From positions 1 through 64,000 of the forward strand of contig NIVC01002559.1 in the NCBI GenBank assembly GCA_002269645.1: a stretch of 64,000 nt of DNA, read 5' to 3'. This DNA comes from Macrostomum lignano. Its lineage: Eukaryota. The notes beneath the pieces were generated by a model. That model was not told where the DNA came from, ran no database searches, and was given only the letters and a program-made list of their open reading frames with translations. Position numbers and translations under genes: made by a program. Positions 1-64,000 of this stretch are shown piece after piece (the stretch's first letter is position 1; each line of letters begins with the position of its first letter).

Positions 1-877
1 GTTGACGTGTTGTTTGTCTGTCTGTGTGTCATTTCGACAACTCCTCCTTGAATAGTGGCAACTCAGCGTTGAAACTTATATGGGAAGATTGGAAATTATC
101 CGAGGTCGGCTATAGGCTATTTTAATTCTGAAATTTTAATTTCTAAGATCCTCAAAAAAGCAGAAAACGCGGCTCTGACCTTTGATAATCTTAATTGTCC
201 CCTCTTTCTGCTTGGAGCTGAAAAATGCATGAATTTTTAGTGATTGCGCCACAACTTTTCCCTATCTCTGTAGTGTATTTTCTTTCCAGTGGGGGTGGAG
301 CGTTCTCAGTGGCTGCGTGTGTACACTTGGACCCTGGCTCACTGGCTGACTTTATAGATAATTGCGCAATGATATGGCTACTGATAAGTTTTCCTGCCTA
401 TCAATGGCAGTCCTGTGTATTTGTTGGACATTGAAATTCAATGCATCAACTTGCAAAGCAGGCAGTGAACGTACACTCGATACTTCAATGCTATAAATCA
501 GACAGTTTCAAACGCTAACTGTTCCTCGAGTTTTAAACTTTGAGAGGAGAAACTTATATTGCTGGCAAGATCTTGCAACGCTGAGTTCGGGGATATAAGT
601 TGTTTGCTTTAATATGAAAAGAAAAAGCACAGCATTTGAAAAACATTTCCAATACTTTTAACTTTTGCAAATATTGTACTCTTTTGCAAGATAATGTTTG
701 GGGGGAGGGTTCAACTTCTCACTGCTGCTGTGATTGGAGGGTTGATTTAGATTGCGCAATTTTTGTTAACTTACCTGAGGCTGATACTGACTGACTGTGA
801 AATCGGTTGCGCAATGAATTGATTCAATTAGTTCAATATTTTTATCTGTGCCTTTTAACACGAAGCTGTGCGTAGTT

Positions 878-905
878 CTAACCCTAACCCTAACCCTAAC
901 CCTAA
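878..905 (-). repeat. Interstitial telomere-type (TTAGGG)n tract, one per array unit
   Basis: (CCCTAA)3-5 on the + strand at ~878, 3544, 5883, 8111, 11265, 12453, 15235, 17508 and 20103, always at the same position within the unit. Confidence 0.9.
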
Positions 906-1294
906 TGAATCTGGCGAGTTGAGTTGTTTGACGCGAAAAAATTCGATTAAGTCAAGTTTACGGAGACGATTTCAATGTTTAAATTCTGACGGAGAAGATT
1001 TCTGTTTCGTGGAGAGGATTTCGATGATGTTCAGTTTCACGAAAGGATTTCCATGTGTTCAGTTTCACGAGAGGATTTCGATCATGTTCAGCTTCACGGA
1101 GAGGCTTTCTGTTTCGCGGAGATAATTTATGATTGATTTCTGTTTTATGGAAACAATTTTGATGGATTTCAGTTTCAAGAGAGGATTTCGAAGGAGTCCA
1201 GTTTCACTGAGAGGATTTCGATGGTTTTTAGTTGCACAGACAGGATTTTTGCTTCGCGGAGAGGATTTGATGGATTTGGCATCTTCAATCAGTC

Positions 1295-2000
1295 AGAGAA
1301 GAGAGTAAAGAGAAGACTGAAAAGAGAAGAGAGAAGAGATGATAGAAAACAGAGTAAAATTGAGTGGAGAGATTAGACATGACGATTGGAGATGATAGGA
1401 GAGAGAATAGATGAGGGATAAGAGCGTACAGAGCAATAGAAGAGAGGGGAGAGTAGAGGAGAAAGAAAGAGTGAGATGAGGAGATGAGGAGATGAGGATG
1501 AGCAGAGGAGGGAGAGAGGAGACAGGAGAGAGTACAGACGAAGACTAGGAGAAGATATAAATAAGGTAGTAAAGATGAGAGGAGAGAGAGGAAGAGAAGC
1601 GAAAGGAGAAGAGAGTGAGGAGAGAGGAGAGAGATGAAAGGAGCAAGGAAAGGAGAAAAGAGAGAATGGAGAGAATAGAAAAGAGAGAAGAGAAGAGACA
1701 GGGGATAGTGAAAAGGAGGAAGAAAGATGGAGACAAGAAAGTAGTGTCAGAGCGTATATGAAATATGAGAAATGAGAGCAGAGAGAAGAGAAAAGAGAAG
1801 AGAGAGAGAGGGTTAAGAGAGACGATAGATAAGTGAGTAGAAGATGACATATGAGAGAGGAGAGAAGAGGAGAGATAAGAGTGAAGAGGGAGACAGAAGA
1901 CAGGAGAAGGTACAGACGAAAGACAGGGAGAAGAGATAAATAAGGGAGCAGGGGTAGAGAATGAGATGAGAGAGAGGAGAGAGGAGATATGAGAGACTTG
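1295..2000 (+). repeat. GA-rich polypurine low-complexity tract of the array unit
   Basis: Strongly purine-biased tract. Homologous tracts lie at ~3780-4790, 6300-7010, 8665-9780, 12760-13650, 15485-16460 and 17895-18970; units 5 and 9 lack it. It produces the spurious S/L/F-rich minus-strand ORFs. Confidence 0.9.
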
Positions 2001-5000
2001 AGAGTCTTTGAGCTATGGTCTTTGAAAGATTTTGTAAAGAATTTGGAGACGATTTGGAAGATAGGGTTAAAGACATGGAATTTCAGTTGATGGATATTTC
2101 AGGGAATAGAATTCCGGTGATGGGAGCTTCCCCTTTCTCCTCCGAAGGAGGAGTTCCACTCTCTATATATACTAAAGTTGACGTGTTGTTTGTCTGTTGT
2201 CTGTCTGTGCTGTCATTTCGACAACTCCTCCTTGAATAGTGGCAACTCAGCGTTGAAACTTATATGGAAGATTGGAAATTATCCGAGGTCGGCTATAGGC
2301 TTTTTAATTCTGAAATTTTAATTTCTAAGATCCTCAAAAAAGCAGAAAACGGCGGTCTTGACCTTTGATAATCTTAATTGTCCCTCTTTCTGCTCGGAGC
2401 TGAAAATTTGCATGAATTTTAAGTGATTGCGCCATAAAATTTTGCTACCTTGGCAGTGTATTTTCTCTCCAGTGGGGGGATGGGGCGTTCTAAATGGCTG
2501 GCGTGTACATCGGACCCTGGCTCACCGGCTGACTTTATAGACAATTGCGCAAAGATTTGTGTCTAATTTTCAATAGGCAGCCCTGTGATTTTGTTGAACC
2601 TTGAAATTCAATGCATAAACTTGCGGGCCTCTTTAGCAGGCAGTGAACGTACATTGATATTTTCAATGCTTTAAATCAGAAAGTTTAAACGCTAACTGTT
2701 GCTCGAGTTTTTAACTTTGAGAGAAAAAATTAATATTGCTGGAAAGAACTTGCAAACGCTGATTTCAGGGATATAATTGTTTGCTTTAAATATGAAAAAA
2801 AAGCACAGCATTGAAAAAACTATTTCCATACTTTTAACTTTCTGCAAAAATTGTACTCAGTTTTGCGAGACGTAATAGATAAAGTTTGGGGGAGGGTTCA
2901 ACTTCTTACTGCTGCTGTGTATTGGAGGGTTGATTTAGATTGCGCAATGTTTTTGTTAACTTTAACTGAGACTGATACTGACTGACTGTGAAATCGGTTG
3001 CGCCATCAATTTGTTTTATTATCTGTGCCTTTCAATAGGCTGCCCTGTGTAATAGCCAGCCTGTGTAATGAATGAATAAATTTGCGAGCCTCTTTGGCAG
3101 GCAGTGAACGTACACGCGATATTTCAATGCCTTAAAACGGGAACTTTCAAACGCTAACTGCTCTTCGAGTTCTAAACTTTAAGAGAAGATACTTATCCTG
3201 CTGAAAAGATCTTGCAACGCTGAGTTCGAGGATATAAATTGTTTGCTATAAATATAAAGACTAAAAGAGCAGCATCAAAAAAACTATTTCCATACTTTTA
3301 GCTTTATGCAAAGATTGTACTCATTTTTTGGTTCAATGCCCCCAACAGTTCGGCGTTCAATTTCTAACTGCTACTGCGTATTGAAAAGAGGTCGGTCTCT
3401 GTGTACTGGAGGGTTGATTTAGATTGCGCAATCTTTTTGTTAACTTTAACTGAGACTGATACTGACTGACTGAGAAATCGGTTGCGCAATCAATTGATTC
3501 AATTGGTTCAATTTTTATTTGAACACGCAGCTGTGTGTAGCTTTAACCCTAACCCTAACCCTAACAATAACCCTAACCAATGAATCCTGATATTTATTTT
3601 TTTGACGGAGAAAATTTCGATTGAGTCCAGTTTAAAAGAGAGAATTTCGATGGTTTTCAGTTTCACGGAAAGGATTTCGAAGGAGTCCAGTTTCACGGAG
3701 AGGATTTCGATGGTTTTCAGTTGCACGGACAGGATTTCTGCTTCGCGGAGAGGATCTTGATGGATTTGGCATCTTCAATCAGTCAGAGAAAAGAGTAAAG
3801 AGAAGAATGAAAGCAGAAGAGAGATTAGATGATAGAAAACAGAGTAGAAATAAGTGGAGATATTAGACATGACAGATTGGAGAGAAGAGGGGATTTAGGC
3901 GGGAACGAAGAGGGAGAGAGAAGAAAAGAGGAGAGAGGAGAGAAAATAGATTAGGGATAAGAGCGTACAGAGAAAATAGAAGAGAGGGGAGAGTAGAGGA
4001 GAAAGAAAGAGTGAGATGAGGGGATGAGGGATGAGAGAGGAGGGGAGACAGGAGAGACAAGAAAGGAGAAAAGAGGGGAGAAAGGAGAAAGGAGAGAGTA
4101 GAGACGAAGGACCAGTTAGAAGATATAAATACGGTAGTAGAGATGAGAGGAGAGATAGGAGAGAGAAGCGAGAGAAGAAGCGAGAGGAGAAGAGAAAGAG
4201 GAGAGAGGAGAGAGATGAAATAGATAAGAGAGTTAAGAGAGGAAAGTAGTGAGGAGAGGAGAGATGAGAGATGCGATGATAAGAGATGAGTGAGAACATA
4301 AGAGAGAAGAGAGAAGAGATTAGAGAAGAGAGGGGAGAAGATAAAAGGAGCAAGGGGAGGAGAAAAGAGAGAATGGAGAGGATAGAAAAGAGAGAAGAGA
4401 AGAGACAGGGAAAAGTGGAAAGGAGGAAAGAAAGATTGGAGACAAGTAAGTGGAGTGTGAGAGCGTATATGAGATATGAGAAATGAGAGCAGAGAGGAAA
4501 GAAAAGAGAAGAGAGAGAGGGTTAAGAGAGACGATAGATAAGTGAATAGGGATGACATATAAAAGAGGAGAGAAGAGGGAGAGATAAGAGAGAAGAGAGA
4601 AGACAGGAGACAGAAGTGAAGAGGAGAGATATGAGAGAAGAGAGGAGACAAGAGACAGGAGAGGGTACAGACGAAAGACGAGGGAGAAAACATAAATAAG
4701 GGAGTACGGGTAGAGATGAGATGAGAGAGAGGAGAGAGAAGAGAGTCACGATAATAGCACAGAGTGGAGAGAGTAGATATGAGAGACGTGAGAGTCTTTG
4801 AGCTATGGTCTTTGAAAGGTTTTCTAAAGAATTTGGAGACGATTTGGAAGATAGGGTTCAAGACATGGAATTTCAGTTCATGGATATTTCAGGGAATGGA
4901 ATTCCGGTGATGGGAGTTCTTCCCCTTTCTCCTCCGAAGGAGGAGTTCCACTTATATACTAAAGTTGACGCGTTGTTTGTCTGTCTGTGTGTCATTTCGA

Positions 5001-5496
5001 CAACTCCTCCTTGAATAGTGCCAACTCAGCGTTGAAACTTATATGGGAAGATTGGAAATTATCCGAGGTCGGCTATAGGCTATTTTAATTCTGAAATTTT
5101 AATTTCTAAGATCCTCAAAAAAGCAGAAAACGGCGGTCTTGACCTTTGATAATCTTAATTGTCCCCTCTTTCTGCTTGGAGCTGAAAAATGCATGAATTT
5201 TTAGTGATTGCGCCACAACTTTTCCCTATCTCTGTAGTGTATTTTCTTTCCAGTGGGGGGTGGGAGCGTTCTCAGTGGCTGCGTGTGTACACTTGGACCC
5301 TGGCTCACTGGCTGACTTTATAGATAATTGCGCAATGATATGGCTACTGATAAGTTTTCCTGCCTTTCAATGGGCAGTCCTGTGTATTTGTTGGACATTG
5401 AAATTCAATGCATCAACTTTCAAGCAGGCAGTGAACGTACACTCGATACTTCAATGCTATAAATCAGACAGTTTCAAACGCTAACTGTTCCTCGAG

Positions 5497-5553
5497 AGGC
5501 CAAACAGGCTTCTTGCCTGAGCCAACTTACTTACTACTTACTTACTTACTTAC
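5497..5553 (+). mobile_element. 57 bp insertion ending in an (ACTT)n tail, probably a severely 5'-truncated retroelement
   Basis: Other units read CTCGAG|TTTTAAACTTTGAG. This unit has AGGCCAAACAGG..GAGCCAAC(TTAC)n inserted at that point. Confidence 0.5.
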
Positions 5554-8500
5554 TTTAAACTTTGAGAGGAGAAACTTATATTGCTGGCAAGATCTTGCAA
5601 CGCTGAGTTCGGGGATATAAGTTGTTTGCTTTAAATATGAAAAGAAAAAGCACAGCTTTAACTTTCTGCAAAGATTGTACTTTAATCTGCAAAGATTGTT
5701 GGGGGGAGGGTTCAACTTCTCACTGCTGCTGTGTATTGGAGGGTCGATTTAGATTGCGCAATGTTTTTGTTAACTTTACCTGAGGCTGATACTGACTGAC
5801 TGTGAAATCGGTTGCGCAATGAATTGATTCAATTAGTTCAATATTTTTATCTGTGCCTTTTAACACGAAGCTGTGCGTAGTTCTAACCCTAACCCTAACC
5901 CTAACCCTAACCCTAATGAATCTGGCGAGTTGAGTTGTTTGACGGAAAAAATTCGATTAAGTCAAGTTTAGCGGAGACGATTTCAATGTTTAAATTCTGA
6001 CGGAGAAGATTTCTGTTTCGTGGAGAGGATTTCGATGTTCAGTTTCACGAAAGGATTTCCATGGTGTTCAGTTTCACGGAGAGGATTTCGATCATGTTCA
6101 GCTTCACGGAGAGGCTTTCTGTTTCGCGGAGATAATTTATGATTGATTTCTGTTTTATGGAAACAATTTTGATGGATTTAAGTTTCAAGGAGAGGATTTC
6201 GAAGGAGTCCAGTTTCACTGAGAGGATTTCGATGGTTTTTAGTTGCACAGACAGGATTTTTGCTTCGCGGAGAGGATCTTGATGGATTTGGCATCTTCAA
6301 TCAGTCAGAGAAGAGAGTAAAGAGAAGACTGAAAAGAGAAGAGAGAAGAGATGATAGAAAACAGAGTATAATTGAGTGGAGAGATTAGACATGACAGATT
6401 GGAGATGATAGGAGAGAGAATAGATGAGGGATAAGAGCGTACAGAGGCAATAGAAGAGAGGGGAGAGTAGAGGAGAAAGAAAGAGTGAGATGAGGAGATG
6501 AGGGATGAGAGAGGAGGGGAGAGAGGAGACAGGAGAGAGTACAGACGAAAGACTAGGAGAAGATATAAATAAGGTAGTAAAGATGAGAGGAGAGAGAGGA
6601 GAGAGAAGCGAAAGGAGAAGAGAGTGAGGAGAGAGGAGAGAGATGAAAGGAGCAAGGAAAGGAGAAAAGAGAGAATGGAGAGAATAGAAAAGAGAGAAGA
6701 GAAGAGACAGGGGATAGTGAAAAGGAGGAAGAAAGATGGGAGACAAGAAAGTAGTGTCAGAGCGTATATGAAATATGAGAAATGAGAGCAGAGAGAAGAG
6801 AAAAGAGAAGAGAGAGAGAGGGTTAAGAGAGACGATAGATAAGTGAGTAGAGATGACATATGAGAGAGGAGAGAAGAGGGAGAGATAAGAGTGAAGAGAG
6901 GAGACAGAAGACAGGAGAAGGTACAGACGAAAGACGAGGGAGAAGAGATAAATAAGGGAGCAGGGGTAGAGATGAGATGAGAGAGAGGAGAGAGGAGATA
7001 TGAGAGACTTGAGAGTCTTTGAGCTATGGTCTTTGAAAGATTTTGTAAAGAATTTGGAGACGATTTGGAAGATAGGGTTAAAGACATGGAATTTCAGTTG
7101 ATGGATATTTCAGGGAATAGAATTCCGGTGATGGGAGTTCTTCCCCTTTCTCCTCCGAAGGAGGAGTTCCACTCGTATATACTAAAGTTGACGCGTTGTT
7201 TGTCTGTCTGTCTGTGTGTCTGTCTGTCATTTCGACAACTCCTCCTTGAATAGTGGCAACTCAGCGTTGAAACTTATATGGGAAGATTGGAAATTATCCG
7301 AGGTCGGCTATAGGCTATTTTAATTCTGAAATTTTAATTTCTAAAATCCTCAAAAAAGCAGAAAACGGCGGTCTTGACCTTTGATAATCTTAATTGTCCC
7401 CTCTTTCTGCTTGGAGCTGAAAATTTGCATGAATTTCAAGTGATTGCGCCACAACTTTTCCCTATCTCTGCAGTGTATTTTCTCTCCAGTGGGGGATGGG
7501 GCGTTCTAAATGGCTGCCTGTGTACAATCGGACCCTGGCTCACTGGCTGACTGTATAGACAATTGCGCAAAGATTTGTGTTCTAATTTTCAATAGGCAGC
7601 CCTGTGATTTTGTTGAACGTTGAAATTCAATGCATAAACTTGCGGGCTCTTTAGCAGGCAGTGAACGTACAATCGATATTTCAATGCTTTAAATCAGAAA
7701 GTTTCAAACGCAAACTGTTGCTCGAGTTTTTAACTTTGAGAGAAAAAATTTATATTGCTGGAAAGAACTTGCAAAGCTGATTTCAGGGATATAAATTGTT
7801 TGCTTCAAATATGAAAACTAAAAGCTCTGCATTGCAAAAACTATTTCCATACTTTAAACTTTCTGCAAAGATTGTACTCATTTTGGCGAGAGGTGAGAGA
7901 TAAAGTTGGGGGTTTCGACTTCCAACTGGCGCTGTGTATAGGAAGGGGGTCAGTTGCTTTGTATTGGAGGGTTGATTTAGATTGCGCAATGTTTTTGTTA
8001 ACTTTAACTGAGACTGATACTGACTGACTGTGAAATCGGTTGCGCAATGAATTGATTCAATTAGTTCAATAGTTTATCAGTGCCTTTTAACACGAAGCTG
8101 TGCGTAGTTCTAACCCTAACCCTAACCCTAACCAATGAATCCGGAGAGTTGAGTTGTTTGACGGAAAAAATTGATTGAGTCCAGTTTAGCGGAGACGATT
8201 TCAATGTTTTAATTTTGACAAAGAGGATTTCTGTTTCGTGGAGAGGATTTCGATGGTGCTCAGTTTCACGGAGAGGATTTTGATGATGTTCAGCTTCACG
8301 GAGAGGATTTCTGTTTCGCGGAGTTAAATTTATGATTGATTTCTGCTTTATGGAGACGATTTTGATAGATTTAAGTTTCAAGGAGAGGATTTCGAAGGTG
8401 TTCAGTTTCACGGAGAGGATTTCGAAGGTGTTCAGTTTCACGGAGAGGATTTCGATGATGTTCAGCTTCACGGAGAGGATTTCTGTTTCGCGGAGATAAT

Positions 8501-10011
8501 TTATGATTGATTTCTGTTTTATGGAGACGATTTTGATGGATTTAAGTTTCAAGGAGAGGATTTCGAAGGAGTCCAGTTTCACGGAGAGGATTTCGATGGT
8601 TTTCAGTTGCACGGACAGGATTTCTGCTTCGCGGAGAGGATCTTGATGGATTTGGCATCTTCAATCAGTCAGAGAAGAGAGTAAAGAGAAGAATGAAAAG
8701 AGAAGAGAGATGAGATGATAGAAAACAGAGTAGAAATGAGTGGAGAGATTAGACATGACAGATGGGAGAGAAGAGGAAAGTAAGGCGGGAACGAAGGAGA
8801 GAGAAGAGAAGAGGAGAGAGGAGATGAAGGGAGAGGATATGAGAGAGGAGATATGAGATTGCAGAGAGGAGACAGGATGGAGAAGAAAGGAGGGACAAGA
8901 GCGTACAGAGGCAATAGAAGAGAGGAAAGAGAGGAGAGAGGTGAGAGGTGAGAGGAGAGAGATGAAAGATCAGAGATCAGAGATTTAAGAGAAGAAAGTA
9001 GTGAGGAGAAAGAAGAGGGTAAAGATGAGAGTGCAGAGAGGAGAGAAACGAGAGGAGACAGGTGGTAGAAAGGAGTGTAAAAACAGCAGATAAGAAAGGG
9101 GAGGGTGAGAGTGAGAGCATATAGGAAAGTGTAAAAGGGGAGCAGAGGAGAGAGAATATATAAGTGAGTAGAGAAGAGATATGAGAGAGGAAAGACGAGG
9201 GGAGAGAGGAGACAGGAGAGAGTAAATTTGAAAGACCTGGGAGAAGAGATAAAAAAGATAGTACAGATGAGAGGAGAGAGAGAGAGGAGAGATGAGAGAT
9301 GCAATGAGAAAAGAGATGAGTGAGAAAATAAGAGAGAGAAGAGATTAGAGATTAGAGAAGAGATGGGGGAGATGAGAGTAGAGAAGAGAGAATGGAGAGG
9401 AGAGAAAAGAGAAGAGAGGAGACAGGTGATGCAGTAGAAAGGAGGGAAGAAAGATGGGAGATAAGAAAGGAGAGGGTGAGAGCGTATAAGAGATACGAGA
9501 AATGAGAGCAGAGAGAAGAGAGAAAAAAGAAGAGAGAAAGTAGAGCGGAGACGATAGATAAGTGATTAGAGATTAGATATGAGAGAGGAGAGAAAAGGGG
9601 AGAGATAAGATAGAAGATAGGAGAGTAGACAGGATAGGGTACAGACGAAAGACGAGGGAGAAGAGATAAATAAGGGAGTAGAGATAAATAAGAGAGTAGG
9701 GGTAGAGATGAGATGAGAGAGAGGAGAGAGAAGCGAGTCACGATAATAGCGAAGAGAGGAGAGAGTAGATATGAGAGACGTAAGAGTCTTTGAGCTATGG
9801 TCTTTGAAAGATTTTGTAAAGAATTTGGAGACGATTTGGAAGATAGGGTTAAAGACATGGAATTTCAGTTGATGGATATTTCAGGGAATAGAATTCCGGT
9901 GATGGGAGTTCTTCCCCTTTCTCCTCCGAAGGAGGAGTTCCACTCTCTATCTTCTTAATACTAAAGTTGGTGCGTTGTTTGTCTGTGTGTGTGTGTGTTT
10001 GTTGGATAACT

Positions 10012-10747
10012 CCTCCTAGAATACTTGCAAGTCAGCGTTGAAACTTATGTGGGAAAACTGCAAATTTTCCGAGGATGGCTTTAGGCTATTTTAATCTTTT
10101 ATTTTTACATTTTAAGATCCCTAAAAAAGCAGAAAATGGCGGTCTTGACCTTTGATAATCTTAATTGTCCCCTCTTTCTGCTTGGAGCTGAAAATTTGCA
10201 TCAATTTTAGTGATTGCGCCATAAAATTTTTCTATCTTGGCAGTGTATTTTCTCTCAAGTGGGGGATGGTCGCGTTCTCAGTGGCTGCGTGTGTACACTT
10301 GAACCCTGGCTCACTGACTGACTTTATAGACAATTGCGCAACTATTTGTGTTCTGTTTTTTAACAGGAAGCCCTGTGTACCTCCTAGAATACTTGCAAGT
10401 CAGCGTTGAAACTTATGTGGGAAAACTGCAAATTTTCCGAGGATGGCTTTAGGCTATTTTAATCTTTTATTTTTACATTTTAAGATCCCTAAAAAAGCAG
10501 AAAATGGCGGTCTTGACCTTTGATAATCTTAATTGTCCCCTCTTTCTGCTTGGAGCTGAAAATTTGCATCAATTTTAGTGATTGCGCCATAAAATTTTTC
10601 TATCTTGGCAGTGTATTTTCTCTCAAGTGGGGGATGGTCGCGTTCTCAGTGGCTGCGTGTGTACACTTGAACCCTGGCTCACTGACTGACTTTATAGACA
10701 ATTGCGCAACTATTTGTGTTCTGTTTTTTAACAGGAAGCCCTGTGTA
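10012..10747 (+). repeat. 368 bp direct tandem duplication inside array unit 5
   Basis: CCTCCTAGAATACTTGCAAG starts at 10012 and 10380, and the identical ORFs at 10152 and 10520 are 368 bp apart. Confidence 0.9.
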
Positions 10748-13700
10748 TTTTTTGCACAGTGAAATTCAGTGCATTTTAATGCATAAACTTGCGAGCATCT
10801 TTAGCAGGCAGTGAACGTACACTCGATATTTCAATGCTTAAAATCAGAAAGTTTCAAACACTAACTGTTGCTCGAGTTTTGAACTTAGAGAGGAGAGACT
10901 TATATTGCTGGAAAGATCTTGCTGCAATGAGTTCGGGGATATAAGTTTTTTGCTTTAAATATGAAAATTAAATTCACAGCATTCAAGAAAAGATTTTCAT
11001 ACTTTTAGCTTTCTGCAAAGATTTTGCTCATTTTGGAGTTCAATGGGGGTTCGACCGACCCCCCCCCAATAGTTGGTAGGGGGTTCAATTTCTAGCTGCA
11101 CTGCGTATTGGAAGGGGGTCGGTTGCTGTGTATTGGAGGGCTGATTTAGATTGCGCAATCTTTTTGTTAACTTTAACCGACGCTGATACTGACTGCCTGA
11201 GAAATAAGTTGCGCAATTTAATTGGTTCAATGTTTTTACGGCGCCTTTCAACACGCAGCTGTCAACCCTAACCCTAACCCTAACCAATGAATTCTGAGAG
11301 CTGGGCTATTTGACGTAGAAATTTCGATTTAGTCCAGTTTCACGGAGAGGATTTCTATTTCGCGGAGAATATTTCGATGGTGTTCAGTTTCACGGAGAGG
11401 ATTTCGATAGTGTTCAGTTTCACGGAGACGATTTCTGTTGCGCGGAGAGGTGTTGGAAAATGGGATTCCGCTTATGGAGTTCAGGGAATGGAATTCCGCT
11501 GATTGGAGTTCTTCCCCTTTCTTCTCCGAAGGAGGAGTTGGCCTCGTATATACTAAAGTTGACGCGTTGTTTGTCTGTCTGTCTGTCATTTCGACAACTC
11601 CTCCTTGAATAGTGCCAACTCAGCGTTGAAACTTATATGGGAAGATTGGAAATTATCCGAGGTCGGCTATAGGCTATTTTAATTCTGAAATTTTAATTTC
11701 TAAAATCCTCAAAAAAGCAGAAAACGGCGGTCTTGACCTTTGATAATCTTAATTGTCCCCTCTTTCTGCTTGGAGCTGAAAAATGCATGAATTTTTTGTG
11801 ATTGCGCCACAACTTTTCCCTATCTCTGTACTGTATTTTCTCTCCAGTGGGGGGTGGGAGCGTTCTCAGTGGCTGCGTGTGTACACTTGGACCCTGGCTC
11901 ACTGGCTGACTGTATAGATAATTGCGCAATGATATAGCTACTGATAAGTTTTCCTGCCTTTCAATGGGCAGCCCTGTGTATTTGTTGGACATTGAAATTC
12001 AATGCATCAACTTGCAAGCAGGCAGTGAATGTACACTCGATACTTCAATGCTATAAATCAGACAGCTTTAAACGCTAACTGTTCCTCGAGTTTTAAACTT
12101 TGATAGGAGAAACTTATATTGTTGGAAAGATCTTGCAACGCTGAGTTCGGGGATGTAAGTTGTTTGCTTTAAATATGAAAAGAAAAAGCACAGCATTTAA
12201 AAAACTATTTCCATACTTTTAACTTTTTGCAAAAATTGTACTCAGTTTTGCGAGACGTAATAGATAAAGTTAGGGGAGGGTTCAACTTCTCACTGCTGCT
12301 GTGTATTAGAGGGTTGATTTAGATTGCGCAATGTTTTTGTTAACTTTAACTGAGACTGATACTGACTGACTGTGAAATCGGTTGCGCAATGAATTGATTC
12401 AATTAGTTCAATATTTTTATCAGTGCCTTTTAACACGAAGCTGTGTGTAGTTCTAACCCTAACCCTAACCCTAACCCTAGCCAATGAATCCGGAGAGTTG
12501 AGTTGTTTGACGGAAAAAAATTCGATTAAGTCCAGTTTAGTGGAGACGATTTCAATGTTTTAATTTTGACGGAGAGGATTTCTGTTTCGTGGAGATAATT
12601 TATGATTAATTTCTGTTTAATGGAGACGATTTTAATGGATTTAAGTTTGAAGGAGAGGATTTCGAAGGAGTCCAGTTTCACGGAGAGGATTTCGATGGTT
12701 TTCATTTGCACCGACAGGATTTCTGCTTCGCGCAGAGGATTTTGATGGATTTTGCATCTTCAGACAGTCAGAGAAGAGAGTAAAGAGAAGAGCGAAAAGA
12801 GAAGAGAAATGAGATGATAGAAAAGAGAGTAGAAATTAGAGAGGAGAGATGACAGATAGGAGAGAAGAGGGGAGTGATGCGGGAATGAAGAGGGGGACAG
12901 AATAGAAGAGGAGAGAGGAGATGAGATGGGAGATATGAGATAGCAGAGAGGAGACAAGATGGATGAGAAGAGAGAGAAGAGAGACGGGATAGGAGCGTAC
13001 AGGGGAAATAGAAGAGAAGAGAGAGTAAAGGAGAAAGAAAGAATGAGATGAAGGATGAGAGATAAGAGAGGAGGGGAGAGAGAAGAGAGGAGAAAAGAGG
13101 GGAGAAAGGAGACAGGAGAGGGTACAGACGACAGACCAGGGAGAAGATATAAATAAGGTAGTAGAAATGAGAGGAGAAAGAAGCGAAAGGAGTAGAGAGA
13201 GAGGAGAGAGATGAAAGATCAGAGATGAGAGAGTTAAGAGAGGAAAGTAGTGAGGAGAGGAGAGGAGAGATTAGAGATGCGATGAGAAGAGATGAGTGAG
13301 AACATAAGAGAGAAGAGATTAGAGATTAGAGAAGAAAGGGGAGAAGATGAAAGGAGCAACGAAGGGAGAATATAGAGATAAGATAAGTTGATAGATAAGT
13401 GAGTAGAGATGACATATGAGAGAGGAGGGAAGAGGGAGAGATAAGAGAGAAGAGAGAAGACAGGAGACAGAAGTGAAGAGGAGAGATATGAGAGAAGAGA
13501 GGAGACAAGAGACAGGAGAAGGTACAGACGAAAGACGAGGGACAAGAAATAAATAAGGGAGTAGGGATAGAGATGAGATGAGAGAGAGGAGAGAGAAGAG
13601 AGAGAAGAGAGTCACGATAATAGCGAAGAGAGGAGAGAGGAGATATGAGAGACGTGAGAGTCTTTGAGCCATGGTCTTTGAAAAGTTTTGTAAAGAATTT

Positions 13701-16700
13701 GGAGACGATTTGGAAGATAGGGTTCAAGACATGGAATTTCAGTTGATGGATATTTCGGGGAATGGAATTCCGGTGATGGGAGTTCTTCCCCTTTCTCCTC
13801 CGAAGGAGGAGTTCCACTCTCTATACATACTAAAGTTGACGCGTTGTTTGTCTGTCTGTCTGTGTGTCTGTCTGTCATTTCGACAACTCCTCCTTGAATA
13901 GTGCCAACTCAGCGTTGAAACTTATATGGGAAGATTGGAAATTATCCGAGGTCGGCTATAGGCTATTTTAATTCTGAAATTTTAATTTCTAAGATCCTCA
14001 AAAAAGCAGAAAACTGCCTTTTTGACCCCCAATAACCTTCTTTTGCCACTCTGCCTGGGGCTGCAGCCAGTTTGTAAAAATAGCCACCCCAACCTCCGCC
14101 CGCGGGCCGCTGTGTATTGAGGGGTGGTGGGTGCGCGTGTTCTGGGTTCAATGCAAATAAAACCCCCGCGTGTCGGGGGGGTTGGGTTAAATTTAATGAT
14201 TCCCCCGGAACGGGGGGGGTTGGGCTTGGGCTGAGTGTACATAGCTGTTTTAAACAGATAGAACTGTGCCGAGATTCAATTGGTTTTATTATCGGCCCTG
14301 TGTATTAGCTGGGCAGTGAATTTCAATGAATAAACTTGCGAGCATCTCTAGCAAGAAGTCGGGAAATCGGTAAATTTCAAACGCTAACTGTTCCTCGAGT
14401 TTTAAACTTTGAGAGGAGAAACTTATATTGCTGGAAAGATCTTGCAACGCAGAGTTCGAGGATATAAGTTGTTTGCTTTAAATATGAAAAGAAAAAGCAC
14501 AGCATTTGAAAAAGTATTTCCATACTTTTAACTTTCTGCAAAAATTGTACTCAGTTTTGCGAGACGTAATAGATAAAGTTGGGGGAGGGTTTAACTTCTC
14601 ACTGCTGCTGTGTATTGGAGGGTTGATTTAGATTGCGCAATGTTTTTGTTAACTTTAACTGAGACTGATACTGACTGACTGTGAAATCGGTTGCGCCATC
14701 AATTTGTTTTATTATCTGTGCCTTTCAATAGGCTGCCCTGTGTAATAGCCGGCCGGTGTAATTAATGAATAAACTTGCGAGCCTCTTTGGCAGGCAGTGA
14801 ACGTACACTCGATATTTCAATGCTTTAAAACGGGAACTTTCAAATGCTTACTGCTCTTCGAGTTCTAAACTTTAAGAGAAGAGACTTATACTGCTGAAAA
14901 GATCTTGCAACGCTGAGTTCAAGGATATAAATTGTTTGCTTTAAATATAAAGACTAAAAGCACAGCATAAAAAACTATTTCCATACTTTTAGCTTTCTGC
15001 AAAGATTGTACTCATTTTTAGTTCAATGCCCCAACAGTTGGGGTTCAATTTCTAATTGCCACTGCGTATTGAAAAGGGGTCGGTCTCTGTGTACTGGAGG
15101 GTTGATTTAAATTGCGCAATCTTTTTGTTAACTTTAACTGAGACTGATACTGACTGACTGAGAAATCTGTTGCGCAATCAATTGATTCAATTGTTTCAAT
15201 TTTTTTTATTTGGACACGCAGCTGTGTGTAGCTCTAACCCTAACCCTAACCCTAACAATAACCCTAACCAGTGAATCATGATATTTTATTCTTTTTGACG
15301 GAGAAAATTTCGATTGAGTCCAGTTTTAAAGAGAGAATTTCGATGGTTATCAGTTTCACGGACAGGATTTCTGTTTCGCTGAGAGGATTTCGATGGTTTT
15401 CAGTTTTACAGAGAGGATTTCGATGGTTTTCAGTTGCACAGACTGCTTCGCGGAGAGGATCTTGATGGATTTGGCATCTTCAATCAGTCAGAGAAGAGAG
15501 TAAAGAGAAGAATGAAAAGAGAAGAGAGATGACATGATAGAAAACAGAGTAGAAATGAGTGGAGAGATTAGACATGACAGATAGGAGAGAAGAGGGGAGT
15601 AAGGCGGGAACGAAGGAGAGAGAAGAGAAGAGGAGAGAGGAGATGAGAGGGGAGATATGAGATAGCAAAGGGATACAAGAGAGGGGAGAGTAGAGGAGAA
15701 AGAAAGAGTGAGATGAGGGGATGAGGGATGAGAGAGGAGGGAAGACAGGAGAGAGAAGAGAGGAGAAAAGAGGGGAGAAAGGAGACAGGAGAGAGTAGAG
15801 ACGAAAAACCAGGGAGAAGAAATAAATAAGGTAGTAGAGATGAGAGGAGAGGGAGGAGAGAGAAGCGAAAGGAGAAAAGAGAGAGGAGAGAGGAGAGAGA
15901 TGAAAGATCAGAGATGAGAGAGTTAAGAGAGGAAAGTAGTGAGGAGAGGAGAGATGAGAGATACGATGAGAAGATATGCGTGAGAACATAAGAGAGAAGA
16001 GATTAGAGATTAGAGAAGAGAGGGGAGAAGATGAAAGGAGAAAGGAGAGGAGAAAAGAGAGAAGAGAAGAGACAGGGGATAGTGGAAAGGAGGAAAGAAA
16101 GATGGGAGACAAGAAAGTAGAGTGTGAGAGCGTATATGAGATATGAGAAATGAGAGCAGAGAGAAGAGAGAGGGTAAAGAGAGACGATAGATAAGTGAGT
16201 AGAGATGACATATGAGAGAGGAGAGAAGAGAGAGAGATAAGAGAGAAGAGAGGAGACACGAGACAAGAGAGGGTACAGACGAAAGACGAGGGAGAAGAGA
16301 TACATAAGGGAGTAGAGATGAGAGGAGAGAAAGGAGAGACTAGATATAAGATAGCAAAGAAGAGAGAGCAGAGATGAGAGACTAGAGATGAAAAGCAGAT
16401 TAGAGAGAAAAGATAAGAGACTACACTGTAGAGATAAGAGGGCAAAGAGGAGAGCAAAAAGGCTTTACAGAGGTTTTGGAGATGATTTGGAAGATGGGAT
16501 TCAAGTCATGGAGTTTCAGCTGATGGATTTCAGGGAATGGAATTCCGATGATGGGAGTTCTTCCCCTTTCTCCTCCGGAGGAGGAGTTCCACTCGTATAT
16601 ACTAAAGTTGACGCGTTGTTTGTCTGTCTGTCTGTGTGTCTGTCTGTCATTTCGACAACTCCTCCTTGAATAGTGGCAACTCAGCGTTGAAACTTATATG

Positions 16701-19700
16701 GGAAGATTGGAAATTATCCGAGGTCGGCTATAGGCTATTTTAATTCTGAAATTTTAATTTCTAAGATCCTCAAAAAAGCAGAAAACGGCGGTCTTGACCT
16801 TTGATAATCTTAATTGTCCCCTCTTTCTGCTTGGAGCTGAAAATTTGCATGAATTTCAAGTGATTGCGCCACAACTTTTCCCTATCTCTGCAGTGTATTT
16901 TCTCTCCAGTGGGGGGATGGGGCGTTCTAAATAGCTGCCTGTGTACAATCGGACCCTGGCTCACTGGCTGACTGTATAGACAATTGCGCAAAGATTTGTG
17001 TTCTAATTTTCAATAGGCAGCCCTGTGATTTTGTTGAACCTTGAAATTCAATGCATAAACTTGCGGGCCTCTTTAGCAGGCAGTGAACGTACAATCGATA
17101 TTTCAATGCTTTAAATCAGAAAGTTTCAAACGCAAACTGTTCCTCGAGTTTTAAACTTTGAGAGGAGAGACTTATATTGCTGGAAAGATCTTGCAACGCT
17201 GAGTTCGGGGATGTAAGTTGTTTGCTTTAAATATGAAAAGAAAAAGCACAGCATTTAAAAAACTATTTCCATACTTTTAACTTTCTGCAAAAATCGTACT
17301 CAGTTTTGCGAGACGTAATAGATAAAGTTGGGGGAGGGTTCAACTTCTCACTGCTGCTGTGTATTGGAGTGTTGATTTAGATTGCGCAATGTTTTTGTTA
17401 ACTTTAACTGCGACTGATACTGACTGACTGTGAAATCGGTTGCGCAATGAATTGATTCAATTAGTTCAATATTTTTATCAGTGCCTTTTAACACGAAGCT
17501 GTGCGTTCTAACCCTAACCCTAACCCTAACCAATGAATCCGGAGAGTTGAGTTGTTTGACGGCAAAAAATTCGATTGAGTCCAGTTTAGTGGAGACGATT
17601 TCAATGTTTTAATTTTGACGGAGAGGATTTCTGTTTCGTGGAGAGGATTTCGATGGTGTTCAGTTTCACGGAGAGGATTTCGATGATGTTCAGCTTCACG
17701 GAGAGGATTTCTGTTTCGCGGAGATAATTTATGATTGATTTCTGTTTTATGGAGACTATTTTGATGGATTTAAGTTTCAAGGAGAGGATTTCGAAGGAGT
17801 CCAGTTTCACGGAGAGGATTTCGATGGTTTTCAGTTGCACGGACAGGATTTCTGCTTCGCGGAGAGGATCTTGATGGATTTGGCATCTTCAATCAGTCAG
17901 AGAAGAGAGTAAAGAGAAGAATGAAAAGAGAAGAGAGATGAGATGATAGTAAACAGAGTAGAAATGAGTGGAGAGATTAGACATGACAGATGGGAGAGAA
18001 GAGGGTAGTAAGGCGGGAACGAAGGAAGAAAGAAGAGAAGAGGAGAGAGGAGATGAAGGGAGAGGATATGAGAGAGGAGATATGAGATAGCAGAGAGGAG
18101 ACAGGACAGAGAAGAAAAGAGGGATAAGAGCGCACAGAGGCAATAGAAGAGAGGAAAGAGAGGAGAGAGGTGAGAGGTGAGAGGAGAGAGATGAAAGATC
18201 AGAGATCAGAGATTTAAGAGAAGAAAGTAGTGAGGAGAAAGAAGAGGGTAAAGATGAGAGTGCAGAGAGGAGAGAAACGAGAGGAGACAGGTGGTAGAAA
18301 GGAGTGTAAAAAACAGGAGATAAGAAAGGAGAGGGTGAGAGTGAGAGCATATAGGAAAGTGTAAAAGGGGAGCAGAGGAGAGAGAATAGATAAGTGAGTA
18401 GAGAAGAGATATGAGAGAGGAGAGATTAGAGATTAGAGAAGAGATGAGGGGAGATAAGAGGAGAGAAGAGAGAATGGAGAGGAGAGAAAAGAGAGGCGAG
18501 GAGACAGGTGATGCAGTAGAAAGGAGGGAAGAAAGATGGGAGATAAGAAAGGAGAGGGTGAGAGCGTATAAGAGATACGAGAAATGAGAGCAGAGAGAAG
18601 AGAGAAAAGGGAAGAGAGAAAGTAGAGCGGAGACGATAGATAAGTGAGTAGAGATGAGATATGAGAGAGGAGAGAAAAGGGGAGAGATAAGAGAGAAGAT
18701 AGGAGAGTAGACAGGAGAGGATACAGACGAAAGACGAGGGAGAAGAGATAAATAAGGGAGTAGAGATGAGAAAAGAGAGAGAAGAGATAAGCGAGAAGAG
18801 TAGGAATAGAGGAGAGAGAGAAGCGAGAGAAGGGAGAGAGGAGGGAGAGGAGGAGATGAAAGATCAGAGATGAGAGAGATGAAAGTGTAAAGAGGAGTAA
18901 TTAGTGAGGAGAAAGAAGAGAGTAAAAATAAAAATCAGAGCGCAGGGCGCAAGAGATGAGAGATGGGAGTTGATAGATTGTAGAGGATTTGGAAATGATT
19001 TGGAAGATGGGATTCAATTCATGGAATTTCAGCTGATAGGAGTTCTTCCCCTTCAGAATTCCGGTGATGGGAGTTCTTCCCCTTTCTCCTCCGAAGGAGG
19101 AGTTCCACTCGTTAATACTAAAAGTGGTGCGATGTTTGTTTGTGTGTTGCAATTTTTCTCCTAGACTACTGGCAAGTCAGCGTTGAAACTTATATGGGAA
19201 AACTGCAAATTTTCCGGATTGGGTTTATAGCTATTTTAATATTTCATTTTTACATTTTAAGATCCCTAAAAAAGCAGAAAACTGTTTTTTTAACCCTCAA
19301 TAACCTTCTTTGGCCACTCTGACTGGGGCTGCAGCCAGTTTGTAAAAATAGCCACCCCAACCTCCGCCCGCGGGCCGCTGTGTATTGAGGGGTGGTGGGT
19401 GCGCGTGTTACGCGTTCAATGCAAATAACCCCCCGCGTGTTGGGGTTCAATTAAATTTAACGATTCCCCCGGAATGGGAGGGGGTTGGGCTTGGGCTGAG
19501 TGTACATAGCAGTTGTACAGTGTAAGGAGATAGCTAGGACTGTGTCGAGATTTAATTGGTTTTATTATCGGCGGCATTCAATAGGCAGCCATGTGTATTT
19601 GCTGGGCAGTAAAATTTAATGAATAAACTTGCGAGCCTCTTTAGCAGGCTGTGAACGTACACTCGATACTTTAATGCTTTAAATCAGGAAATTTCAAGCG

Positions 19701-20640
19701 CTAACTGTTCCTCGAGTTTTAAACTTTCAGAGGAGAAACTTATATTGCTGGCAAGATCTTGCAATACTGAGTTCGGGGATATAAGTTGTTTGCTTTAAAT
19801 GTGAAAACAAAAAGCACAGCATTTAAAAAAACGATTTCCATACTTTTAACTTTCGGCAGTGTACTCATTTTGGAGTTCAATGGGGGTTCGACCAACCCCC
19901 CAACAGTTGGTGGGAGGGGGGGGGGTTCAACTTTTAATTGCCACTGCGTATTGGAAGGGGGTCAGTCGCTGTGTATTGGAGGGTTGATTTAGTTTGCGCA
20001 ATCTTTTTGTTAACTTTTTACCGAGACTGATACTGACTGACTGTGAAATCGGTTGCGCATTTAATTAATTCAATTGGTTCAACACGCTGCTGCGTTGTAG
20101 CTCTAACCCTAACCCTAACCCTAACCACTAAATCCTGAGAGTTGATTCTTTTTTACGGAGAAAATTTCGATTCAGTCCAGTTTAATAGAGAGAATTTCTG
20201 TTTCGCGGAGACGATTTTGATGGATGTCAGTTTCACGGAGAGGATTTCCATGGAGTCCAGTTTCACGGAGAGGATTTCTGTTTCTCGGAGGGGATTTTGA
20301 TGAATGTCAGTTTCACGGAGAGGATTTCCATGGAGTCCAGTTTCACGGAGAGGATTTCTGTTTCTCGGAGGGGATTTTGATGAATGTCAGTTTCACGGAG
20401 AGGATTTCCATGGAGTCCAGTTTCACGGAGAGGATTTCTATTTCTCGGAGGGGATTTTGATGAATGTCAGTTTCACGGAGAGGTGTTTGATGGAGTTCTC
20501 TTTTACGGAGAAGATTTCGATGATGTTCAGTTTCGCGGAGAGGAGTTGGATGATGGGATTCAGGGAATGGCATTTCAGGGAATGGAGTTCCGGTGATGGG
20601 AATTCTTCCCCTTTCTCCTCCAGAGGAGGAGTTGGCCTCG

Positions 20641-21050
20641 TATATACTAAAAATGAGTTGTCTGTCGGTATGCGATAGATTTCAGAAAAAATGGCTCAAC
20701 CGATTTTCTTCAAACTTGCAGCATTTGATCAGAAATTTTCCTGGCACGGTACATGCATTTTGGCTAAAAAATTGCTCAATTTTAAAGGGATTAAATATTC
20801 GAAAAACATGCTTTTTTGCAAAGGTCAAGCAAAATTTTCGACTTAAAATCCATTGTAAGAATGCTAGAGAAAAAACTGACTGGCTGAATTCTGATTCTGA
20901 TAAAGATTGCATCACAACAAGGTGAAAACAGTGTCAAAGAAATGCACACACGACTTGATTTAAATTGCGTAACCATATTGCTAACTTAAATTGGGACTGA
21001 TACTGGCTGACTGAGAAATTGATTATGTCATAACTTTTTACTCCACTTGA
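20641..21050 (+). mobile_element. 5' part of a different Helitron-like family joined to the end of the array (3' end not located)
   Basis: After the last hairpin and CTCG the sequence reads TATATACTAAAAATGAGTTGTCTGTC..CAACCGATTTTCTTCAAACTTGCAG. This resembles the head and core of invertebrate non-autonomous Helitrons but diverges from units 1-9. Confidence 0.45.
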
Positions 21051-21106
21051 CTTGCTGTAAGAATTGAATTATAAGGGCCACAATTCATATTCTCTAAATA
21101 AAAAGA

Positions 21107-21165
21107 GATAGCCTAGATGCGAGCAGACTGGACTGCTAATGTAGTGACCTGGGTTCGAATCTAAT
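21107..21165 (+). pseudogene. Degenerate tRNA-derived sequence (SINE head or tRNA pseudogene; anticodon loop CTGCTAA)
   Basis: A-box-like TAGCCTAGATG, then GGACTGCTAAT and B-box GGTTCGAATC. The acceptor and T stems do not pair. Confidence 0.35.
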
Positions 21166-21184
21166 TAGAGCAAAATAATTTTTT

Positions 21185-22770
21185 TGTTCAAACACCTTCA
21201 AAACACAAAATGCTAAACATAAAAGGGCCACCATGCCAAGCATATACGTGACTCCATGTCGAACATTAAAGAGCGACCATGTCAAACATTAAAGAGCCAC
21301 CATGTCGAACATTAAAGAGCCACCATGTCAAAAATTAAAGAGCCACCATGTCACCTTCAAAAACACCTTCAAAACACAAATGCTAAACATAAAGGGCCAC
21401 CACGCCAAGCATATACGTGACTCCATGTCGAACATTAAAGAGCCACCATGTCAAACATTAAAGAGCCACCATGTCGAACACTAAAGAGCCACAATGTCAA
21501 AAATTAAAGAGCCACCATGTCAAACATCAAAGAGCCACCATGTTAAACATTAGAGCCACCATGTCGAACATTAAAGAGCCACCATGTCAAACATTAAAGA
21601 GCCACCATGTCGAACATTAAAGAGCCACAATGTCAAAAATTAAAGAGCCACCATGTCAAACATAATAGAGCCACCATGTCAAACATTAAAGAGCCACCAT
21701 GTCGAGCATATACGTGACTCCATGTCGAACATTAAAGAGCTACCATTTCAAACATAAAAGAACCATCATGTCAAACAGAAAGGAGCCACCATGTCAAACA
21801 TTAAAGAGCCACCATTTCAAACATAGAAGAGCCACCATGTCAAACATAAAAGAGCCACTATGTAAAACATATATGTGACTCTATATCAAACATATACGTG
21901 ACTTCATGCCGAACATTAAAGAGCCACCATGTCAAACATATATGTGACTCCATGTCGAACATTAAAGAGCCACCATTAACAACATTAAAGAGCCACCATG
22001 TCAAACATATAAGAGACTTTATTTCAAACATAAAAGAGCCACCATGTTAAACATTAAGGAGCCACTGTAAAACATAAAAACGAACATTTCGAACATTAAA
22101 GAGCCACCATGTCGAACATTAAAGAGCTACCATGTCAAACATTAAAGTGCCATCGTGTCGAACATTAAAGAGCCACTATGTTGAACATTAAAGAGCCACC
22201 ATGTCAAACATTAAAGAGCCATCATTTTGAACATTAAAGAGCCACCATGTCGAACATTAAAGGGCCACCATGTCAAACATTAAAGAGCCACCATGTCAAA
22301 CATAAAAGAGCCACCATCTCAAACATAAAAGAGCCACCATGCCAAACATAAAATAGCAACCATGTCAAACATTAAAGAGCTATCATGTCAAACACAAAAT
22401 AGCCACCATGTCAAACATAGAAGAGACACTGTGTCAAACGTATACGTGACTCCATGTCAAACATAACAGAGCCGCCATGTCAAACATTAAAGAGCCACCA
22501 TGTAAAATATAAAAGAGCCACCTTGTCAAACATTAAAGAGCCATCATGTCAAACATAAAAGAGCCATCATGTCAAACATATACGTGACTTAATGTCAAAC
22601 ATTAAAGAGCTACCATGTCAAACATAGAAGAGCCACCATGTCAAACATTAAAGAGCTATCATGTCAAACACAAAAGAGCTACCATGTCAAACATAGAAGA
22701 GCTACCATGTCAAACATTAAAGAGCCCCCTTTTTAAACAAAAAAGAGACCCCATTTCAAACATAAAAGAA
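21185..22770 (+). repeat. Minisatellite, ~23 bp unit ATGTCAAACATTAAAGAGCCACC
   Basis: Dozens of diverged tandem copies with an interspersed CATATACGTGACTCC variant. Confidence 0.9.
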
Positions 22771-22949
22771 GTGTCATGCCAAACAAAATGGAACCATTAT
22801 AAAGCTAAGAACTAGCTACTTGTTCTCTGGTGGATGCTTGCTATTTAAGGATGGATACTTGCTTACAGGGGTATGCTTGCTCTTGTGGGTGGAGGGTACT
22901 TGCTATCTGAGAGGGGGTTGCTAGAGATCTATAAGGTATCTTTGTATCC

Positions 22950-23450
22950 AGGTTATGCTTGCTATCAGGGGTTGCTTGCTGTCTGGGGGATGCTTGCGAT
23001 CTGGGGGATGCTTGCCATCTGCGGGATGCTTGCTATCTGGGGGATGCTTACTATCTGGGGTCTGGGGGAATGCTTGCTATCTGCGGGATGCTTGCTATCT
23101 GGCGTTGCTTGCTATCGGGGGGATGCTTGCTATCTGCGGGATGCTTGCTGTCTGGGGGATGCTTACTATCTGGGGTCTGGGGGAATGCTTGCTATCTGGG
23201 GATGCTTGCTATCTGGGGTTGCTTGCCATCGGGGGGATGCTTGCTATCTGGGGGATGCTTGCTATCTGCGGGATGCTTGCTGTCTGGGGGATGCTTACTA
23301 TCTGGGGTCTGGGGGAATGCTTGCTATCTGGGGATGCTTGCTATCTGGGGTTGCTTGCTACCTGGGGGATGCTTGCAGTCTGGGGGATGCTTGCTATTTG
23401 GGGATCGATGCTTGAATGCTGTCTGAGGATGCTTGCTGTCTTGGGATGTT
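22950..23450 (+). repeat. Minisatellite, ~18 bp unit ATGCTTGCTATCTGGGGG
   Basis: Tandem copies are directly visible. Confidence 0.9.
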
Positions 23451-23799
23451 TTGTTTTTAGAGGGAATGTCTGTTGTTGTTTTTTGAAGGCTTTATTTCGC
23501 TGTCTATTTGTTATTTGTAAAGAACAAGGATTCTATCCAGATGTCCCCCAACGGGGGGCGAAGATTGCTAGTCTGATACTAACAATATGCGACAGGCCTC
23601 TGACAGAAAACTTGACATATTGATCACTGTATCGGAGCCGCTAGAGGCAAACAGATTACTGGAGGGAATGCCAGAACAAGACTTCTATAAGCAGAAGAAA
23701 ATGTGTCAGATCGATTAGAATGGCAGATGGACCGTCACGTGCGAAAATTTGATGCAATGTTGCCTTTTTTCCTAGTGAAAACAGCCTTCTTCATGGCTA

Positions 23800-24525
23800 C
23801 CTACCCTACCTACCTACCTACGAGCTAACTCGTACTTACCTACTTACATACCTAGTTGCCTGCCTACCTACCTACCTACCTATTTACCCACCCACCCACC
23901 CACCTACCTACCTACCTACCCGCCTAACTACCTGCCTACCTAACTACTTACCTACTTACATACCTAGTTGCCTACCTACCTACCTACCTATTTACCCACC
24001 CACCCACCCACCTACCTACCTACCTGCCAACCTACCTACCTACCTACCTATTTACCCACCCACCCACCCACCTACCTACCTACCCACCTACCTACCCACC
24101 TACCTACCTACCCATCTACCTACCCACCTACCTACCCACCTACCTACATACCCATCTACCTACCTACCTACCTACCTACCTACCTACCCACCTACCTACC
24201 TACCCACCTACCTACCCACCTACCTACCTACCCATCTACCTACCCACCTACCTACCCACCTACCTACATACCCATCTACCTACCTACCTACCTACCTACC
24301 TACCTACCCACCTACCTACCTACCTACCTACCCATCTACCTACCTACCTACCCACCTACCTACCTACCTATCTACCTACCTACCTACCTATCCACCTACC
24401 TACCCATCTACCTATCTACCTATCTACCTACGTACCTATCTACCTACCTACCTACCTACCCATCTACCTACCTACCTATCAACCTACCTACCTATCTACC
24501 TACCTACCTACCTACCTACCTATCC
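23800..24525 (+). repeat. (CCTA/CCCA)n microsatellite
   Basis: Long imperfect tetranucleotide array. The PTYL ORF is an artefact of it. Confidence 0.95.
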
Positions 24526-25419
24526 ACCAAGTCTTTCCAACACAGCACACAGATGCCCAGCCAAGGCGAAGAAAGCTATTACTGAAATTGGATTGGAACA
24601 GCCCGCATATTTTTTCGCCAATTAGTGCGTCCATCTTAACTGCTAATCCAAATTTCAGCACCTGATACACAAAAGAGAAAACGGGGGCGGGGAATAACAG
24701 GTGGCTCAGGAATTCAAAGGCCGCTGGCACCGGGCACATCCGAAATTTATGCCAGATTTACACCACGATTAAATTTCAAAGGCATCTTTGATTTGAGAGA
24801 TGGATCGTTTGTGGAGCATTTGCAGAAATCTCGCTAGCAACAGGTAAATGGCTGTCTAATTAAAGATATCAAAGCGAAGCACACGGTTTCGCAGTCTCTT
24901 TGATCTGCCCCAACCTTGTCCAGAAGAGGATTTGACTCTCCACGAACACTGCTCCAGCTGCTGATAGCTGTTTACATGAGAGCTCAAACCAGGAAATACT
25001 CAGAAATGCAACCTTATTCTGACGAGTAAGTCAACAAGAAATATATACGAGTGTATAATGTTTTTAGCAGCAAAACTTGCAAGCTAATAAAGTCTCGCCA
25101 AAATCTATTATTAAAATATTTATGGCACTCTCTTACCGACTTTCCACACTATTTATAGCAATAATTGACTTCGAAAAATTAACTAATGGAATCTGATTGG
25201 CTGAAGGACATTAGGGGTAGGAGCTTTTTCTCTTAGTCAACAGCTTTTTGAACCAATCAGCGACGGCCTCGGGGTTCAAGGCAGTCGACCACCCCTTATA
25301 CGCTGTCCCAGCCAATCAGATTGCGACTAGGAAGACTCCGGACGGTGGGTCGGCTTCAGAAGCACCAAAGCTCAAAGTATTTATAGAGTTGGAGCTTGTG
25401 AAATACTTATACGTTTTAC

Positions 25420-25589
25420 CTGTAAAATCCGTCGACCCATTTTCCGTAGAGAGCCCGGAGTCGAGTCTTGCTCGAGTCCAAAATGTACCCGTCGACCCGG
25501 TGATGCTCGGGATTGCGCCAGGAGGCCAGGTGCCAGTTCAGCTCGGCTCGGCAGCCGTTGCTGTGGCTCAGGATGACGCTGTTGCCGAA
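25420..25589 (-). CDS. Oxysterol-binding protein-related (ORP1/2-like) gene, last exon found (exon 6)
   Basis: CAG|TTC..TAC AG|GTAAAA. Encodes FGNSVILSHSNGCRAELNWHLASWRNPEHHRVDGYILDSSKTRLRALYGKWVDGFY, matching the ORD segment YGNVEI..HKVEGYI.D..K..L.ALYGKW. Confidence 0.85.
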
Positions 25590-25704
25590 CTGGGAATGGC
25601 GGGGTCCGAGATGGGGGAGCTGCTGAGATCAGGATTACCACAGCGCGTCGCTTAACTTAACTTCCCCATATAATAATATTAATTATTACATAGCGGCTTC
25701 TCAC

Positions 25705-25969
25705 GCTTTCAATCCACATCTTGCCAACTATGACGTTGTGTATTTTGCAGGACACGTTACGCCAGGTGAAGACCTCTTGAAGTCGCGGAAATTCCAAGGT
25801 CAGGTCGCCGCGGGGCTCAATTTCAATTGACTTGCCCCAGAATGTCAGCTTGGGATTCACGCTGCCGTGGAAAATCCACGAGCCATCGGTGGCCTCCGCG
25901 TGGAAGGCGCTGATTGGCGGATGGTGGCAAACTTGCTCGCAAACCATGCGGAATCCCCGGTCCTTGCTT
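25705..25969 (-). CDS. ORP1/2-like gene exon 5 (OSBP signature)
   Basis: Polypyrimidine..TAG|A..AGC|GTGAGA. Encodes SKDRGFRMVCEQVCHHPPISAFHAE..FWGKSIEIEPRG..VSCKIHNVIVGKMWIES (EQVSHHPP family motif). Confidence 0.92.
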
Positions 25970-26509
25970 CTAAAAATAGAAACAAGAGGTCTGGCCAGAA
26001 CGATTTTTATGGCCATCGTTTCTAATGGAGAACTAGGAAACCAAGTTTAATCACGTGACTGCTCTGAGCCAATAGCAGCAGGGGTGATTCCCAAGGTCAT
26101 TCTAGTGCTTGTTTTAGCTAGCCAATAAAAGAGGAGCAAATAAAAAACAATTAACTGACAAGCAATGGCAACTGCGTGCTTTTTTCAATGGATCCCAATG
26201 GTAAATTTAGAACAAATACATTCAGTTGAAAATTTTCAATTTAAAAAATATGGGAAAAAGGTTGCAATTGGCACAAGGGCGTAAACAAGCTATTTTCAGA
26301 GGGGATTGTTTACGCTTGAGATGGCAGTCGTTAAATTTTTTAGAAGTAACAGAAGCCGTCTATAAGGAGTGGCATTGTTTCGTGCTCTGTTTTTTGGCTT
26401 TATTTGCCCATTATAAACGGAACAGTGATGCGGAGCTCTGGTGGCTGCTGCGTGGGCGCAGGCGGGGGTGAGGAAATACCCGGATTGGCTCCTTTATAGC
26501 GCCTGCGAG

Positions 26510-26960
26510 TGGGCTGTGAGGGGTTGTGAGTGGGCTGTGAATATGCTGTGAGCAGGGTGTGAGCAGGCTGTAAGTGGGCAGTTAGTAGGCTGTGAATGGG
26601 CTGTGAATGGGCTGCGAGTGGGCTGTGAATGGGCTTTGAGCGGCTGTAAGTGGGCTGTGAGTGGGCTGTGAATGGGCTGTGAATGGGCTGCGTGTGGGCT
26701 TTGAGAGGCTGTGAATGGGCTGTGATTAAGCTGTGAGTGGGCTGTGAGTGGGCTATGAGTGGCTGTGAATGGCTGTGAGTGGGCTGTGAATGGGCTGTGA
26801 GTGGCTGTAAATGGCTGTGAGTGGGCTGTGAATGGGCAGTAAGAGGCCGTGAGTGGGCAGTGAGAGGTTGTGAGTGGGCAGTGAGAGGTTGTGAGTGGGC
26901 AGTGAGAGGCTGTGAGTGGGCAGTGAGAGGCTGTTAGTGGGCTGTGAATGGGCTGTGAGT
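26510..26960 (+). repeat. Intronic minisatellite, ~11 bp unit GTGAGTGGGCT
   Basis: Tandem copies are directly visible. Confidence 0.9.
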
Positions 26961-28125
26961 TGGATCGGTTGCTGATAGGTGAAGCACATGTAGATAAATG
27001 TGATAGCTACAGAGTTCAGCGCGATTCGGAGTGATAATCCATACAGATTTCTTCGCTAAGCCGTTATCTTCATAGTTTACAAGAGAGCATTTGACTTACT
27101 TACACCCCCGCCTGCCTTGACTCCCACTGCATCAGAAGCTGAAAGGCCACATTATCCTTGTTCCGTCGACTGCTCAAGCTGCTCGAAGTTCATAACTAAG
27201 AAAAGATAAGATAAGAATAGATAAGAAAAGTACGAAGTTTTTCTGGAGCCCTCATAAATTAATAAATAATGAGCGACAAGACAGCATAAATATGACCACA
27301 TAATTATATGCTTAATTGCATGGTAATTTGGTAAACAGGTCTCGGATAATGGCATTTTCGGCTGAAACATTAAACAGGATACAGATTGAGACTGAACTCA
27401 CGGTGATTATGCACTCACAGTGATTATGCACTCACGGTCAACTCCCTCGATTTTTGCAACCAAAACTTAGAGCAACCGATGCAACAAATATCCACATATG
27501 TGAGCACTTGCACCACAAAAGCCATTACTGCTATGTTAGCACAGTATTGTGACAGTGCAGCTATATGCAGATCAGTCCGAGAGCTGGGCGTGGTCTGAAC
27601 TCTGGCCCGAGACAAAGGAAACTGATGCAGATGTGCAGATCAAGGCGATCCAGTCGCTGGCTCAGATGACGGCGCAAAAGATGAGGCCTGGAGGAGTCTG
27701 ACAGAATCTCACCCTGAGCAAGTGGGCTTTTCACTTTCCCATCTGCAGCCCCATCCAGCCTGCTTTCAAAAAGGATGGGGATACTTGAGCCGCTTTAGCT
27801 ACCCCCCATCCCTGCGTACCTGCAGGGAGCGGCAGGTGCCGGGCGGGGGGCGCCGCGCAATCTCTGATCCCCCATTTTTTCAGTTCCTAAAGGCTTCATC
27901 ACTCTCCCGGGCCAAAGCCGATTAGCTCAATAGGATTCGGGATTCTGGGAACCGGGATTCTGGGATTTTTCAATTCCATTCTCCGCGTCAGTTCCGCTAT
28001 CGTGCCGTTGCCATGGAGACTGGAAGATTTGCCAACAGTGGATAATTCCGGCTGGCACGAAAGAGCAAAAACAATGAGGGGATTGGCGGATTAGGCTGTT
28101 CGTTTTTTAATCCTGCAGCACTGGT

Positions 28126-28298
<173 letters not shown>

Positions 28299-28373
28299 CC
28301 GCATTGCATCCGACGCCAGCCCACAGCTGCACAAATGTGCAGAGCAGCAAGGCAGATGCAGCCGAGTACTCAC

Positions 28374-28471
28374 CGATCGAGCTCGAAGGTCTCCCCCAGC
28401 AGCGGATTAAACGGTTTCCAAATCCGGCCCCAGTTGCTCGACGCGCAGGCCACAGTGAAAGCAGAAATCAG
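28374..28471 (-). CDS. ORP1/2-like gene exon 4
   Basis: TTTTTGCAG|CTG..GAT CG|GTGAGT. Encodes [32 protein letters not shown](R), containing the [10 protein letters not shown] motif. Confidence 0.92.
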
Positions 28472-28980
28472 CTGCAAAAAGAACAATTATTTAAAAACTG
28501 CAAGCATTGGTCCATCGATCGCGCTGCAGTGCACTGTTAGAACTTGGGCCGCCCTGTTGTGACGTGTTCTGCCACATCGCTACTTCCATGCTGATCTGAG
28601 GCGAACCGTTACAGCCCAGATGAAAGGGGAAACGGCAAGGAAAAGATTTATGACTGTAATAAGCTTGCCGCTGGGAGCAAGAGTTGCAGAAGCAGAATCA
28701 GCTGCCTGTGTAAACGATGCAAAAGTACAGGATCAGAAGAGAGGAAATGTCAGTGAGCTTCTGCAGAGCTTTCCTTTGTCCACGGGTCCCGAGTGCCGAA
28801 GAGATGAACACGCAGGGTGATCAAAATGATTTAGTTCAAGTTTTGCAGTAATCAGCAATGAAGTTGCCTGCTTATTCTGGTTTCAATCGGATTCCTTGGT
28901 GACGGAACTTCCCCAGATATCAAGGGTTCAGTAAAATTCCGAATGGAAAATTCCGAGGTATATCGTTGGAGGTCCTAATG

Positions 28981-29942
28981 GAATTTCCCCACGGATAGTT
29001 CTGGAAAATTCCAATGAATTTGGGCCGGCCTGCCCATGGAATTTCCCCACGGATAGTTCTGGAAAATTCCAATGAATTTGGGCCGGCCTGCCCATGGAAT
29101 TTCCCCACGGATAGTTCTGGAAAATTCCAATGAATTTGGGCCGGCCTGCCCATGGAATTTCCCCACGGATAGTTCTGGAAAATTCCAATGAATTTGGGCC
29201 GGCCTGCCCATGGAATTTCCCCACGGATAGTTCTGGAAAATTCCAATGAATTTGGGCCGGCCTGCCCATGGAAATTCCCCACGGATAGTTCTGGAAAATT
29301 CCAATGAATTTGGGCCGGCCTGCCCATGGAATTTCCCCACAGATAGTTCTGGAAAATTCCAATGAATTTGGGCCGGCCTGCCCATGGAATTTCCCCACGG
29401 ATAGTTCTGGAAAATTCCGATGAATTTGGGCCGGCCTGCCCATGGAATTTCCCCACGAATAGTTCTCGAAAATTCCAATGAATTTGGGCTGGTCTGCCCA
29501 TGGAATTTCCCCACAGATAGTTCTGGAAAATTCCAATGAATTTGGGCCGGCCTGCCCATGGAATTTCCCCACGGATAGTTCTGGAAAATTCCGATGAATT
29601 TGGGCCGGCCTGCCCATGGAATTTCCCCACGAATAGTTCTCGAAAATTCCAATGAATTTGGGCTGGTCTGCCCATGGAATTTCCCCACAGATAGTTCTGG
29701 AAAATTCCAATGAATTTGGGCCGGCCTGCCCATGGAATTTCCCCACGGATAGTTCTGGAAAATTCCGATGAATTTGGGCCGGCCTGCCCATGGAATTTCC
29801 CCACGAATAGTTCTGGAAAATTCCGATGAATTTGGGCCGGCCTGCCCATGGAATTTCCCCACGGATAGTTCTGGAAAATTCCAATGAATTTGGGGACCGG
29901 CCTGCCCATGGAAATTCCCCACGGATAGTTCTGGAAAATTTT
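28981..29942 (+). repeat. Intronic 58 bp tandem repeat (~16 copies)
   Basis: GAATTTCCCCACGGATAGTTCTGGAAAATTCCAATGAATTTGGGCCGGCCTGCCCATG repeated with few variants. Confidence 0.95.
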
Positions 29943-29995
29943 CCGGATATAAATTTAGAGAGCGCTATTTTTAGCATAGTGGATTGGAGCTTCAC

Positions 29996-30130
29996 CTCCA
30001 GTCGGCCGACCGCGCTGTCGCACCTCTCGGCCAGGTACAGCAGGTGCGAGTGCTCCAGCTGCTCGCTAAGCCGCTGCAGAAACGACAGCGGCTCGTTAAA
30101 ACCGACGGGGATGGAGACGCGGCTGAGCTC
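29996..30130 (-). CDS. ORP1/2-like gene exon 3
   Basis: CTTCTCAG|GAG..GAG|GTGAAG. Encodes ELSRVSIPVGFNEPLSFLQRLSEQLEHSHLLYLAERCDSAVGRLE (family motif LSKI.MPV.FNEPLSFLQRL). Confidence 0.92.
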
Positions 30131-30226
30131 CTGAGAAGATGGAGATGGAGAGGTGGAATCGAACAGGATGAGAGGGATCCTGTACAGATCTAATTATACC
30201 AATAAAAGATTTCATTTCCTTCTCAC

Positions 30227-30305
30227 TTTTCCGATGCAATTCTTCAGCACCGACCAGATGTTGCAGCCGTCGCCGTCGCGCCGCATTTCCGCCGGAAGTT
30301 CCTCG
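30227..30305 (-). CDS. ORP1/2-like gene exon 2
   Basis: TTTCTTTAG|C..AAA|GTGAGA. Encodes EELPAEMRRDGDGCNIWSVLKNCIGK (family motif W.S.LKNCIGK). The phase is consistent with both neighbouring exons. Confidence 0.88.
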
Positions 30306-30386
30306 CTAAAGAAATTAATTGAGAATGGGATGAATCCGTCTGAATCCCCTTCAGTTTGACATTGGCTGCCTGAGAGATTTGAAGGC

Positions 30387-31365
30387 CTAACCCACCTGGG
30401 ATCCGAATGCCTGACCCACCTGGGATCCGAATGCCTGACCCACCTGGGATCCGAATGCCTGACCCACCTGGGATCCTAATGCCTGACCCACCTGGGATCC
30501 GAATGCCTGACCCACCTGGGATCCTAATGCCTGACCCACCTGGGATCCGAATGCCTGACCCACCTGGGATCCTAATGCCTGACTCACATGAGATCCGAAT
30601 GCCTGACCCACCTGAGATCCGAATGCCTGACTCACATGAGATCCTAATGCCTGACCCACCTGGGATCCGAATGCCTGAACCACCTGAGATCCGAATGCCT
30701 GACCCATCTGAGATCTGAATTCCTGACCCACCTGGGATCCGAATGCCTGACCCACCTGGGATCCTAATGCCTGACCCACCTGGGATCCGAATGCCTCTGA
30801 TCGACCTGAGATCCGAATGCCTGACCCACCTGGGATCCTAATGCCTGACCCACCTGGGATCTGAATTCCTGACCCCCCTGAGATCCGAATGTCTGACCCA
30901 CCTGAGATCCGAATGCCTGACCCACCTGAGATCCGTATGCCTGACCCATCTGAGATCTGAATTCCTGACCCACCTGGGATCCGAATGCCTGACCCACCTG
31001 GGATCCGAATGCCTGACCCACCTGGGATCCTAATGCCTGACTCACATGAGATCCGAATGCCTGACCCACCCGAGATCTGAATTCCTGACCCACCTGAGAT
31101 CCGAATGTCTGACCCACCTGAGATCCGAATGCCTGACTCACATGAGATCCTAATGCCTGACCCACCTGAGATCCGAATGCCTGACCCACCTGAGATCCGA
31201 ATGCCTGACCCATCTGAGATCTGAATTCCTGACCCACCTGAGATCCGAATGCCTGACCCATCTGAGATCTGAATTCCTGACCCACCTGAGATCCGAATGC
31301 CTGACCCACCTGAGATCTGAATGCCTGACCCACTTGAGATCCGAATGCCTGACCCACCTGAGATC
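30387..31365 (+). repeat. Intronic 24 bp minisatellite GACCCACCTGGGATCCGAATGCCT
   Basis: About 40 tandem copies with variants. Confidence 0.95.
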
Positions 31366-31393
31366 GTTGATCAAATATGAAAGCTCAACTCAC

Positions 31394-31461
31394 CGCCCGA
31401 CGTCCCAGTCCACCGAGCTGCTATCCAGAGGTTTGCAAAAGTTTTCTGTGCTCAAATCCAT
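31394..31461 (-). CDS. Probable first coding exon of the ORP1/2-like gene (MDLSTENFCKPLDSSSVDWDVG(R))
   Basis: ATG at 31461 and a phase-2 donor CG|GTGAGT that joins exon 2 in frame (R-EELP), with an in-frame stop upstream. The start is not proven. Confidence 0.5.
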
Positions 31462-31774
31462 GCTGTCGAATTCGTGGCTAATTCTGGCTTAGTAGTGTGG
31501 CACAGCTTTTGGGGCGGTTTCGGTAGTATTTTAGGATTTGCAAGTATGCTTCTGAGTATTTTTAAGCTCTTAGTTTCCTCATGAGTAGTGGGGATTCGCT
31601 TGGGAGACCTCCGCCAATCCGCGTAGAGACATTCCTTGGCAAGTGGAAGCAGCTGTATCGATTGAGTTTGTAGAATCGCAGCCAGCTTCAGCTTGAGTAC
31701 ACTTGCTATGGGCACTGAACAGTGAGATTATGCACTGTTCCGGATTGACCTAATTATCTCAAAATTAACAGCTG

Positions 31775-32212
31775 ACAGTCTTATCTAACAGGTGTCTGAT
31801 TTATCTAACAGGTACCAGTCTTATCTAACAATGTCTGTCTTATCTAACAGGTGTTTTGTCTTATCTAACATTGTCTGTCTTATCTAACAGGTGTCTGATT
31901 TATCTAACAGGTACCAGTCTTATCTAACAGGTGTCTGTCTTAACTAACAGGTGTCTGATTTATCTAACAGGTGTCTGTCTTATCAAACGGGTGTCTGTCT
32001 TATCTAACGGGTGTCCTGTCTTATCTAACAGGTGTATGTCTTATCTAACAGGTGTCCTGTCTTATCTAACAGGTGTCTGTCTTATCTAAGGGGTGTCTGT
32101 CTTATCTAACGGGTGTCCTGTCTTATCTAACAGGTGTCTGTCTTATCTAACAGGTGTCTGTCTTATCTAACGGGTGTCCTGTCTTATCTAACAGGTGTCT
32201 GTCTTATCTAAA
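31775..32212 (+). repeat. Minisatellite, 20-21 bp unit GTCTTATCTAACAGGTGTCT
   Basis: Tandem copies are directly visible. Confidence 0.9.
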
Positions 32213-32629
32213 AAAGTCCTGTTATAATATCATTTTGCTTTCAACTCAATTCAGTAACGGCCGGGCATTTCGTAAATGACGGGAGGCAAAACAACATCAA
32301 GCACTTTGTTCCAGCCGTGGCTGACTAGTTGTAGCTGGACTTCCTCATTTTCCCATAGTTTCCTGCTCAGACATTTTCAATAGACGCCACCTTAATTGAA
32401 AGAGGTGGCGTTGTTGGGACAATCTGCTTCCTGACGTTGGAAAGTAAATTACAGTTGCAGATGGGAATTTTCAGTTTATAAAATAAAGATGAACAAGCAT
32501 ATTGGTCTGCAGCTCATGCGGGCTTGATGACGCATCGCAGATTCTCAGTCAGCTTCAGCCCTCAGAACTGGACCCTTCTAATATCCCCAGAATCTTCCCC
32601 CCAGAAGAAGAATCTTCCCCTTCCAATAT

Positions 32630-34250
32630 CCCAGCAGAATCGCCTCCCCCCCAACTTCCCCAGCAGAATCGCCCCCAATATCCTTAGCAGAATCGCCCCC
32701 AATATCCCTAGCAGAATCGCCCCCAATATCCCTAGCAGAATCGCCCCCAATATCCCTAGCAGAATCGCCCCCAATATCCACAGCAGAATCGCCCCCAATA
32801 TCCCTAGCAGAATCGCCCCCAATATCCACAGCAGAATCGCCCCCAATATCCACAGCAGAATCGCCCCCAATATCCCTAGCAGAATCGCCCCCAATATCCA
32901 CAGCAGAATCGCCCCCAATATCCACAGCAGAATCGCCCCCAATATCCACAGCAGAATCGCCCCCAATATCCCAGCAGAATCGCCCCCAATATCCCCAGCA
33001 GAATCGCCCCCAATATCCCCAGCAGAATCGCCCCCAATATCCCCAGCAGAATCGCCCCCAATATCCCTAGCAGAATCGCCCCCAATATCCCTAGCAGAAT
33101 CGCCCCCAATATCCACAGCAGAATCGCCCCCAATATCCCTAGCAGAATCGCCCCCAATATCCACAGCAGAATCGCCCCCAATATCCACAGCAGAATCGCC
33201 CCCAATATCCCTAGCAGAATCGCCCCCAATATCCACAGCAGAATCGCCCCCAATATCCACAGCAGAATCGCCCCCAATATCCACAGCAGAATCGCCCCCA
33301 ATATCCCAGCAGAATCGCCCCCAATATCCCCAGCAGAATCGCCCCCAATATCCCCAGCAGAATCGCCCCCAATATCCCCAGCAGAATCGCCCCCAATATC
33401 CCTAGCAGAATCGCCCCCAATATCCCTAGCAGAATCGCCCCCAATATCCACAGCAGAATCGCCCCCAATATCCACAGCAGAATCGCCCCCAATATCCCTA
33501 GCAGAATCGCCCCCAATATCCCTAGCAGAATCGCCCCCAATATCCCTAGCAGAATCGCCCCCAATATCCCTAGCAGAATCGCCCCAATATCCCCAGCAGA
33601 ATCGCCCCCAATATCCCTAGCAGAATCGCCCCCAATATCCCTAGCAGAATCGCCCCCAATATCCCCAGCAGAATCGCCCCCAATATCCCCAGCAGAATCG
33701 CCCCCAATATCCCCAGCAGAATCGCCCCCAATATCCACAGCAGAATCGCCCCCAATATCCCTAGCAGAATCGCCCCCAATATCCACAGCAGAATCGCCCC
33801 CAATATCCACAGCAGAATCGCCCCCAATATCCCTAGCAGAATCGCCCCCAATATCCACAGCAGAATCGCCCCCAATATCCACAGCAGAATCGCCCCCAAT
33901 ATCCCTAGCAGAATCGCCCCAATATCCCTAGCAGAATCGCCCCCAATATCCCCAGCAGAATCGCCCCCAATATCCCTAGCAGAATCGCCCCCAATATCCA
34001 CAGCAGAATCGCCCCCAATATCCCTAGCAGAATCGCCCCCAATATCCACAGCAGAATCGCCCCCAATATCCACAGCAGAATCGCCCCCAATATCCCTAGC
34101 AGAATCGCCCCCAATATCCACAGCAGAATCGCCCCCAATATCCACAGCAGAATCGCCCCCAATATCCCTAGCAGAATCGCCCCCAATATCCCTAGCAGAA
34201 TCGCCCCCAATATCCCCAGCAGAATCGCCCCCAATATGCCCAAAAGAATC
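32630..34250 (+). repeat. Minisatellite, 23-24 bp unit AGCAGAATCGCCCCCAATATCCCT
   Basis: More than 60 tandem copies. It is the source of the DIGGDSA/LGAILLGI ORFs. Confidence 0.95.
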
Positions 34251-34717
34251 GCAGAATCAGTGAGGCTAAACTGCAATGCATCTGCTTGTCCCTCTCGCTC
34301 TCTCCAAGTGGAACTCTAATCGGATGAGATGACGCAGCTCATACTAGAGAGGCTGGATGCGTTGGTGAACAGAGGCGGTCACACACTTCTGGCTACTGTA
34401 TGTACTGCTCGCCATACCCATGGCAATTTGGGACCACGGCTTGTGTGGCGCTCTCTGCTTTCCCGCGCTCAAGAAGTGATGGGGCAGCGTTTGGGCACTT
34501 ACTCCCAAGGGGGGTGTACGCATGAGGAGGCTGGGGATGGGGCGCAAACACAGCTGAGCTGCAAAGAGGGGGGGGGTTGTGGTTCGCGAGTCTGTTGACA
34601 GCGCCGTGTTTGGCCCAGTCAAGGAGGCCCAGACCGACCCAGAGACTGGACCAGCAACTCGTCCGGACAAGTGCAATTGCAGATCGGTTGTTAAGTTTAC
34701 TTTGGCTCGTAGCTTTT

Positions 34718-34912
34718 AGTCATATAGTCATATCCATATCTCATTCAGATATAGTCATATCCATATCGATCATTCAGATATATTCATATCCATATCTCAT
34801 TCAGATATAGTCATATCCATATCTCATTCAGATATAATCATATCCATATCTCATCCAGATATAATCATATCCATATCTCATCCAGATATAATCATATCCA
34901 TATCTCATTCAA
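34718..34912 (+). repeat. 27 bp minisatellite ATATAGTCATATCCATATCTCATTCAG
   Basis: About 7 tandem copies. Confidence 0.85.
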
Positions 34913-35649
34913 AAGTTCGTTTAAATTCGGAAGCCAACTTTACAGAGTCATTTTTTCGTGTGTGAAAACTGAAGTCGAACTATAGTTGTCTGAATATTTG
35001 GTGTTTTGGTGAAGAGTTGCCGCTCCAAGTTCTGGCTCTGGGTGTCCCTGGCCCCGGCCGCACAAGTGCATCTGGACCTACTGCATGGGCTTGCCATAGC
35101 TGCATCGGGTCTCAGCTGCTGCTCTGCTTTGGAGGAAATTAGCTGATGAAATTGGGAAACAATTTTTGTGCAAAAGGAGATTAGCGCAGCTGATGCTGTG
35201 TGTACAGCAGTTCAGTTTTGTGCGCGAATAGTCAGCATCTATAGTATGCTCAATTATTGTTTAATGTGTAAAATGTGTAACACAATGATAAAATAGATTA
35301 ACAAAACCCATAAGTCCAGTTGTGCCATTTTCTATTATTATTAGGCATAGGACAGGTACGTATAGGATATAAAAGTAACATGGAATCCTTATTTTCTAAA
35401 CGAAAAGCTTTATGGTCGAAAATCAAGGAGCCAGTCATATTAAAAGATGAACATTGAGTCCGCCTCCTACCGAAAGCAATCAAAATTTGTGCTGAAAAAA
35501 AACTTCATTCTGTGCATTTTTTCCGTAAAGCCTAGCTGCCTCCTAAAATTTTCCAAGAAACGTCACACATAAAAGAAGCGTCATGTCGAACATAAAATTT
35601 TTTTTTTGAATCGCTACGATGTCAAGGCTTGGACGGAATCGCTATAATG

Positions 35650-36197
35650 CTGTGACTCTTGGGGAGAATTGCTGAAATTTCAAGGCTTGCGGTGAAAGAA
35701 TTGCTGAGATTTCAAGGTCGACGGGGGTTTTGTTGAGATTTCAAGGCTTATGAGGAGCATTGCTAAGATGTCAAGGCTCACGGGGGGATTGTTGAGATGT
35801 CAAGGCTCACGGGGGGATTGTTGAGATGTCAAGGCTCACGGGGGGATTGTTGAGATGTCAAGGCTCACGGGGGATTGTTGATATTTCAAGGCTCACGGGG
35901 GGATCGTTGAGATGTCAAGGCTCACGGGGGGATTGTTGAGATGTCAAGGCTCACGGGGGGATTGTTGAGATGTCAAGGCTCACGGGGGATTGTTGAGATG
36001 TCAAGGCTCACGGGGGATTGTTGAGATGTCAAGGCTCACGGGGGGATCGTTGAGATGTCAAGGCTCACGGGGGATTGTTGAGATGTCAAGGCTCACGGGG
36101 GGATTGTTGAGATGTCAAGGCTCACGGGGGGATTGTTAAGATGTCAAGGCTCACGGGGGGATTGTTGATATTTCAAGGCTCACGGGGGATTGTTGAG
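35650..36197 (+). repeat. 28-29 bp minisatellite GAGATGTCAAGGCTCACGGGGGGATTGTT
   Basis: About 18 tandem copies, degenerate at the left edge. Confidence 0.9.
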
Positions 36198-36774
36198 GTT
36201 ATTGCAAGGAGAAGCTAAATGTAGTTTATTCAAAAGTTTGTATTCCATTCTTCTTGGCTCTTACATTTTTCGGCATAAATCCTAGCCCTCATTCTGTGCG
36301 TTGAAGTCAACTCTTAAGAACCGTTTGGTGGAAAACAATTAAGACTGAAATTAATAACCCAAGATGCTATTATGCTTGAAAAAGCACGATCAGACATCGA
36401 GCTGCTGGGATCGCCATTGCTGTATTTTTGTTTGAAACAAAACTAAGTAAATTGGTTTAAATTGCATTGAATTTGGCTACACGAGAAATGCGAATTTACT
36501 AAATTTGTAGCACAATAATAATGACAAAAATTAGCACAAATAAAAATACACTTAAAAAAACAATTATTTAAACACGGTACAGCTGAGAATAATAAATATG
36601 AAAAAATGCCAGGAAATGGAGACACACACTACTTGAATAAATAAGAAAAGTAGCTAATTGTGCAAAACAACAATTATAAAAATACGAGAAAAATACACAG
36701 CAATTTAGAAAACACGGTGTCAAGTCTGACAATTGCAGCAAACATCAGACCCCAGCGCACAGGTCAGCCACTTC

Positions 36775-37052
36775 CTAAGCCAGGCCAGCCGTGGCAGGCA
36801 GCAGGCAGTCTCCAACAATGCTGTCAGCACTGGCTGCGGCTCCAGGCTGGGCCAGGCGCTCCCAGACAGCGGCCAACTCTGGGACGGCCGGGTCGCAGGC
36901 CACCGACAGAGGGCCGTCCGGTGGAGCCTCCTGGCCCACCGTGACGCTGATGAGGTAGCCGGAGCCGGGGCACACCAGCTGGAAGCTGACAGCCGACTCA
37001 GCCGGGTGATGCCGCGGGTTAATAAGCGAGCAGCCGTCTGAGTTCCAGCGAA
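36775..37052 (-). CDS. Exon 2 of a two-exon uncharacterised protein (~284 aa); C-terminal domain weakly RWD/Spc25-like
   Basis: Acceptor TTTTTTCAG| at 37053. Joins exon 1 in phase 1 and stays open to TAG at 36775, with GC-rich coding-like codons. Confidence 0.65.
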
Positions 37053-37133
37053 CTGAAAAAATTCAATAAATGGTAAGTAAAATCATGACTAAATGAACCA
37101 ATTGTCAATCTCTGATTTGACAACAATACTTAC

Positions 37134-37710
37134 GAGGTTTTGCCATTGAAAGAAGCTTTTTATAAAGCTGCTGCAATGGTGGTGCTTCTTTAGTGTCAGT
37201 CTCTAGATCAGCCTGAGGAGCAGTCTCTAGATCAGCCTGAGGAGCAGTCTCTAGATTAGCCTGAGGAGCAGTCTCTAGATCAGCCTGAGGAGCAGTCTCT
37301 AGATTAGCCTGAGGAGCAATCTCTAGATCAGCCTGAGGAGCAGTCTCTAGATCAGCCTGAGGAGCAGTCTCTAGATCAGCCTGGGGAGCAGTCTCTAGAT
37401 CAGCCTGGGGAGCAGTCTCTAGATCAGTTTTCTTCTCAAGCGGAGATGTGGCAGAAGGCCAGGCCTCCAGACTTCTCTCGTCGGCTTCAATGCCAAACTC
37501 AACCTCAGAGGACAAAGTCAGCTCGTTGCAAGCAAGAGTTTTTCGGGTTCGTTTCTGCTGCTGAACCGGCTTGTCGATGGTGGCAGAGCCGGCAGCAGCT
37601 GGTGTTGCCTCTGACTGATGCTCTGCCCCTGGCTGGTCTGCAGCAGCCGCAGCTCCACCATAGACATTGCGAAATGTGAGCACCCGGAGAGCATTCAGAA
37701 TGAGGTCCAT
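37134..37710 (-). CDS. Exon 1 of a two-exon uncharacterised protein with (LETAPQAD)n repeats
   Basis: ATG at 37710 (MDLILNALR..), donor C|GTAAGT at 37133 and an 81 bp intron. The 24 bp repeat at ~37200-37425 keeps the frame. Confidence 0.65.
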
Positions 37711-40700
37711 AATTAATAATTGCTTGATGTCTATGTAGTTAGGCTTATAATTTAAAACTGCAACAAGAATGAAAATATTATGGAGTTTACTTGTATTGCA
37801 ATTTCTAACTGAGAGGGGTGCAGCCACTTTTTTATGCAGCTTATTCAATCATGCCTTAACAGATAAAAAACTTTTGAACTCTAGCACCTGGATTTTAGAA
37901 AACTATGAGCGTAATTATATTGTCATTTGCAAAAAAGTTGCAATTTAAGAATGAAAATCTGGACACTTGTTGCAAAATAGTATTGTTTTTAGGGTGTTGA
38001 CAGACAGTTTTATTTAAATTTCTAGATTTTTCTGGACTTTATAGTGTGGCTTTTAGGTTTCCAAAACTACATAGAATCATACTGCAGGAAATTTCATAAA
38101 TAAAATATTTGAAAATAGTATTTTTTGGAGCACATTTGCATGTCATCTACTTTCAGGTTAGTAGTAAGTTAAACAGAAGAATTTTAATGTATGTTAAAGC
38201 CAAGGCTCAATTTTGGCTTTCCTCACTAGATTAAAATCCCTAACTGCATTTTTTAGACCACCCCACCCTGCTCCAGTCTTATTGCTTTTATCTTAGAATT
38301 CTAGCCTAAAGCTGCTATGCACATTTCAATGGACTGCCTAGGCCCCTAATGTATATTAAAGCTGAACCAATTAGCAAGTTGTTTACACTTGCAAGCTTGG
38401 GCTTCTAAACTTATCAAAGTAATTTTAGTTGCCTTTGTTTTTATAACATAATAATAAAGTATTCTTTTTTGCTACTCAACTAAAAATAGAATGCTGCTTT
38501 AAGAAGTATATGTGCCTAAGTGGCCAATCTAATTATTTTAGTATTTGTGCTTCAAGCTTGAATTCATTATGGCCAGAATTTGGAATGCTAAATATAAAAT
38601 GCCAATCTGCAATGACAATCTAATTTTTTGTTATTTGACCTTGCTAATAAATTTAGTTTCTTTGGCTTAGGTCCTAGACCAACCATGAAGCAAAAATAAA
38701 GATAAATAAGACAAAATATAGTAGACAAAATTAGCATCAACCAATGCTAGCTAAGATCTTTATAAAAAGCTAAGATACTAATCATGGGCCTATTGTACTA
38801 GGCTAACAATATTTTAACAATAGTCACTGGAATGTGTTTTAAATGATATCAAGAAACCCTATAAATAAATAGGCTGCCAACAAGGAAATATTAACTTCTT
38901 TTAACTCCTTTTTACACATTTTTGCTTTAAAAAGATTGGTTATTACTTCTTTCTGCCTTGGTTATTGAGGACATCTAATCTAAGCTTTAGTAGAAAAACT
39001 CATTACCATTCTTAAGGACAAGACTTAGATTTACAATCTAAGAAATTGTATAATGCAAAAACATATACCAAAGGATTATAAGACCTAAGTTTAGAACCTA
39101 AGAACTCTGCCTTAGATAGGAGGGCAGAAAAACTATAAGAGTATAAACTATGGTCTTTTTTATCTCAATAATGCCTAGATTAAGAAAGAAACCCTCAATA
39201 AGAGCAAACATAAAGATTGAACTAAATAATACAACAATATAAGTATAGGCCTAGTGCTATTAGATCACTTAGGTCGAAAATACCTTAATATGCTACTAGT
39301 TCTATATATGGTAATGATTCTACATGATATACTACTAGCAATAGCAACATATCATATTTATTATAAGAAAATTAAAACATTGTATTAAGAATAAATAAAG
39401 AAAAAAGGCAAGCAAAGCTATTACAACTTGATATAGGCCTAGCTTTTCTTTTGGGTCCCAGGGCAAAAAAAGTAAATATTAACATACTAATAGCTTTTGG
39501 GATAACAGCTTTTCTTTTTTATTTCTTTAGACTTATAGCTATTAGGCCTACTTTTAGTGTATATTTCATAGTCCCAAGTATTCAATGCAATGTGTACATG
39601 AGAATTTTTTGCCTTGTATATTAGGCCCTATTAGGCCTAGTGATAGACTGGATGTGGATTTTTGCAAGTTTCCAAAACGGAATCCAAATGTACAAAAAAT
39701 TCTGAATCCATCCAAATCTGAATATCTGAATATGAGCAAAAAGTAAAAGGTAAATAGCAGGAGTAGGGCTAACTAAGGCATAACTATGGTTTCGTTCGTT
39801 ATATTATTTCTTGTTTTGAATTTGTTCCAGCGCACATAGAAATGGCTCGTTATATTATTTCAAGTTCTAATATACCTTTAGGTTCTAATGTACCTAATAT
39901 ACCTTTAGGTAGGCCTAACAAAAATGCCCCATCAAGCATCATCTAATTAATGATCTAAGTAATCAAGTAGGCTTAGTCTATTCTAATTCTTTAAGTGAAA
40001 TTCAAGTGAAATTGCAAAAATTAAAACTTAGTAGGCCTAGAGAGTAAATAAGTTTGAATTTACTTGTTGCTATTTGTTGCTTGAGCCCCTGATTCTAGCA
40101 ATTGAAGAGCTCTTCTTATCAGTGGCAGCGCAGTTTGCGGCAGTATCTGGTTAGGGGGGGAGGCAGTCACGGCCCCTTCCCCTACCAATTGTAATTAAAC
40201 AAATAAAAGTATTTGAATTAGAACACGAATTTTCTAAGAAAGTAAAAAATTACACAAATGACACACTTCTTATAAAACGAATGCGCAACACGAAATTTGC
40301 GAACAAACTTTAAAGAAAGAACGACAAAACACATGCGTACCTGCATGTGTTTAACTTGTTTTAGTGTTTTAACCGATCTATTTTAATTTCTGGATGAGTC
40401 AGATTACGTGCACCCGAGACATCCTGTAAATCTGTAATTGACCAAATTTTGTGTACCGTGTACATTGGAATCTCTGATCAAGTTAGCGAAAAGTGACTTA
40501 AAATTACAGAATCTACTTTTTTCTTCATTAATTATTTTAATTTTTTTCAATTTTAATGTCAAGGACTTCTAGACTAACAGGACGTAAAACTCAAAGATCG
40601 TGCAATTTTTTGGAGGCCACGATTTCCTGGAAAAAATACACTGCGAAGATAGGAAAAATCAGTTTTTCGTCACAAAATCTGTGATTGTATTTGATCTGGG

Positions 40701-40805
40701 GCAGTGAAGACTACCATTCTTTTAATTTAACATGCACAATATGTTACTCTATTATATTTTCATATAGCTGTGTAGTGAAGTTTTCATTTTCATATTGTTT
40801 TCACT

Positions 40806-41367
40806 TTATTTCATAAGCCCAAAGTTGCAAACTCACAAGTGGCATTAGCCAAACTTTTTGTGTTGTTCTTTTTAAAATAAAGTATAAAAACATTGCATGT
40901 AGGTACTCTTAGTCTTAAGCTAATATTGTAGGTTTAGTAACTATACTAATTCTTAGGCCTACTAGAACTAGACCTATCACTACACTATCTATCTAGCCTA
41001 ATAAGTAATTCAATTTAGACAATGACTTAGAGATTAGTATATTTAGATTTTTTTATTATATATAGATTACCAATAAATAGTTTCATATGGTTGGTTACCT
41101 AGGCTTGAGAAAGCTGTATTATCAGTTTTTAAGCCAAGCCTTTATTTAGGACTAAGATTTAAGAAGAATAGACTTAATCACAAAAATAGGCCCTAACCAT
41201 TTTTACTAGGTATCTATAAGAAAAAAACATTGATTAGTCGTTTTATAATTTTTATTTTAAAGGCTAAAAATATTATTATATTACAAATTTGAATAGCTTT
41301 TCTTTTCTTGAATTTGATATTTGGCTAATGCCACTTGTGAGTTTGCAACTTTGGGCTTATGAAATAA
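40806..41367. mobile_element. MITE with a perfect 48 bp terminal inverted repeat
   Basis: TTATTTCATAAGCCCAAAGTTGCAAACTCACAAGTGGCATTAGCCAAA (40806-40853) and its exact reverse complement (41320-41367). The interior is AT-rich and non-coding; the outer TA could be the TSD. Confidence 0.8.
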
Positions 41368-41949
41368 TGTTGTAGGCGTCTTTACTATTATTGTATTTTT
41401 ATTCCACTATGCCACCAAGTTGTCGCAGGGGTACACACTTCCTAGTTTATAATTACGCTACGGAATCAAGTTGTAATTTAAAATAGTTATTACTCCATAA
41501 AATTGCTTAGTCAATTGCTGCTTCTTAGAAAATATCAAGTCTAGAATTCTAATCTAAGGACTCCTTGGCGCATGACCAAGATGGCCACACACCAAGATGG
41601 CCACAGCTCTGAATGGCTGCTTGGATAGGAATAGGTCTATATATTTCCTCATTTCCTATTGGCTGTGATTGGGGTGGGGTATGATGTAGCTTCAAGTCTC
41701 GGAGAAGACAGATTTTGTTAGTGAAATTAGACTAAGTAAAACAAAAAACACTTCCCTTTACAGCAGGTATTACTACCTACTAAAGCTAGTAGCACTACTA
41801 GCACAAGACATTTGATTTTTGTATCATGGATAATAGTTTCAAACCTATCTCAATATACTAAAACTGACGTGTTGTTTGTATATGTTAAAAGTTAAAGGTA
41901 GAGGGTAAAGGTATTAGTTATGATAGAAGTAAGCAAAAATTGGAGTGCC

Positions 41950-44530
41950 TCTTGTCTCTCATCTTTTCTCTCATCTCTGCACTCTCGTCTCTTTTCTTTT
42001 CTCTGTCATTTCTCCCTCTCGTCTCTAATCTTTTCTCTCTCTCATCTCTGCCCTCTCCTCTCTCATCTCTTGCCCTCTCCTCTCTTATCTATTCTCTCTC
42101 ATATCTGCCCTCTTCTCTCTCATGTCTGCCCTCTTCTCTCTTTTCTCTCTCATCTCTGCCCTCTCCTGTATCATCTTTCTCTCTCTCATCTCTGCCCTCT
42201 CCTGTATCATCTTTCTCTCTCTCATCTCTGCCCTCTCCTCTCATCTTTTCTCTCTCATGTCTGCCCTCTCCTCTCATCTTTTCTCTCTCTCTCATCTCTG
42301 CCCTCACCTCTCTCCTTTCCTTTCTCCTCATGTCTATCCCCTCCTCTCTTCTCACCTCTTTGCTATCATCTCCCTTTTCCTCTTCATTCTCTTCTCCCTT
42401 CCCTCCTTTCTCCTCTCCATTAATCTCCCTTCTCCTCTCTCTCTCCGCTCGTATATAATCTCTCCTCTCATCAACTCTCTTCTCCTTTATTCCTTCGCCT
42501 CTCCTTTATCCTATGCTTGTATTTCTCTTCTCTATTCCTTACCCTCTCTCCTCACCTCTGGCCCGCTCTGTCATCAGGACTCCTCGCTTCGCTTTGGGGG
42601 CCAACGAAGCGGACTAGAAGGGCAGTCATGAGCTGGGTTCTCAATCGAGGTAAAAAGTTTGCCAACCCCTGCACTAAAAGCACCTGGCTTAGTCACATTA
42701 GATAAAAACTACATGTATAGTGGAATGGGATTGAGAACAACGTGAACTAGCCTCTCTACTCTGAACCTCTCTACTCTCAGCCTCTATCTACTCTCAACCT
42801 CTCTATTCTCAGCCTCTCCACTCTCAGCCTCTCTCTACTCTCAGCCTCTATCCACTCTCAACCTCTATCCCCAGCCCCTCTCTGCTCTGAGCCCCTCTCT
42901 GCTTTCAGCCCCTCTCTGCTCTCAGCCTCTCTCTACTCTCAGCCTCTACTTTCATCTTCTCTCTCAGCTCAGCTTATATCTAGTTCTAAAATCTGAAGTC
43001 ATACTCAAACAAAAACTTGTCTTTCGAAAACATGTATCGGCAAAATCTCTGGCCTCCTGTCTCTCTCTATGTCCCTCGGATCCTTTGAAACTCTATCTTC
43101 TCTTTTGTTTCCTCTCTCTCTCTTCTCTCTCTCTCTTCTCTTCTCTTCTTTCCTATCTCCTCTCTCCCATCTTCTCTCGTCGATCTTCCCTCACCTTTCT
43201 TCTCTTTCATCTTTGCTCTCTCTTCTCATTTATCTCTGGTCTCCACTCTCTCCCCTTAGGAAAGAAGGAAAGATAGAAAAGATAGATAGAAAACATAGGA
43301 AAGAAGCCTATGTTTGAAAAAGTGCCCGACTTGTACCAGCTGAGGCCAGCTAGAAGGCAACGCGGGAGAGATATTGTTGTAGAGTATCCAATCAAGAATG
43401 TGCCCACCCACCTTCTGGTGAATGGGGGCAGTACGCTGTCTTTGCTAAGAGCCAAAGACTATTCTAAAAAAATCACTGGAAGGAGCATGGAGGCCTTGGA
43501 GCCCCATGTGTGAAGGCCGTGTCATGTCATTAAAGATTATAGGACTGAGAAAATTTATTTATTAGGAGTTAGTCTCCCGTTCGACCCCCGCTGAGTGGCA
43601 GAATGGTAGTCAGCCCGTGATTGCTTAATCCCCTCCCAATTAGCGTATTGAAAGTTTGCTCGTGTTGCCCCGTTGGATACCGCTTTTCGCTTATTTACGT
43701 GCGCTTTCCATTATATTCAAACTATGTTGTGACTCCGTGCTCATGTGGCGATGTTTATATATTTAGGATTTGAGCTCGAACTTTGAACTCAAATTTGAGC
43801 TCGTACGGTATGTGTTTATTCCCTATAAGTCAATAATATCTTGGAAACCGGAAAAATTTCTATGGGTCTGCCCCGCAGGAGGTCCTGCCCCGCTGTTTAA
43901 AATTTTGTAGGAACAATGGAAGTCTGAGACTGTTAAAATTAGCACATTTCAGTTTGATTTCTCGTGTTTGTTCGCACCTCGTAGGTCAGTGCGAAATTCT
44001 CTATTCTATCTCCTCTATCATCTCGACCCTCTCTCCTATTATTTATTTCCTGTCTTATCTCCTCTCTCTCATCTCTCATCTGTACTCTCCTTTAACATCT
44101 CTCCTCTTTTTTCCCAACTCTCCCAACTCTTCTCTCAACTTTCTCCCCTTTACTCTTTCACCTCCCCTCTCTACTCTCTCCTCCCTCTCATCTCTCCTGC
44201 TCTCCCATCTCTCTTCTCCTTTCTACTCTCTCCCTTCTCCATTCTTCTATTTCCTCTCATCTCTCTTCTCTCCCTTCCCCTCTCTTCCTGTCCTCTCGAT
44301 TCTCCCCCTTTATTCTCCTTTCTCCTTCACTCCACTTCTCTCCCATTGTCTCTCATGTCTGCTCTCACATATTTCTCTTCTCTCTCCACTCGTCTTTATA
44401 ATCTCTTCCCTCTCCTCTCTCCTCTGTTCTAGCTCTACTGTCTCATTTCTCGTCTCTGCTTTCTCATCTCTCCTTTCTCCTCTTTCATCTCTCCTATCTG
44501 ATCTCTTCTCTCTTCTGTTTGTATCAGACT
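41950..44530 (+). repeat. TC-rich low-complexity tracts (~41950-42560, 42750-42970, 43050-43250, 43990-44530)
   Basis: Polypyrimidine tracts similar in style to the reverse complement of the array GA tracts. The overlapping ORFs are compositional artefacts. Confidence 0.85.
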
Positions 44531-45398
44531 TGTGTCTGTACATGTATTTAGAGGTTCGGCTTAATTTGACGAGATTTCAGAATTGTCAGACTTTGATTGA
44601 AGCCTTGCGTTTCTTGGGTATCAGTACTTGCTGAAAAATACATGCATCTCATATCTGTGCAAATTTGCCGCAGTGCATAAAGAGTACAAATGATATTTAC
44701 ATAAATAAATCTGAGGCTTCATGCTAAGTGCTGCATGCAAAGTCACTATATTGAGTTATTTATTTACGAGCCAAATTTTTATCATGGTTACCAACCATAG
44801 CAGTTGGCTAAAAATGTTAAAACTGAAAAAAGATTGCAACGAAAAATAACGATATGGCTGATTTGAGGTGAGCTGTTTTATATAGATAGATTTTTATCTC
44901 CACGCAAGCCAGTCAGTTATTTAGACTATTTATGACTTCCAATCGTATCGTATCAGTACAGGCCGCAATTGAAAAAAAGTTGCTCTAGGGTTGGCTTGAG
45001 TGTAACGATCCGTGACCATAAATTAAGTCTTTGCTCATTCAAGCTTGAATTGAAAGCAACCCCGCCTACCTTTTGTATTCAACTTAAACAAAATAATACG
45101 GCTCGTATGTGAACTCAATAGAAGTGGAAATCAAAAATAAAAACACTGCATCAGTTGCCACCCATTCACGATATTTCATATTATTTCTAGATACCAAGGT
45201 ATTGACAACAGTTTGTAGCAATGAAAAAATTGTTTTTCTATGAAATCTTTCATCAGGCCTAGCTGTTCTGCGAACTTGGGTGCAAAAGGTATCTCATATC
45301 TGCATTTTAATAGCTCGTATACGTAGCTCATATAATATCATGCATAATGATGGGGATGATGGGATAATGATGAATTACGGAGGCAGAAGTGCACTGAG

Positions 45399-47202
45399 TC
45401 ACACATACATGCAGTGACTAGCCAAGTAAAGGCTGTTTGCTCTGTAAGTGCGACGCAATGAACCCCCCCATCCCAAATTTGAGCGTAAAACAAAGTGCTG
45501 GTGATGAGTAACAGCCTGGCCCCCGTGAACTTGCTGCTGTAGCCGTCGCACCCGTTCAGCATCACGCTCTAGCAGGTCCAGCAGAAGGTAGAAGTTCAGT
45601 GGTTTCTGTCCACGCTTGTTGAGTTGACCATGCCAGGCTTCTACGTCGTTGTTGGTCCTCTTGTACTGCTCGAAGACGCAGATAGCATCACGGTCCCAGA
45701 CGGGATGCTGCAGCCAGGTAGTGCGCACATACTCGGCTAGCTGTAGGAGTAGCTCATTACCTATTGCCAGTTGAATGCAGGCTGCCAGATCATCAAGCAT
45801 ACAAGTGGACGGCAAGCATGGAATCGAGAGAAGCATGCGTACAACCAACTTAACTGCTGGAACAGTGGAATACTGCACCTGAAGGCCAAGGTTTTGGACA
45901 CGCCTGAAGACAGCTTGACAATAATGGAAGAAGCAGCCGCGAACTTGCGCACCTGGATATACCAGCCGAATTGCTTGCCAAGCAGCAGCTTCAAAGTCAC
46001 AGGTGAACTTGATTGGCGCATTACCTGTTGACTCCCAAAGGCAACGAAAGCAGGCTTGATAATCAGCTTGAGCCTTACCGGTTACCGGACATCAAAAAGA
46101 AGGCAAGTGGTACCAGCCTTTCCTGCCCATCAAAGCGAATCGCGCCGTGTACACTGTAAAGCTGTTTGAAAGGTGCCTTGACAATGCTAAAAGTTCCGTC
46201 GCACTTCAAGATTCGTCGGGTTGATAATAGTTCTCGCTGAGTTGTCGTCATGAAGACGAAGTGTCGCCCGTTTGTCTCAGGAACTGTCACATCCTGCAAA
46301 TGAAACTGGGCAGGTACATGTCTAGGATCAACTTGGAAATGTACGTCAACAGGTTCCATAGGGCGATCTTTTTTGCGACTGTAATTAGCATTGCGACTCA
46401 ATGACTCAATACTAAGCACCTCCTGCACTTCAGGTGAAAATTCTCTTAACTTCTCCTCCGCGATAATTCTAGCAGAGGTAAACAACATGCGCTTTGCTCC
46501 CTCCTTTACCTCCTTTGCTGCCTTTCTCTTCTGAGCTGGCTGATCAACTGGATCGCACGTGTGCGGAGCAAGGGCTTCTATGGTTTCATCAGCACGGCGG
46601 ACTGCGGAGCCATGACAGTGCAGTGATAAACGCTTAGTGCAGCGATAGTACGTGTTGCCATTTCGCCGCGTTTTTTCATCCATCAGATGGCCAAGGTCTC
46701 GTTGGGCATACTGCACTAGAAGGTCTTTTCCGTGACTGCATCCTGCACCTGTAAGAATCTCAAAGGGCTGGGGAGGTGGGCTGCGGGGCGGTGCAAGCTC
46801 TGCTGGAGGAATTTGAATGGATTCTTCCAGAGCTGGATCAGGGTCATTGAAATCTGGATACTGGTAAAGAAAATTTTCTGCTTGTGCTGGAATCAAATGC
46901 ACTGGTTCTGGATTTTCAGCAGGCAGAGGAACAGCCGCTGGTCCAGAATTCGGGGCTTGTACATGTACCACTGCAGCATCTGCAGCTTGAGACACTGCTA
47001 AGTTACCTGCAGGAGCCCGTCTATTGCATTGATTGCAAAGCCAGAAAAACTCACCGACATTTCTCATTGCAGAATACTGATCGATTGTGACGCGACTATC
47101 ACATGCACGGTGCTGCCAATTCAAGCATTGAGAACACTCAATTGCTTCTTGTCCATCGCAAACTGGCTGCAGACAGACTACACATGGATATGCGCCTGCC
47201 AT
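45399..47202 (-). pseudogene. PHD finger + FLYWCH/WRKY-like + MULE transposase, frameshifted
   Basis: N-terminal C4HC3 PHD (CVVC..ECSQCLNWQHRAC..WLCNQC); YYRCTKR..C..HTC zinc domain; KCDGTF..FKQLYSVHG. After the frameshift at 46075-46088 it continues CDFEAAAWQAIRLVYPGAQVRGCFFHYCQAVFRRVQNLGL..RTNNDVEAWH. Confidence 0.9.
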
Positions 47203-47528
47203 TTTGTATCTAAGTGCTTAGACTGCTTCAGTGAATGAGACAGATGAATTCTGAACAGGGCATGAAATTTACCCAGTTTTTATCCCTTTAAACAAGTAAA
47301 TTAGTCTGCATTAGTCTGCAAATATGTTTACACCTCTTAGGGGCCTACTATAAGTAGGAAATTAAGACTCGTAACCATTTTTGTCTTTAGCCCTGCAATA
47401 AACTAATAAAATTTTGACTTCCTGTCTAAACCCCCCCATTGCAACCCCACATCTCCCCACCCGAAGCTATCCAATAGTAAACCAGCTGTCATTTTCCGTG
47501 ACCCCCACCCCAGCTGTGGCCATCTTGG

Positions 47529-48090
47529 TGTAGTAGGGCATTATTTTAGAAACGGAAATTTTGCAGGTTTAAATATGCTTTTACCCTACTATCAGTAGTT
47601 TCAACCCGGGGAAATAATTAGAGCAGGGGTAAGTGGATAAAATCGGGGTTCCTTTAGAAATACAGAGCAGTTGGGCTCTTGGGAAAGAAAAGCTTCGTTG
47701 GAGTGTCTTCTCCTGTTTAACTTAGAGAGTTCACGCAGAAGTGGTAAGGAAGGGAAATATAAGGGTTAGGCTTGCACAGAGGAGTCTTGCCTCTAAAACT
47801 GGGAGTCTTGCCCAAGCACTATAACGGGAATAAGGAAATAAGGGAATTAATGTAAGAGCAAAACAAATAACCTTTTGTACGCATTCTCTTTATTATTAAA
47901 AATTTCCAACTGTTAACTATAATCTTTGGTGTCCTGACTCACTTCTTTAATCTAAAGTACTAGAATTAGGGAAAGCAGGAAACCTGGTGGCAGCGAAACT
48001 ACCGAAATCTCAACCAGTATATCCACTTAAATCCTTAATAGCAAATAAGAAAACCAGTAGCCTAAACCGCGAGGTACCACGACTTGTCCA
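47529..48090 (+). repeat. 5' LTR (562 bp)
   Basis: TGTAGTAGGGC..GACTTGTCCA. By eye it differs from the 3' LTR at two positions, both G in this copy and A in the other. Confidence 0.95.
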
Positions 48091-48092
48091 AT

Positions 48093-48102
48093 TGGTGGCA
48101 GC
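48093..48102 (+). promoter_or_regulatory. Primer-binding site TGGTGGCAGC (tRNA-Leu-type)
   Basis: Starts 2 nt after the LTR CA and is complementary to a tRNA 3' end ..GCTGCCACCA. Confidence 0.8.
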
Positions 48103-48546
48103 TTAGAGGATTAGAATACCCGAGAAACGCATACATTAGACTGGAGCTTAGGATTAGTAAGGGATTAACGGATTAACTCCTATGTGCTGAAATTAGAACT
48201 AAAACTAACACAAATTTACTAATTAGGTTCTAAATTAGAGAATTAATGTACATAGTCAGTTGATCTAAGATTGTCTGATCTCAGATTAACGGATTAACGG
48301 ATTAGGAACGGATTAACGCTCCTGAAAGGAATTCTAACTTAGTTTCTTCGCTAGAAGATTAGTAAGGTCTCAATTAAGACCAGAAGTTAAGGCGGAAGTA
48401 ATAAAATTAGAGTCACTGCTGTTTTATTAACTAAAGTCTTACCATTAGGCAATTTAGCAGCTAAATTCGGAGTCTTGCCAATTTACTGACCAAAATTATT
48501 AAACCAGAAGCGTTAATTCTAGAATCCAACCTAAATTTAAACTAAT

Positions 48547-49575
48547 ATGGAAGCTAATGACGTAGTAGAAGCACTGGCTGAAGGCATTAGAGACAGGCTA
48601 GACATTAGGAAACATATTAGGATCCAAAAGTACACGCCTAATCAGGATATAGACGTATGGATTCAGGATTTTGAGCAGAGGTGTATCGCAGATGAGATAC
48701 CCCCAGCTGAGTGGAAGAATGAGTTGCTGTCTAACCTGGATGTCCAGTCAGCGTTTGCTATAGTAACAAGGCTAAACTTAGACCCTAATCTAGCATACGC
48801 AGAATTTAAGGATAGACTAATCGAGCGATTCACGCATGTAGGTAGTGCTCAAGAAGCTAGGGAAGAGTTCCGTAGTAGGTTCCAGTGCAAAACTGAAAGC
48901 ACTGATGACTACGCTGAAAAGCTGACAGAGCTAGCATGCAGGGCGTTTCCCCATCTAACTAACGATCAGAGACAGGAAGAGGTGGTGGAACAATTTATCA
49001 GAGGTGTTAGGGTTGCCCCAGAGACTAGAGAGAAGCTACTACTAGCTCAGGTAAACTCGCTTCAAGAGACACGTCGAGTCTTGCGACGTATCGAAATGGC
49101 GTACGCTATGTCTCGCCGAGGTAGAGACCCGCAGCAGTGTAAGGCAACTGGAGGAGACGAAGCTGAGAATAGCTTGAAGGAATTAGTCCGCAAACAGGGT
49201 GAGGCGCTAGAAAACCAGCAGAAGGTGCTTCAGGAGTTACTCCGACACCACCAAAGTGTTGAGCAAAAGGTCAAGCAGCAGCAGCCGTCAGGACAGCAGC
49301 AGCAAGGCCAGAATCAGCAGAGGCGTCCCCCAGTGAAGTGCAACAGGTGTGGCAAGCTAGGTCACTTAGCTAAGAATTGTAGACAGCCACATCCTCAGAA
49401 CCAGCTTAGGTACCCGGCTCAGCAGCAGATGCAGTATCAGCAGTCGCAGTATCAGCAGCCGATGTACCCACAGCAGCAGATGCAGCCGCAGTATCCGCAG
49501 CCGCATTACCCTCAGCAGCAGAATTCGGGAAACGGAGTAGACGGAAGCGTCGGAGGCAACGCTTTCCAGCAGTAG
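48547..49575 (+). CDS. gag: Gag with CCHC zinc knuckle and Q-rich tail
   Basis: 342 aa ORF with a retrotransposon capsid-like helical region and the knuckle CNRCGKLGHLAKNC. Confidence 0.93.
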   Translation: MEANDVVEALAEGIRDRLDIRKHIRIQKYTPNQDIDVWIQDFEQRCIADEIPPAEWKNELLSNLDVQSAFAIVTRLNLDPNLAYAEFKDRLIERFTHVGSAQEAREEFRSRFQCKTESTDDYAEKLTELACRAFPHLTNDQRQEEVVEQFIRGVRVAPETREKLLLAQVNSLQETRRVLRRIEMAYAMSRRGRDPQQCKATGGDEAENSLKELVRKQGEALENQQKVLQELLRHHQSVEQKVKQQQPSGQQQQGQNQQRRPPVKCNRCGKLGHLAKNCRQPHPQNQLRYPAQQQMQYQQSQYQQPMYPQQQMQPQYPQPHYPQQQNSGNGVDGSVGGNAFQQ

Positions 49576-51233
49576 ATCCCTCACAGTCTGTAGCCTCACA
49601 ACCTGTAAATAGCAGCGATACTTTTTCTGTAAATAGTGAATTGAATTCTTCAGTGTATAACAGTAGGCATGCGCAAACATTTAATCAATCATTTAATCAA
49701 CCAAACATTTATTCTCAGCACTTTTCAAACGCACCACAACAGCAACCTTATTCTAGCAAGCAGCAGCTAAAACAACCAAAATTAACTGAACAAACTAAAA
49801 AGCAAAGTTACGATCCGTACATCACTGGCAGCATTTTAAATAAGGAAATAGTTTATCTATTAGACACTGGTAGTAATAGAAATATCTTAGGACGCGAAAC
49901 CTGGAAGCATCTTTTCACTGGCAAGAATAGGCATCTAATTAAGCATTGGGACAATAGAATTGTTTCTTTTATGGAAGAGCCTATTCCAATTAAGGGTTTC
50001 GTAGTTATTAAGGCAACATTTGGCGATTTCAGAGAAGAAGTTGAGTTTCTCTTATGTGACGCAGATGTAGACAATGTAATAGGTGTGACGTTTGTCCAAA
50101 ATTATTGTACTACTATTGACTTCGATGCAGGAATGCTGACCATGAAACCAGGAACTAGAATTCCGCTTCGATCAACCAGAGCTAAGCCTCAGGTTAGGAG
50201 AATATATGTCGCAGAAAAGACGACAGTTCCAGCCAATAGTTCAGGATTAGTCAAGGTCAGATTAGCAGCAGGTAGTGAAACTAATTTCGGAGTGCCATCA
50301 GTTGTTGAGCCACTCAGATCAGGATTAAAGACTAGAACAGAGAAGGTAACCGTAGTGCCAAGTTTAGTAACTCTAAGACAAGGGGAAGCTTATTTAGAAG
50401 TAATTAACACCAGTTCACAGGAAGCTAGAGTACCAGCATCAGCATTAGTTGGGATGGCTAAACCACTCTTAGCTAGCGAGCTTAACTATCTGAAGGAACA
50501 GCCAGAAGAGGAGCAGAATAAGAGCACGCAGTCTTGCGGAAGCAGAGAAAAGATCAGTCAGGTACAGGAGAAGTCAGAAGACTGGATTAGTGAAATCAAC
50601 ATAGGAACTGAACTGACTCAGGAACAAAGACAAAAGGTGATCGAGGTCGTCAAGGAACATTCAGCAGCTTTCTCGCAGCACGAGTTAGACTTAGGCAGAA
50701 CGCATTTAGTCACACATGAAATTATCTTGAAGGATAACAACCCAGTTCAGGTACCAGCTAGGAAGATTCCACCTCATTGGATTAAGGAGGTAGATGAGCA
50801 GTTAGATCTCATGTTGGCTAGAGGCATCATTAGGCCTAGTTACTCGCAGTACTCGACTCCATTAGTCATAGTACCTAAGAAAGACGGTTCGCTGAGATTA
50901 GTTAACGACTATCGAGCACTAAATAATAAATCGGAGTACTTTCCGTATCCAATAACTAATATCAATGAAACATTTTCATGTCTCCATGGAGCCAGTCAAT
51001 TTTCTACGTTAGATCTATTTTCGGGATATTATCAGATAGCTCTTAGGGAAGAAGATAAGTGCAAGACTAGCTTTCCAACTTTACATCGAGGCTCGTTTGA
51101 GTACGAAGTATTGCCAATGGGATTGCAAGGAGCCCCAGGAACTTTTCAAAGGTGCATGAACTTAGTTCTTAAGGACATTGCACAGAAGTTCGCCATAGCT
51201 TACTTAGACGATGTAATAGTTTATTATACTTAG
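49527..51233 (+). CDS. pol: Pol, 5' part (aspartic protease + RT up to YLDD), entered by a -1 frameshift
   Basis: The -1 frame is open from 49410. Motifs: YLLDTGS, LRLVNDYRALN, FSTLDLFSGYYQI, LPMGLQGAPGTFQ, AYLDDVIVY. Ends at a premature TAG at 51231-51233. Confidence 0.92.
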   Translation, partial: GKRSRRKRRRQRFPAVDPSQSVASQPVNSSDTFSVNSELNSSVYNSRHAQTFNQSFNQPNIYSQHFSNAPQQQPYSSKQQLKQPKLTEQTKKQSYDPYITGSILNKEIVYLLDTGSNRNILGRETWKHLFTGKNRHLIKHWDNRIVSFMEEPIPIKGFVVIKATFGDFREEVEFLLCDADVDNVIGVTFVQNYCTTIDFDAGMLTMKPGTRIPLRSTRAKPQVRRIYVAEKTTVPANSSGLVKVRLAAGSETNFGVPSVVEPLRSGLKTRTEKVTVVPSLVTLRQGEAYLEVINTSSQEARVPASALVGMAKPLLASELNYLKEQPEEEQNKSTQSCGSREKISQVQEKSEDWISEINIGTELTQEQRQKVIEVVKEHSAAFSQHELDLGRTHLVTHEIILKDNNPVQVPARKIPPHWIKEVDEQLDLMLARGIIRPSYSQYSTPLVIVPKKDGSLRLVNDYRALNNKSEYFPYPITNINETFSCLHGASQFSTLDLFSGYYQIALREEDKCKTSFPTLHRGSFEYEVLPMGLQGAPGTFQRCMNLVLKDIAQKFAIAYLDDVIVYYT

Positions 51234-51254
51234 ACATTATACTTATACTTAGAC

Positions 51255-53987
51255 ATGAAACTAAAGGCTAAGAAATGTCACCTTTTCAAATCAGAATTAC
51301 AATATCTAGGACACGTCATAGGCAAAGCAGGAATTAAGAGAGATGCGTCGAAATTAGAAGCAATTAGGAACTGGCCGAAACCTAAATCTGTGACAGAGCT
51401 TCGAAGTTTTCTCGGACTCTGTAATTACTATAGAAAATTCGTTAGAGATTTTGCCGAGGTAGCAGCACCACTCTGTGAGTTAACGAAGAAGAACATCAAG
51501 TGTATCCAGGACAATTGGACCAGGATTCATGATGAATGCTTCGAATTGTTGAAGGAACGGATGTGTTCCGAAGAAGTGCTTGTTTACCCAGAGTTCAATA
51601 CAGACCCCCAAGTTTATTTTGTGTTAGACACTGATGCATCAGATGTCAGAATTGGGGCGGTCTTGAATCAAGTTCAGAGCGACGGCATTGAAAGGCCGAT
51701 CGCGTATTATAGTCGGAAAATGAGGCAGTCAGAAACTAGATATCCAATTACGAGGAAGGAGCTTCTAGCGATTGTTGACTCGCTGAAGTACTTTAGATTT
51801 TACCTCGTAGGAAAACATTTTAAGGTGCGCACTGATCACAATGCCCTAACCTGGTTGCTTCGCCAAACCGAACAGACAGGCATTTTAGGTCGTTGGATCG
51901 AAAGACTTTCCGAATTTGATTTTGAGATAGAACATAGGAGTGGCCCTAAACATGTGAATGCTGACGCTCTATCCAGGATCCCTGATCCTCAACCGGAAGA
52001 GATGTCCCCACATGCCAGGTCGCTAAGCTGTAGGGCAACTGTGAATACAGACCCAGCATCAGCTTTTACTGTCAGCTCAGGCAATTCCGCGTTCGCTGAA
52101 ACCTGTAGCTCGAGCAGTGGAGTTCCGTCATGCTGTTCGTCACAAGACACTGTCACGAACCGACACAATACTCCGATCTTTAGTAGCAGTAGGCTAGACA
52201 ATAGACAGGGACAGGAGCCTAAAACCGGAAATCCGCCTGCATGCAATGCCCTGCTCAGTGACTATCTCCGTAGCCCAGTTCGCCGTGACCAATTGATCGC
52301 AGCACAGCTGGCCGATCCGGCGGTAGGCTTTGTTAGAAATTTAATTGAGAATGACTCGCCTAAACCGACATTTCAAGAACGACTAGAGTTAACCCACGAC
52401 TGTAGGAACCTCTTAGGTTACTACGAGTTGCTCAGAATTGAGGACGGCGTACTCAAAGCAAACTTATCTATGGGGCAGACTGATCCAAAGGTAGTGTTGC
52501 CCAAGTCTCTGGATAGTGAAGTCTTTCACCAATTCCATGATTCACCGTTAGCGGGACACCTAGGTCGAGATAAAACTTATCAGAGAATTAAAATTCGATT
52601 TTGGAGGCCAGGATTAGCAACAGCAGTTGAACGCTACGTAGCCAAATGTAAATCATGCCTAGAAAGCAAAACTAGACGAAGAATTAAGGCACCAATTCAG
52701 AACTACCCTGTAGTCGAACCGTTCGGTAGATTGCACATAGATCTAATAGGACCTATTGGCCAAACCAGCAAATCAGGAAACAAATATGTACTTTCAGTCA
52801 TAGACAGCACTAGCAAATTTCCATTCGCATTCGCAATTAGGAATCAGAAGGCTAAAACAGTTATCAAAATTCTACAAGAACGAGTTTTCGCTGATTTCGG
52901 GATTCCACAATGGATTCACACAGACCAGGGAATACAGTTCACTGGTAGGGCCTTTAAGAAATTTTTAGACCTCTATGGCATTAGACACACTCGAACCACT
53001 AGTTATCAACCGCAGAGCAATGGCTTAGTAGAAAACCTTAATAAGCAGATTAAATCAATTCTCACCTGTTTACTGGAGAAGGAGCATTCCAACTGGGACG
53101 TTCTGTTGCCAGGTTGCATAACAGCTCTGAGAACCAGCACGCACACTGCCACAGGATTTAGTCCGCACTATTTAGTCTTTGGACGAGAGGCTAGAGTGCC
53201 CTGTGACAATGAGCTGAACGAGCCAAAGCAGTTTCAGGACCTGCCATCTTATGTCCAGGATCATCAGCAGAATCTGCAGGAAGGCCAAGAACTAGCAAGA
53301 AAGAGATTAAAATTAGTGCAACAAAACCGTGAGCAAGAGTACTCTAATAAGCCTAAGCCAAAAATATTGCCTGTAGGAAGCTTAGTATTTATCAATAATC
53401 CAGTAATTGCTAACACAGAGGCTAACAAATTTCACAGAAAACAGAGGGCAGTTTACGAAATTGTAGAACAATTATCAGAAGTAGTCTTTAAGATCAGACC
53501 AGTCACCAAAAATAAGAAGGCTAGGAAGGAAGAACTTATTATGCATAGGGATAATTTAATGAAGGTACCACAAGCAGATTATCAGGAAGAAGAAGCTAGT
53601 ACTAAGCCAAAAGAGCAGAGGAAACAATACAATAGGGAACAGTTAGCCAATAGCCAACCGAATGTGTACAATGACTCAGAAAGTGAAGACGAGTACGAAG
53701 ACGCAGTGCAGTTTATGCCAGTGCAGCATCAAAATAATGTGCAGTCAGTGCCAATTCAACAAGTGCAGCATCAAAATAATAATCAGAATAATTTAGTAGG
53801 TGTACAAGGAGTTATGCCAGTACAATTAAGTAATAACAATAATTTAGGGATTAATTTAGAAGCTAGGCCAGCTAGAGAGCGTCATGCTCCAGATAGGTTA
53901 ACGGTCAGGCCAAATCAGAAAAGTTATGTACAGAGGATAGCGGCGTTGTTTAACCCACTCAACTTCTTTCAGCCCAATTCTCAATAA
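51255..53987 (+). CDS. pol: Pol, 3' part (RT thumb, RNase H, integrase), same frame as the 5' part
   Basis: LQYLGHVI, LRSFLGLCNYYRKFV, LDTDAS, VRTDHNAL, HHCC zinc domain and DDE core (HIDLIGP / HTDQG / NGLVENLNK). Confidence 0.93.
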   Translation: MKLKAKKCHLFKSELQYLGHVIGKAGIKRDASKLEAIRNWPKPKSVTELRSFLGLCNYYRKFVRDFAEVAAPLCELTKKNIKCIQDNWTRIHDECFELLKERMCSEEVLVYPEFNTDPQVYFVLDTDASDVRIGAVLNQVQSDGIERPIAYYSRKMRQSETRYPITRKELLAIVDSLKYFRFYLVGKHFKVRTDHNALTWLLRQTEQTGILGRWIERLSEFDFEIEHRSGPKHVNADALSRIPDPQPEEMSPHARSLSCRATVNTDPASAFTVSSGNSAFAETCSSSSGVPSCCSSQDTVTNRHNTPIFSSSRLDNRQGQEPKTGNPPACNALLSDYLRSPVRRDQLIAAQLADPAVGFVRNLIENDSPKPTFQERLELTHDCRNLLGYYELLRIEDGVLKANLSMGQTDPKVVLPKSLDSEVFHQFHDSPLAGHLGRDKTYQRIKIRFWRPGLATAVERYVAKCKSCLESKTRRRIKAPIQNYPVVEPFGRLHIDLIGPIGQTSKSGNKYVLSVIDSTSKFPFAFAIRNQKAKTVIKILQERVFADFGIPQWIHTDQGIQFTGRAFKKFLDLYGIRHTRTTSYQPQSNGLVENLNKQIKSILTCLLEKEHSNWDVLLPGCITALRTSTHTATGFSPHYLVFGREARVPCDNELNEPKQFQDLPSYVQDHQQNLQEGQELARKRLKLVQQNREQEYSNKPKPKILPVGSLVFINNPVIANTEANKFHRKQRAVYEIVEQLSEVVFKIRPVTKNKKARKEELIMHRDNLMKVPQADYQEEEASTKPKEQRKQYNREQLANSQPNVYNDSESEDEYEDAVQFMPVQHQNNVQSVPIQQVQHQNNNQNNLVGVQGVMPVQLSNNNNLGINLEARPARERHAPDRLTVRPNQKSYVQRIAALFNPLNFFQPNSQ

Positions 53988-53989
53988 TC

Positions 53990-54736
53990 ATGGCCGACGC
54001 CCCGCTCCGCGTCTATCCGACAAAGAGAATATATGGCCAGCGCAGAACTAGCCAAGAAGAAAATGAGCCCCCGCAAGTTAGGGCAGTGCAACTGGCCAAG
54101 CGCAGAGAAGAGCGTAAGAAGCCGAGATTGGACCAGCAAAAAGAGGAAGAAGGAAGACTGGCCATAGATGTCGATCTAGAAGAAGTAGAGAGGGCGACTA
54201 AGCAAAAGGAGGAAGAGTTCAGAGACGAGATGGCGCGATTTATGGAGGAGATACGGCAACACGAGGAAGGGGTAGAGCCCATAGACGAGCAGGAGGAGAC
54301 GGCCGCAGACGAAACGAAGTGCCAACCAGAGCAACGTCAGCCCGAGCAGTGCCACACAACGCGAGGCCAGCCTGAGCCTGCGCCGAGCCCGCTCATTGAT
54401 TATGCCTCACTGCTCAGGGTAGACCTGGGTGACACGCCGGCCTTTGAAGAGACCAGCACGGAGCGTCCGGACAGCCCCGGGACACAGGCGCGGAAATTCC
54501 GCAAGTGCCGTCGCGCTCTTAAGCGGTCTATCCTGGCCACAGGAAGAACAGGGCACTTCGAGGCTCAGCTACCGGAAGCGTGCGACCATTTCCTGGCCAC
54601 GTCGACGGCAGAAGAGGCAGTCAGGTGTTTTGAAATCGCCTGCTCATACTGCCTACAGTACGCAGAAGGAAGGGCTCGGGGACCAATCAGCATGAGGGCG
54701 ACCAATCAGCATGAGGGCGACCACCGAGCAGCTTGA
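53990..54736 (+). CDS. Third ORF of the gypsy element, 248 aa, not Env-like
   Basis: ATG 2 nt after the pol TAA, inside the LTR-bounded unit. GC-rich, with no signal peptide or transmembrane segment visible. Confidence 0.75.
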   Translation: MADAPLRVYPTKRIYGQRRTSQEENEPPQVRAVQLAKRREERKKPRLDQQKEEEGRLAIDVDLEEVERATKQKEEEFRDEMARFMEEIRQHEEGVEPIDEQEETAADETKCQPEQRQPEQCHTTRGQPEPAPSPLIDYASLLRVDLGDTPAFEETSTERPDSPGTQARKFRKCRRALKRSILATGRTGHFEAQLPEACDHFLATSTAEEAVRCFEIACSYCLQYAEGRARGPISMRATNQHEGDHRAA

Positions 54737-55344
54737 GTTCATCGCCAGTCGATTCGACCCTGCTAATCAGCTGATTCCGGTAAATGGACTACTTTAATTG
54801 TCCACGCAAAATACCCTAAATCTCCGGCCAGTCAATTAAGCAAAACTAGGGAACTTAATAACTCTTCCAAAGCAACATAATTACACATGCTCGATGCCAT
54901 CAAATATTTTTTATCATTACCATCTTTTGGAGTAAGAACTTGCCAATTATTTTACCGCTTTTTTTTGCACCGCATTTTTTTAGATGTTGTATACACTTGC
55001 CATTATTTGCGTTCTTTTGTTCAACTTACTCAACATTTAGTGTAACTAGTAAGCATGTCATTAATTCCTCTTATCATACTTAAAAATTAATCCAGGTCTT
55101 AATAATACAATGCCATACGCATATTTCAACTTGTTCAACCACTTAATATCATTAAGGTTTTACGACTATGCATACCATTAACTTTTCCACTTGTCATACG
55201 TGTAGACTTAATAATCCTTGCTCACTACATTGTTTTATATTCAGTCATCGCTGATAAGCGCACTAATACTTATTACGTAACTAAAATTTTGTTAATAAAT
55301 ATAATCATCAATGTACAAAAGGGGGTTTTGCACATTTTTGTAGC

Positions 55345-55354
55345 GAGGGGGAGG
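55345..55354 (+). promoter_or_regulatory. Polypurine tract
   Basis: GAGGGGGAGG directly abuts the TG of the 3' LTR. Confidence 0.9.
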
Positions 55355-55916
55355 TGTAGTAGGGCATTATTTTAGAAACGGAAATTTTACAGGTTTAAAT
55401 ATGCTTTTACCCTACTATCAGTAGTTTCAACCCGGGGAAATAATTAGAGCAGGGGTAAGTGGATAAAATCGGGGTTCCTTTAGAAATACAGAGCAGTTGG
55501 GCTCTTGGGAAAGAAAAGCTTCGTTGGAGTGTCTTCTCCTGTTTAACTTAGAGAGTTCACGCAGAAGTGGTAAGGAAGGGAAATATAAGGGTTAGGCTTG
55601 CACAGAGGAGTCTTGCCTCTAAAACTGGGAGTCTTGCCCAAGCACTATAACGGGAATAAGGAAATAAAGGAATTAATGTAAGAGCAAAACAAATAACCTT
55701 TTGTACGCATTCTCTTTATTATTAAAAATTTCCAACTGTTAACTATAATCTTTGGTGTCCTGACTCACTTCTTTAATCTAAAGTACTAGAATTAGGGAAA
55801 GCAGGAAACCTGGTGGCAGCGAAACTACCGAAATCTCAACCAGTATATCCACTTAAATCCTTAATAGCAAATAAGAAAACCAGTAGCCTAAACCGCGAGG
55901 TACCACGACTTGTCCA
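55355..55916 (+). repeat. 3' LTR (562 bp)
   Basis: Near-identical to 47529-48090. Confidence 0.95.
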
Positions 55917-56019
55917 TTGGTGTGTGGCCATCTTGGTCTTACACCGACTCCTTGAATCTATGCAAGTCGCCCTGGTAGCAGTGTCGAGCGGCAAACACTG
56001 GTCTACATGTAGTTATGAA

Positions 56020-56290
56020 TCTTACTACTATTATTATTACTACTATTAATTCCCTATATTTAGTTGCGGGCTCCCTGGGAAGGAGTTGCCCGACTCGTCA
56101 ACCGTCTATTTCTGGCTTCTTACAGCTTTCCTGGCCTCTTATGGCTTTTTCTGGCTTCTTACAGCTTTCTCTGGCCTCTTACGGCTTTTTCTGGCTTCTT
56201 ACAGCTTTCCTGGCCTCTTACGGCTTTTTCTGGCTTCTTACAGCTTTCTTACTTCTAACAGCTTTCTCTCCTGTCTTGCTTTCCAGTGAC
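56020..56290 (-). repeat. ~40 bp tandem repeats next to a (TAA/TAG)n tract; possibly the 3' end of a retroelement
   Basis: TCTGGCTTCTTACAGCTTTCCTGGCCTCTTACGGCTTTT repeats at 56105-56280 and (TAC/TAT)n at 56022-56046. No TSD found. Confidence 0.35.
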
Positions 56291-56601
56291 TAAGACAACA
56301 CGTTTTGCTTTTCTCAACCGAATCAAGGAAACGTCGGGCGAAGTTTTAAAGCCCGAAAAACGCTTGTATTTATAGGTTTTACTGAGGGGGAGGACGGGTG
56401 CGCGGGACGTGCTTAAACAAAACATAATACTTCATCAATTTAAACTAAATAATTCTTCTTCGCTATAACAAAGGTTTCACTTAAACAAAATAATTCGGTA
56501 ACTAAGAAATTTGGCGTAAATTTGAAATGGTATAAGTATAAGAATATTGGGCCTGCCTCAATAAAGTGAAAACAATATGAAAATGAAAACTTCACTACAC
56601 A

Positions 56602-58437
56602 ATACAATACAATAATACAATAAATACAATGGCCACCGGCCACAAGTGGTCAGGAAAGGGGGGGACATTGTCAAAAAGCACGCTTAGCTGCGCAGTCTCT
56701 GATGAAGGTAGCGCCATTGATCTGATCAGGCGCCCTGGCGTCTTCTGTCAGACAGTCGACGAACCTCCGGGTCCGCGCCTGCCCCCGCCGGAACGGGCCC
56801 TGCTGCGTGTACAGCAAGACCTCCTGCAGCGGCTCCGGGCAGTAGGACTCGGCGCGAATGACGTGGCCCGCCAGCTTCAGGCGGCGCTGTCGCAGGGTCA
56901 CGCTGGGAGGGCTCAGCTTGGCCCGCTGGTAGAGAGCCTGGTTGGTGACGTGTTCGGCGTGACGGTGCACGCTGAAGGCAGCGCGCAGCAGGCTGGAGTG
57001 CGCCGCGTCCAGCTGGCGCTCCAGCACATCCGTCATGGTCCAGGTCTCGGCGTTGTAGAAGAGCACCGTTTCCACCACCGCCTGGAACAGTCTGGTTCTC
57101 AGCTGGTCTGGCAGGGCGTCGCTTTGGAGCACGATGCGCACTGAGCGGAAAGCCGCCCACGCAAGCCCTCTGCGACGCCGCAGGTCCTCCTGGACGCTGG
57201 GCACGAGACCACCAAGGTACCGGAACTGCTCACATCGGGGGAGCGGTGCTGCCGTTGCGCTGTCCATGCTGGGAAGGCGGATGACCGCTGGCAGATCTGC
57301 TGGCACAGTCAGGACCTCCGTCTTCTTGGCGTTGATCTTAAGGCCAACCTTCGCAGCGGCAGCAGCTAGGCCGTCGAGGAGGCGTTGAGCACCAGCAGCA
57401 GTGGATGCCAGCAGGGCGAGGTCATCAGCATATCCGAGGACTGCCAGCCGCTTCTCCGGGTGCCGGCTGCTCGTTCGCCTGCATAGGATGTAGCCGTCCG
57501 AGTTGTCCGGTAGTCCTGTCCGCAGCACCCAGTCCAAGATGAGGATGAACAGGAAGGGAGCGAGGGTGTCTCCTTGCAGGACTTCGGATGAGGTGGTGAA
57601 GAAGTCGGAAAGGCCGTCAGGTGTGATCACAGCAGCGTGCGTGTCGTGGTAGAGCGCCATCACTGCTGCAATCAGTTTCTCTGGCACGTTGTAGGCTCGG
57701 AGAACTAGTGGAATCACGCCTCGAGCCACCGAGTCGAAAGCCTTCAGGAAGTCGATGAACAGACAGAAAAGGTCCGACTGGCGAATGCGCGATTCCTCGA
57801 TAATTCTCCGGAGCGCCAGAATTTGCGTGACTGTACCACGTCGTGGCCGGAACCCATTCTGCTCGTACCGCAGGTAAGGGTCCAGCACTGGCTGCAAGCG
57901 CGACAGTAGCAGCTTGTTGTGCAGCTTGGCGGCACAGGACATCAGGGAGATGCCCCGATGTTCTTCAATCTTGTTGGTGCCCGGCTTCTTGGGGATTCCG
58001 ACGATATGTGCTCGGGTCCACTCCGGAGGTGCGACGCCAGTATCGAGAACGTTGTTGATCACCCTGGCGATCTCCTGGGCGACCTTGGGCAGTCTGAGCA
58101 CCTCGTTGGGAACTTCGTCGGGACCCGTTGCCTTGCCGCCTGGGATCTTCTTGGCGAGCTGACAAACATCGATTGCGGTCACATGGCCGGTACAGAAATG
58201 ATGCGGAGGCGGCAGTGGCGTGTCAGGGGGCAGCGCCAGCACATCAGGGAGCGCAGGTGGTGGCGCATTCACTATGCTAGCAAAAAAAGTCCCGCAGGCT
58301 GTTCTTGCGCTCATCCGGCGTGTCCCCAACCAGGTTGAGCGCCGTGCGTTGCTTCCTGCCAGTGAGGGTGTTGATGGCAGTCCACACGGTGCCGCTTTTC
58401 CTGTCCGGGGCGGCGGAGGTGACGGCGCGGATGGCTA
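56602..58437 (-). mobile_element. 5'-truncated non-LTR retrotransposon (RTE-like) with an (ATTGT)n tail and a 9 bp TSD
   Basis: CACTACACA at 56593-56601 and 58438-58446; microsatellite tail at ~56602-56630; inserted into the right TIR of the outer element. Confidence 0.9.
56671..58435 (-). pseudogene. LINE ORF2 reverse transcriptase fragment (endonuclease lost; one +1 frameshift near 58282-58288)
   Basis: KATGPDEV, RGISLMS, EQNGFRPRRG, FIDFLKAFDSV, LQGDTLAPFLF, LGYADDLALL, FRYLGG, RRLKLAGHVIR. The upstream frame ..WTAINTLTGRK..ERKNSLRDFF joins if one T of a T7 run is removed. Confidence 0.92.
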
Positions 58438-58627
58438 CACTACACAGCTACACAGCTACACAGCTATATGAAAATATAATAGAGTAACATATTGTGCATG
58501 TTAAATTAAAAGAATGGTAGTCTTCACTGCCCCAGATCAAATACAATCACAGATTTTGTGACGAAAAACTGATTTTTTCCTATCTTCGCAGTGTATTTTT
58601 TCCAGGAAATCGTGGCCTCCAAAATAT

Positions 58628-59623
58628 TGAGGTGGGGGTGGAGAAGTTTTAACAAAGTTGAAATTTGGAGGTCGGCCGGTAATTCTTCAAAACCGGTAGC
58701 GTTGCGTTCGCACGAATAAAACCGGAAAATCGCGCAGACGAATCACAACGAAATTCTTCTCCTTTACTCCGACTGCCGGGTTCTCAAGTCCGGGGGGAGG
58801 GTAGTTGTAATCGTAGCGGAGCGGTCGTAGAGCGGCACGGTCGTTCAGTTGTAGAAAACACTGGGGTAGATTTGACACCGTAAAGTAATGTGTCGATTTG
58901 CAGAGCTGATTACTGTCAGTAGGGTAGTTGCTGCCACCACCGTAATTTACGTATTACGGAACGTTTAGTGATCTCAGAGCTTTCTTTGAGATGAGATTTC
59001 GGTTATTTTACGCCCCACGGGCAAAGGATTCAAGATAGGCTATGGCTTAAGTCAACGGAATAAATATTAAGCGTTAATTTGTTGTTATTTATTAAAGTAG
59101 TTTGGTTATTATAATTTTAAAGCAGGTTGTTTATGGATTAATGAGTATTATAATGACGATGATGAATACACGGGCGCCGGTGCGCTAATAAACTAATAAA
59201 TTAATGAACCGTAGAGATAAACAGACAAGATAGTGAGGGAGCGATCGCGCAAGAAGAAAAGGGAAAAAATTGGCAACTGAGCATGAGTAGTTTATATAAG
59301 CAAAAGTAGGGCAACGTCCAAAGCATGGGGGAAAGATTAGCCAACAAGGGGGCCATACAATGGTTAAAGGAGTAATCACACAGAAAATATATAATGAACC
59401 GCTTAATTCCAACTAATGAAAAGGCTGTTAGCCAACGATGGGAAACTGATTAGCAACGGTGGGTCCACACACGGGGCCAACAGGAGGAGGGGGGTGATGT
59501 CATATAACAATGGTTGGACTCACGGGTTGGTATTCACGAAGAAAAAGAATACGGGCGCGCATTCAAAATGGAAAAAAAATTATTAAAATAAAATTATTAA
59601 ATGGTGGCAACCCCACTGCCACA
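58628..59623 (-). mobile_element. Solo LTR (996 bp) with ATAT TSD
   Basis: TG..CA ends flanked by ATAT (58624-58627, 59624-59627). Minus-strand TATATAAA at 59291-59298 and AATAAA at 59088-59093. Removing it restores the TIR seen at 40590-40620. Confidence 0.75.
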
Positions 59624-60166
59624 ATATTGCACGATCTTTGAGTTTTACGTCCTATTAGTCTAGAAGTCCTTGTTTAATGTATGTATGGTCATGCATGCTC
59701 GAGAGCACTTTGCTTTCAAGATTTTACGAACTTTGCTTTTAAATTTTTCACGAAGTTACCGCGCAAGTTTAAACAAAGTATAATACAGTTAAACTAGAAA
59801 GTTAAACTAAATATTGCTAAACTTGATTATCATAAAAATAAAGTGTTGACAGTCATAAATCTGTTTTTTTTACCGCGAAGTGGCAGTACCAGTGTTCATT
59901 TTTTGTTACCGAAGTGGCTGCTGTTATACATCTTAACTTTAGCCCCACTATCTAATCATAGTGTGCATCAGTGCATATGACATTGAAACTCTGTTGCTAA
60001 GTCCCTAAATCCATGTAGGGACTTAAAAAGCTCTCCTTGGAAAGTAAAAAAAAATTATCTTAGATTCTTAACTATAAGTTTTGACTTTATAGCCATTACC
60101 ACCCAACCACAACATAGGCATGGCATTGACAATCTATGTTAATACTTGAATCCTAAATATCAAGAA

Positions 60167-61293
60167 TAGGGATGTTGATTCCCTGGGGAATTTTCTTGTT
60201 GAGGACCCCAGGGAATTTACTGTCATTTCCTGGGGAGGGGACTCCTGGGAAAAGAAAAAAAGTAAAAAACAGCAGATAACTCAGATAGATCTTATTCTTA
60301 AGTGGCATTTTTAAACTTTGATTTAAGCTTTTGACTACATTTTCAAGGTGCAAGGGTAAACACTTCAATCAATGCTTATTTGAACTATTTGACAGTGGTA
60401 TCACCAAATTGTGTGTGCACCTTTGTCAAAAAGACTCTAGAGGCAGAAAATGCATGCTGAGCAGCTATGCTCATGGGAGGAACCATTAGTAGGGCCTAGG
60501 GCTAGGACATTGTATAACAATTAGATAGCAATAGCAATGGGCAATAAAAAGTGAGCAATCAGCATAAAGGGTAGGCCTATGGTACAATACAGCAGATTGG
60601 TATTGTATGCTATAGCCTAGACTAGTGCTGTCTGTTATAGCCTGATGTTGTCTATTATTATAGCCTAATGCTGTCTGTTAGAGCATTAATGCTATCTGTT
60701 GCTATCAGCTACCTACCTGCTTCCTGAATCCTGGTACTATATTATTGATCTGTTCTTGCTTCAATAGTTGTCTACTGCTTTTTTCTCTATCTGTTGCCTG
60801 CTGCTTTCAGTTGCCTTCCGCTTTTTGCTGCAGTCTGCTGCCATAATACTGTCTAGGCCCTACTGATGTCTATTGCTATCTGCTGCTAGGTATTGTTACT
60901 GTATGTCTGTATCTATTATTCCATTGCCCACTATTGCTGCTTCTGCCAATTCTTGAAAAAGTGTTGCAGCATTGCTAGCTTAGACAATGTTGCTAGACAA
61001 TGTTGCTAGACAATGTTTTATCAGAAAGAGTTCAGAGACAGGAAATGCACACTCAGCGCAGCTGCACTCGTGAGAGGAATTGAAAGTAGGACATTATATA
61101 GCAACTAGATAGCAGCAGTTATGTAATAAAAGAGTATATACAGAGTTTCAATTAGCTTTCTGTAAATCATTTTCTTATTTAAATGGCAAGAATAAAGTTA
61201 TAAAAGCATTCTTTTATATTTTTCTCACTAGGGTCCTTGGTCCTATTCCCCAGAGAATATTCCCCGACAAGTTCCCTAGGGTTGACATCCCTA
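60167..61293. mobile_element. Possible decayed hAT-like non-autonomous element
   Basis: Inverted TAGGGATGTTGATTCCCTGGGGAA / TTCCCTAGGGTTGACATCCCTA ends. The 8 bp flanks do not match. Confidence 0.35.
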
Positions 61294-62244
61294 ATGTGGG
61301 ACTTATCAATTCTCACTTTGAAACTGGCAAAATTTTTTTCTACTAGGCCTACTCTAATGGCCTAACCCTATTGAACTAATACTAATAGCTCCAAAGGTGT
61401 TTCAATTCTCAATTGAGTGGTATTACTAGATATAAGAACTAGATATAAGAAATATATATTCTTATAACCATATCCATATCTATATACAATATGCTTTGCC
61501 AAAAAACCTCTATATCTATAACTTCCTATAGCCATATCTATAGCTGACAATGAAACTCTTAATACTCTAGCTAGCATAATATAAGTATAAATAAGAACTT
61601 TAGTAATGGCCCCATGACTTGCCAATATGCATGCAAAAAGCCTATTTAAAGTTTGAAGTAAGGTTTCGCAAATAAATAACTTTGCAATGAAATTATATAA
61701 CAATAAAAAACTGGAAAAGACTTTTTAAAAAAACTTCTTATAGGCCTGAATATCTATCTGATTTTAAAAGATAATAATAAAGTATACTTTCTCTTTTTAT
61801 TTCATCAAAGGCTTATTAAACATTATAAAACATAAACAAAAATATTCTTTCCAAGTCTTAGGCCTAACCAAATTTTTATATATTGGATATACTTGAAATT
61901 TAGAGAAAATTCTAATTGTTTTCATTTTTTATTAGGTTAGCTTTTTGACTTTAGTTAGACAAGAACTTTCAATATTCTAAATTATCCTAAATCATAAGGC
62001 TTTATGAAGAAATAAAGAATTAAAGACATTAATTACAATAAAAATGTTTTTCTTTAATTCCCATATGTATTTTAGGCTTAAGTAATACTAGCTTTTAGGT
62101 ATTGACTTAAAGGTTTGGATATTTTTCCAATATTATATTAGGTTTTTTTATTGATTAATAAAGAATAAACAAGCTAAAAATGATACAATAAGTATGGAAA
62201 TCGGGTTAAAAATGAAAGATATGTAAAAACTAGGTTAAAATAAT

Positions 62245-63030
62245 GCTTAGTCTGAGTGACAAGAGTGAATGGATGCCTAGTCTGAGTGACAACAGTGAAT
62301 GGATGCCTAGTCTAAGTGACAAGAGTGAAAGTATACTTAGTCTGAGTGACAAGAGTGAAAGTATACTTAATCTAAGTGACAAGAGTGAATGGATGCCTAG
62401 TCTGAGTGACAAGAGTGAAAGTATACTTAGTCTGAGTGACAAGAGTGAAAGTATACTTAATCTAAGTGACAAGAGTGAATGGATGCCTAGTCTGAGTGAC
62501 AAGAGTGAATGGATGCCTAGTCTGAGTGACAAGAATGAAAGTATACTTAGTCTGAGTGACAAGAGTGAAAGTATACTTAATCTAAGTGACAAGAGTGAAT
62601 GGATGCCTAGTCTGAGTGACAAGAGTGAATGGGTGCCCAGTCTGTCTGAGTGACAAGAGTGAATTGGTGCCCAGTCTGTCTGAGTGACAAGAGTGAATGG
62701 GTGCCCAGTCTGAGTGACAAGAGTGAATGGGTGCCCAGTCTGTCTGAGTGACAAGAATGAATGGGTGCCCAGTCTGTCTGAGTGGCAAGAGTGAATGGGT
62801 GCCCAGTCTGAGTGACAAGAGTGAATGGGTGCCCAGTCTGTCTGAGTGACAAGAATGAATGGGTGCCCAGTCTGTCTGAGTGACAAGAGTGAATGGGTGC
62901 CCAGTCTGAGTGACAAGAGTGAATGGGTGCCCAGTCTGTCTGAGTGACAAGAATGAATGGGTGCCCAGTCTGTCTGAGTGACAAGAGTGAATGGATGCCT
63001 AGTCTGAGTGACAAGAGTGAATAGGTGCCC
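62245..63030 (+). repeat. 30/34 bp minisatellite TCTGAGTGACAAGAGTGAATGGATGCCTAG
   Basis: About 25 tandem copies; the variant type shifts from left to right. Confidence 0.93.
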
Positions 63031-63435
63031 TGTCTGTAGGTTAATTTTCTGACTGGTACCAGTGGTACCTATTGTCATGCTCATAAAACAATAAAACAGT
63101 TTTATAGTTTTGCTTGTGGCTGCTAGCAAGATTAAAGCTCTAGATTCTTGTTCATCTTCTTACTTTTACGTTTCTGTTCTAACAGGAAATTGCAATCTTT
63201 TTCCGCTTCGAAGGCAGCCCACCTGATATAAACTGTTGCTAAAATTAGTAACTGAATCGAAGCCTCTCTCCTATGCAACGATGTTCTATTTTTAGAACAT
63301 GAAACTAAAATCTTAAGCACAGTTTTGATATAATACAGTGGGTGAACTCAATTCATGCTTCAGTTGTGAGCCTAAATAAGCCGCAGTCTAATTTTCTAGC
63401 TTGAGCTCAATTTCAAATCTGAAGAAAGTTATTAA

Positions 63436-63663
<228 letters not shown>

Positions 63664-63685
63664 TGAGCTGTGGCCTGTGTCACAT

Positions 63686-64000
63686 ATCTACCTCACTGTC
63701 TCCCCCATCTACCTCACTGTCTCCCCTTTCTACCTCACTGTCTCCCCCATCTACCTCACTGTCTCCCCTATCTACTTCACTGTCTCCCCTATCTACTTCA
63801 CTGTCTCCCCCATCTACCTCACTGTCTCCCCTATCTACCTCACTGTCTCCCCCATCTACCTCACTGTCTCCCCTTTCTACCTCACTGTCTCCCCCATCTA
63901 CCTCACTGTCTCCCCTATCTACTTCACTGTCTCCCCTATCTACTTCACTGTCTCCCCCATCTACCTCACTGTCTCCCCTATCTACCTCACTGTCTCCCCC
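63686..64000 (+). repeat. 21 bp intronic minisatellite CTACCTCACTGTCTCCCCCAT
   Basis: Tandem copies run to the window end. Confidence 0.95.

What the first reader, a model, noticed from the sequence alone, without database searches (positions are those of the whole stretch)
40560..59672. 19.1 kb nested transposon still bounded by intact termini and an exact 8 bp TSD
Seen: TTTAATGT|CAAGGACTTCTAGACTAA.. and ..TTAGTCTAGAAGTCCTTG|TTTAATGT. The ~250 bp TIRs differ at only about two positions by eye. The right TIR is split by a solo LTR and a LINE, each with its own TSD, and the left TIR supplies both empty sites. Inside are a MITE, a MULE-like element and, in the MULE TIR, a gypsy. Removing the nested pieces leaves about 1.3-1.8 kb. 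Known: CANRG termini with an 8 bp TSD fit the P superfamily (hAT also makes 8 bp TSDs). Inference: a small non-autonomous element became an insertion hotspot and could in principle move as one unit carrying three classes of TE.
Basis: partly seen in the sequence, partly recalled or inferred. Interest (0 to 1): 0.7.

Follow-up and report, generated by a model that had tools for sequence, protein, structure and literature searches.

The report
Nested transposon pile-up in a small element
A 1.3 kb non-coding cut-and-paste transposon with 250 bp inverted ends has been hit by four other mobile elements, one of which was hit again, swelling it to 19.1 kb; the anatomy is unusually clean, but this kind of nesting is ordinary in repeat-rich genomes.

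Summary
Window 40560-59672 is bounded by an exact 8 bp duplication (TTTAATGT) and by 250 bp inverted termini that differ by two substitutions and one 1-bp indel. The left arm is continuous. The right arm is split into three pieces by a 996 bp TG..CA insert (probable solo LTR, 4 bp TSD ATAT) and by a 5'-truncated LINE (7 bp TSD). Inside lie a 556 bp MITE (TA TSD) and a 14.4 kb MULE (8 bp TSD, 44 bp TIRs, frameshifted transposase). An 8.4 kb Ty3/gypsy element (4 bp TSD, LTRs 2 substitutions in 562 bp) sits in the MULE's right TIR. Removing every insert and one copy of each TSD leaves exactly 1,307 non-coding bases.

The superfamily cannot be decided: hAT and P both fit the TSD and terminus, and no transposase or second copy could be found. 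The ideas that it is an insertion hotspot, or that it could move as one unit, are untested. The source looks like a Macrostomum-like flatworm, and the region is packed with satellites.

Long-TIR Galileo elements in Drosophila carrying nested secondary insertions are a close published precedent. Novelty is low.

The parts
40552..40559 (.). Left copy of the outer element's 8 bp target-site duplication, TTTAATGT
40560..40808 (+). Left TIR of the outer element, uninterrupted. It starts CAAGGACTTCTAGAC. It serves as the empty-site reference for the inserts in the right TIR.
40809..41364 (.). MITE-like element, 556 bp, with 45 bp perfect TIRs (TTTCATAAGCCC...) and TA TSD at 40807-8 and 41365-6, inserted at the inner edge of the left TIR
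41367..41558 (+). Outer element, left internal non-coding segment
41567..55945 (-). MULE, 14,379 bp with the gypsy and 5,987 bp without it. It has 44 bp TIRs (GGYGYAWGACCAAGATGGCCACACACCAAGATGGCCACAGCT) and TSD GACTCCTT at 41559-66 and 55946-53. The transposase is encoded on the minus strand.
41940..44640 (.). CT-rich degenerate low-complexity block inside the MULE
46075..47202 (-). MULE transposase, N-terminal 375 aa ORF (weak PHD-like and FLYWCH-like zinc fingers, start of the catalytic domain). It aligns to residues 1-382 of the 633 aa relative P0241 at 48% identity.
45402..46091 (-). MULE transposase, C-terminal 230 aa in another frame (Pfam MULE PF10551). It aligns to residues 380-583 of P0241 at 52% identity. 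The two parts overlap at 46075-46091, so the frameshift lies there.
47529..55916 (+). Ty3/gypsy LTR retrotransposon, 8,388 bp, with TSD TTGG at 47525-28 and 55917-20, inserted inside the right MULE TIR between two copies of CCAAGATGGCCACA
47529..48090 (+). Gypsy 5' LTR (562 bp, TGTAG...GTCCA), followed by an AT spacer and the PBS TGGTGGCAGC
55355..55916 (+). Gypsy 3' LTR (562 bp, 2 substitutions against the 5' LTR), preceded by a polypurine tract
48547..49575 (+). Gypsy gag ORF (Retrotrans_gag and zinc knuckle)
49641..53987 (+). Gypsy pol (RT, RNase H, integrase) in one frame, broken by an in-frame stop at 51231-51233 just after the YLDD motif
55954..56559 (+). Outer element, right internal non-coding segment, including a 20/39 bp tandem array at 56103-56269
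56560..56601 (-). Right TIR, innermost piece (100% match to 40769-40810)
56602..58455 (-). 5'-truncated LINE, 1,854 bp, with a stop-free 552 aa RT ORF at 56671-58329. It aligns to residues 401-934 of a 936 aa APE+RT relative. It has a (TTGTA)n-type 3' tail and TSD CTACACA at 56595-601 and 58456-62. Two extra copies of the target octamer lie at the 5' junction.
58456..58627 (-). Right TIR, middle piece (98.9% match to 40603-40775)
58628..59623 (.). Probable solo LTR, 996 bp, TG...CA, with TSD ATAT at 58624-27 and 59624-27. It has no ORF and no other copy in the window.
59624..59672 (-). Right TIR, terminal piece, ending ...GTCTAGAAGTCCTTG
59673..59680 (.). Right copy of the outer element's 8 bp TSD, TTTAATGT

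Best explanation
A 1,307 bp non-autonomous cut-and-paste DNA transposon inserted into AT-rich DNA between satellite blocks of a Macrostomum-like flatworm genome. It has 250 bp near-identical TIRs, a CAAGG terminus, no coding capacity and an 8 bp staggered-cut TSD.

It then stayed in place and accumulated independent insertions, each by its own mechanism:
- a TA-targeting MITE;
- an autonomous-type MULE (8 bp TSD);
- an LTR retrotransposon (4 bp TSD), later reduced to a solo LTR by LTR-LTR recombination;
- a 5'-truncated LINE inserted by target-primed reverse transcription (7 bp TSD).

Later a Ty3/gypsy element integrated into the MULE's right TIR (4 bp TSD). The result is a three-layer, 19.1 kb nest.

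Shown: the boundaries, the TSDs, the empty sites, the protein identities and the exact base accounting. Inferred: in-situ sequential build-up, solo-LTR origin by recombination, and mobilisation of the outer element in trans by a transposase of unresolved superfamily (hAT or P most compatible).

The clustering most likely reflects tolerance and retention of insertions in a repeat-rich region, not active targeting.
For: - Exact TSDs for all six elements.
- TIR arms 250 bp with 2 substitutions and 1 indel.
- Right-arm pieces collinear with the intact left arm.
- Removing the inserts and one copy of each TSD leaves 1,307 bp with no stop-free stretch over 104 codons.
- MULE transposase: Pfam PF10551, 6,424 relatives, relatives that carry full MULE and FLYWCH domains, N-terminal half collinear with a 633 aa relative, and one frameshift.
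- Gypsy: gag, RT, RNase H and integrase; 78% identity to a Macrostomum lignano pol. That relative has the same LTR termini, the same PBS and a 4 bp TSD.
- LINE: RT ORF collinear with residues 401-934 of a 936 aa APE+RT protein, with a simple-repeat tail.
- The surroundings are dense satellite and minisatellite DNA.
- Precedent: about 1.5 kb Galileo copies with ~600 bp TIRs carrying nested DNA-transposon and LINE-like insertions, each with its own TSD. The authors attributed that accumulation to reduced recombination (PMC2775673).
Against: - No second copy of the outer element was found anywhere, so it is defined from a single copy and its family and superfamily are unverified.
- The solo-LTR call rests on TG..CA ends, a 4 bp TSD and weak terminal inverted similarity. 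A 7 bp direct repeat (AATATTG) also fits the junctions, and no intact relative was seen.
- The order of the four primary insertions cannot be determined.
- Four hits in 1.3 kb against none recognised in 5.3 kb of flanks gives (1307/6585)^4, about 0.0016, uncorrected for ascertainment. This leaves room for some real local preference.
Confidence: 0.85

Rival explanations
1. The composite was assembled, wholly or partly, at another locus and then transposed here as one 19 kb unit using the outer termini (a macrotransposon).
For: Both outer termini are intact over the terminal 47 bases, with one mismatch at position 19. The 8 bp TSD is perfect, and the nested elements look young: gypsy LTRs differ by 2 in 562 bp and the LINE ORF is stop-free.
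Against: No second copy of the composite or of the outer element was found. Only about 45-49 bp of the right TIR remains next to the terminus. The rest is displaced about 1 kb and 2.9 kb inward. By general knowledge of cut-and-paste elements, transposition frequency usually falls steeply with length. A perfect TSD is equally expected for a fairly recent insertion of the 1.3 kb element.
Confidence: 0.06
2. The outer element, and its long TIRs in particular, is a genuine integration hotspot that attracts several TE classes, for example through DNA structure or chromatin.
For: There are four primary insertions in 1,307 bp against none recognised in 2.7 + 2.6 kb of flanking AT-rich DNA. Three of the four lie in or at the edge of the TIRs. 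The gypsy also landed in a TIR, the 44 bp TIR of a 6 kb MULE.
Against: The locus was picked because it is a nest. Three of four in the TIRs is not unusual when the TIRs make up 38% of the element (binomial p about 0.16, own calculation). The five target sites are unrelated in sequence, and the integration mechanisms differ (DDE transposases, integrases, TPRT). The M. lignano relative of the gypsy sits in unrelated AT-rich DNA. Old, unrecognisable TE fragments in the flanks cannot be excluded.
Confidence: 0.2
3. The outer structure is not a transposon but an inverted duplication or an assembly artefact, and the 8 bp match is chance.
For: Only one copy is known.
Against: The chance of the 8/8 match is about 3e-5. 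The repeat ends exactly at the duplicated octamer with a CA...TG terminus. Each internal junction has its own exact TSD and a matching empty site on the other arm, which a chimeric assembly would not produce.
Confidence: 0.03

Closest known systems
Galileo (P superfamily) non-autonomous copies with nested secondary insertions at Drosophila buzzatii inversion breakpoints (PMC2775673, PMC3573991)
   Same: Both are small elements of about 1.5 kb with very long TIRs (575-610 bp there, 250 bp here) and a 7-8 bp TSD. Both host nested DNA transposons and a LINE-like element, each with its own TSD. Those sites were described as hotspots for secondary TE insertions.
   Different: Galileo makes 7 bp TSDs with a GTAGTAC consensus, and its P-type transposase is known. 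Here the TSD is 8 bp (TTTAATGT), no transposase partner is known, the host is a flatworm-like genome, and the nest is deeper and includes LTR elements.
hAT-superfamily non-autonomous elements
   Same: The TSD is 8 bp. The CAAGG terminus fits the YARNG terminus recalled for hAT (from memory, Repbase classification).
   Different: hAT TIRs are typically short (about 5-30 bp), whereas these are 250 bp. The TSD fits only half of the nTnnnnAn target pattern recalled for hAT. No hAT transposase relative could be linked.
Nested TE clusters of large plant genomes (for example wheat 3B: 30,199 nested insertions, up to 8 layers; PMC4290129)
   Same: It shows layered insertion of TEs into TEs, reconstructable from TSDs and collinear fragments, and includes a solo LTR.
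   Different: There the hosts are mostly LTR retrotransposons. Here the outermost host is a small DNA transposon whose own inverted arms supply internal empty-site controls.
MULEs with long TIRs (PMC3310237) and FLYWCH-type animal MULEs
   Same: The inner element is a bona fide MULE with a MULE DDE domain, a FLYWCH-like finger, TIRs and an 8 bp TSD. The outer element shares the long TIRs and a TSD within the MuDR range (4-10 bp, PMC10045372).
   Different: The outer element's terminus (CAAGG...) is unrelated to the resident MULE's (GGCGCATGACC...), and it encodes nothing.

Membership tests
P superfamily (outer element) | 7-8 bp target-site duplication (PMC5199201) | tested here: met
   Exact 8 bp TTTAATGT on both sides. 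hAT, Merlin and MuDR also produce this length.
P superfamily (outer element) | CANRG terminus (recalled from the Repbase classification, not checked in a held paper) | tested here: met
   Both ends read CAAGG. The same pentamer also fits the hAT YARNG pattern, so this does not discriminate.
P superfamily (outer element) | An autonomous relative with the same termini that encodes a P-type transposase | not testable with these tools
   The outer element has no ORF. There is no other copy in the window or in two metagenome scans. The source genome is not in the collections.
hAT superfamily (outer element) | 8 bp TSD and YARNG terminus (terminus pattern recalled from memory) | tested here: met
   8 bp TSD and CAAGG terminus.
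hAT superfamily (outer element) | Short TIRs (typical rather than strictly defining) and the nTnnnnAn target pattern (both recalled from memory) | tested here: not met
   The TIRs are 250 bp. The TSD TTTAATGT has T at position 2 but G, not A, at position 7.
hAT superfamily (outer element) | An autonomous relative with a hAT transposase (BED, DDE, hATC) | not testable with these tools
   Same reasons as for the P superfamily.
MULE / MuDR (inner element 41567-55945) | Mutator-type DDE transposase | tested here: met
   Pfam PF10551 scores 28.8 bits against a cut-off of 27.6. There are 1,036 relatives at E<=1e-10. The top relatives carry full MULE and FLYWCH domains. The N-terminal ORF is collinear with the 633 aa relative. 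The gene is broken by a frameshift at about 46075-46091.
MULE / MuDR (inner element) | TIRs and a TSD in the MuDR range (4-10 bp, PMC10045372) | tested here: met
   44 bp TIRs with 3 mismatches near the tip, once the gypsy is removed. TSD GACTCCTT.
Ty3/gypsy LTR retrotransposon (47529-55916) | Two LTRs, PBS and PPT, gag then RT-RNase H-integrase in that order, and a 4-6 bp TSD | tested here: met
   562 bp LTRs with 2 substitutions. Pfam gag, RVT_1, RT_RNaseH and rve in that order. PBS and PPT present. TSD TTGG. The M. lignano relative has the same LTR ends and PBS and a 4 bp TSD. The pol frame carries an in-frame stop in RT.
Non-LTR retrotransposon / LINE (56602-58455) | LINE-type RT whose full-length relatives carry an APE endonuclease, with 5' truncation, a 3' repeat tail and a TSD | tested here: met
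   RVT_1. The ORF aligns to residues 401-934 of a 936 aa Exo_endo_phos+RVT_1 protein. It has a (TTGTA)n-like tail and TSD CTACACA. The clade (RTE-like, judged by size and single ORF) was not tested.
Solo LTR (58628-59623) | TG...CA termini and a 4-6 bp TSD | tested here: met
   TGAGG...GCCACA flanked by ATAT on both sides. The junctions also allow a reading as a 7 bp direct repeat.
Solo LTR (58628-59623) | Homology to the LTRs of an intact element of the same family | tested here: inconclusive
   No match to the gypsy LTR or to anything else in the window or the fetched loci. The genome could not be searched.
Tc1/mariner-type (Stowaway-like) MITE (40809-41364) | TA TSD (PMC5199201), TIRs, small size, no ORF | tested here: met
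   TA on both sides, 45 bp perfect TIRs, 556 bp. Copy number and a transposase partner could not be tested.
Composite transposon that moves as a unit | The same composite, with the same internal junctions, at a second locus with a different TSD | not testable with these tools
   No second copy in the window. The source genome is unavailable.

The most novel reading that the evidence does not exclude
The 19.1 kb nest is, or recently was, mobilisable as one unit through its intact outer termini, carrying a MULE, a gypsy element, a LINE fragment and a solo LTR as cargo. Alternatively, the long TIRs of this family act as a true multi-class integration hotspot.
Probability: 0.07. Interest if true: 0.5.

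Novelty: new member of a known kind. Interest (0 to 1): 0.2.

Why it matters
The locus is a very clean worked example of TE nesting. Every layer keeps its TSD, and the inverted arms give built-in empty-site controls. That makes it useful for curating a flatworm repeat library and for benchmarking tools that resolve nested TEs.

It also defines several candidate families: a long-TIR non-autonomous element, a FLYWCH-type MULE, a gypsy lineage shared with Macrostomum lignano, an APE-type LINE and a MITE.

It does not reveal a new mechanism. Nested accumulation in repeat-rich, low-recombination DNA is well documented.

Tried and rejected
- Other copies of the outer TIR: none in the window, and none in two exact-pattern scans of metagenome contigs covering TIR positions 1-22 and 21-44.
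- Exact-protein look-ups of three window ORFs, to locate the source genome: none on record.
- Word-indexed homology search with the MULE N-terminal ORF: no hits. The index-free search later found thousands of relatives.
- Rfam and tRNA scans of the window: nothing.
- BLAST of the outer element, MITE, MULE body, solo LTR and flanks against the fetched M. lignano and metagenome loci: only the gypsy LTR end and the LINE matched.
- k-mer search for subterminal repeat motifs in the TIR that might point to hAT or P: nothing informative.
- Flank survey for ORFs and inverted repeats: no TE recognised.
- Rejected reading 1: a 12-15 bp 'TSD' around the gypsy. The apparent long repeat is the 14 bp motif that is duplicated inside the MULE TIR. 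The true TSD is 4 bp.
- Rejected reading 2: a 9 bp MULE TSD. It would leave the two TIRs out of register by one base.

Full report
**1. Check of the observation**

The sequence at the stated coordinates reads ...tttaatgt|CAAGGACTTCTAGACTAA... on the left and ...TTAGTCTAGAAGTCCTTG|tttaatgt... on the right. The octamer TTTAATGT occupies 40552-40559 and 59673-59680. With the local base composition, an 8/8 match at fixed positions has a probability of about 3e-5. The terminal 33-mer occurs only at these two places in the 64 kb window, against 0 expected by chance.

Repeat finding and self-BLAST show that the left arm, 40560-40810, is continuous. The right arm consists of three collinear pieces:
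- 59619-59672;
- 58456-58629 (98.9% identity);
- 56560-56601 (100% identity).

I removed every nested insert plus one copy of its TSD and aligned the two arms. They match over 250 bp, with substitutions at positions 19 and 48 and a 1-bp indel in an A-run at position 95. Similarity decays within about 12 bp beyond that. The residue is exactly 1,307 bp, 36.9% G+C, with no stop-free stretch over 104 codons. The six element sizes and their TSDs sum to the 19,113 bp span.

**2. The nested pieces**

(a) MITE, 40809-41364. It is 556 bp with 45 bp perfect TIRs and TA on both sides. It sits at the inner edge of the left TIR.

(b) MULE, 41567-55945.
- It has 44 bp TIRs that contain a tandemly duplicated 14 bp motif, CCAAGATGGCCACA. 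The TSD is GACTCCTT.
- On the minus strand, a 375 aa ORF has weak PHD-like and FLYWCH-like zinc-finger matches (below Pfam's cut-offs). It is followed in another frame by 230 aa that match Pfam MULE, PF10551.
- An index-free HMMER search found 6,424 relatives of the C-terminal part, 1,036 of them at E<=1e-10. The best is 633 aa long.
- The best relatives scanned carry complete MULE domains, and three of the six also carry FLYWCH domains.
- The N-terminal ORF aligns to residues 1-382 of the 633 aa protein, and the C-terminal part to residues 380-583.
- This is therefore an autonomous-type MULE disabled by at least one frameshift near 46075-46091.
- About 2.7 kb of its body is CT-rich low-complexity sequence.

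(c) Ty3/gypsy element, 47529-55916.
- It has gag, RT, RNase H and integrase domains in the gypsy order, and 562 bp LTRs that differ by two substitutions.
- Its pol is 78% identical to a Macrostomum lignano protein.
- In that species' contig the relative has the same LTR termini (TGTAGTAGGG...GTCCA), the same AT spacer and PBS (TGGTGGCAGCTTAG), and a 4 bp TSD.
- This fixes the boundaries here and gives a 4 bp TSD, TTGG.
- The element sits inside the right MULE TIR, between the two copies of the 14 bp motif. The left MULE TIR is the exact empty site.
- The pol frame has an in-frame stop just after the YLDD motif, at 51231-51233, so this copy is defective.

(d) LINE, 56602-58455, minus strand.
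- A stop-free 552 aa RT ORF aligns to residues 401-934 of a 936 aa endonuclease+RT protein from a 3.45 kb metagenome contig. The copy is therefore 5'-truncated and lacks the endonuclease.
- It ends in a (TTGTA)n-like tail and is flanked by CTACACA.
- Two extra copies of the target octamer lie at the 5' junction.

(e) Probable solo LTR, 58628-59623. This 996 bp insert has TG...CA ends, ATAT on both sides, no ORF and no other copy in the window. I accept this as a probable solo LTR. The junctions can also be read as a 7 bp direct repeat, and no intact relative could be searched for.

**3. Surroundings and source**

The first 20.7 kb of the window is a GA-rich higher-order repeat. Positions 21-37 kb hold at least ten different minisatellite arrays back to back, and more arrays follow at 62-64 kb. 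The immediate flanks of the nest (2.7 kb and 2.6 kb) are AT-rich, with no long ORF and no TIR structure.

The gypsy and LINE relatives point to a Macrostomum-like flatworm. No window ORF is on record as an exact protein, so the source genome is not in the searchable collections.

**4. How it most likely arose**

The outer element has the hallmarks of a non-autonomous cut-and-paste transposon mobilised in trans: long TIRs, defined CA...TG termini, an 8 bp staggered-cut TSD and no coding capacity.

After its insertion, four elements entered it independently, by three different chemistries:
- DDE transposition (the MITE with TA, the MULE with 8 bp);
- integrase-mediated insertion (4 bp), followed by LTR-LTR recombination to a solo LTR;
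- target-primed reverse transcription (the truncated LINE, with a 7 bp TSD and a repeat tail).

The gypsy then entered the MULE.

All components look young. The LINE ORF is open, the gypsy LTRs are 99.6% identical, and the MULE has a single recognised frameshift. The order of the four primary hits cannot be resolved.

In-situ build-up is inferred, not shown. The alternative is that the composite moved here as a unit. It cannot be excluded, but it has no support. It is also made less likely by the 19 kb size and by the fact that only about 45-49 bp of the right TIR is still contiguous with the terminus.

**5. Superfamily**

The literature held here gives these TSD lengths:

| Superfamily | TSD | Source |
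|---|---|---|
| P | 7-8 bp | PMC5199201 |
| Tc1/mariner | TA | PMC5199201 |
| Merlin | 8 bp | PMC10045372 |
| MuDR | 4-10 bp | PMC10045372 |
| LTR elements | 3-6 bp (retroviral integrases 4-6 bp) | PMC10045372 |

The CAAGG terminus fits both the CANRG (P) and the YARNG (hAT) patterns. I recall both patterns from the Repbase classification and did not check them in a held paper.
- The long TIRs are unusual for hAT but are known in the P superfamily (Galileo; PMC3573991, PMC2775673).
- The terminus is unrelated to that of the resident MULE.

Without a transposase-bearing relative, the assignment stays open between P and hAT, with MuDR less likely.

**6. The 'hotspot' claim**

Four primary hits in 1,307 bp against none recognised in 5,278 bp of flanks would have a probability of about 0.0016 under uniform insertion (own calculation). 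But the locus was selected because it is a nest. The target sequences are unrelated, the mechanisms differ, and unrecognisable old fragments in the flanks cannot be excluded.

In the closest precedent, about 1.5 kb Galileo copies with roughly 600 bp TIRs carry nested BuT3, BuT4, BuT5 and LINE-like insertions, each with its own TSD. The authors called those sites hotspots for secondary insertions and attributed the accumulation to reduced recombination (PMC2775673). Nesting up to eight layers deep is routine in wheat (PMC4290129). I therefore read the pile-up as retention in a permissive, repeat-rich region, with perhaps a 20% chance of a real local preference.

**7. Verdict**

The locus adds new members of known kinds. 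It is a tidy annotation and teaching example, not a new phenomenon.

It was never printed or rebuilt as a whole.

Noticed in passing
window 1-20700: GA-rich (GC skew +0.3 to +0.6) higher-order tandem repeat with units of about 2.3-5 kb at 78-97% identity. It contains a 30 bp subrepeat (GTTTCACGGAGAGGATTTCGATGGTGTTCA) and a perfect 368 bp x2 duplication at 10012-10747.
   Followed up: partly
window 21215-37427: At least ten unrelated minisatellite arrays lie back to back: 23 bp x59, 18 bp x24, CTAC x182, 11 bp x43, 58 bp x17, 24 bp x41, 20 bp x22, 24 bp x67, 29 bp x17 and 24 bp x10. Their ORF translations give only spurious repeat-driven Pfam hits.
   Followed up: partly
window 41940-44640 versus 1-20000: The CT-rich low-complexity block inside the MULE is 65-72% similar, on the opposite strand, to the GA-rich blocks of the macrosatellite at 1-20 kb. 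It is unclear whether the MULE captured satellite sequence, seeded the satellite, or the match only reflects composition. No MULE TIR motif occurs in the 1-20 kb region.
   Followed up: partly
window 58420-58470: The 5' junction of the truncated LINE carries two extra tandem copies of the target octamer CTGTGTAG plus a partial TGTAG, in addition to the TSD. This could come from microhomology or template switching at 5' end joining, or from later slippage.
   Followed up: no
window 47511-47534 and 55911-55945: The gypsy integrated inside the 44 bp MULE TIR, exactly between two copies of CCAAGATGGCCACA. The TSD plus flank (TTGGTG) happens to equal the last spacer base plus the first five PBS bases of the element itself, so BLAST over-extends the LTRs to 571 bp. 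The M. lignano relative sits in unrelated AT-rich DNA, so this is probably coincidence.
   Followed up: partly
window 53990-54736: A third gypsy ORF (248 aa, in a different frame, downstream of integrase) has no Pfam match. It was not tested whether it is an env-like or other accessory gene.
   Followed up: no
window 46075-47202 (minus): The MULE N-terminal ORF found no homologue in the word-indexed 5.8-billion-protein search. Yet it is 48% identical over 386 aligned positions to a protein recovered by the index-free search. This shows how much sensitivity the word index loses.
   Followed up: yes
window 62243-63037 and 63685-63999: Further minisatellites (30/34/98 bp units, and a 21 bp unit x15) lie on the right of the nest.
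   Followed up: no
L003 18067-18703 and 21846-23663: The Macrostomum lignano contig that carries the gypsy relative also holds a LINE fragment 65% identical to the window's LINE and a long tandem array. The two genomes therefore have similar repeat landscapes.
   Followed up: no

Follow-up and report, generated by a model that had tools for sequence, protein, structure and literature searches.

Probable spliced-leader trans-splicing of an orphan third gene in a Ty3/Gypsy retrotransposon of Macrostomum lignano

Background

The closest precedent for the gene described here is CERV of the C. elegans element Cer1, which, according to the available portions of the published accounts, encodes a nuclear protein whose subgenomic mRNA can bear the spliced leader SL1 (PMC3315495, PMC10309623). 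As far as these accounts describe it, the SL site of Cer1 lies close to the 5' end, and gag exons are cis-spliced to the 3' ORF to form the message. The env genes of errantiviruses, retroviruses and the Oikopleura Tor elements form a second group of comparable systems, in which the extracts of the literature at hand place a third ORF after pol and have it expressed from a subgenomic RNA through a splice acceptor or an internal promoter (PMC4402516). The LTR elements of bdelloid rotifers are described as carrying family-specific, modular, non-Env third ORFs in the env slot, which encode recognisable enzymes or TM/coiled-coil proteins; SL use is not seen in the available text of that report (PMC5408684). 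In M. lignano itself, the available part of the published survey reports that transgenesis is available, that one third of the genes are SL-spliced and that operons are resolved by a 35-nt SL added at a YTNCAG acceptor, the downstream cistron being freed by trans-splicing (PMC8629364).

The window analysed in this work is a stretch of 64,000 nucleotides of the M. lignano contig NIVC01002559.1, in which an earlier note had pointed out a third ORF (ORF3) following the pol gene of a Gypsy element. Like CERV, as it is described in part of the literature, ORF3 is a non-Env orphan ORF situated after pol and before the 3' LTR of a Gypsy element. The two genes are compared by description, no sequence link having been found in database and fold searches. 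In Cer1 the leader belongs to a message built from gag exons, whereas in the M. lignano element it appears to be added directly before a free-standing ORF3 downstream of pol. A construction of the CERV type was not found: ORF3 has its own conserved ATG and no gag-to-ORF3 joint is among those listed. ORF3 differs from the env systems in not being a membrane glycoprotein and in that the observed 5' exon comes from a host snRNA and not from the LTR. It differs from the host operons in that its acceptor lies within the last codons of the upstream gene and in that the unit is a mobile element; because of this position, the gag-pol message would be lost on splicing. The bdelloid proteins, as the partial source presents them, are of recognisable types, whereas the flatworm ORF3 domain is without known relative. 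If its expression route is as proposed below, ORF3 would represent a third route for a gene downstream of pol in an LTR element, in which the host SL is borrowed, beside cis-splicing and internal promoters.

Structure of the element

The element is a Ty3/Gypsy LTR retrotransposon located on the forward strand, as established by its LTRs, target duplication, primer binding site, polypurine tract and gag-pol order. The 5' LTR (47529..48090; TG..CA, 562 bp) shows 2 mismatches with the 3' LTR (55355..55916) and the 4-bp target duplication TTGG is present on both sides of the element. The primer binding site (48093..48106), which starts with TGG, is found 2 nt past the 5' LTR, and the polypurine tract occupies 55342..55354. 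The gag gene (48547..49575) displays a Retrotrans_gag domain and a CCHC knuckle and is followed by a pol frame (49410..53987, stop codon at 53985-53987) with the order PR-RT-RNase H-integrase, in which the protease match is weak (E 0.075). In an RT tree restricted to unnamed search hits, the family and two sister families constitute a long-branch group with a support of 100/100.

In the window copy, both RT and ORF3 are damaged, the latter by truncation. The pol frame is broken in the RT region (51224-51251), where an in-frame stop lies at 51231-51233 and the stretch following the YxDD motif is shortened. ORF3 (53990..54736, forward strand) opens with an ATG at 53990, 2 nt past the pol stop, and the ORF of 248 aa ends at 54736, in agreement with the earlier note, whose statement that ORF3 is richer in GC than pol was also confirmed (0.58 versus 0.41-0.43). 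The length given for the protein applies to this copy, which is truncated at its C-terminus, whereas sister copies are intact at 240-285 aa. The last 8 residues of the window copy are non-homologous because a 19-nt tandem duplication (54681-54718) shifts the reading frame. Downstream of ORF3, an AATAAA (55294..55299), next to which are found a short hairpin and a U-run and then the polypurine tract, is a candidate for the poly(A) signal of the ORF3 mRNA; its position is unchanged in 11 of 12 copies. The 3' UTR contains neither tandem motif arrays nor a structured element common to the copies.

Acceptor site and spliced leader

The RNA of ORF3 is very probably joined to the host SL at an acceptor located immediately before the ORF. 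This acceptor (53949..53972, forward strand) is composed of a branch-like hexamer, a pyrimidine tract and TTNCAG, in accordance with the YTNCAG motif given for M. lignano SL acceptors in the available text of PMC8629364, and overlaps the last pol codons. A TTAAC at 53950 and a CAG at 53970-53972 had led to the prediction of a 3' splice site of the kind used for spliced env mRNAs. Both motifs are present and the site is used, the join falling exactly at the predicted CAG, but the partner is the host SL and not an env-style LTR exon joined in cis. In the internal region of 7.2 kb, the complete pattern of branch, pyrimidines and CAG is found a single time, compared with 12 occurrences of YTNCAG alone.

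The joints were read from contigs of four sequencing runs (X1, X5, X6 and X10), which are probably RNA, none being recorded as such, and which provide contigs rather than countable reads. A contig from X5 spans 53972-54450 and its 20 loose letters match the published M. lignano SL. A contig from another study (X1) begins at the base where the X5 contig does and has 22 further letters that are not displayed, the SL letters being displayed for the single X5 contig. Both continue unbroken for 334-479 nt into ORF3. As 6-7 letters distinguish them from the window copy, their source is a sibling copy. The SL join is not among the joints listed for X6 and X10, and unspliced contigs crossing the acceptor are also found. 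The SL 20-mer has 61 exact matches in the genome (G000). All lie outside the window and outside the 72 contigs that contain ORF3 matches, and a genomic SL relic was accordingly rejected as the origin of the join. Ten of the 28 inspected matches are SL RNA genes followed by GTAAG; Rfam did not recognise the SL copies.

The YTNCAG motif and the branch-like hexamer are kept at 33 of 41 inspected ORF3 places, with 2 more lacking the exact hexamer. In a distant subfamily, no SL end is among those listed in the 4 runs. One of its contigs has 257 letters (not displayed) joined at the acceptor, a length too great for the SL, which may reflect cis-splicing. The terminal AUG of the leader would open a 5-codon upstream ORF (53973..53987) that is read in the frame of pol and terminates 2 nt ahead of the ATG of ORF3. 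The corresponding uORF of the distant subfamily would have 3 codons and a gap of 4 nt.

The ORF3 protein

The protein begins with a conserved motif block, MAxAPxRxYPxKxIY..ENExP..R (53990..54082), which is predicted to be disordered. A basic patch (54098..54127) is a candidate nuclear localisation signal. The patch KRREERKKPR, described earlier as NLS-like, is indeed present but its place is not fixed, that of the distant subfamily being residues 18-23. An LAIDV hydrophobic core flanked by acidic residues (54158..54172) lies in a predicted disordered region and, by these features, is a candidate SUMO-interacting motif (SIM). A like hydrophobic core is retained in all 13 aligned ORF3 copies, and a sister family displays the canonical type, VIDLT or CIDLT, at 5 of 8 loci; VIDLT is given as the SIM core of PIAS in the portion of PMC3901395 that was available. 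In the P0009 group, a SIM-like core is present in few members. Sequences resembling a SIM or an NLS are short and common. A single acidic amphipathic helix follows (54176..54268, residues 63-93), as modelled on sister copy L002.

The C-terminal part (54476..54712 in the window) contains the first four fifths of a five-helix domain, the remainder being lost to the frameshift. This domain is modelled confidently and its first helix is basic, with 9 K/R in 25 residues. The Cys/His cluster that had been read in this region is not conserved: C198 alone is invariant, one more Cys is nearly so and the His varies. A metal-binding domain, for which 3-4 invariant ligands would be expected, is not supported on these grounds. 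The absence of a signal peptide and TM segment was verified (maximum 19-residue hydropathy of 0.65 over 13 copies) and, with no hydrophobic segment, no Pfam match at the cut-off and an all-helical soluble model, ORF3 is non-Env as originally proposed.

ORF3 belongs to no known family, neither a sequence relative nor a clear fold relative having been found. A single-protein homology search returned 0 relatives among 689 candidates, and a merged domain profile had no match among longer proteins, a result that the tool itself rates as weak evidence. The domain profile was also compared with 1.84 billion representatives; the 7 matches obtained were all partial and unrelated, mostly to repeat proteins (4 WD40), and were discarded. 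No occurrence was found in metagenome and viral contigs and nothing significant in Pfam or PDB sequences; these searches yielded no homologue outside this genome. Foldseek gave nothing at E<=0.001 with the ORF3 model. The best VIA fold matches, the AppA four-helix bundle (Z 6.1, rmsd 3.0, 78 aligned) and a cullin repeat (Z 6.0, rmsd 4.8, 107 aligned), are below the level that is meaningful for helical bundles, and the fold is not thereby proven new. The suggestion of a captured host domain is left without support, no host-like relative being found.

Selection, cassette exchange and sister families

Conservation across copies was confirmed and ORF3 is under purifying selection, with a dN/dS of 0.05-0.41 wherever dS could be computed (12 intact copies). 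It provides a new orphan protein domain that selection has maintained across a retrotransposon clade. In the 4 pairs for which both were measured, 0-2 of 50 four-fold sites differ in the integrase, compared with 13/32 to 19/23 in ORF3, and ORF3 types that are 42-96% identical sit on integrase cores identical at 130 of 130 residues. Old cassettes consisting of ORF3 and the 3' UTR have been exchanged on a young, near-identical gag-pol backbone. This contrast in divergence between integrase and ORF3 is the pattern that would be expected under host conflict, to which the swapping of ORF3 alleles points. LTR identity does not follow ORF3 type and no co-evolving promoter target is therefore evident.

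The sister families keep a related domain in other expression layouts. In the closest sister group (profile match probability 72%, E 3.5e-5), a promoter-like spacer precedes the domain and most members lack an acceptor close by; the job of the domain need therefore not depend on splicing. In the P0010 family, an ORF3-like region is in frame with the integrase; the homology of its domain is not significant versus A2 and weak versus A3.

Proposed function and alternatives

Plant VANC and foamy virus Tas are known examples of accessory nuclear proteins that diverge fast and promote the element encoding them, by anti-silencing or as activators. Their likeness to ORF3 is a functional analogy, with no sequence or fold link. 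Short motifs suggest that ORF3 encodes a nuclear accessory factor and, tentatively, we favour a counter-silencing or transcription-boosting adaptor serving the element, a reading that falls somewhat short of being probable. The SL would replace everything upstream, whether this is gag-pol or a short leader transcribed from an internal promoter of unmapped position, and each transcript would for this reason become either genomic RNA or ORF3 mRNA. ORF3 would be translated after the tiny uORF and its product would enter the nucleus, where the basic helical domain may bind nucleic acid or chromatin while contacts with host factors may be made by the acidic helix as well as the SUMO-binding-like motif. 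A more doubtful extension depicts the Gypsy clade as an SL-resolved two-cistron operon, whose SUMO-engaging counter-silencing proteins would be a new family, kept as ancient swappable alleles on a common gag-pol, the same gene having switched across the clade among fusion to pol, an internal promoter and SL trans-splicing. The function of ORF3 is testable since M. lignano offers transgenesis and SL splicing affects one third of its genes.

It is rather unlikely that the SL-spliced gene encodes instead a Rev- or CERV-like protein, which protects the unspliced genomic RNA or exports it past the strong acceptor. The element must have a way to skip its own acceptor, the first helix of the domain is basic (the 9 K/R in 25 residues mentioned above), and CERV, in the same slot and nuclear, is required for genomic RNA export according to the available text of PMC10309623 and PMC3315495. 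The sister group nevertheless retains the domain although most of its members show no nearby acceptor, a gag-ORF3 cis joint is not among the joints listed, and no strongly structured response element was found: in 120-nt windows across 6 copies, 3 windows reached z <= -2, at differing places.

Another post-transcriptional role, such as blocking small-RNA silencing, limiting copy number or travelling with the particle or integration complex, is unlikely. An orphan helical adaptor with disordered arms would suit many roles and the P0010 fusion could tie the protein to the integration complex, but the homology of that domain is weak and the association of divergent ORF3 types with identical integrase cores argues against a tight, specific contact with Gag or Pol.

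A further alternative concerns the route and not the function, namely that the main ORF3 message arises by env-style cis-splicing or from an internal promoter, the SL being a minor side use of the acceptor. Flatworm acceptors are often common to cis- and trans-splicing in the portion of PMC12582326 at hand, and Tor elements express env by either cis-splicing or an internal promoter in that of PMC4402516; 7-12 upstream GT[AG]AG sites per element and the 257-nt join of the distant subfamily point the same way. This alternative is nonetheless improbable: no cis joint to 53973 is among those listed for the subfamily of the window, contigs from two studies start there, and 9 of 10 copies have no TATA box in the 1.5 kb upstream. 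The readings of ORF3 as an Env, as a piece of a host gene that was captured or as neutral sequence, which its env position and its GC content above that of pol might suggest, are largely refuted by the lack of a hydrophobic segment, Pfam match or host-like relative and by the low dN/dS with saturated dS.

Antisense RNA

Spliced antisense RNA from the family was observed, its joint being present in runs X1, X6 and X10 (3 studies). The intron lies on the minus strand (49603..53065), with a GTGAG donor at 53065 and a TTTACAG acceptor at 49603. The possibility that the 49600-53064 joint is a deletion derivative was rejected, as such a joint is absent among the 39 genomic matches listed and its ends are minus-strand splice signals. 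This antisense RNA is consistent with silencing pressure on the family.

Structure and state of the element

The Gypsy element of the window is full-length, with both LTRs (47529-48090 and 55355-55916, 562 bp each, with 2 mismatches between them), a 4-bp target duplication, PBS, PPT, gag and PR-RT-RH-INT, and the named pol proteins nearest to its own are from Macrostomum lignano. The layout previously claimed from the sequence was borne out, with the branch-like TTAAC at 53950, CAG at 53970-53972, the pol stop at 53985-53987 and an ATG at 53990 opening a third frame (ORF3) of 248 codons and a GC content of 0.58. The copy is defective in RT, where an in-frame stop and a shortened stretch are found. 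Its ORF3 is frameshifted by a 19-nt tandem duplication (54681-54718), with a further stop in the out-of-frame remainder. Assembly errors may lie behind some of the breaks in this and other copies. On the minus strand, the segment adjoining the 5' LTR (45399-47217) contains MULE transposase fragments that give weak matches to PHD and FLYWCH, and a 587-aa frame at 56671-58434 reads like a non-LTR reverse transcriptase. Other copies (L032, L033, L038) lie inside or beside TAAC/GTTA short repeats, and a target preference is possible.

Expression of ORF3

Contigs assembled from four probable RNA runs, belonging to four studies (X1, X5, X6 and X10), were aligned to the window element. A 499-nt contig of X5 lies on 53972-54450 and is preceded by 20 loose letters which, together with the shared G, form the 3' end of the M. 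lignano spliced leader (SL) as it appears in the published extract consulted (PMC8629364). An X1 contig begins at the same base, with 22 leading letters that were not displayed. Among the ends listed for X6 and X10 there is no SL join (63 loose ends and 630 pieces are beyond those listed), X10 having zero depth across most of ORF3. Contigs of other element variants cross the site at 53973 unspliced, and no cis joint into it is present among the joints listed for the four runs. Of the 3' splice site proposed by the earlier note, use at the CAG is upheld; the env-style cis-splice is not, the exon joined in the X5 contig being the host SL.

The SL acceptor motif is given as YTNCAG in the same extract (PMC8629364). 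Of 41 distinct ORF3 places, 33 have it together with a branch-like hexamer and 2 have it without the exact hexamer; at the other 6 it was not found. In 10/10 copies the AUG of the SL would open a uORF of 3-5 codons whose end would fall 2-4 nt upstream of the ATG of ORF3. Exact matches to the SL motif number 61 in the M. lignano genome and are absent from the window and from the 72 contigs carrying ORF3 matches. Ten of the 28 inspected are SL RNA genes followed by a GTAAG donor; the remaining 18 look like retroposed leaders. Copies lacking a donor (L051-L058, L067, L069-L074, L076-L078), several within repeats, suggest retroposed SL-headed RNAs. For L024, a distant subfamily, no SL end was seen among those listed for the four runs (26 loose ends are beyond these); at its acceptor (L024:1486) a single X6 contig runs into 257 undisplayed letters, and this joint may reflect a cis-splice or a rearranged copy.

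In the portions of the literature consulted, CERV, the accessory protein of the C. elegans element Cer1, derives from a cis-spliced RNA, with SL1 possible at a 5' site (PMC3315495, PMC10309623), Tor env is attributed to cis-splicing or an internal promoter (PMC4402516), and SL pieces have merged with retrotransposons in schistosomes (PMC5832876, PMC12582326). The main text of a study of LTR elements in M. lignano published in 2025, as far as accessible, contains neither 'ORF' nor 'trans-splic' nor 'spliced leader' (PMC12801592). Across mostly open-access main texts, no report of SL addition directly 5' of a post-pol ORF was found; a previous classification of the LTR elements of this species may mention extra ORFs. 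The SL-joined ORF3 is a new form of subgenomic accessory gene.

The ORF3 protein and its relatives

A search of the M. lignano genome returned 114 ORF3 matches from 122 candidates, not to be read as copy numbers, many of them open and down to ~40% identity. Twelve intact sister proteins measure 240-285 aa. The conservation and selection check suggested earlier favored the frame: sister copies were found and, for pairs with computable dS (many of the 66 are saturated), dN/dS falls between 0.07 and 0.32 across the full ORF and between 0.05 and 0.41 in the C-terminal domain. ORF3 is real, under selection and partly explained, and the RNA evidence is thin but specific.

An AlphaFold model of an intact sister copy (10 sequences) displays a C-terminal domain of five helices (pLDDT 92) and a single acidic helix at residues 63-93, with disorder elsewhere. 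An N-terminal motif block, a basic patch, the basic first helix of the C-terminal domain and a hydrophobic core between acidic residues, which resembles a SUMO-interacting motif, are retained. The family, unrecognised at first reading, gave no sequence relative and no significant fold match in sequence, profile and fold searches. A hydrophobic segment is absent from every copy examined, in agreement with the claimed lack of signal peptide and TM. The Cys/His cluster did not hold as a feature: a single Cys is invariant and the His varies, which leaves no metal site.

Integrases of the window family and of two sister families, P0009 and P0010, cluster at 100/100, and the window family joins P0009 at 95/89, in a tree of 33 rows (29 picked from 114 hits, other M. 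lignano families being left out). The P0009 group (L087-L103) has an ORF of 290-500 aa behind a spacer of a few hundred bases, which appears promoter-like from the CCAAT- and TATA-like boxes of several members. Its C-terminal domain, with 142 matches in the genome, gives a profile match to the window-family domain (prob. 72%, E 3.5e-5, 81 columns). The N-termini of this group are acidic and amphipathic, and resemble activation domains. In P0010 (L079-L086) an ORF3-like region lies in frame with pol/integrase; an internal YTNCAG motif is located 6-7 nt upstream of a Met in 8/8 loci and VIDLT/CIDLT motifs occur in 5/8. Homology of its domain to the window-family domain is no more than suggestive. 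Single-exon SUMO genes (L104-L109) are present as inverted pairs on several contigs.

We tentatively propose, at somewhat less than an even balance of belief, that SL trans-splicing at the acceptor in front of ORF3 would free its mRNA and that the protein would act in the nucleus as a counter-silencing or activating adaptor; these functional steps we infer. The main rival, an RNA export factor of the Rev/CERV kind, has the best precedent of the readings. It is nevertheless less likely: the domain persists in sisters seemingly without an acceptor to escape, and a structured response element, looked for in 120-nt windows of 6 element copies, was not found.

Exchange of the ORF3 cassette

In copies that match the window element at 96-99% identity over gag-pol, the domain region of ORF3 is anywhere from 98% down to 54% identical; 3' UTR divergence follows that of ORF3, the switch point being the end of pol. 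Both regions could be measured in 4 of 9 pairs; in these, the counts of differing four-fold degenerate sites are 0, 2, 1 and 1 of 50 for integrase and 13/32, 12/17, 19/23 and 15/21 for ORF3. Old ORF3 alleles therefore reside on a recently homogenised backbone. Recombination would account for the exchange. LTR identity and ORF3 type do not correspond among the copies compared.

The 3' end and an antisense transcript

An AATAAA is located ~60 nt upstream of the 3' LTR in 11/12 copies. As a candidate signal it would, if used, yield an ORF3 message without the R region and PPT. At 55294-55341 of the window, AATAAA, a short hairpin and a U-run stand directly 5' of the polypurine tract, an arrangement kept in all subfamilies but one. 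The 3' UTR of one copy (L047) is interrupted by a GC-rich insertion of ~570 nt. On the minus strand, a canonical antisense intron (49603-53065) has been removed by splicing in contigs belonging to three studies, and its flanking exons have no frame >80 aa. The antisense RNA is possibly a small-RNA precursor or a regulatory antisense RNA.
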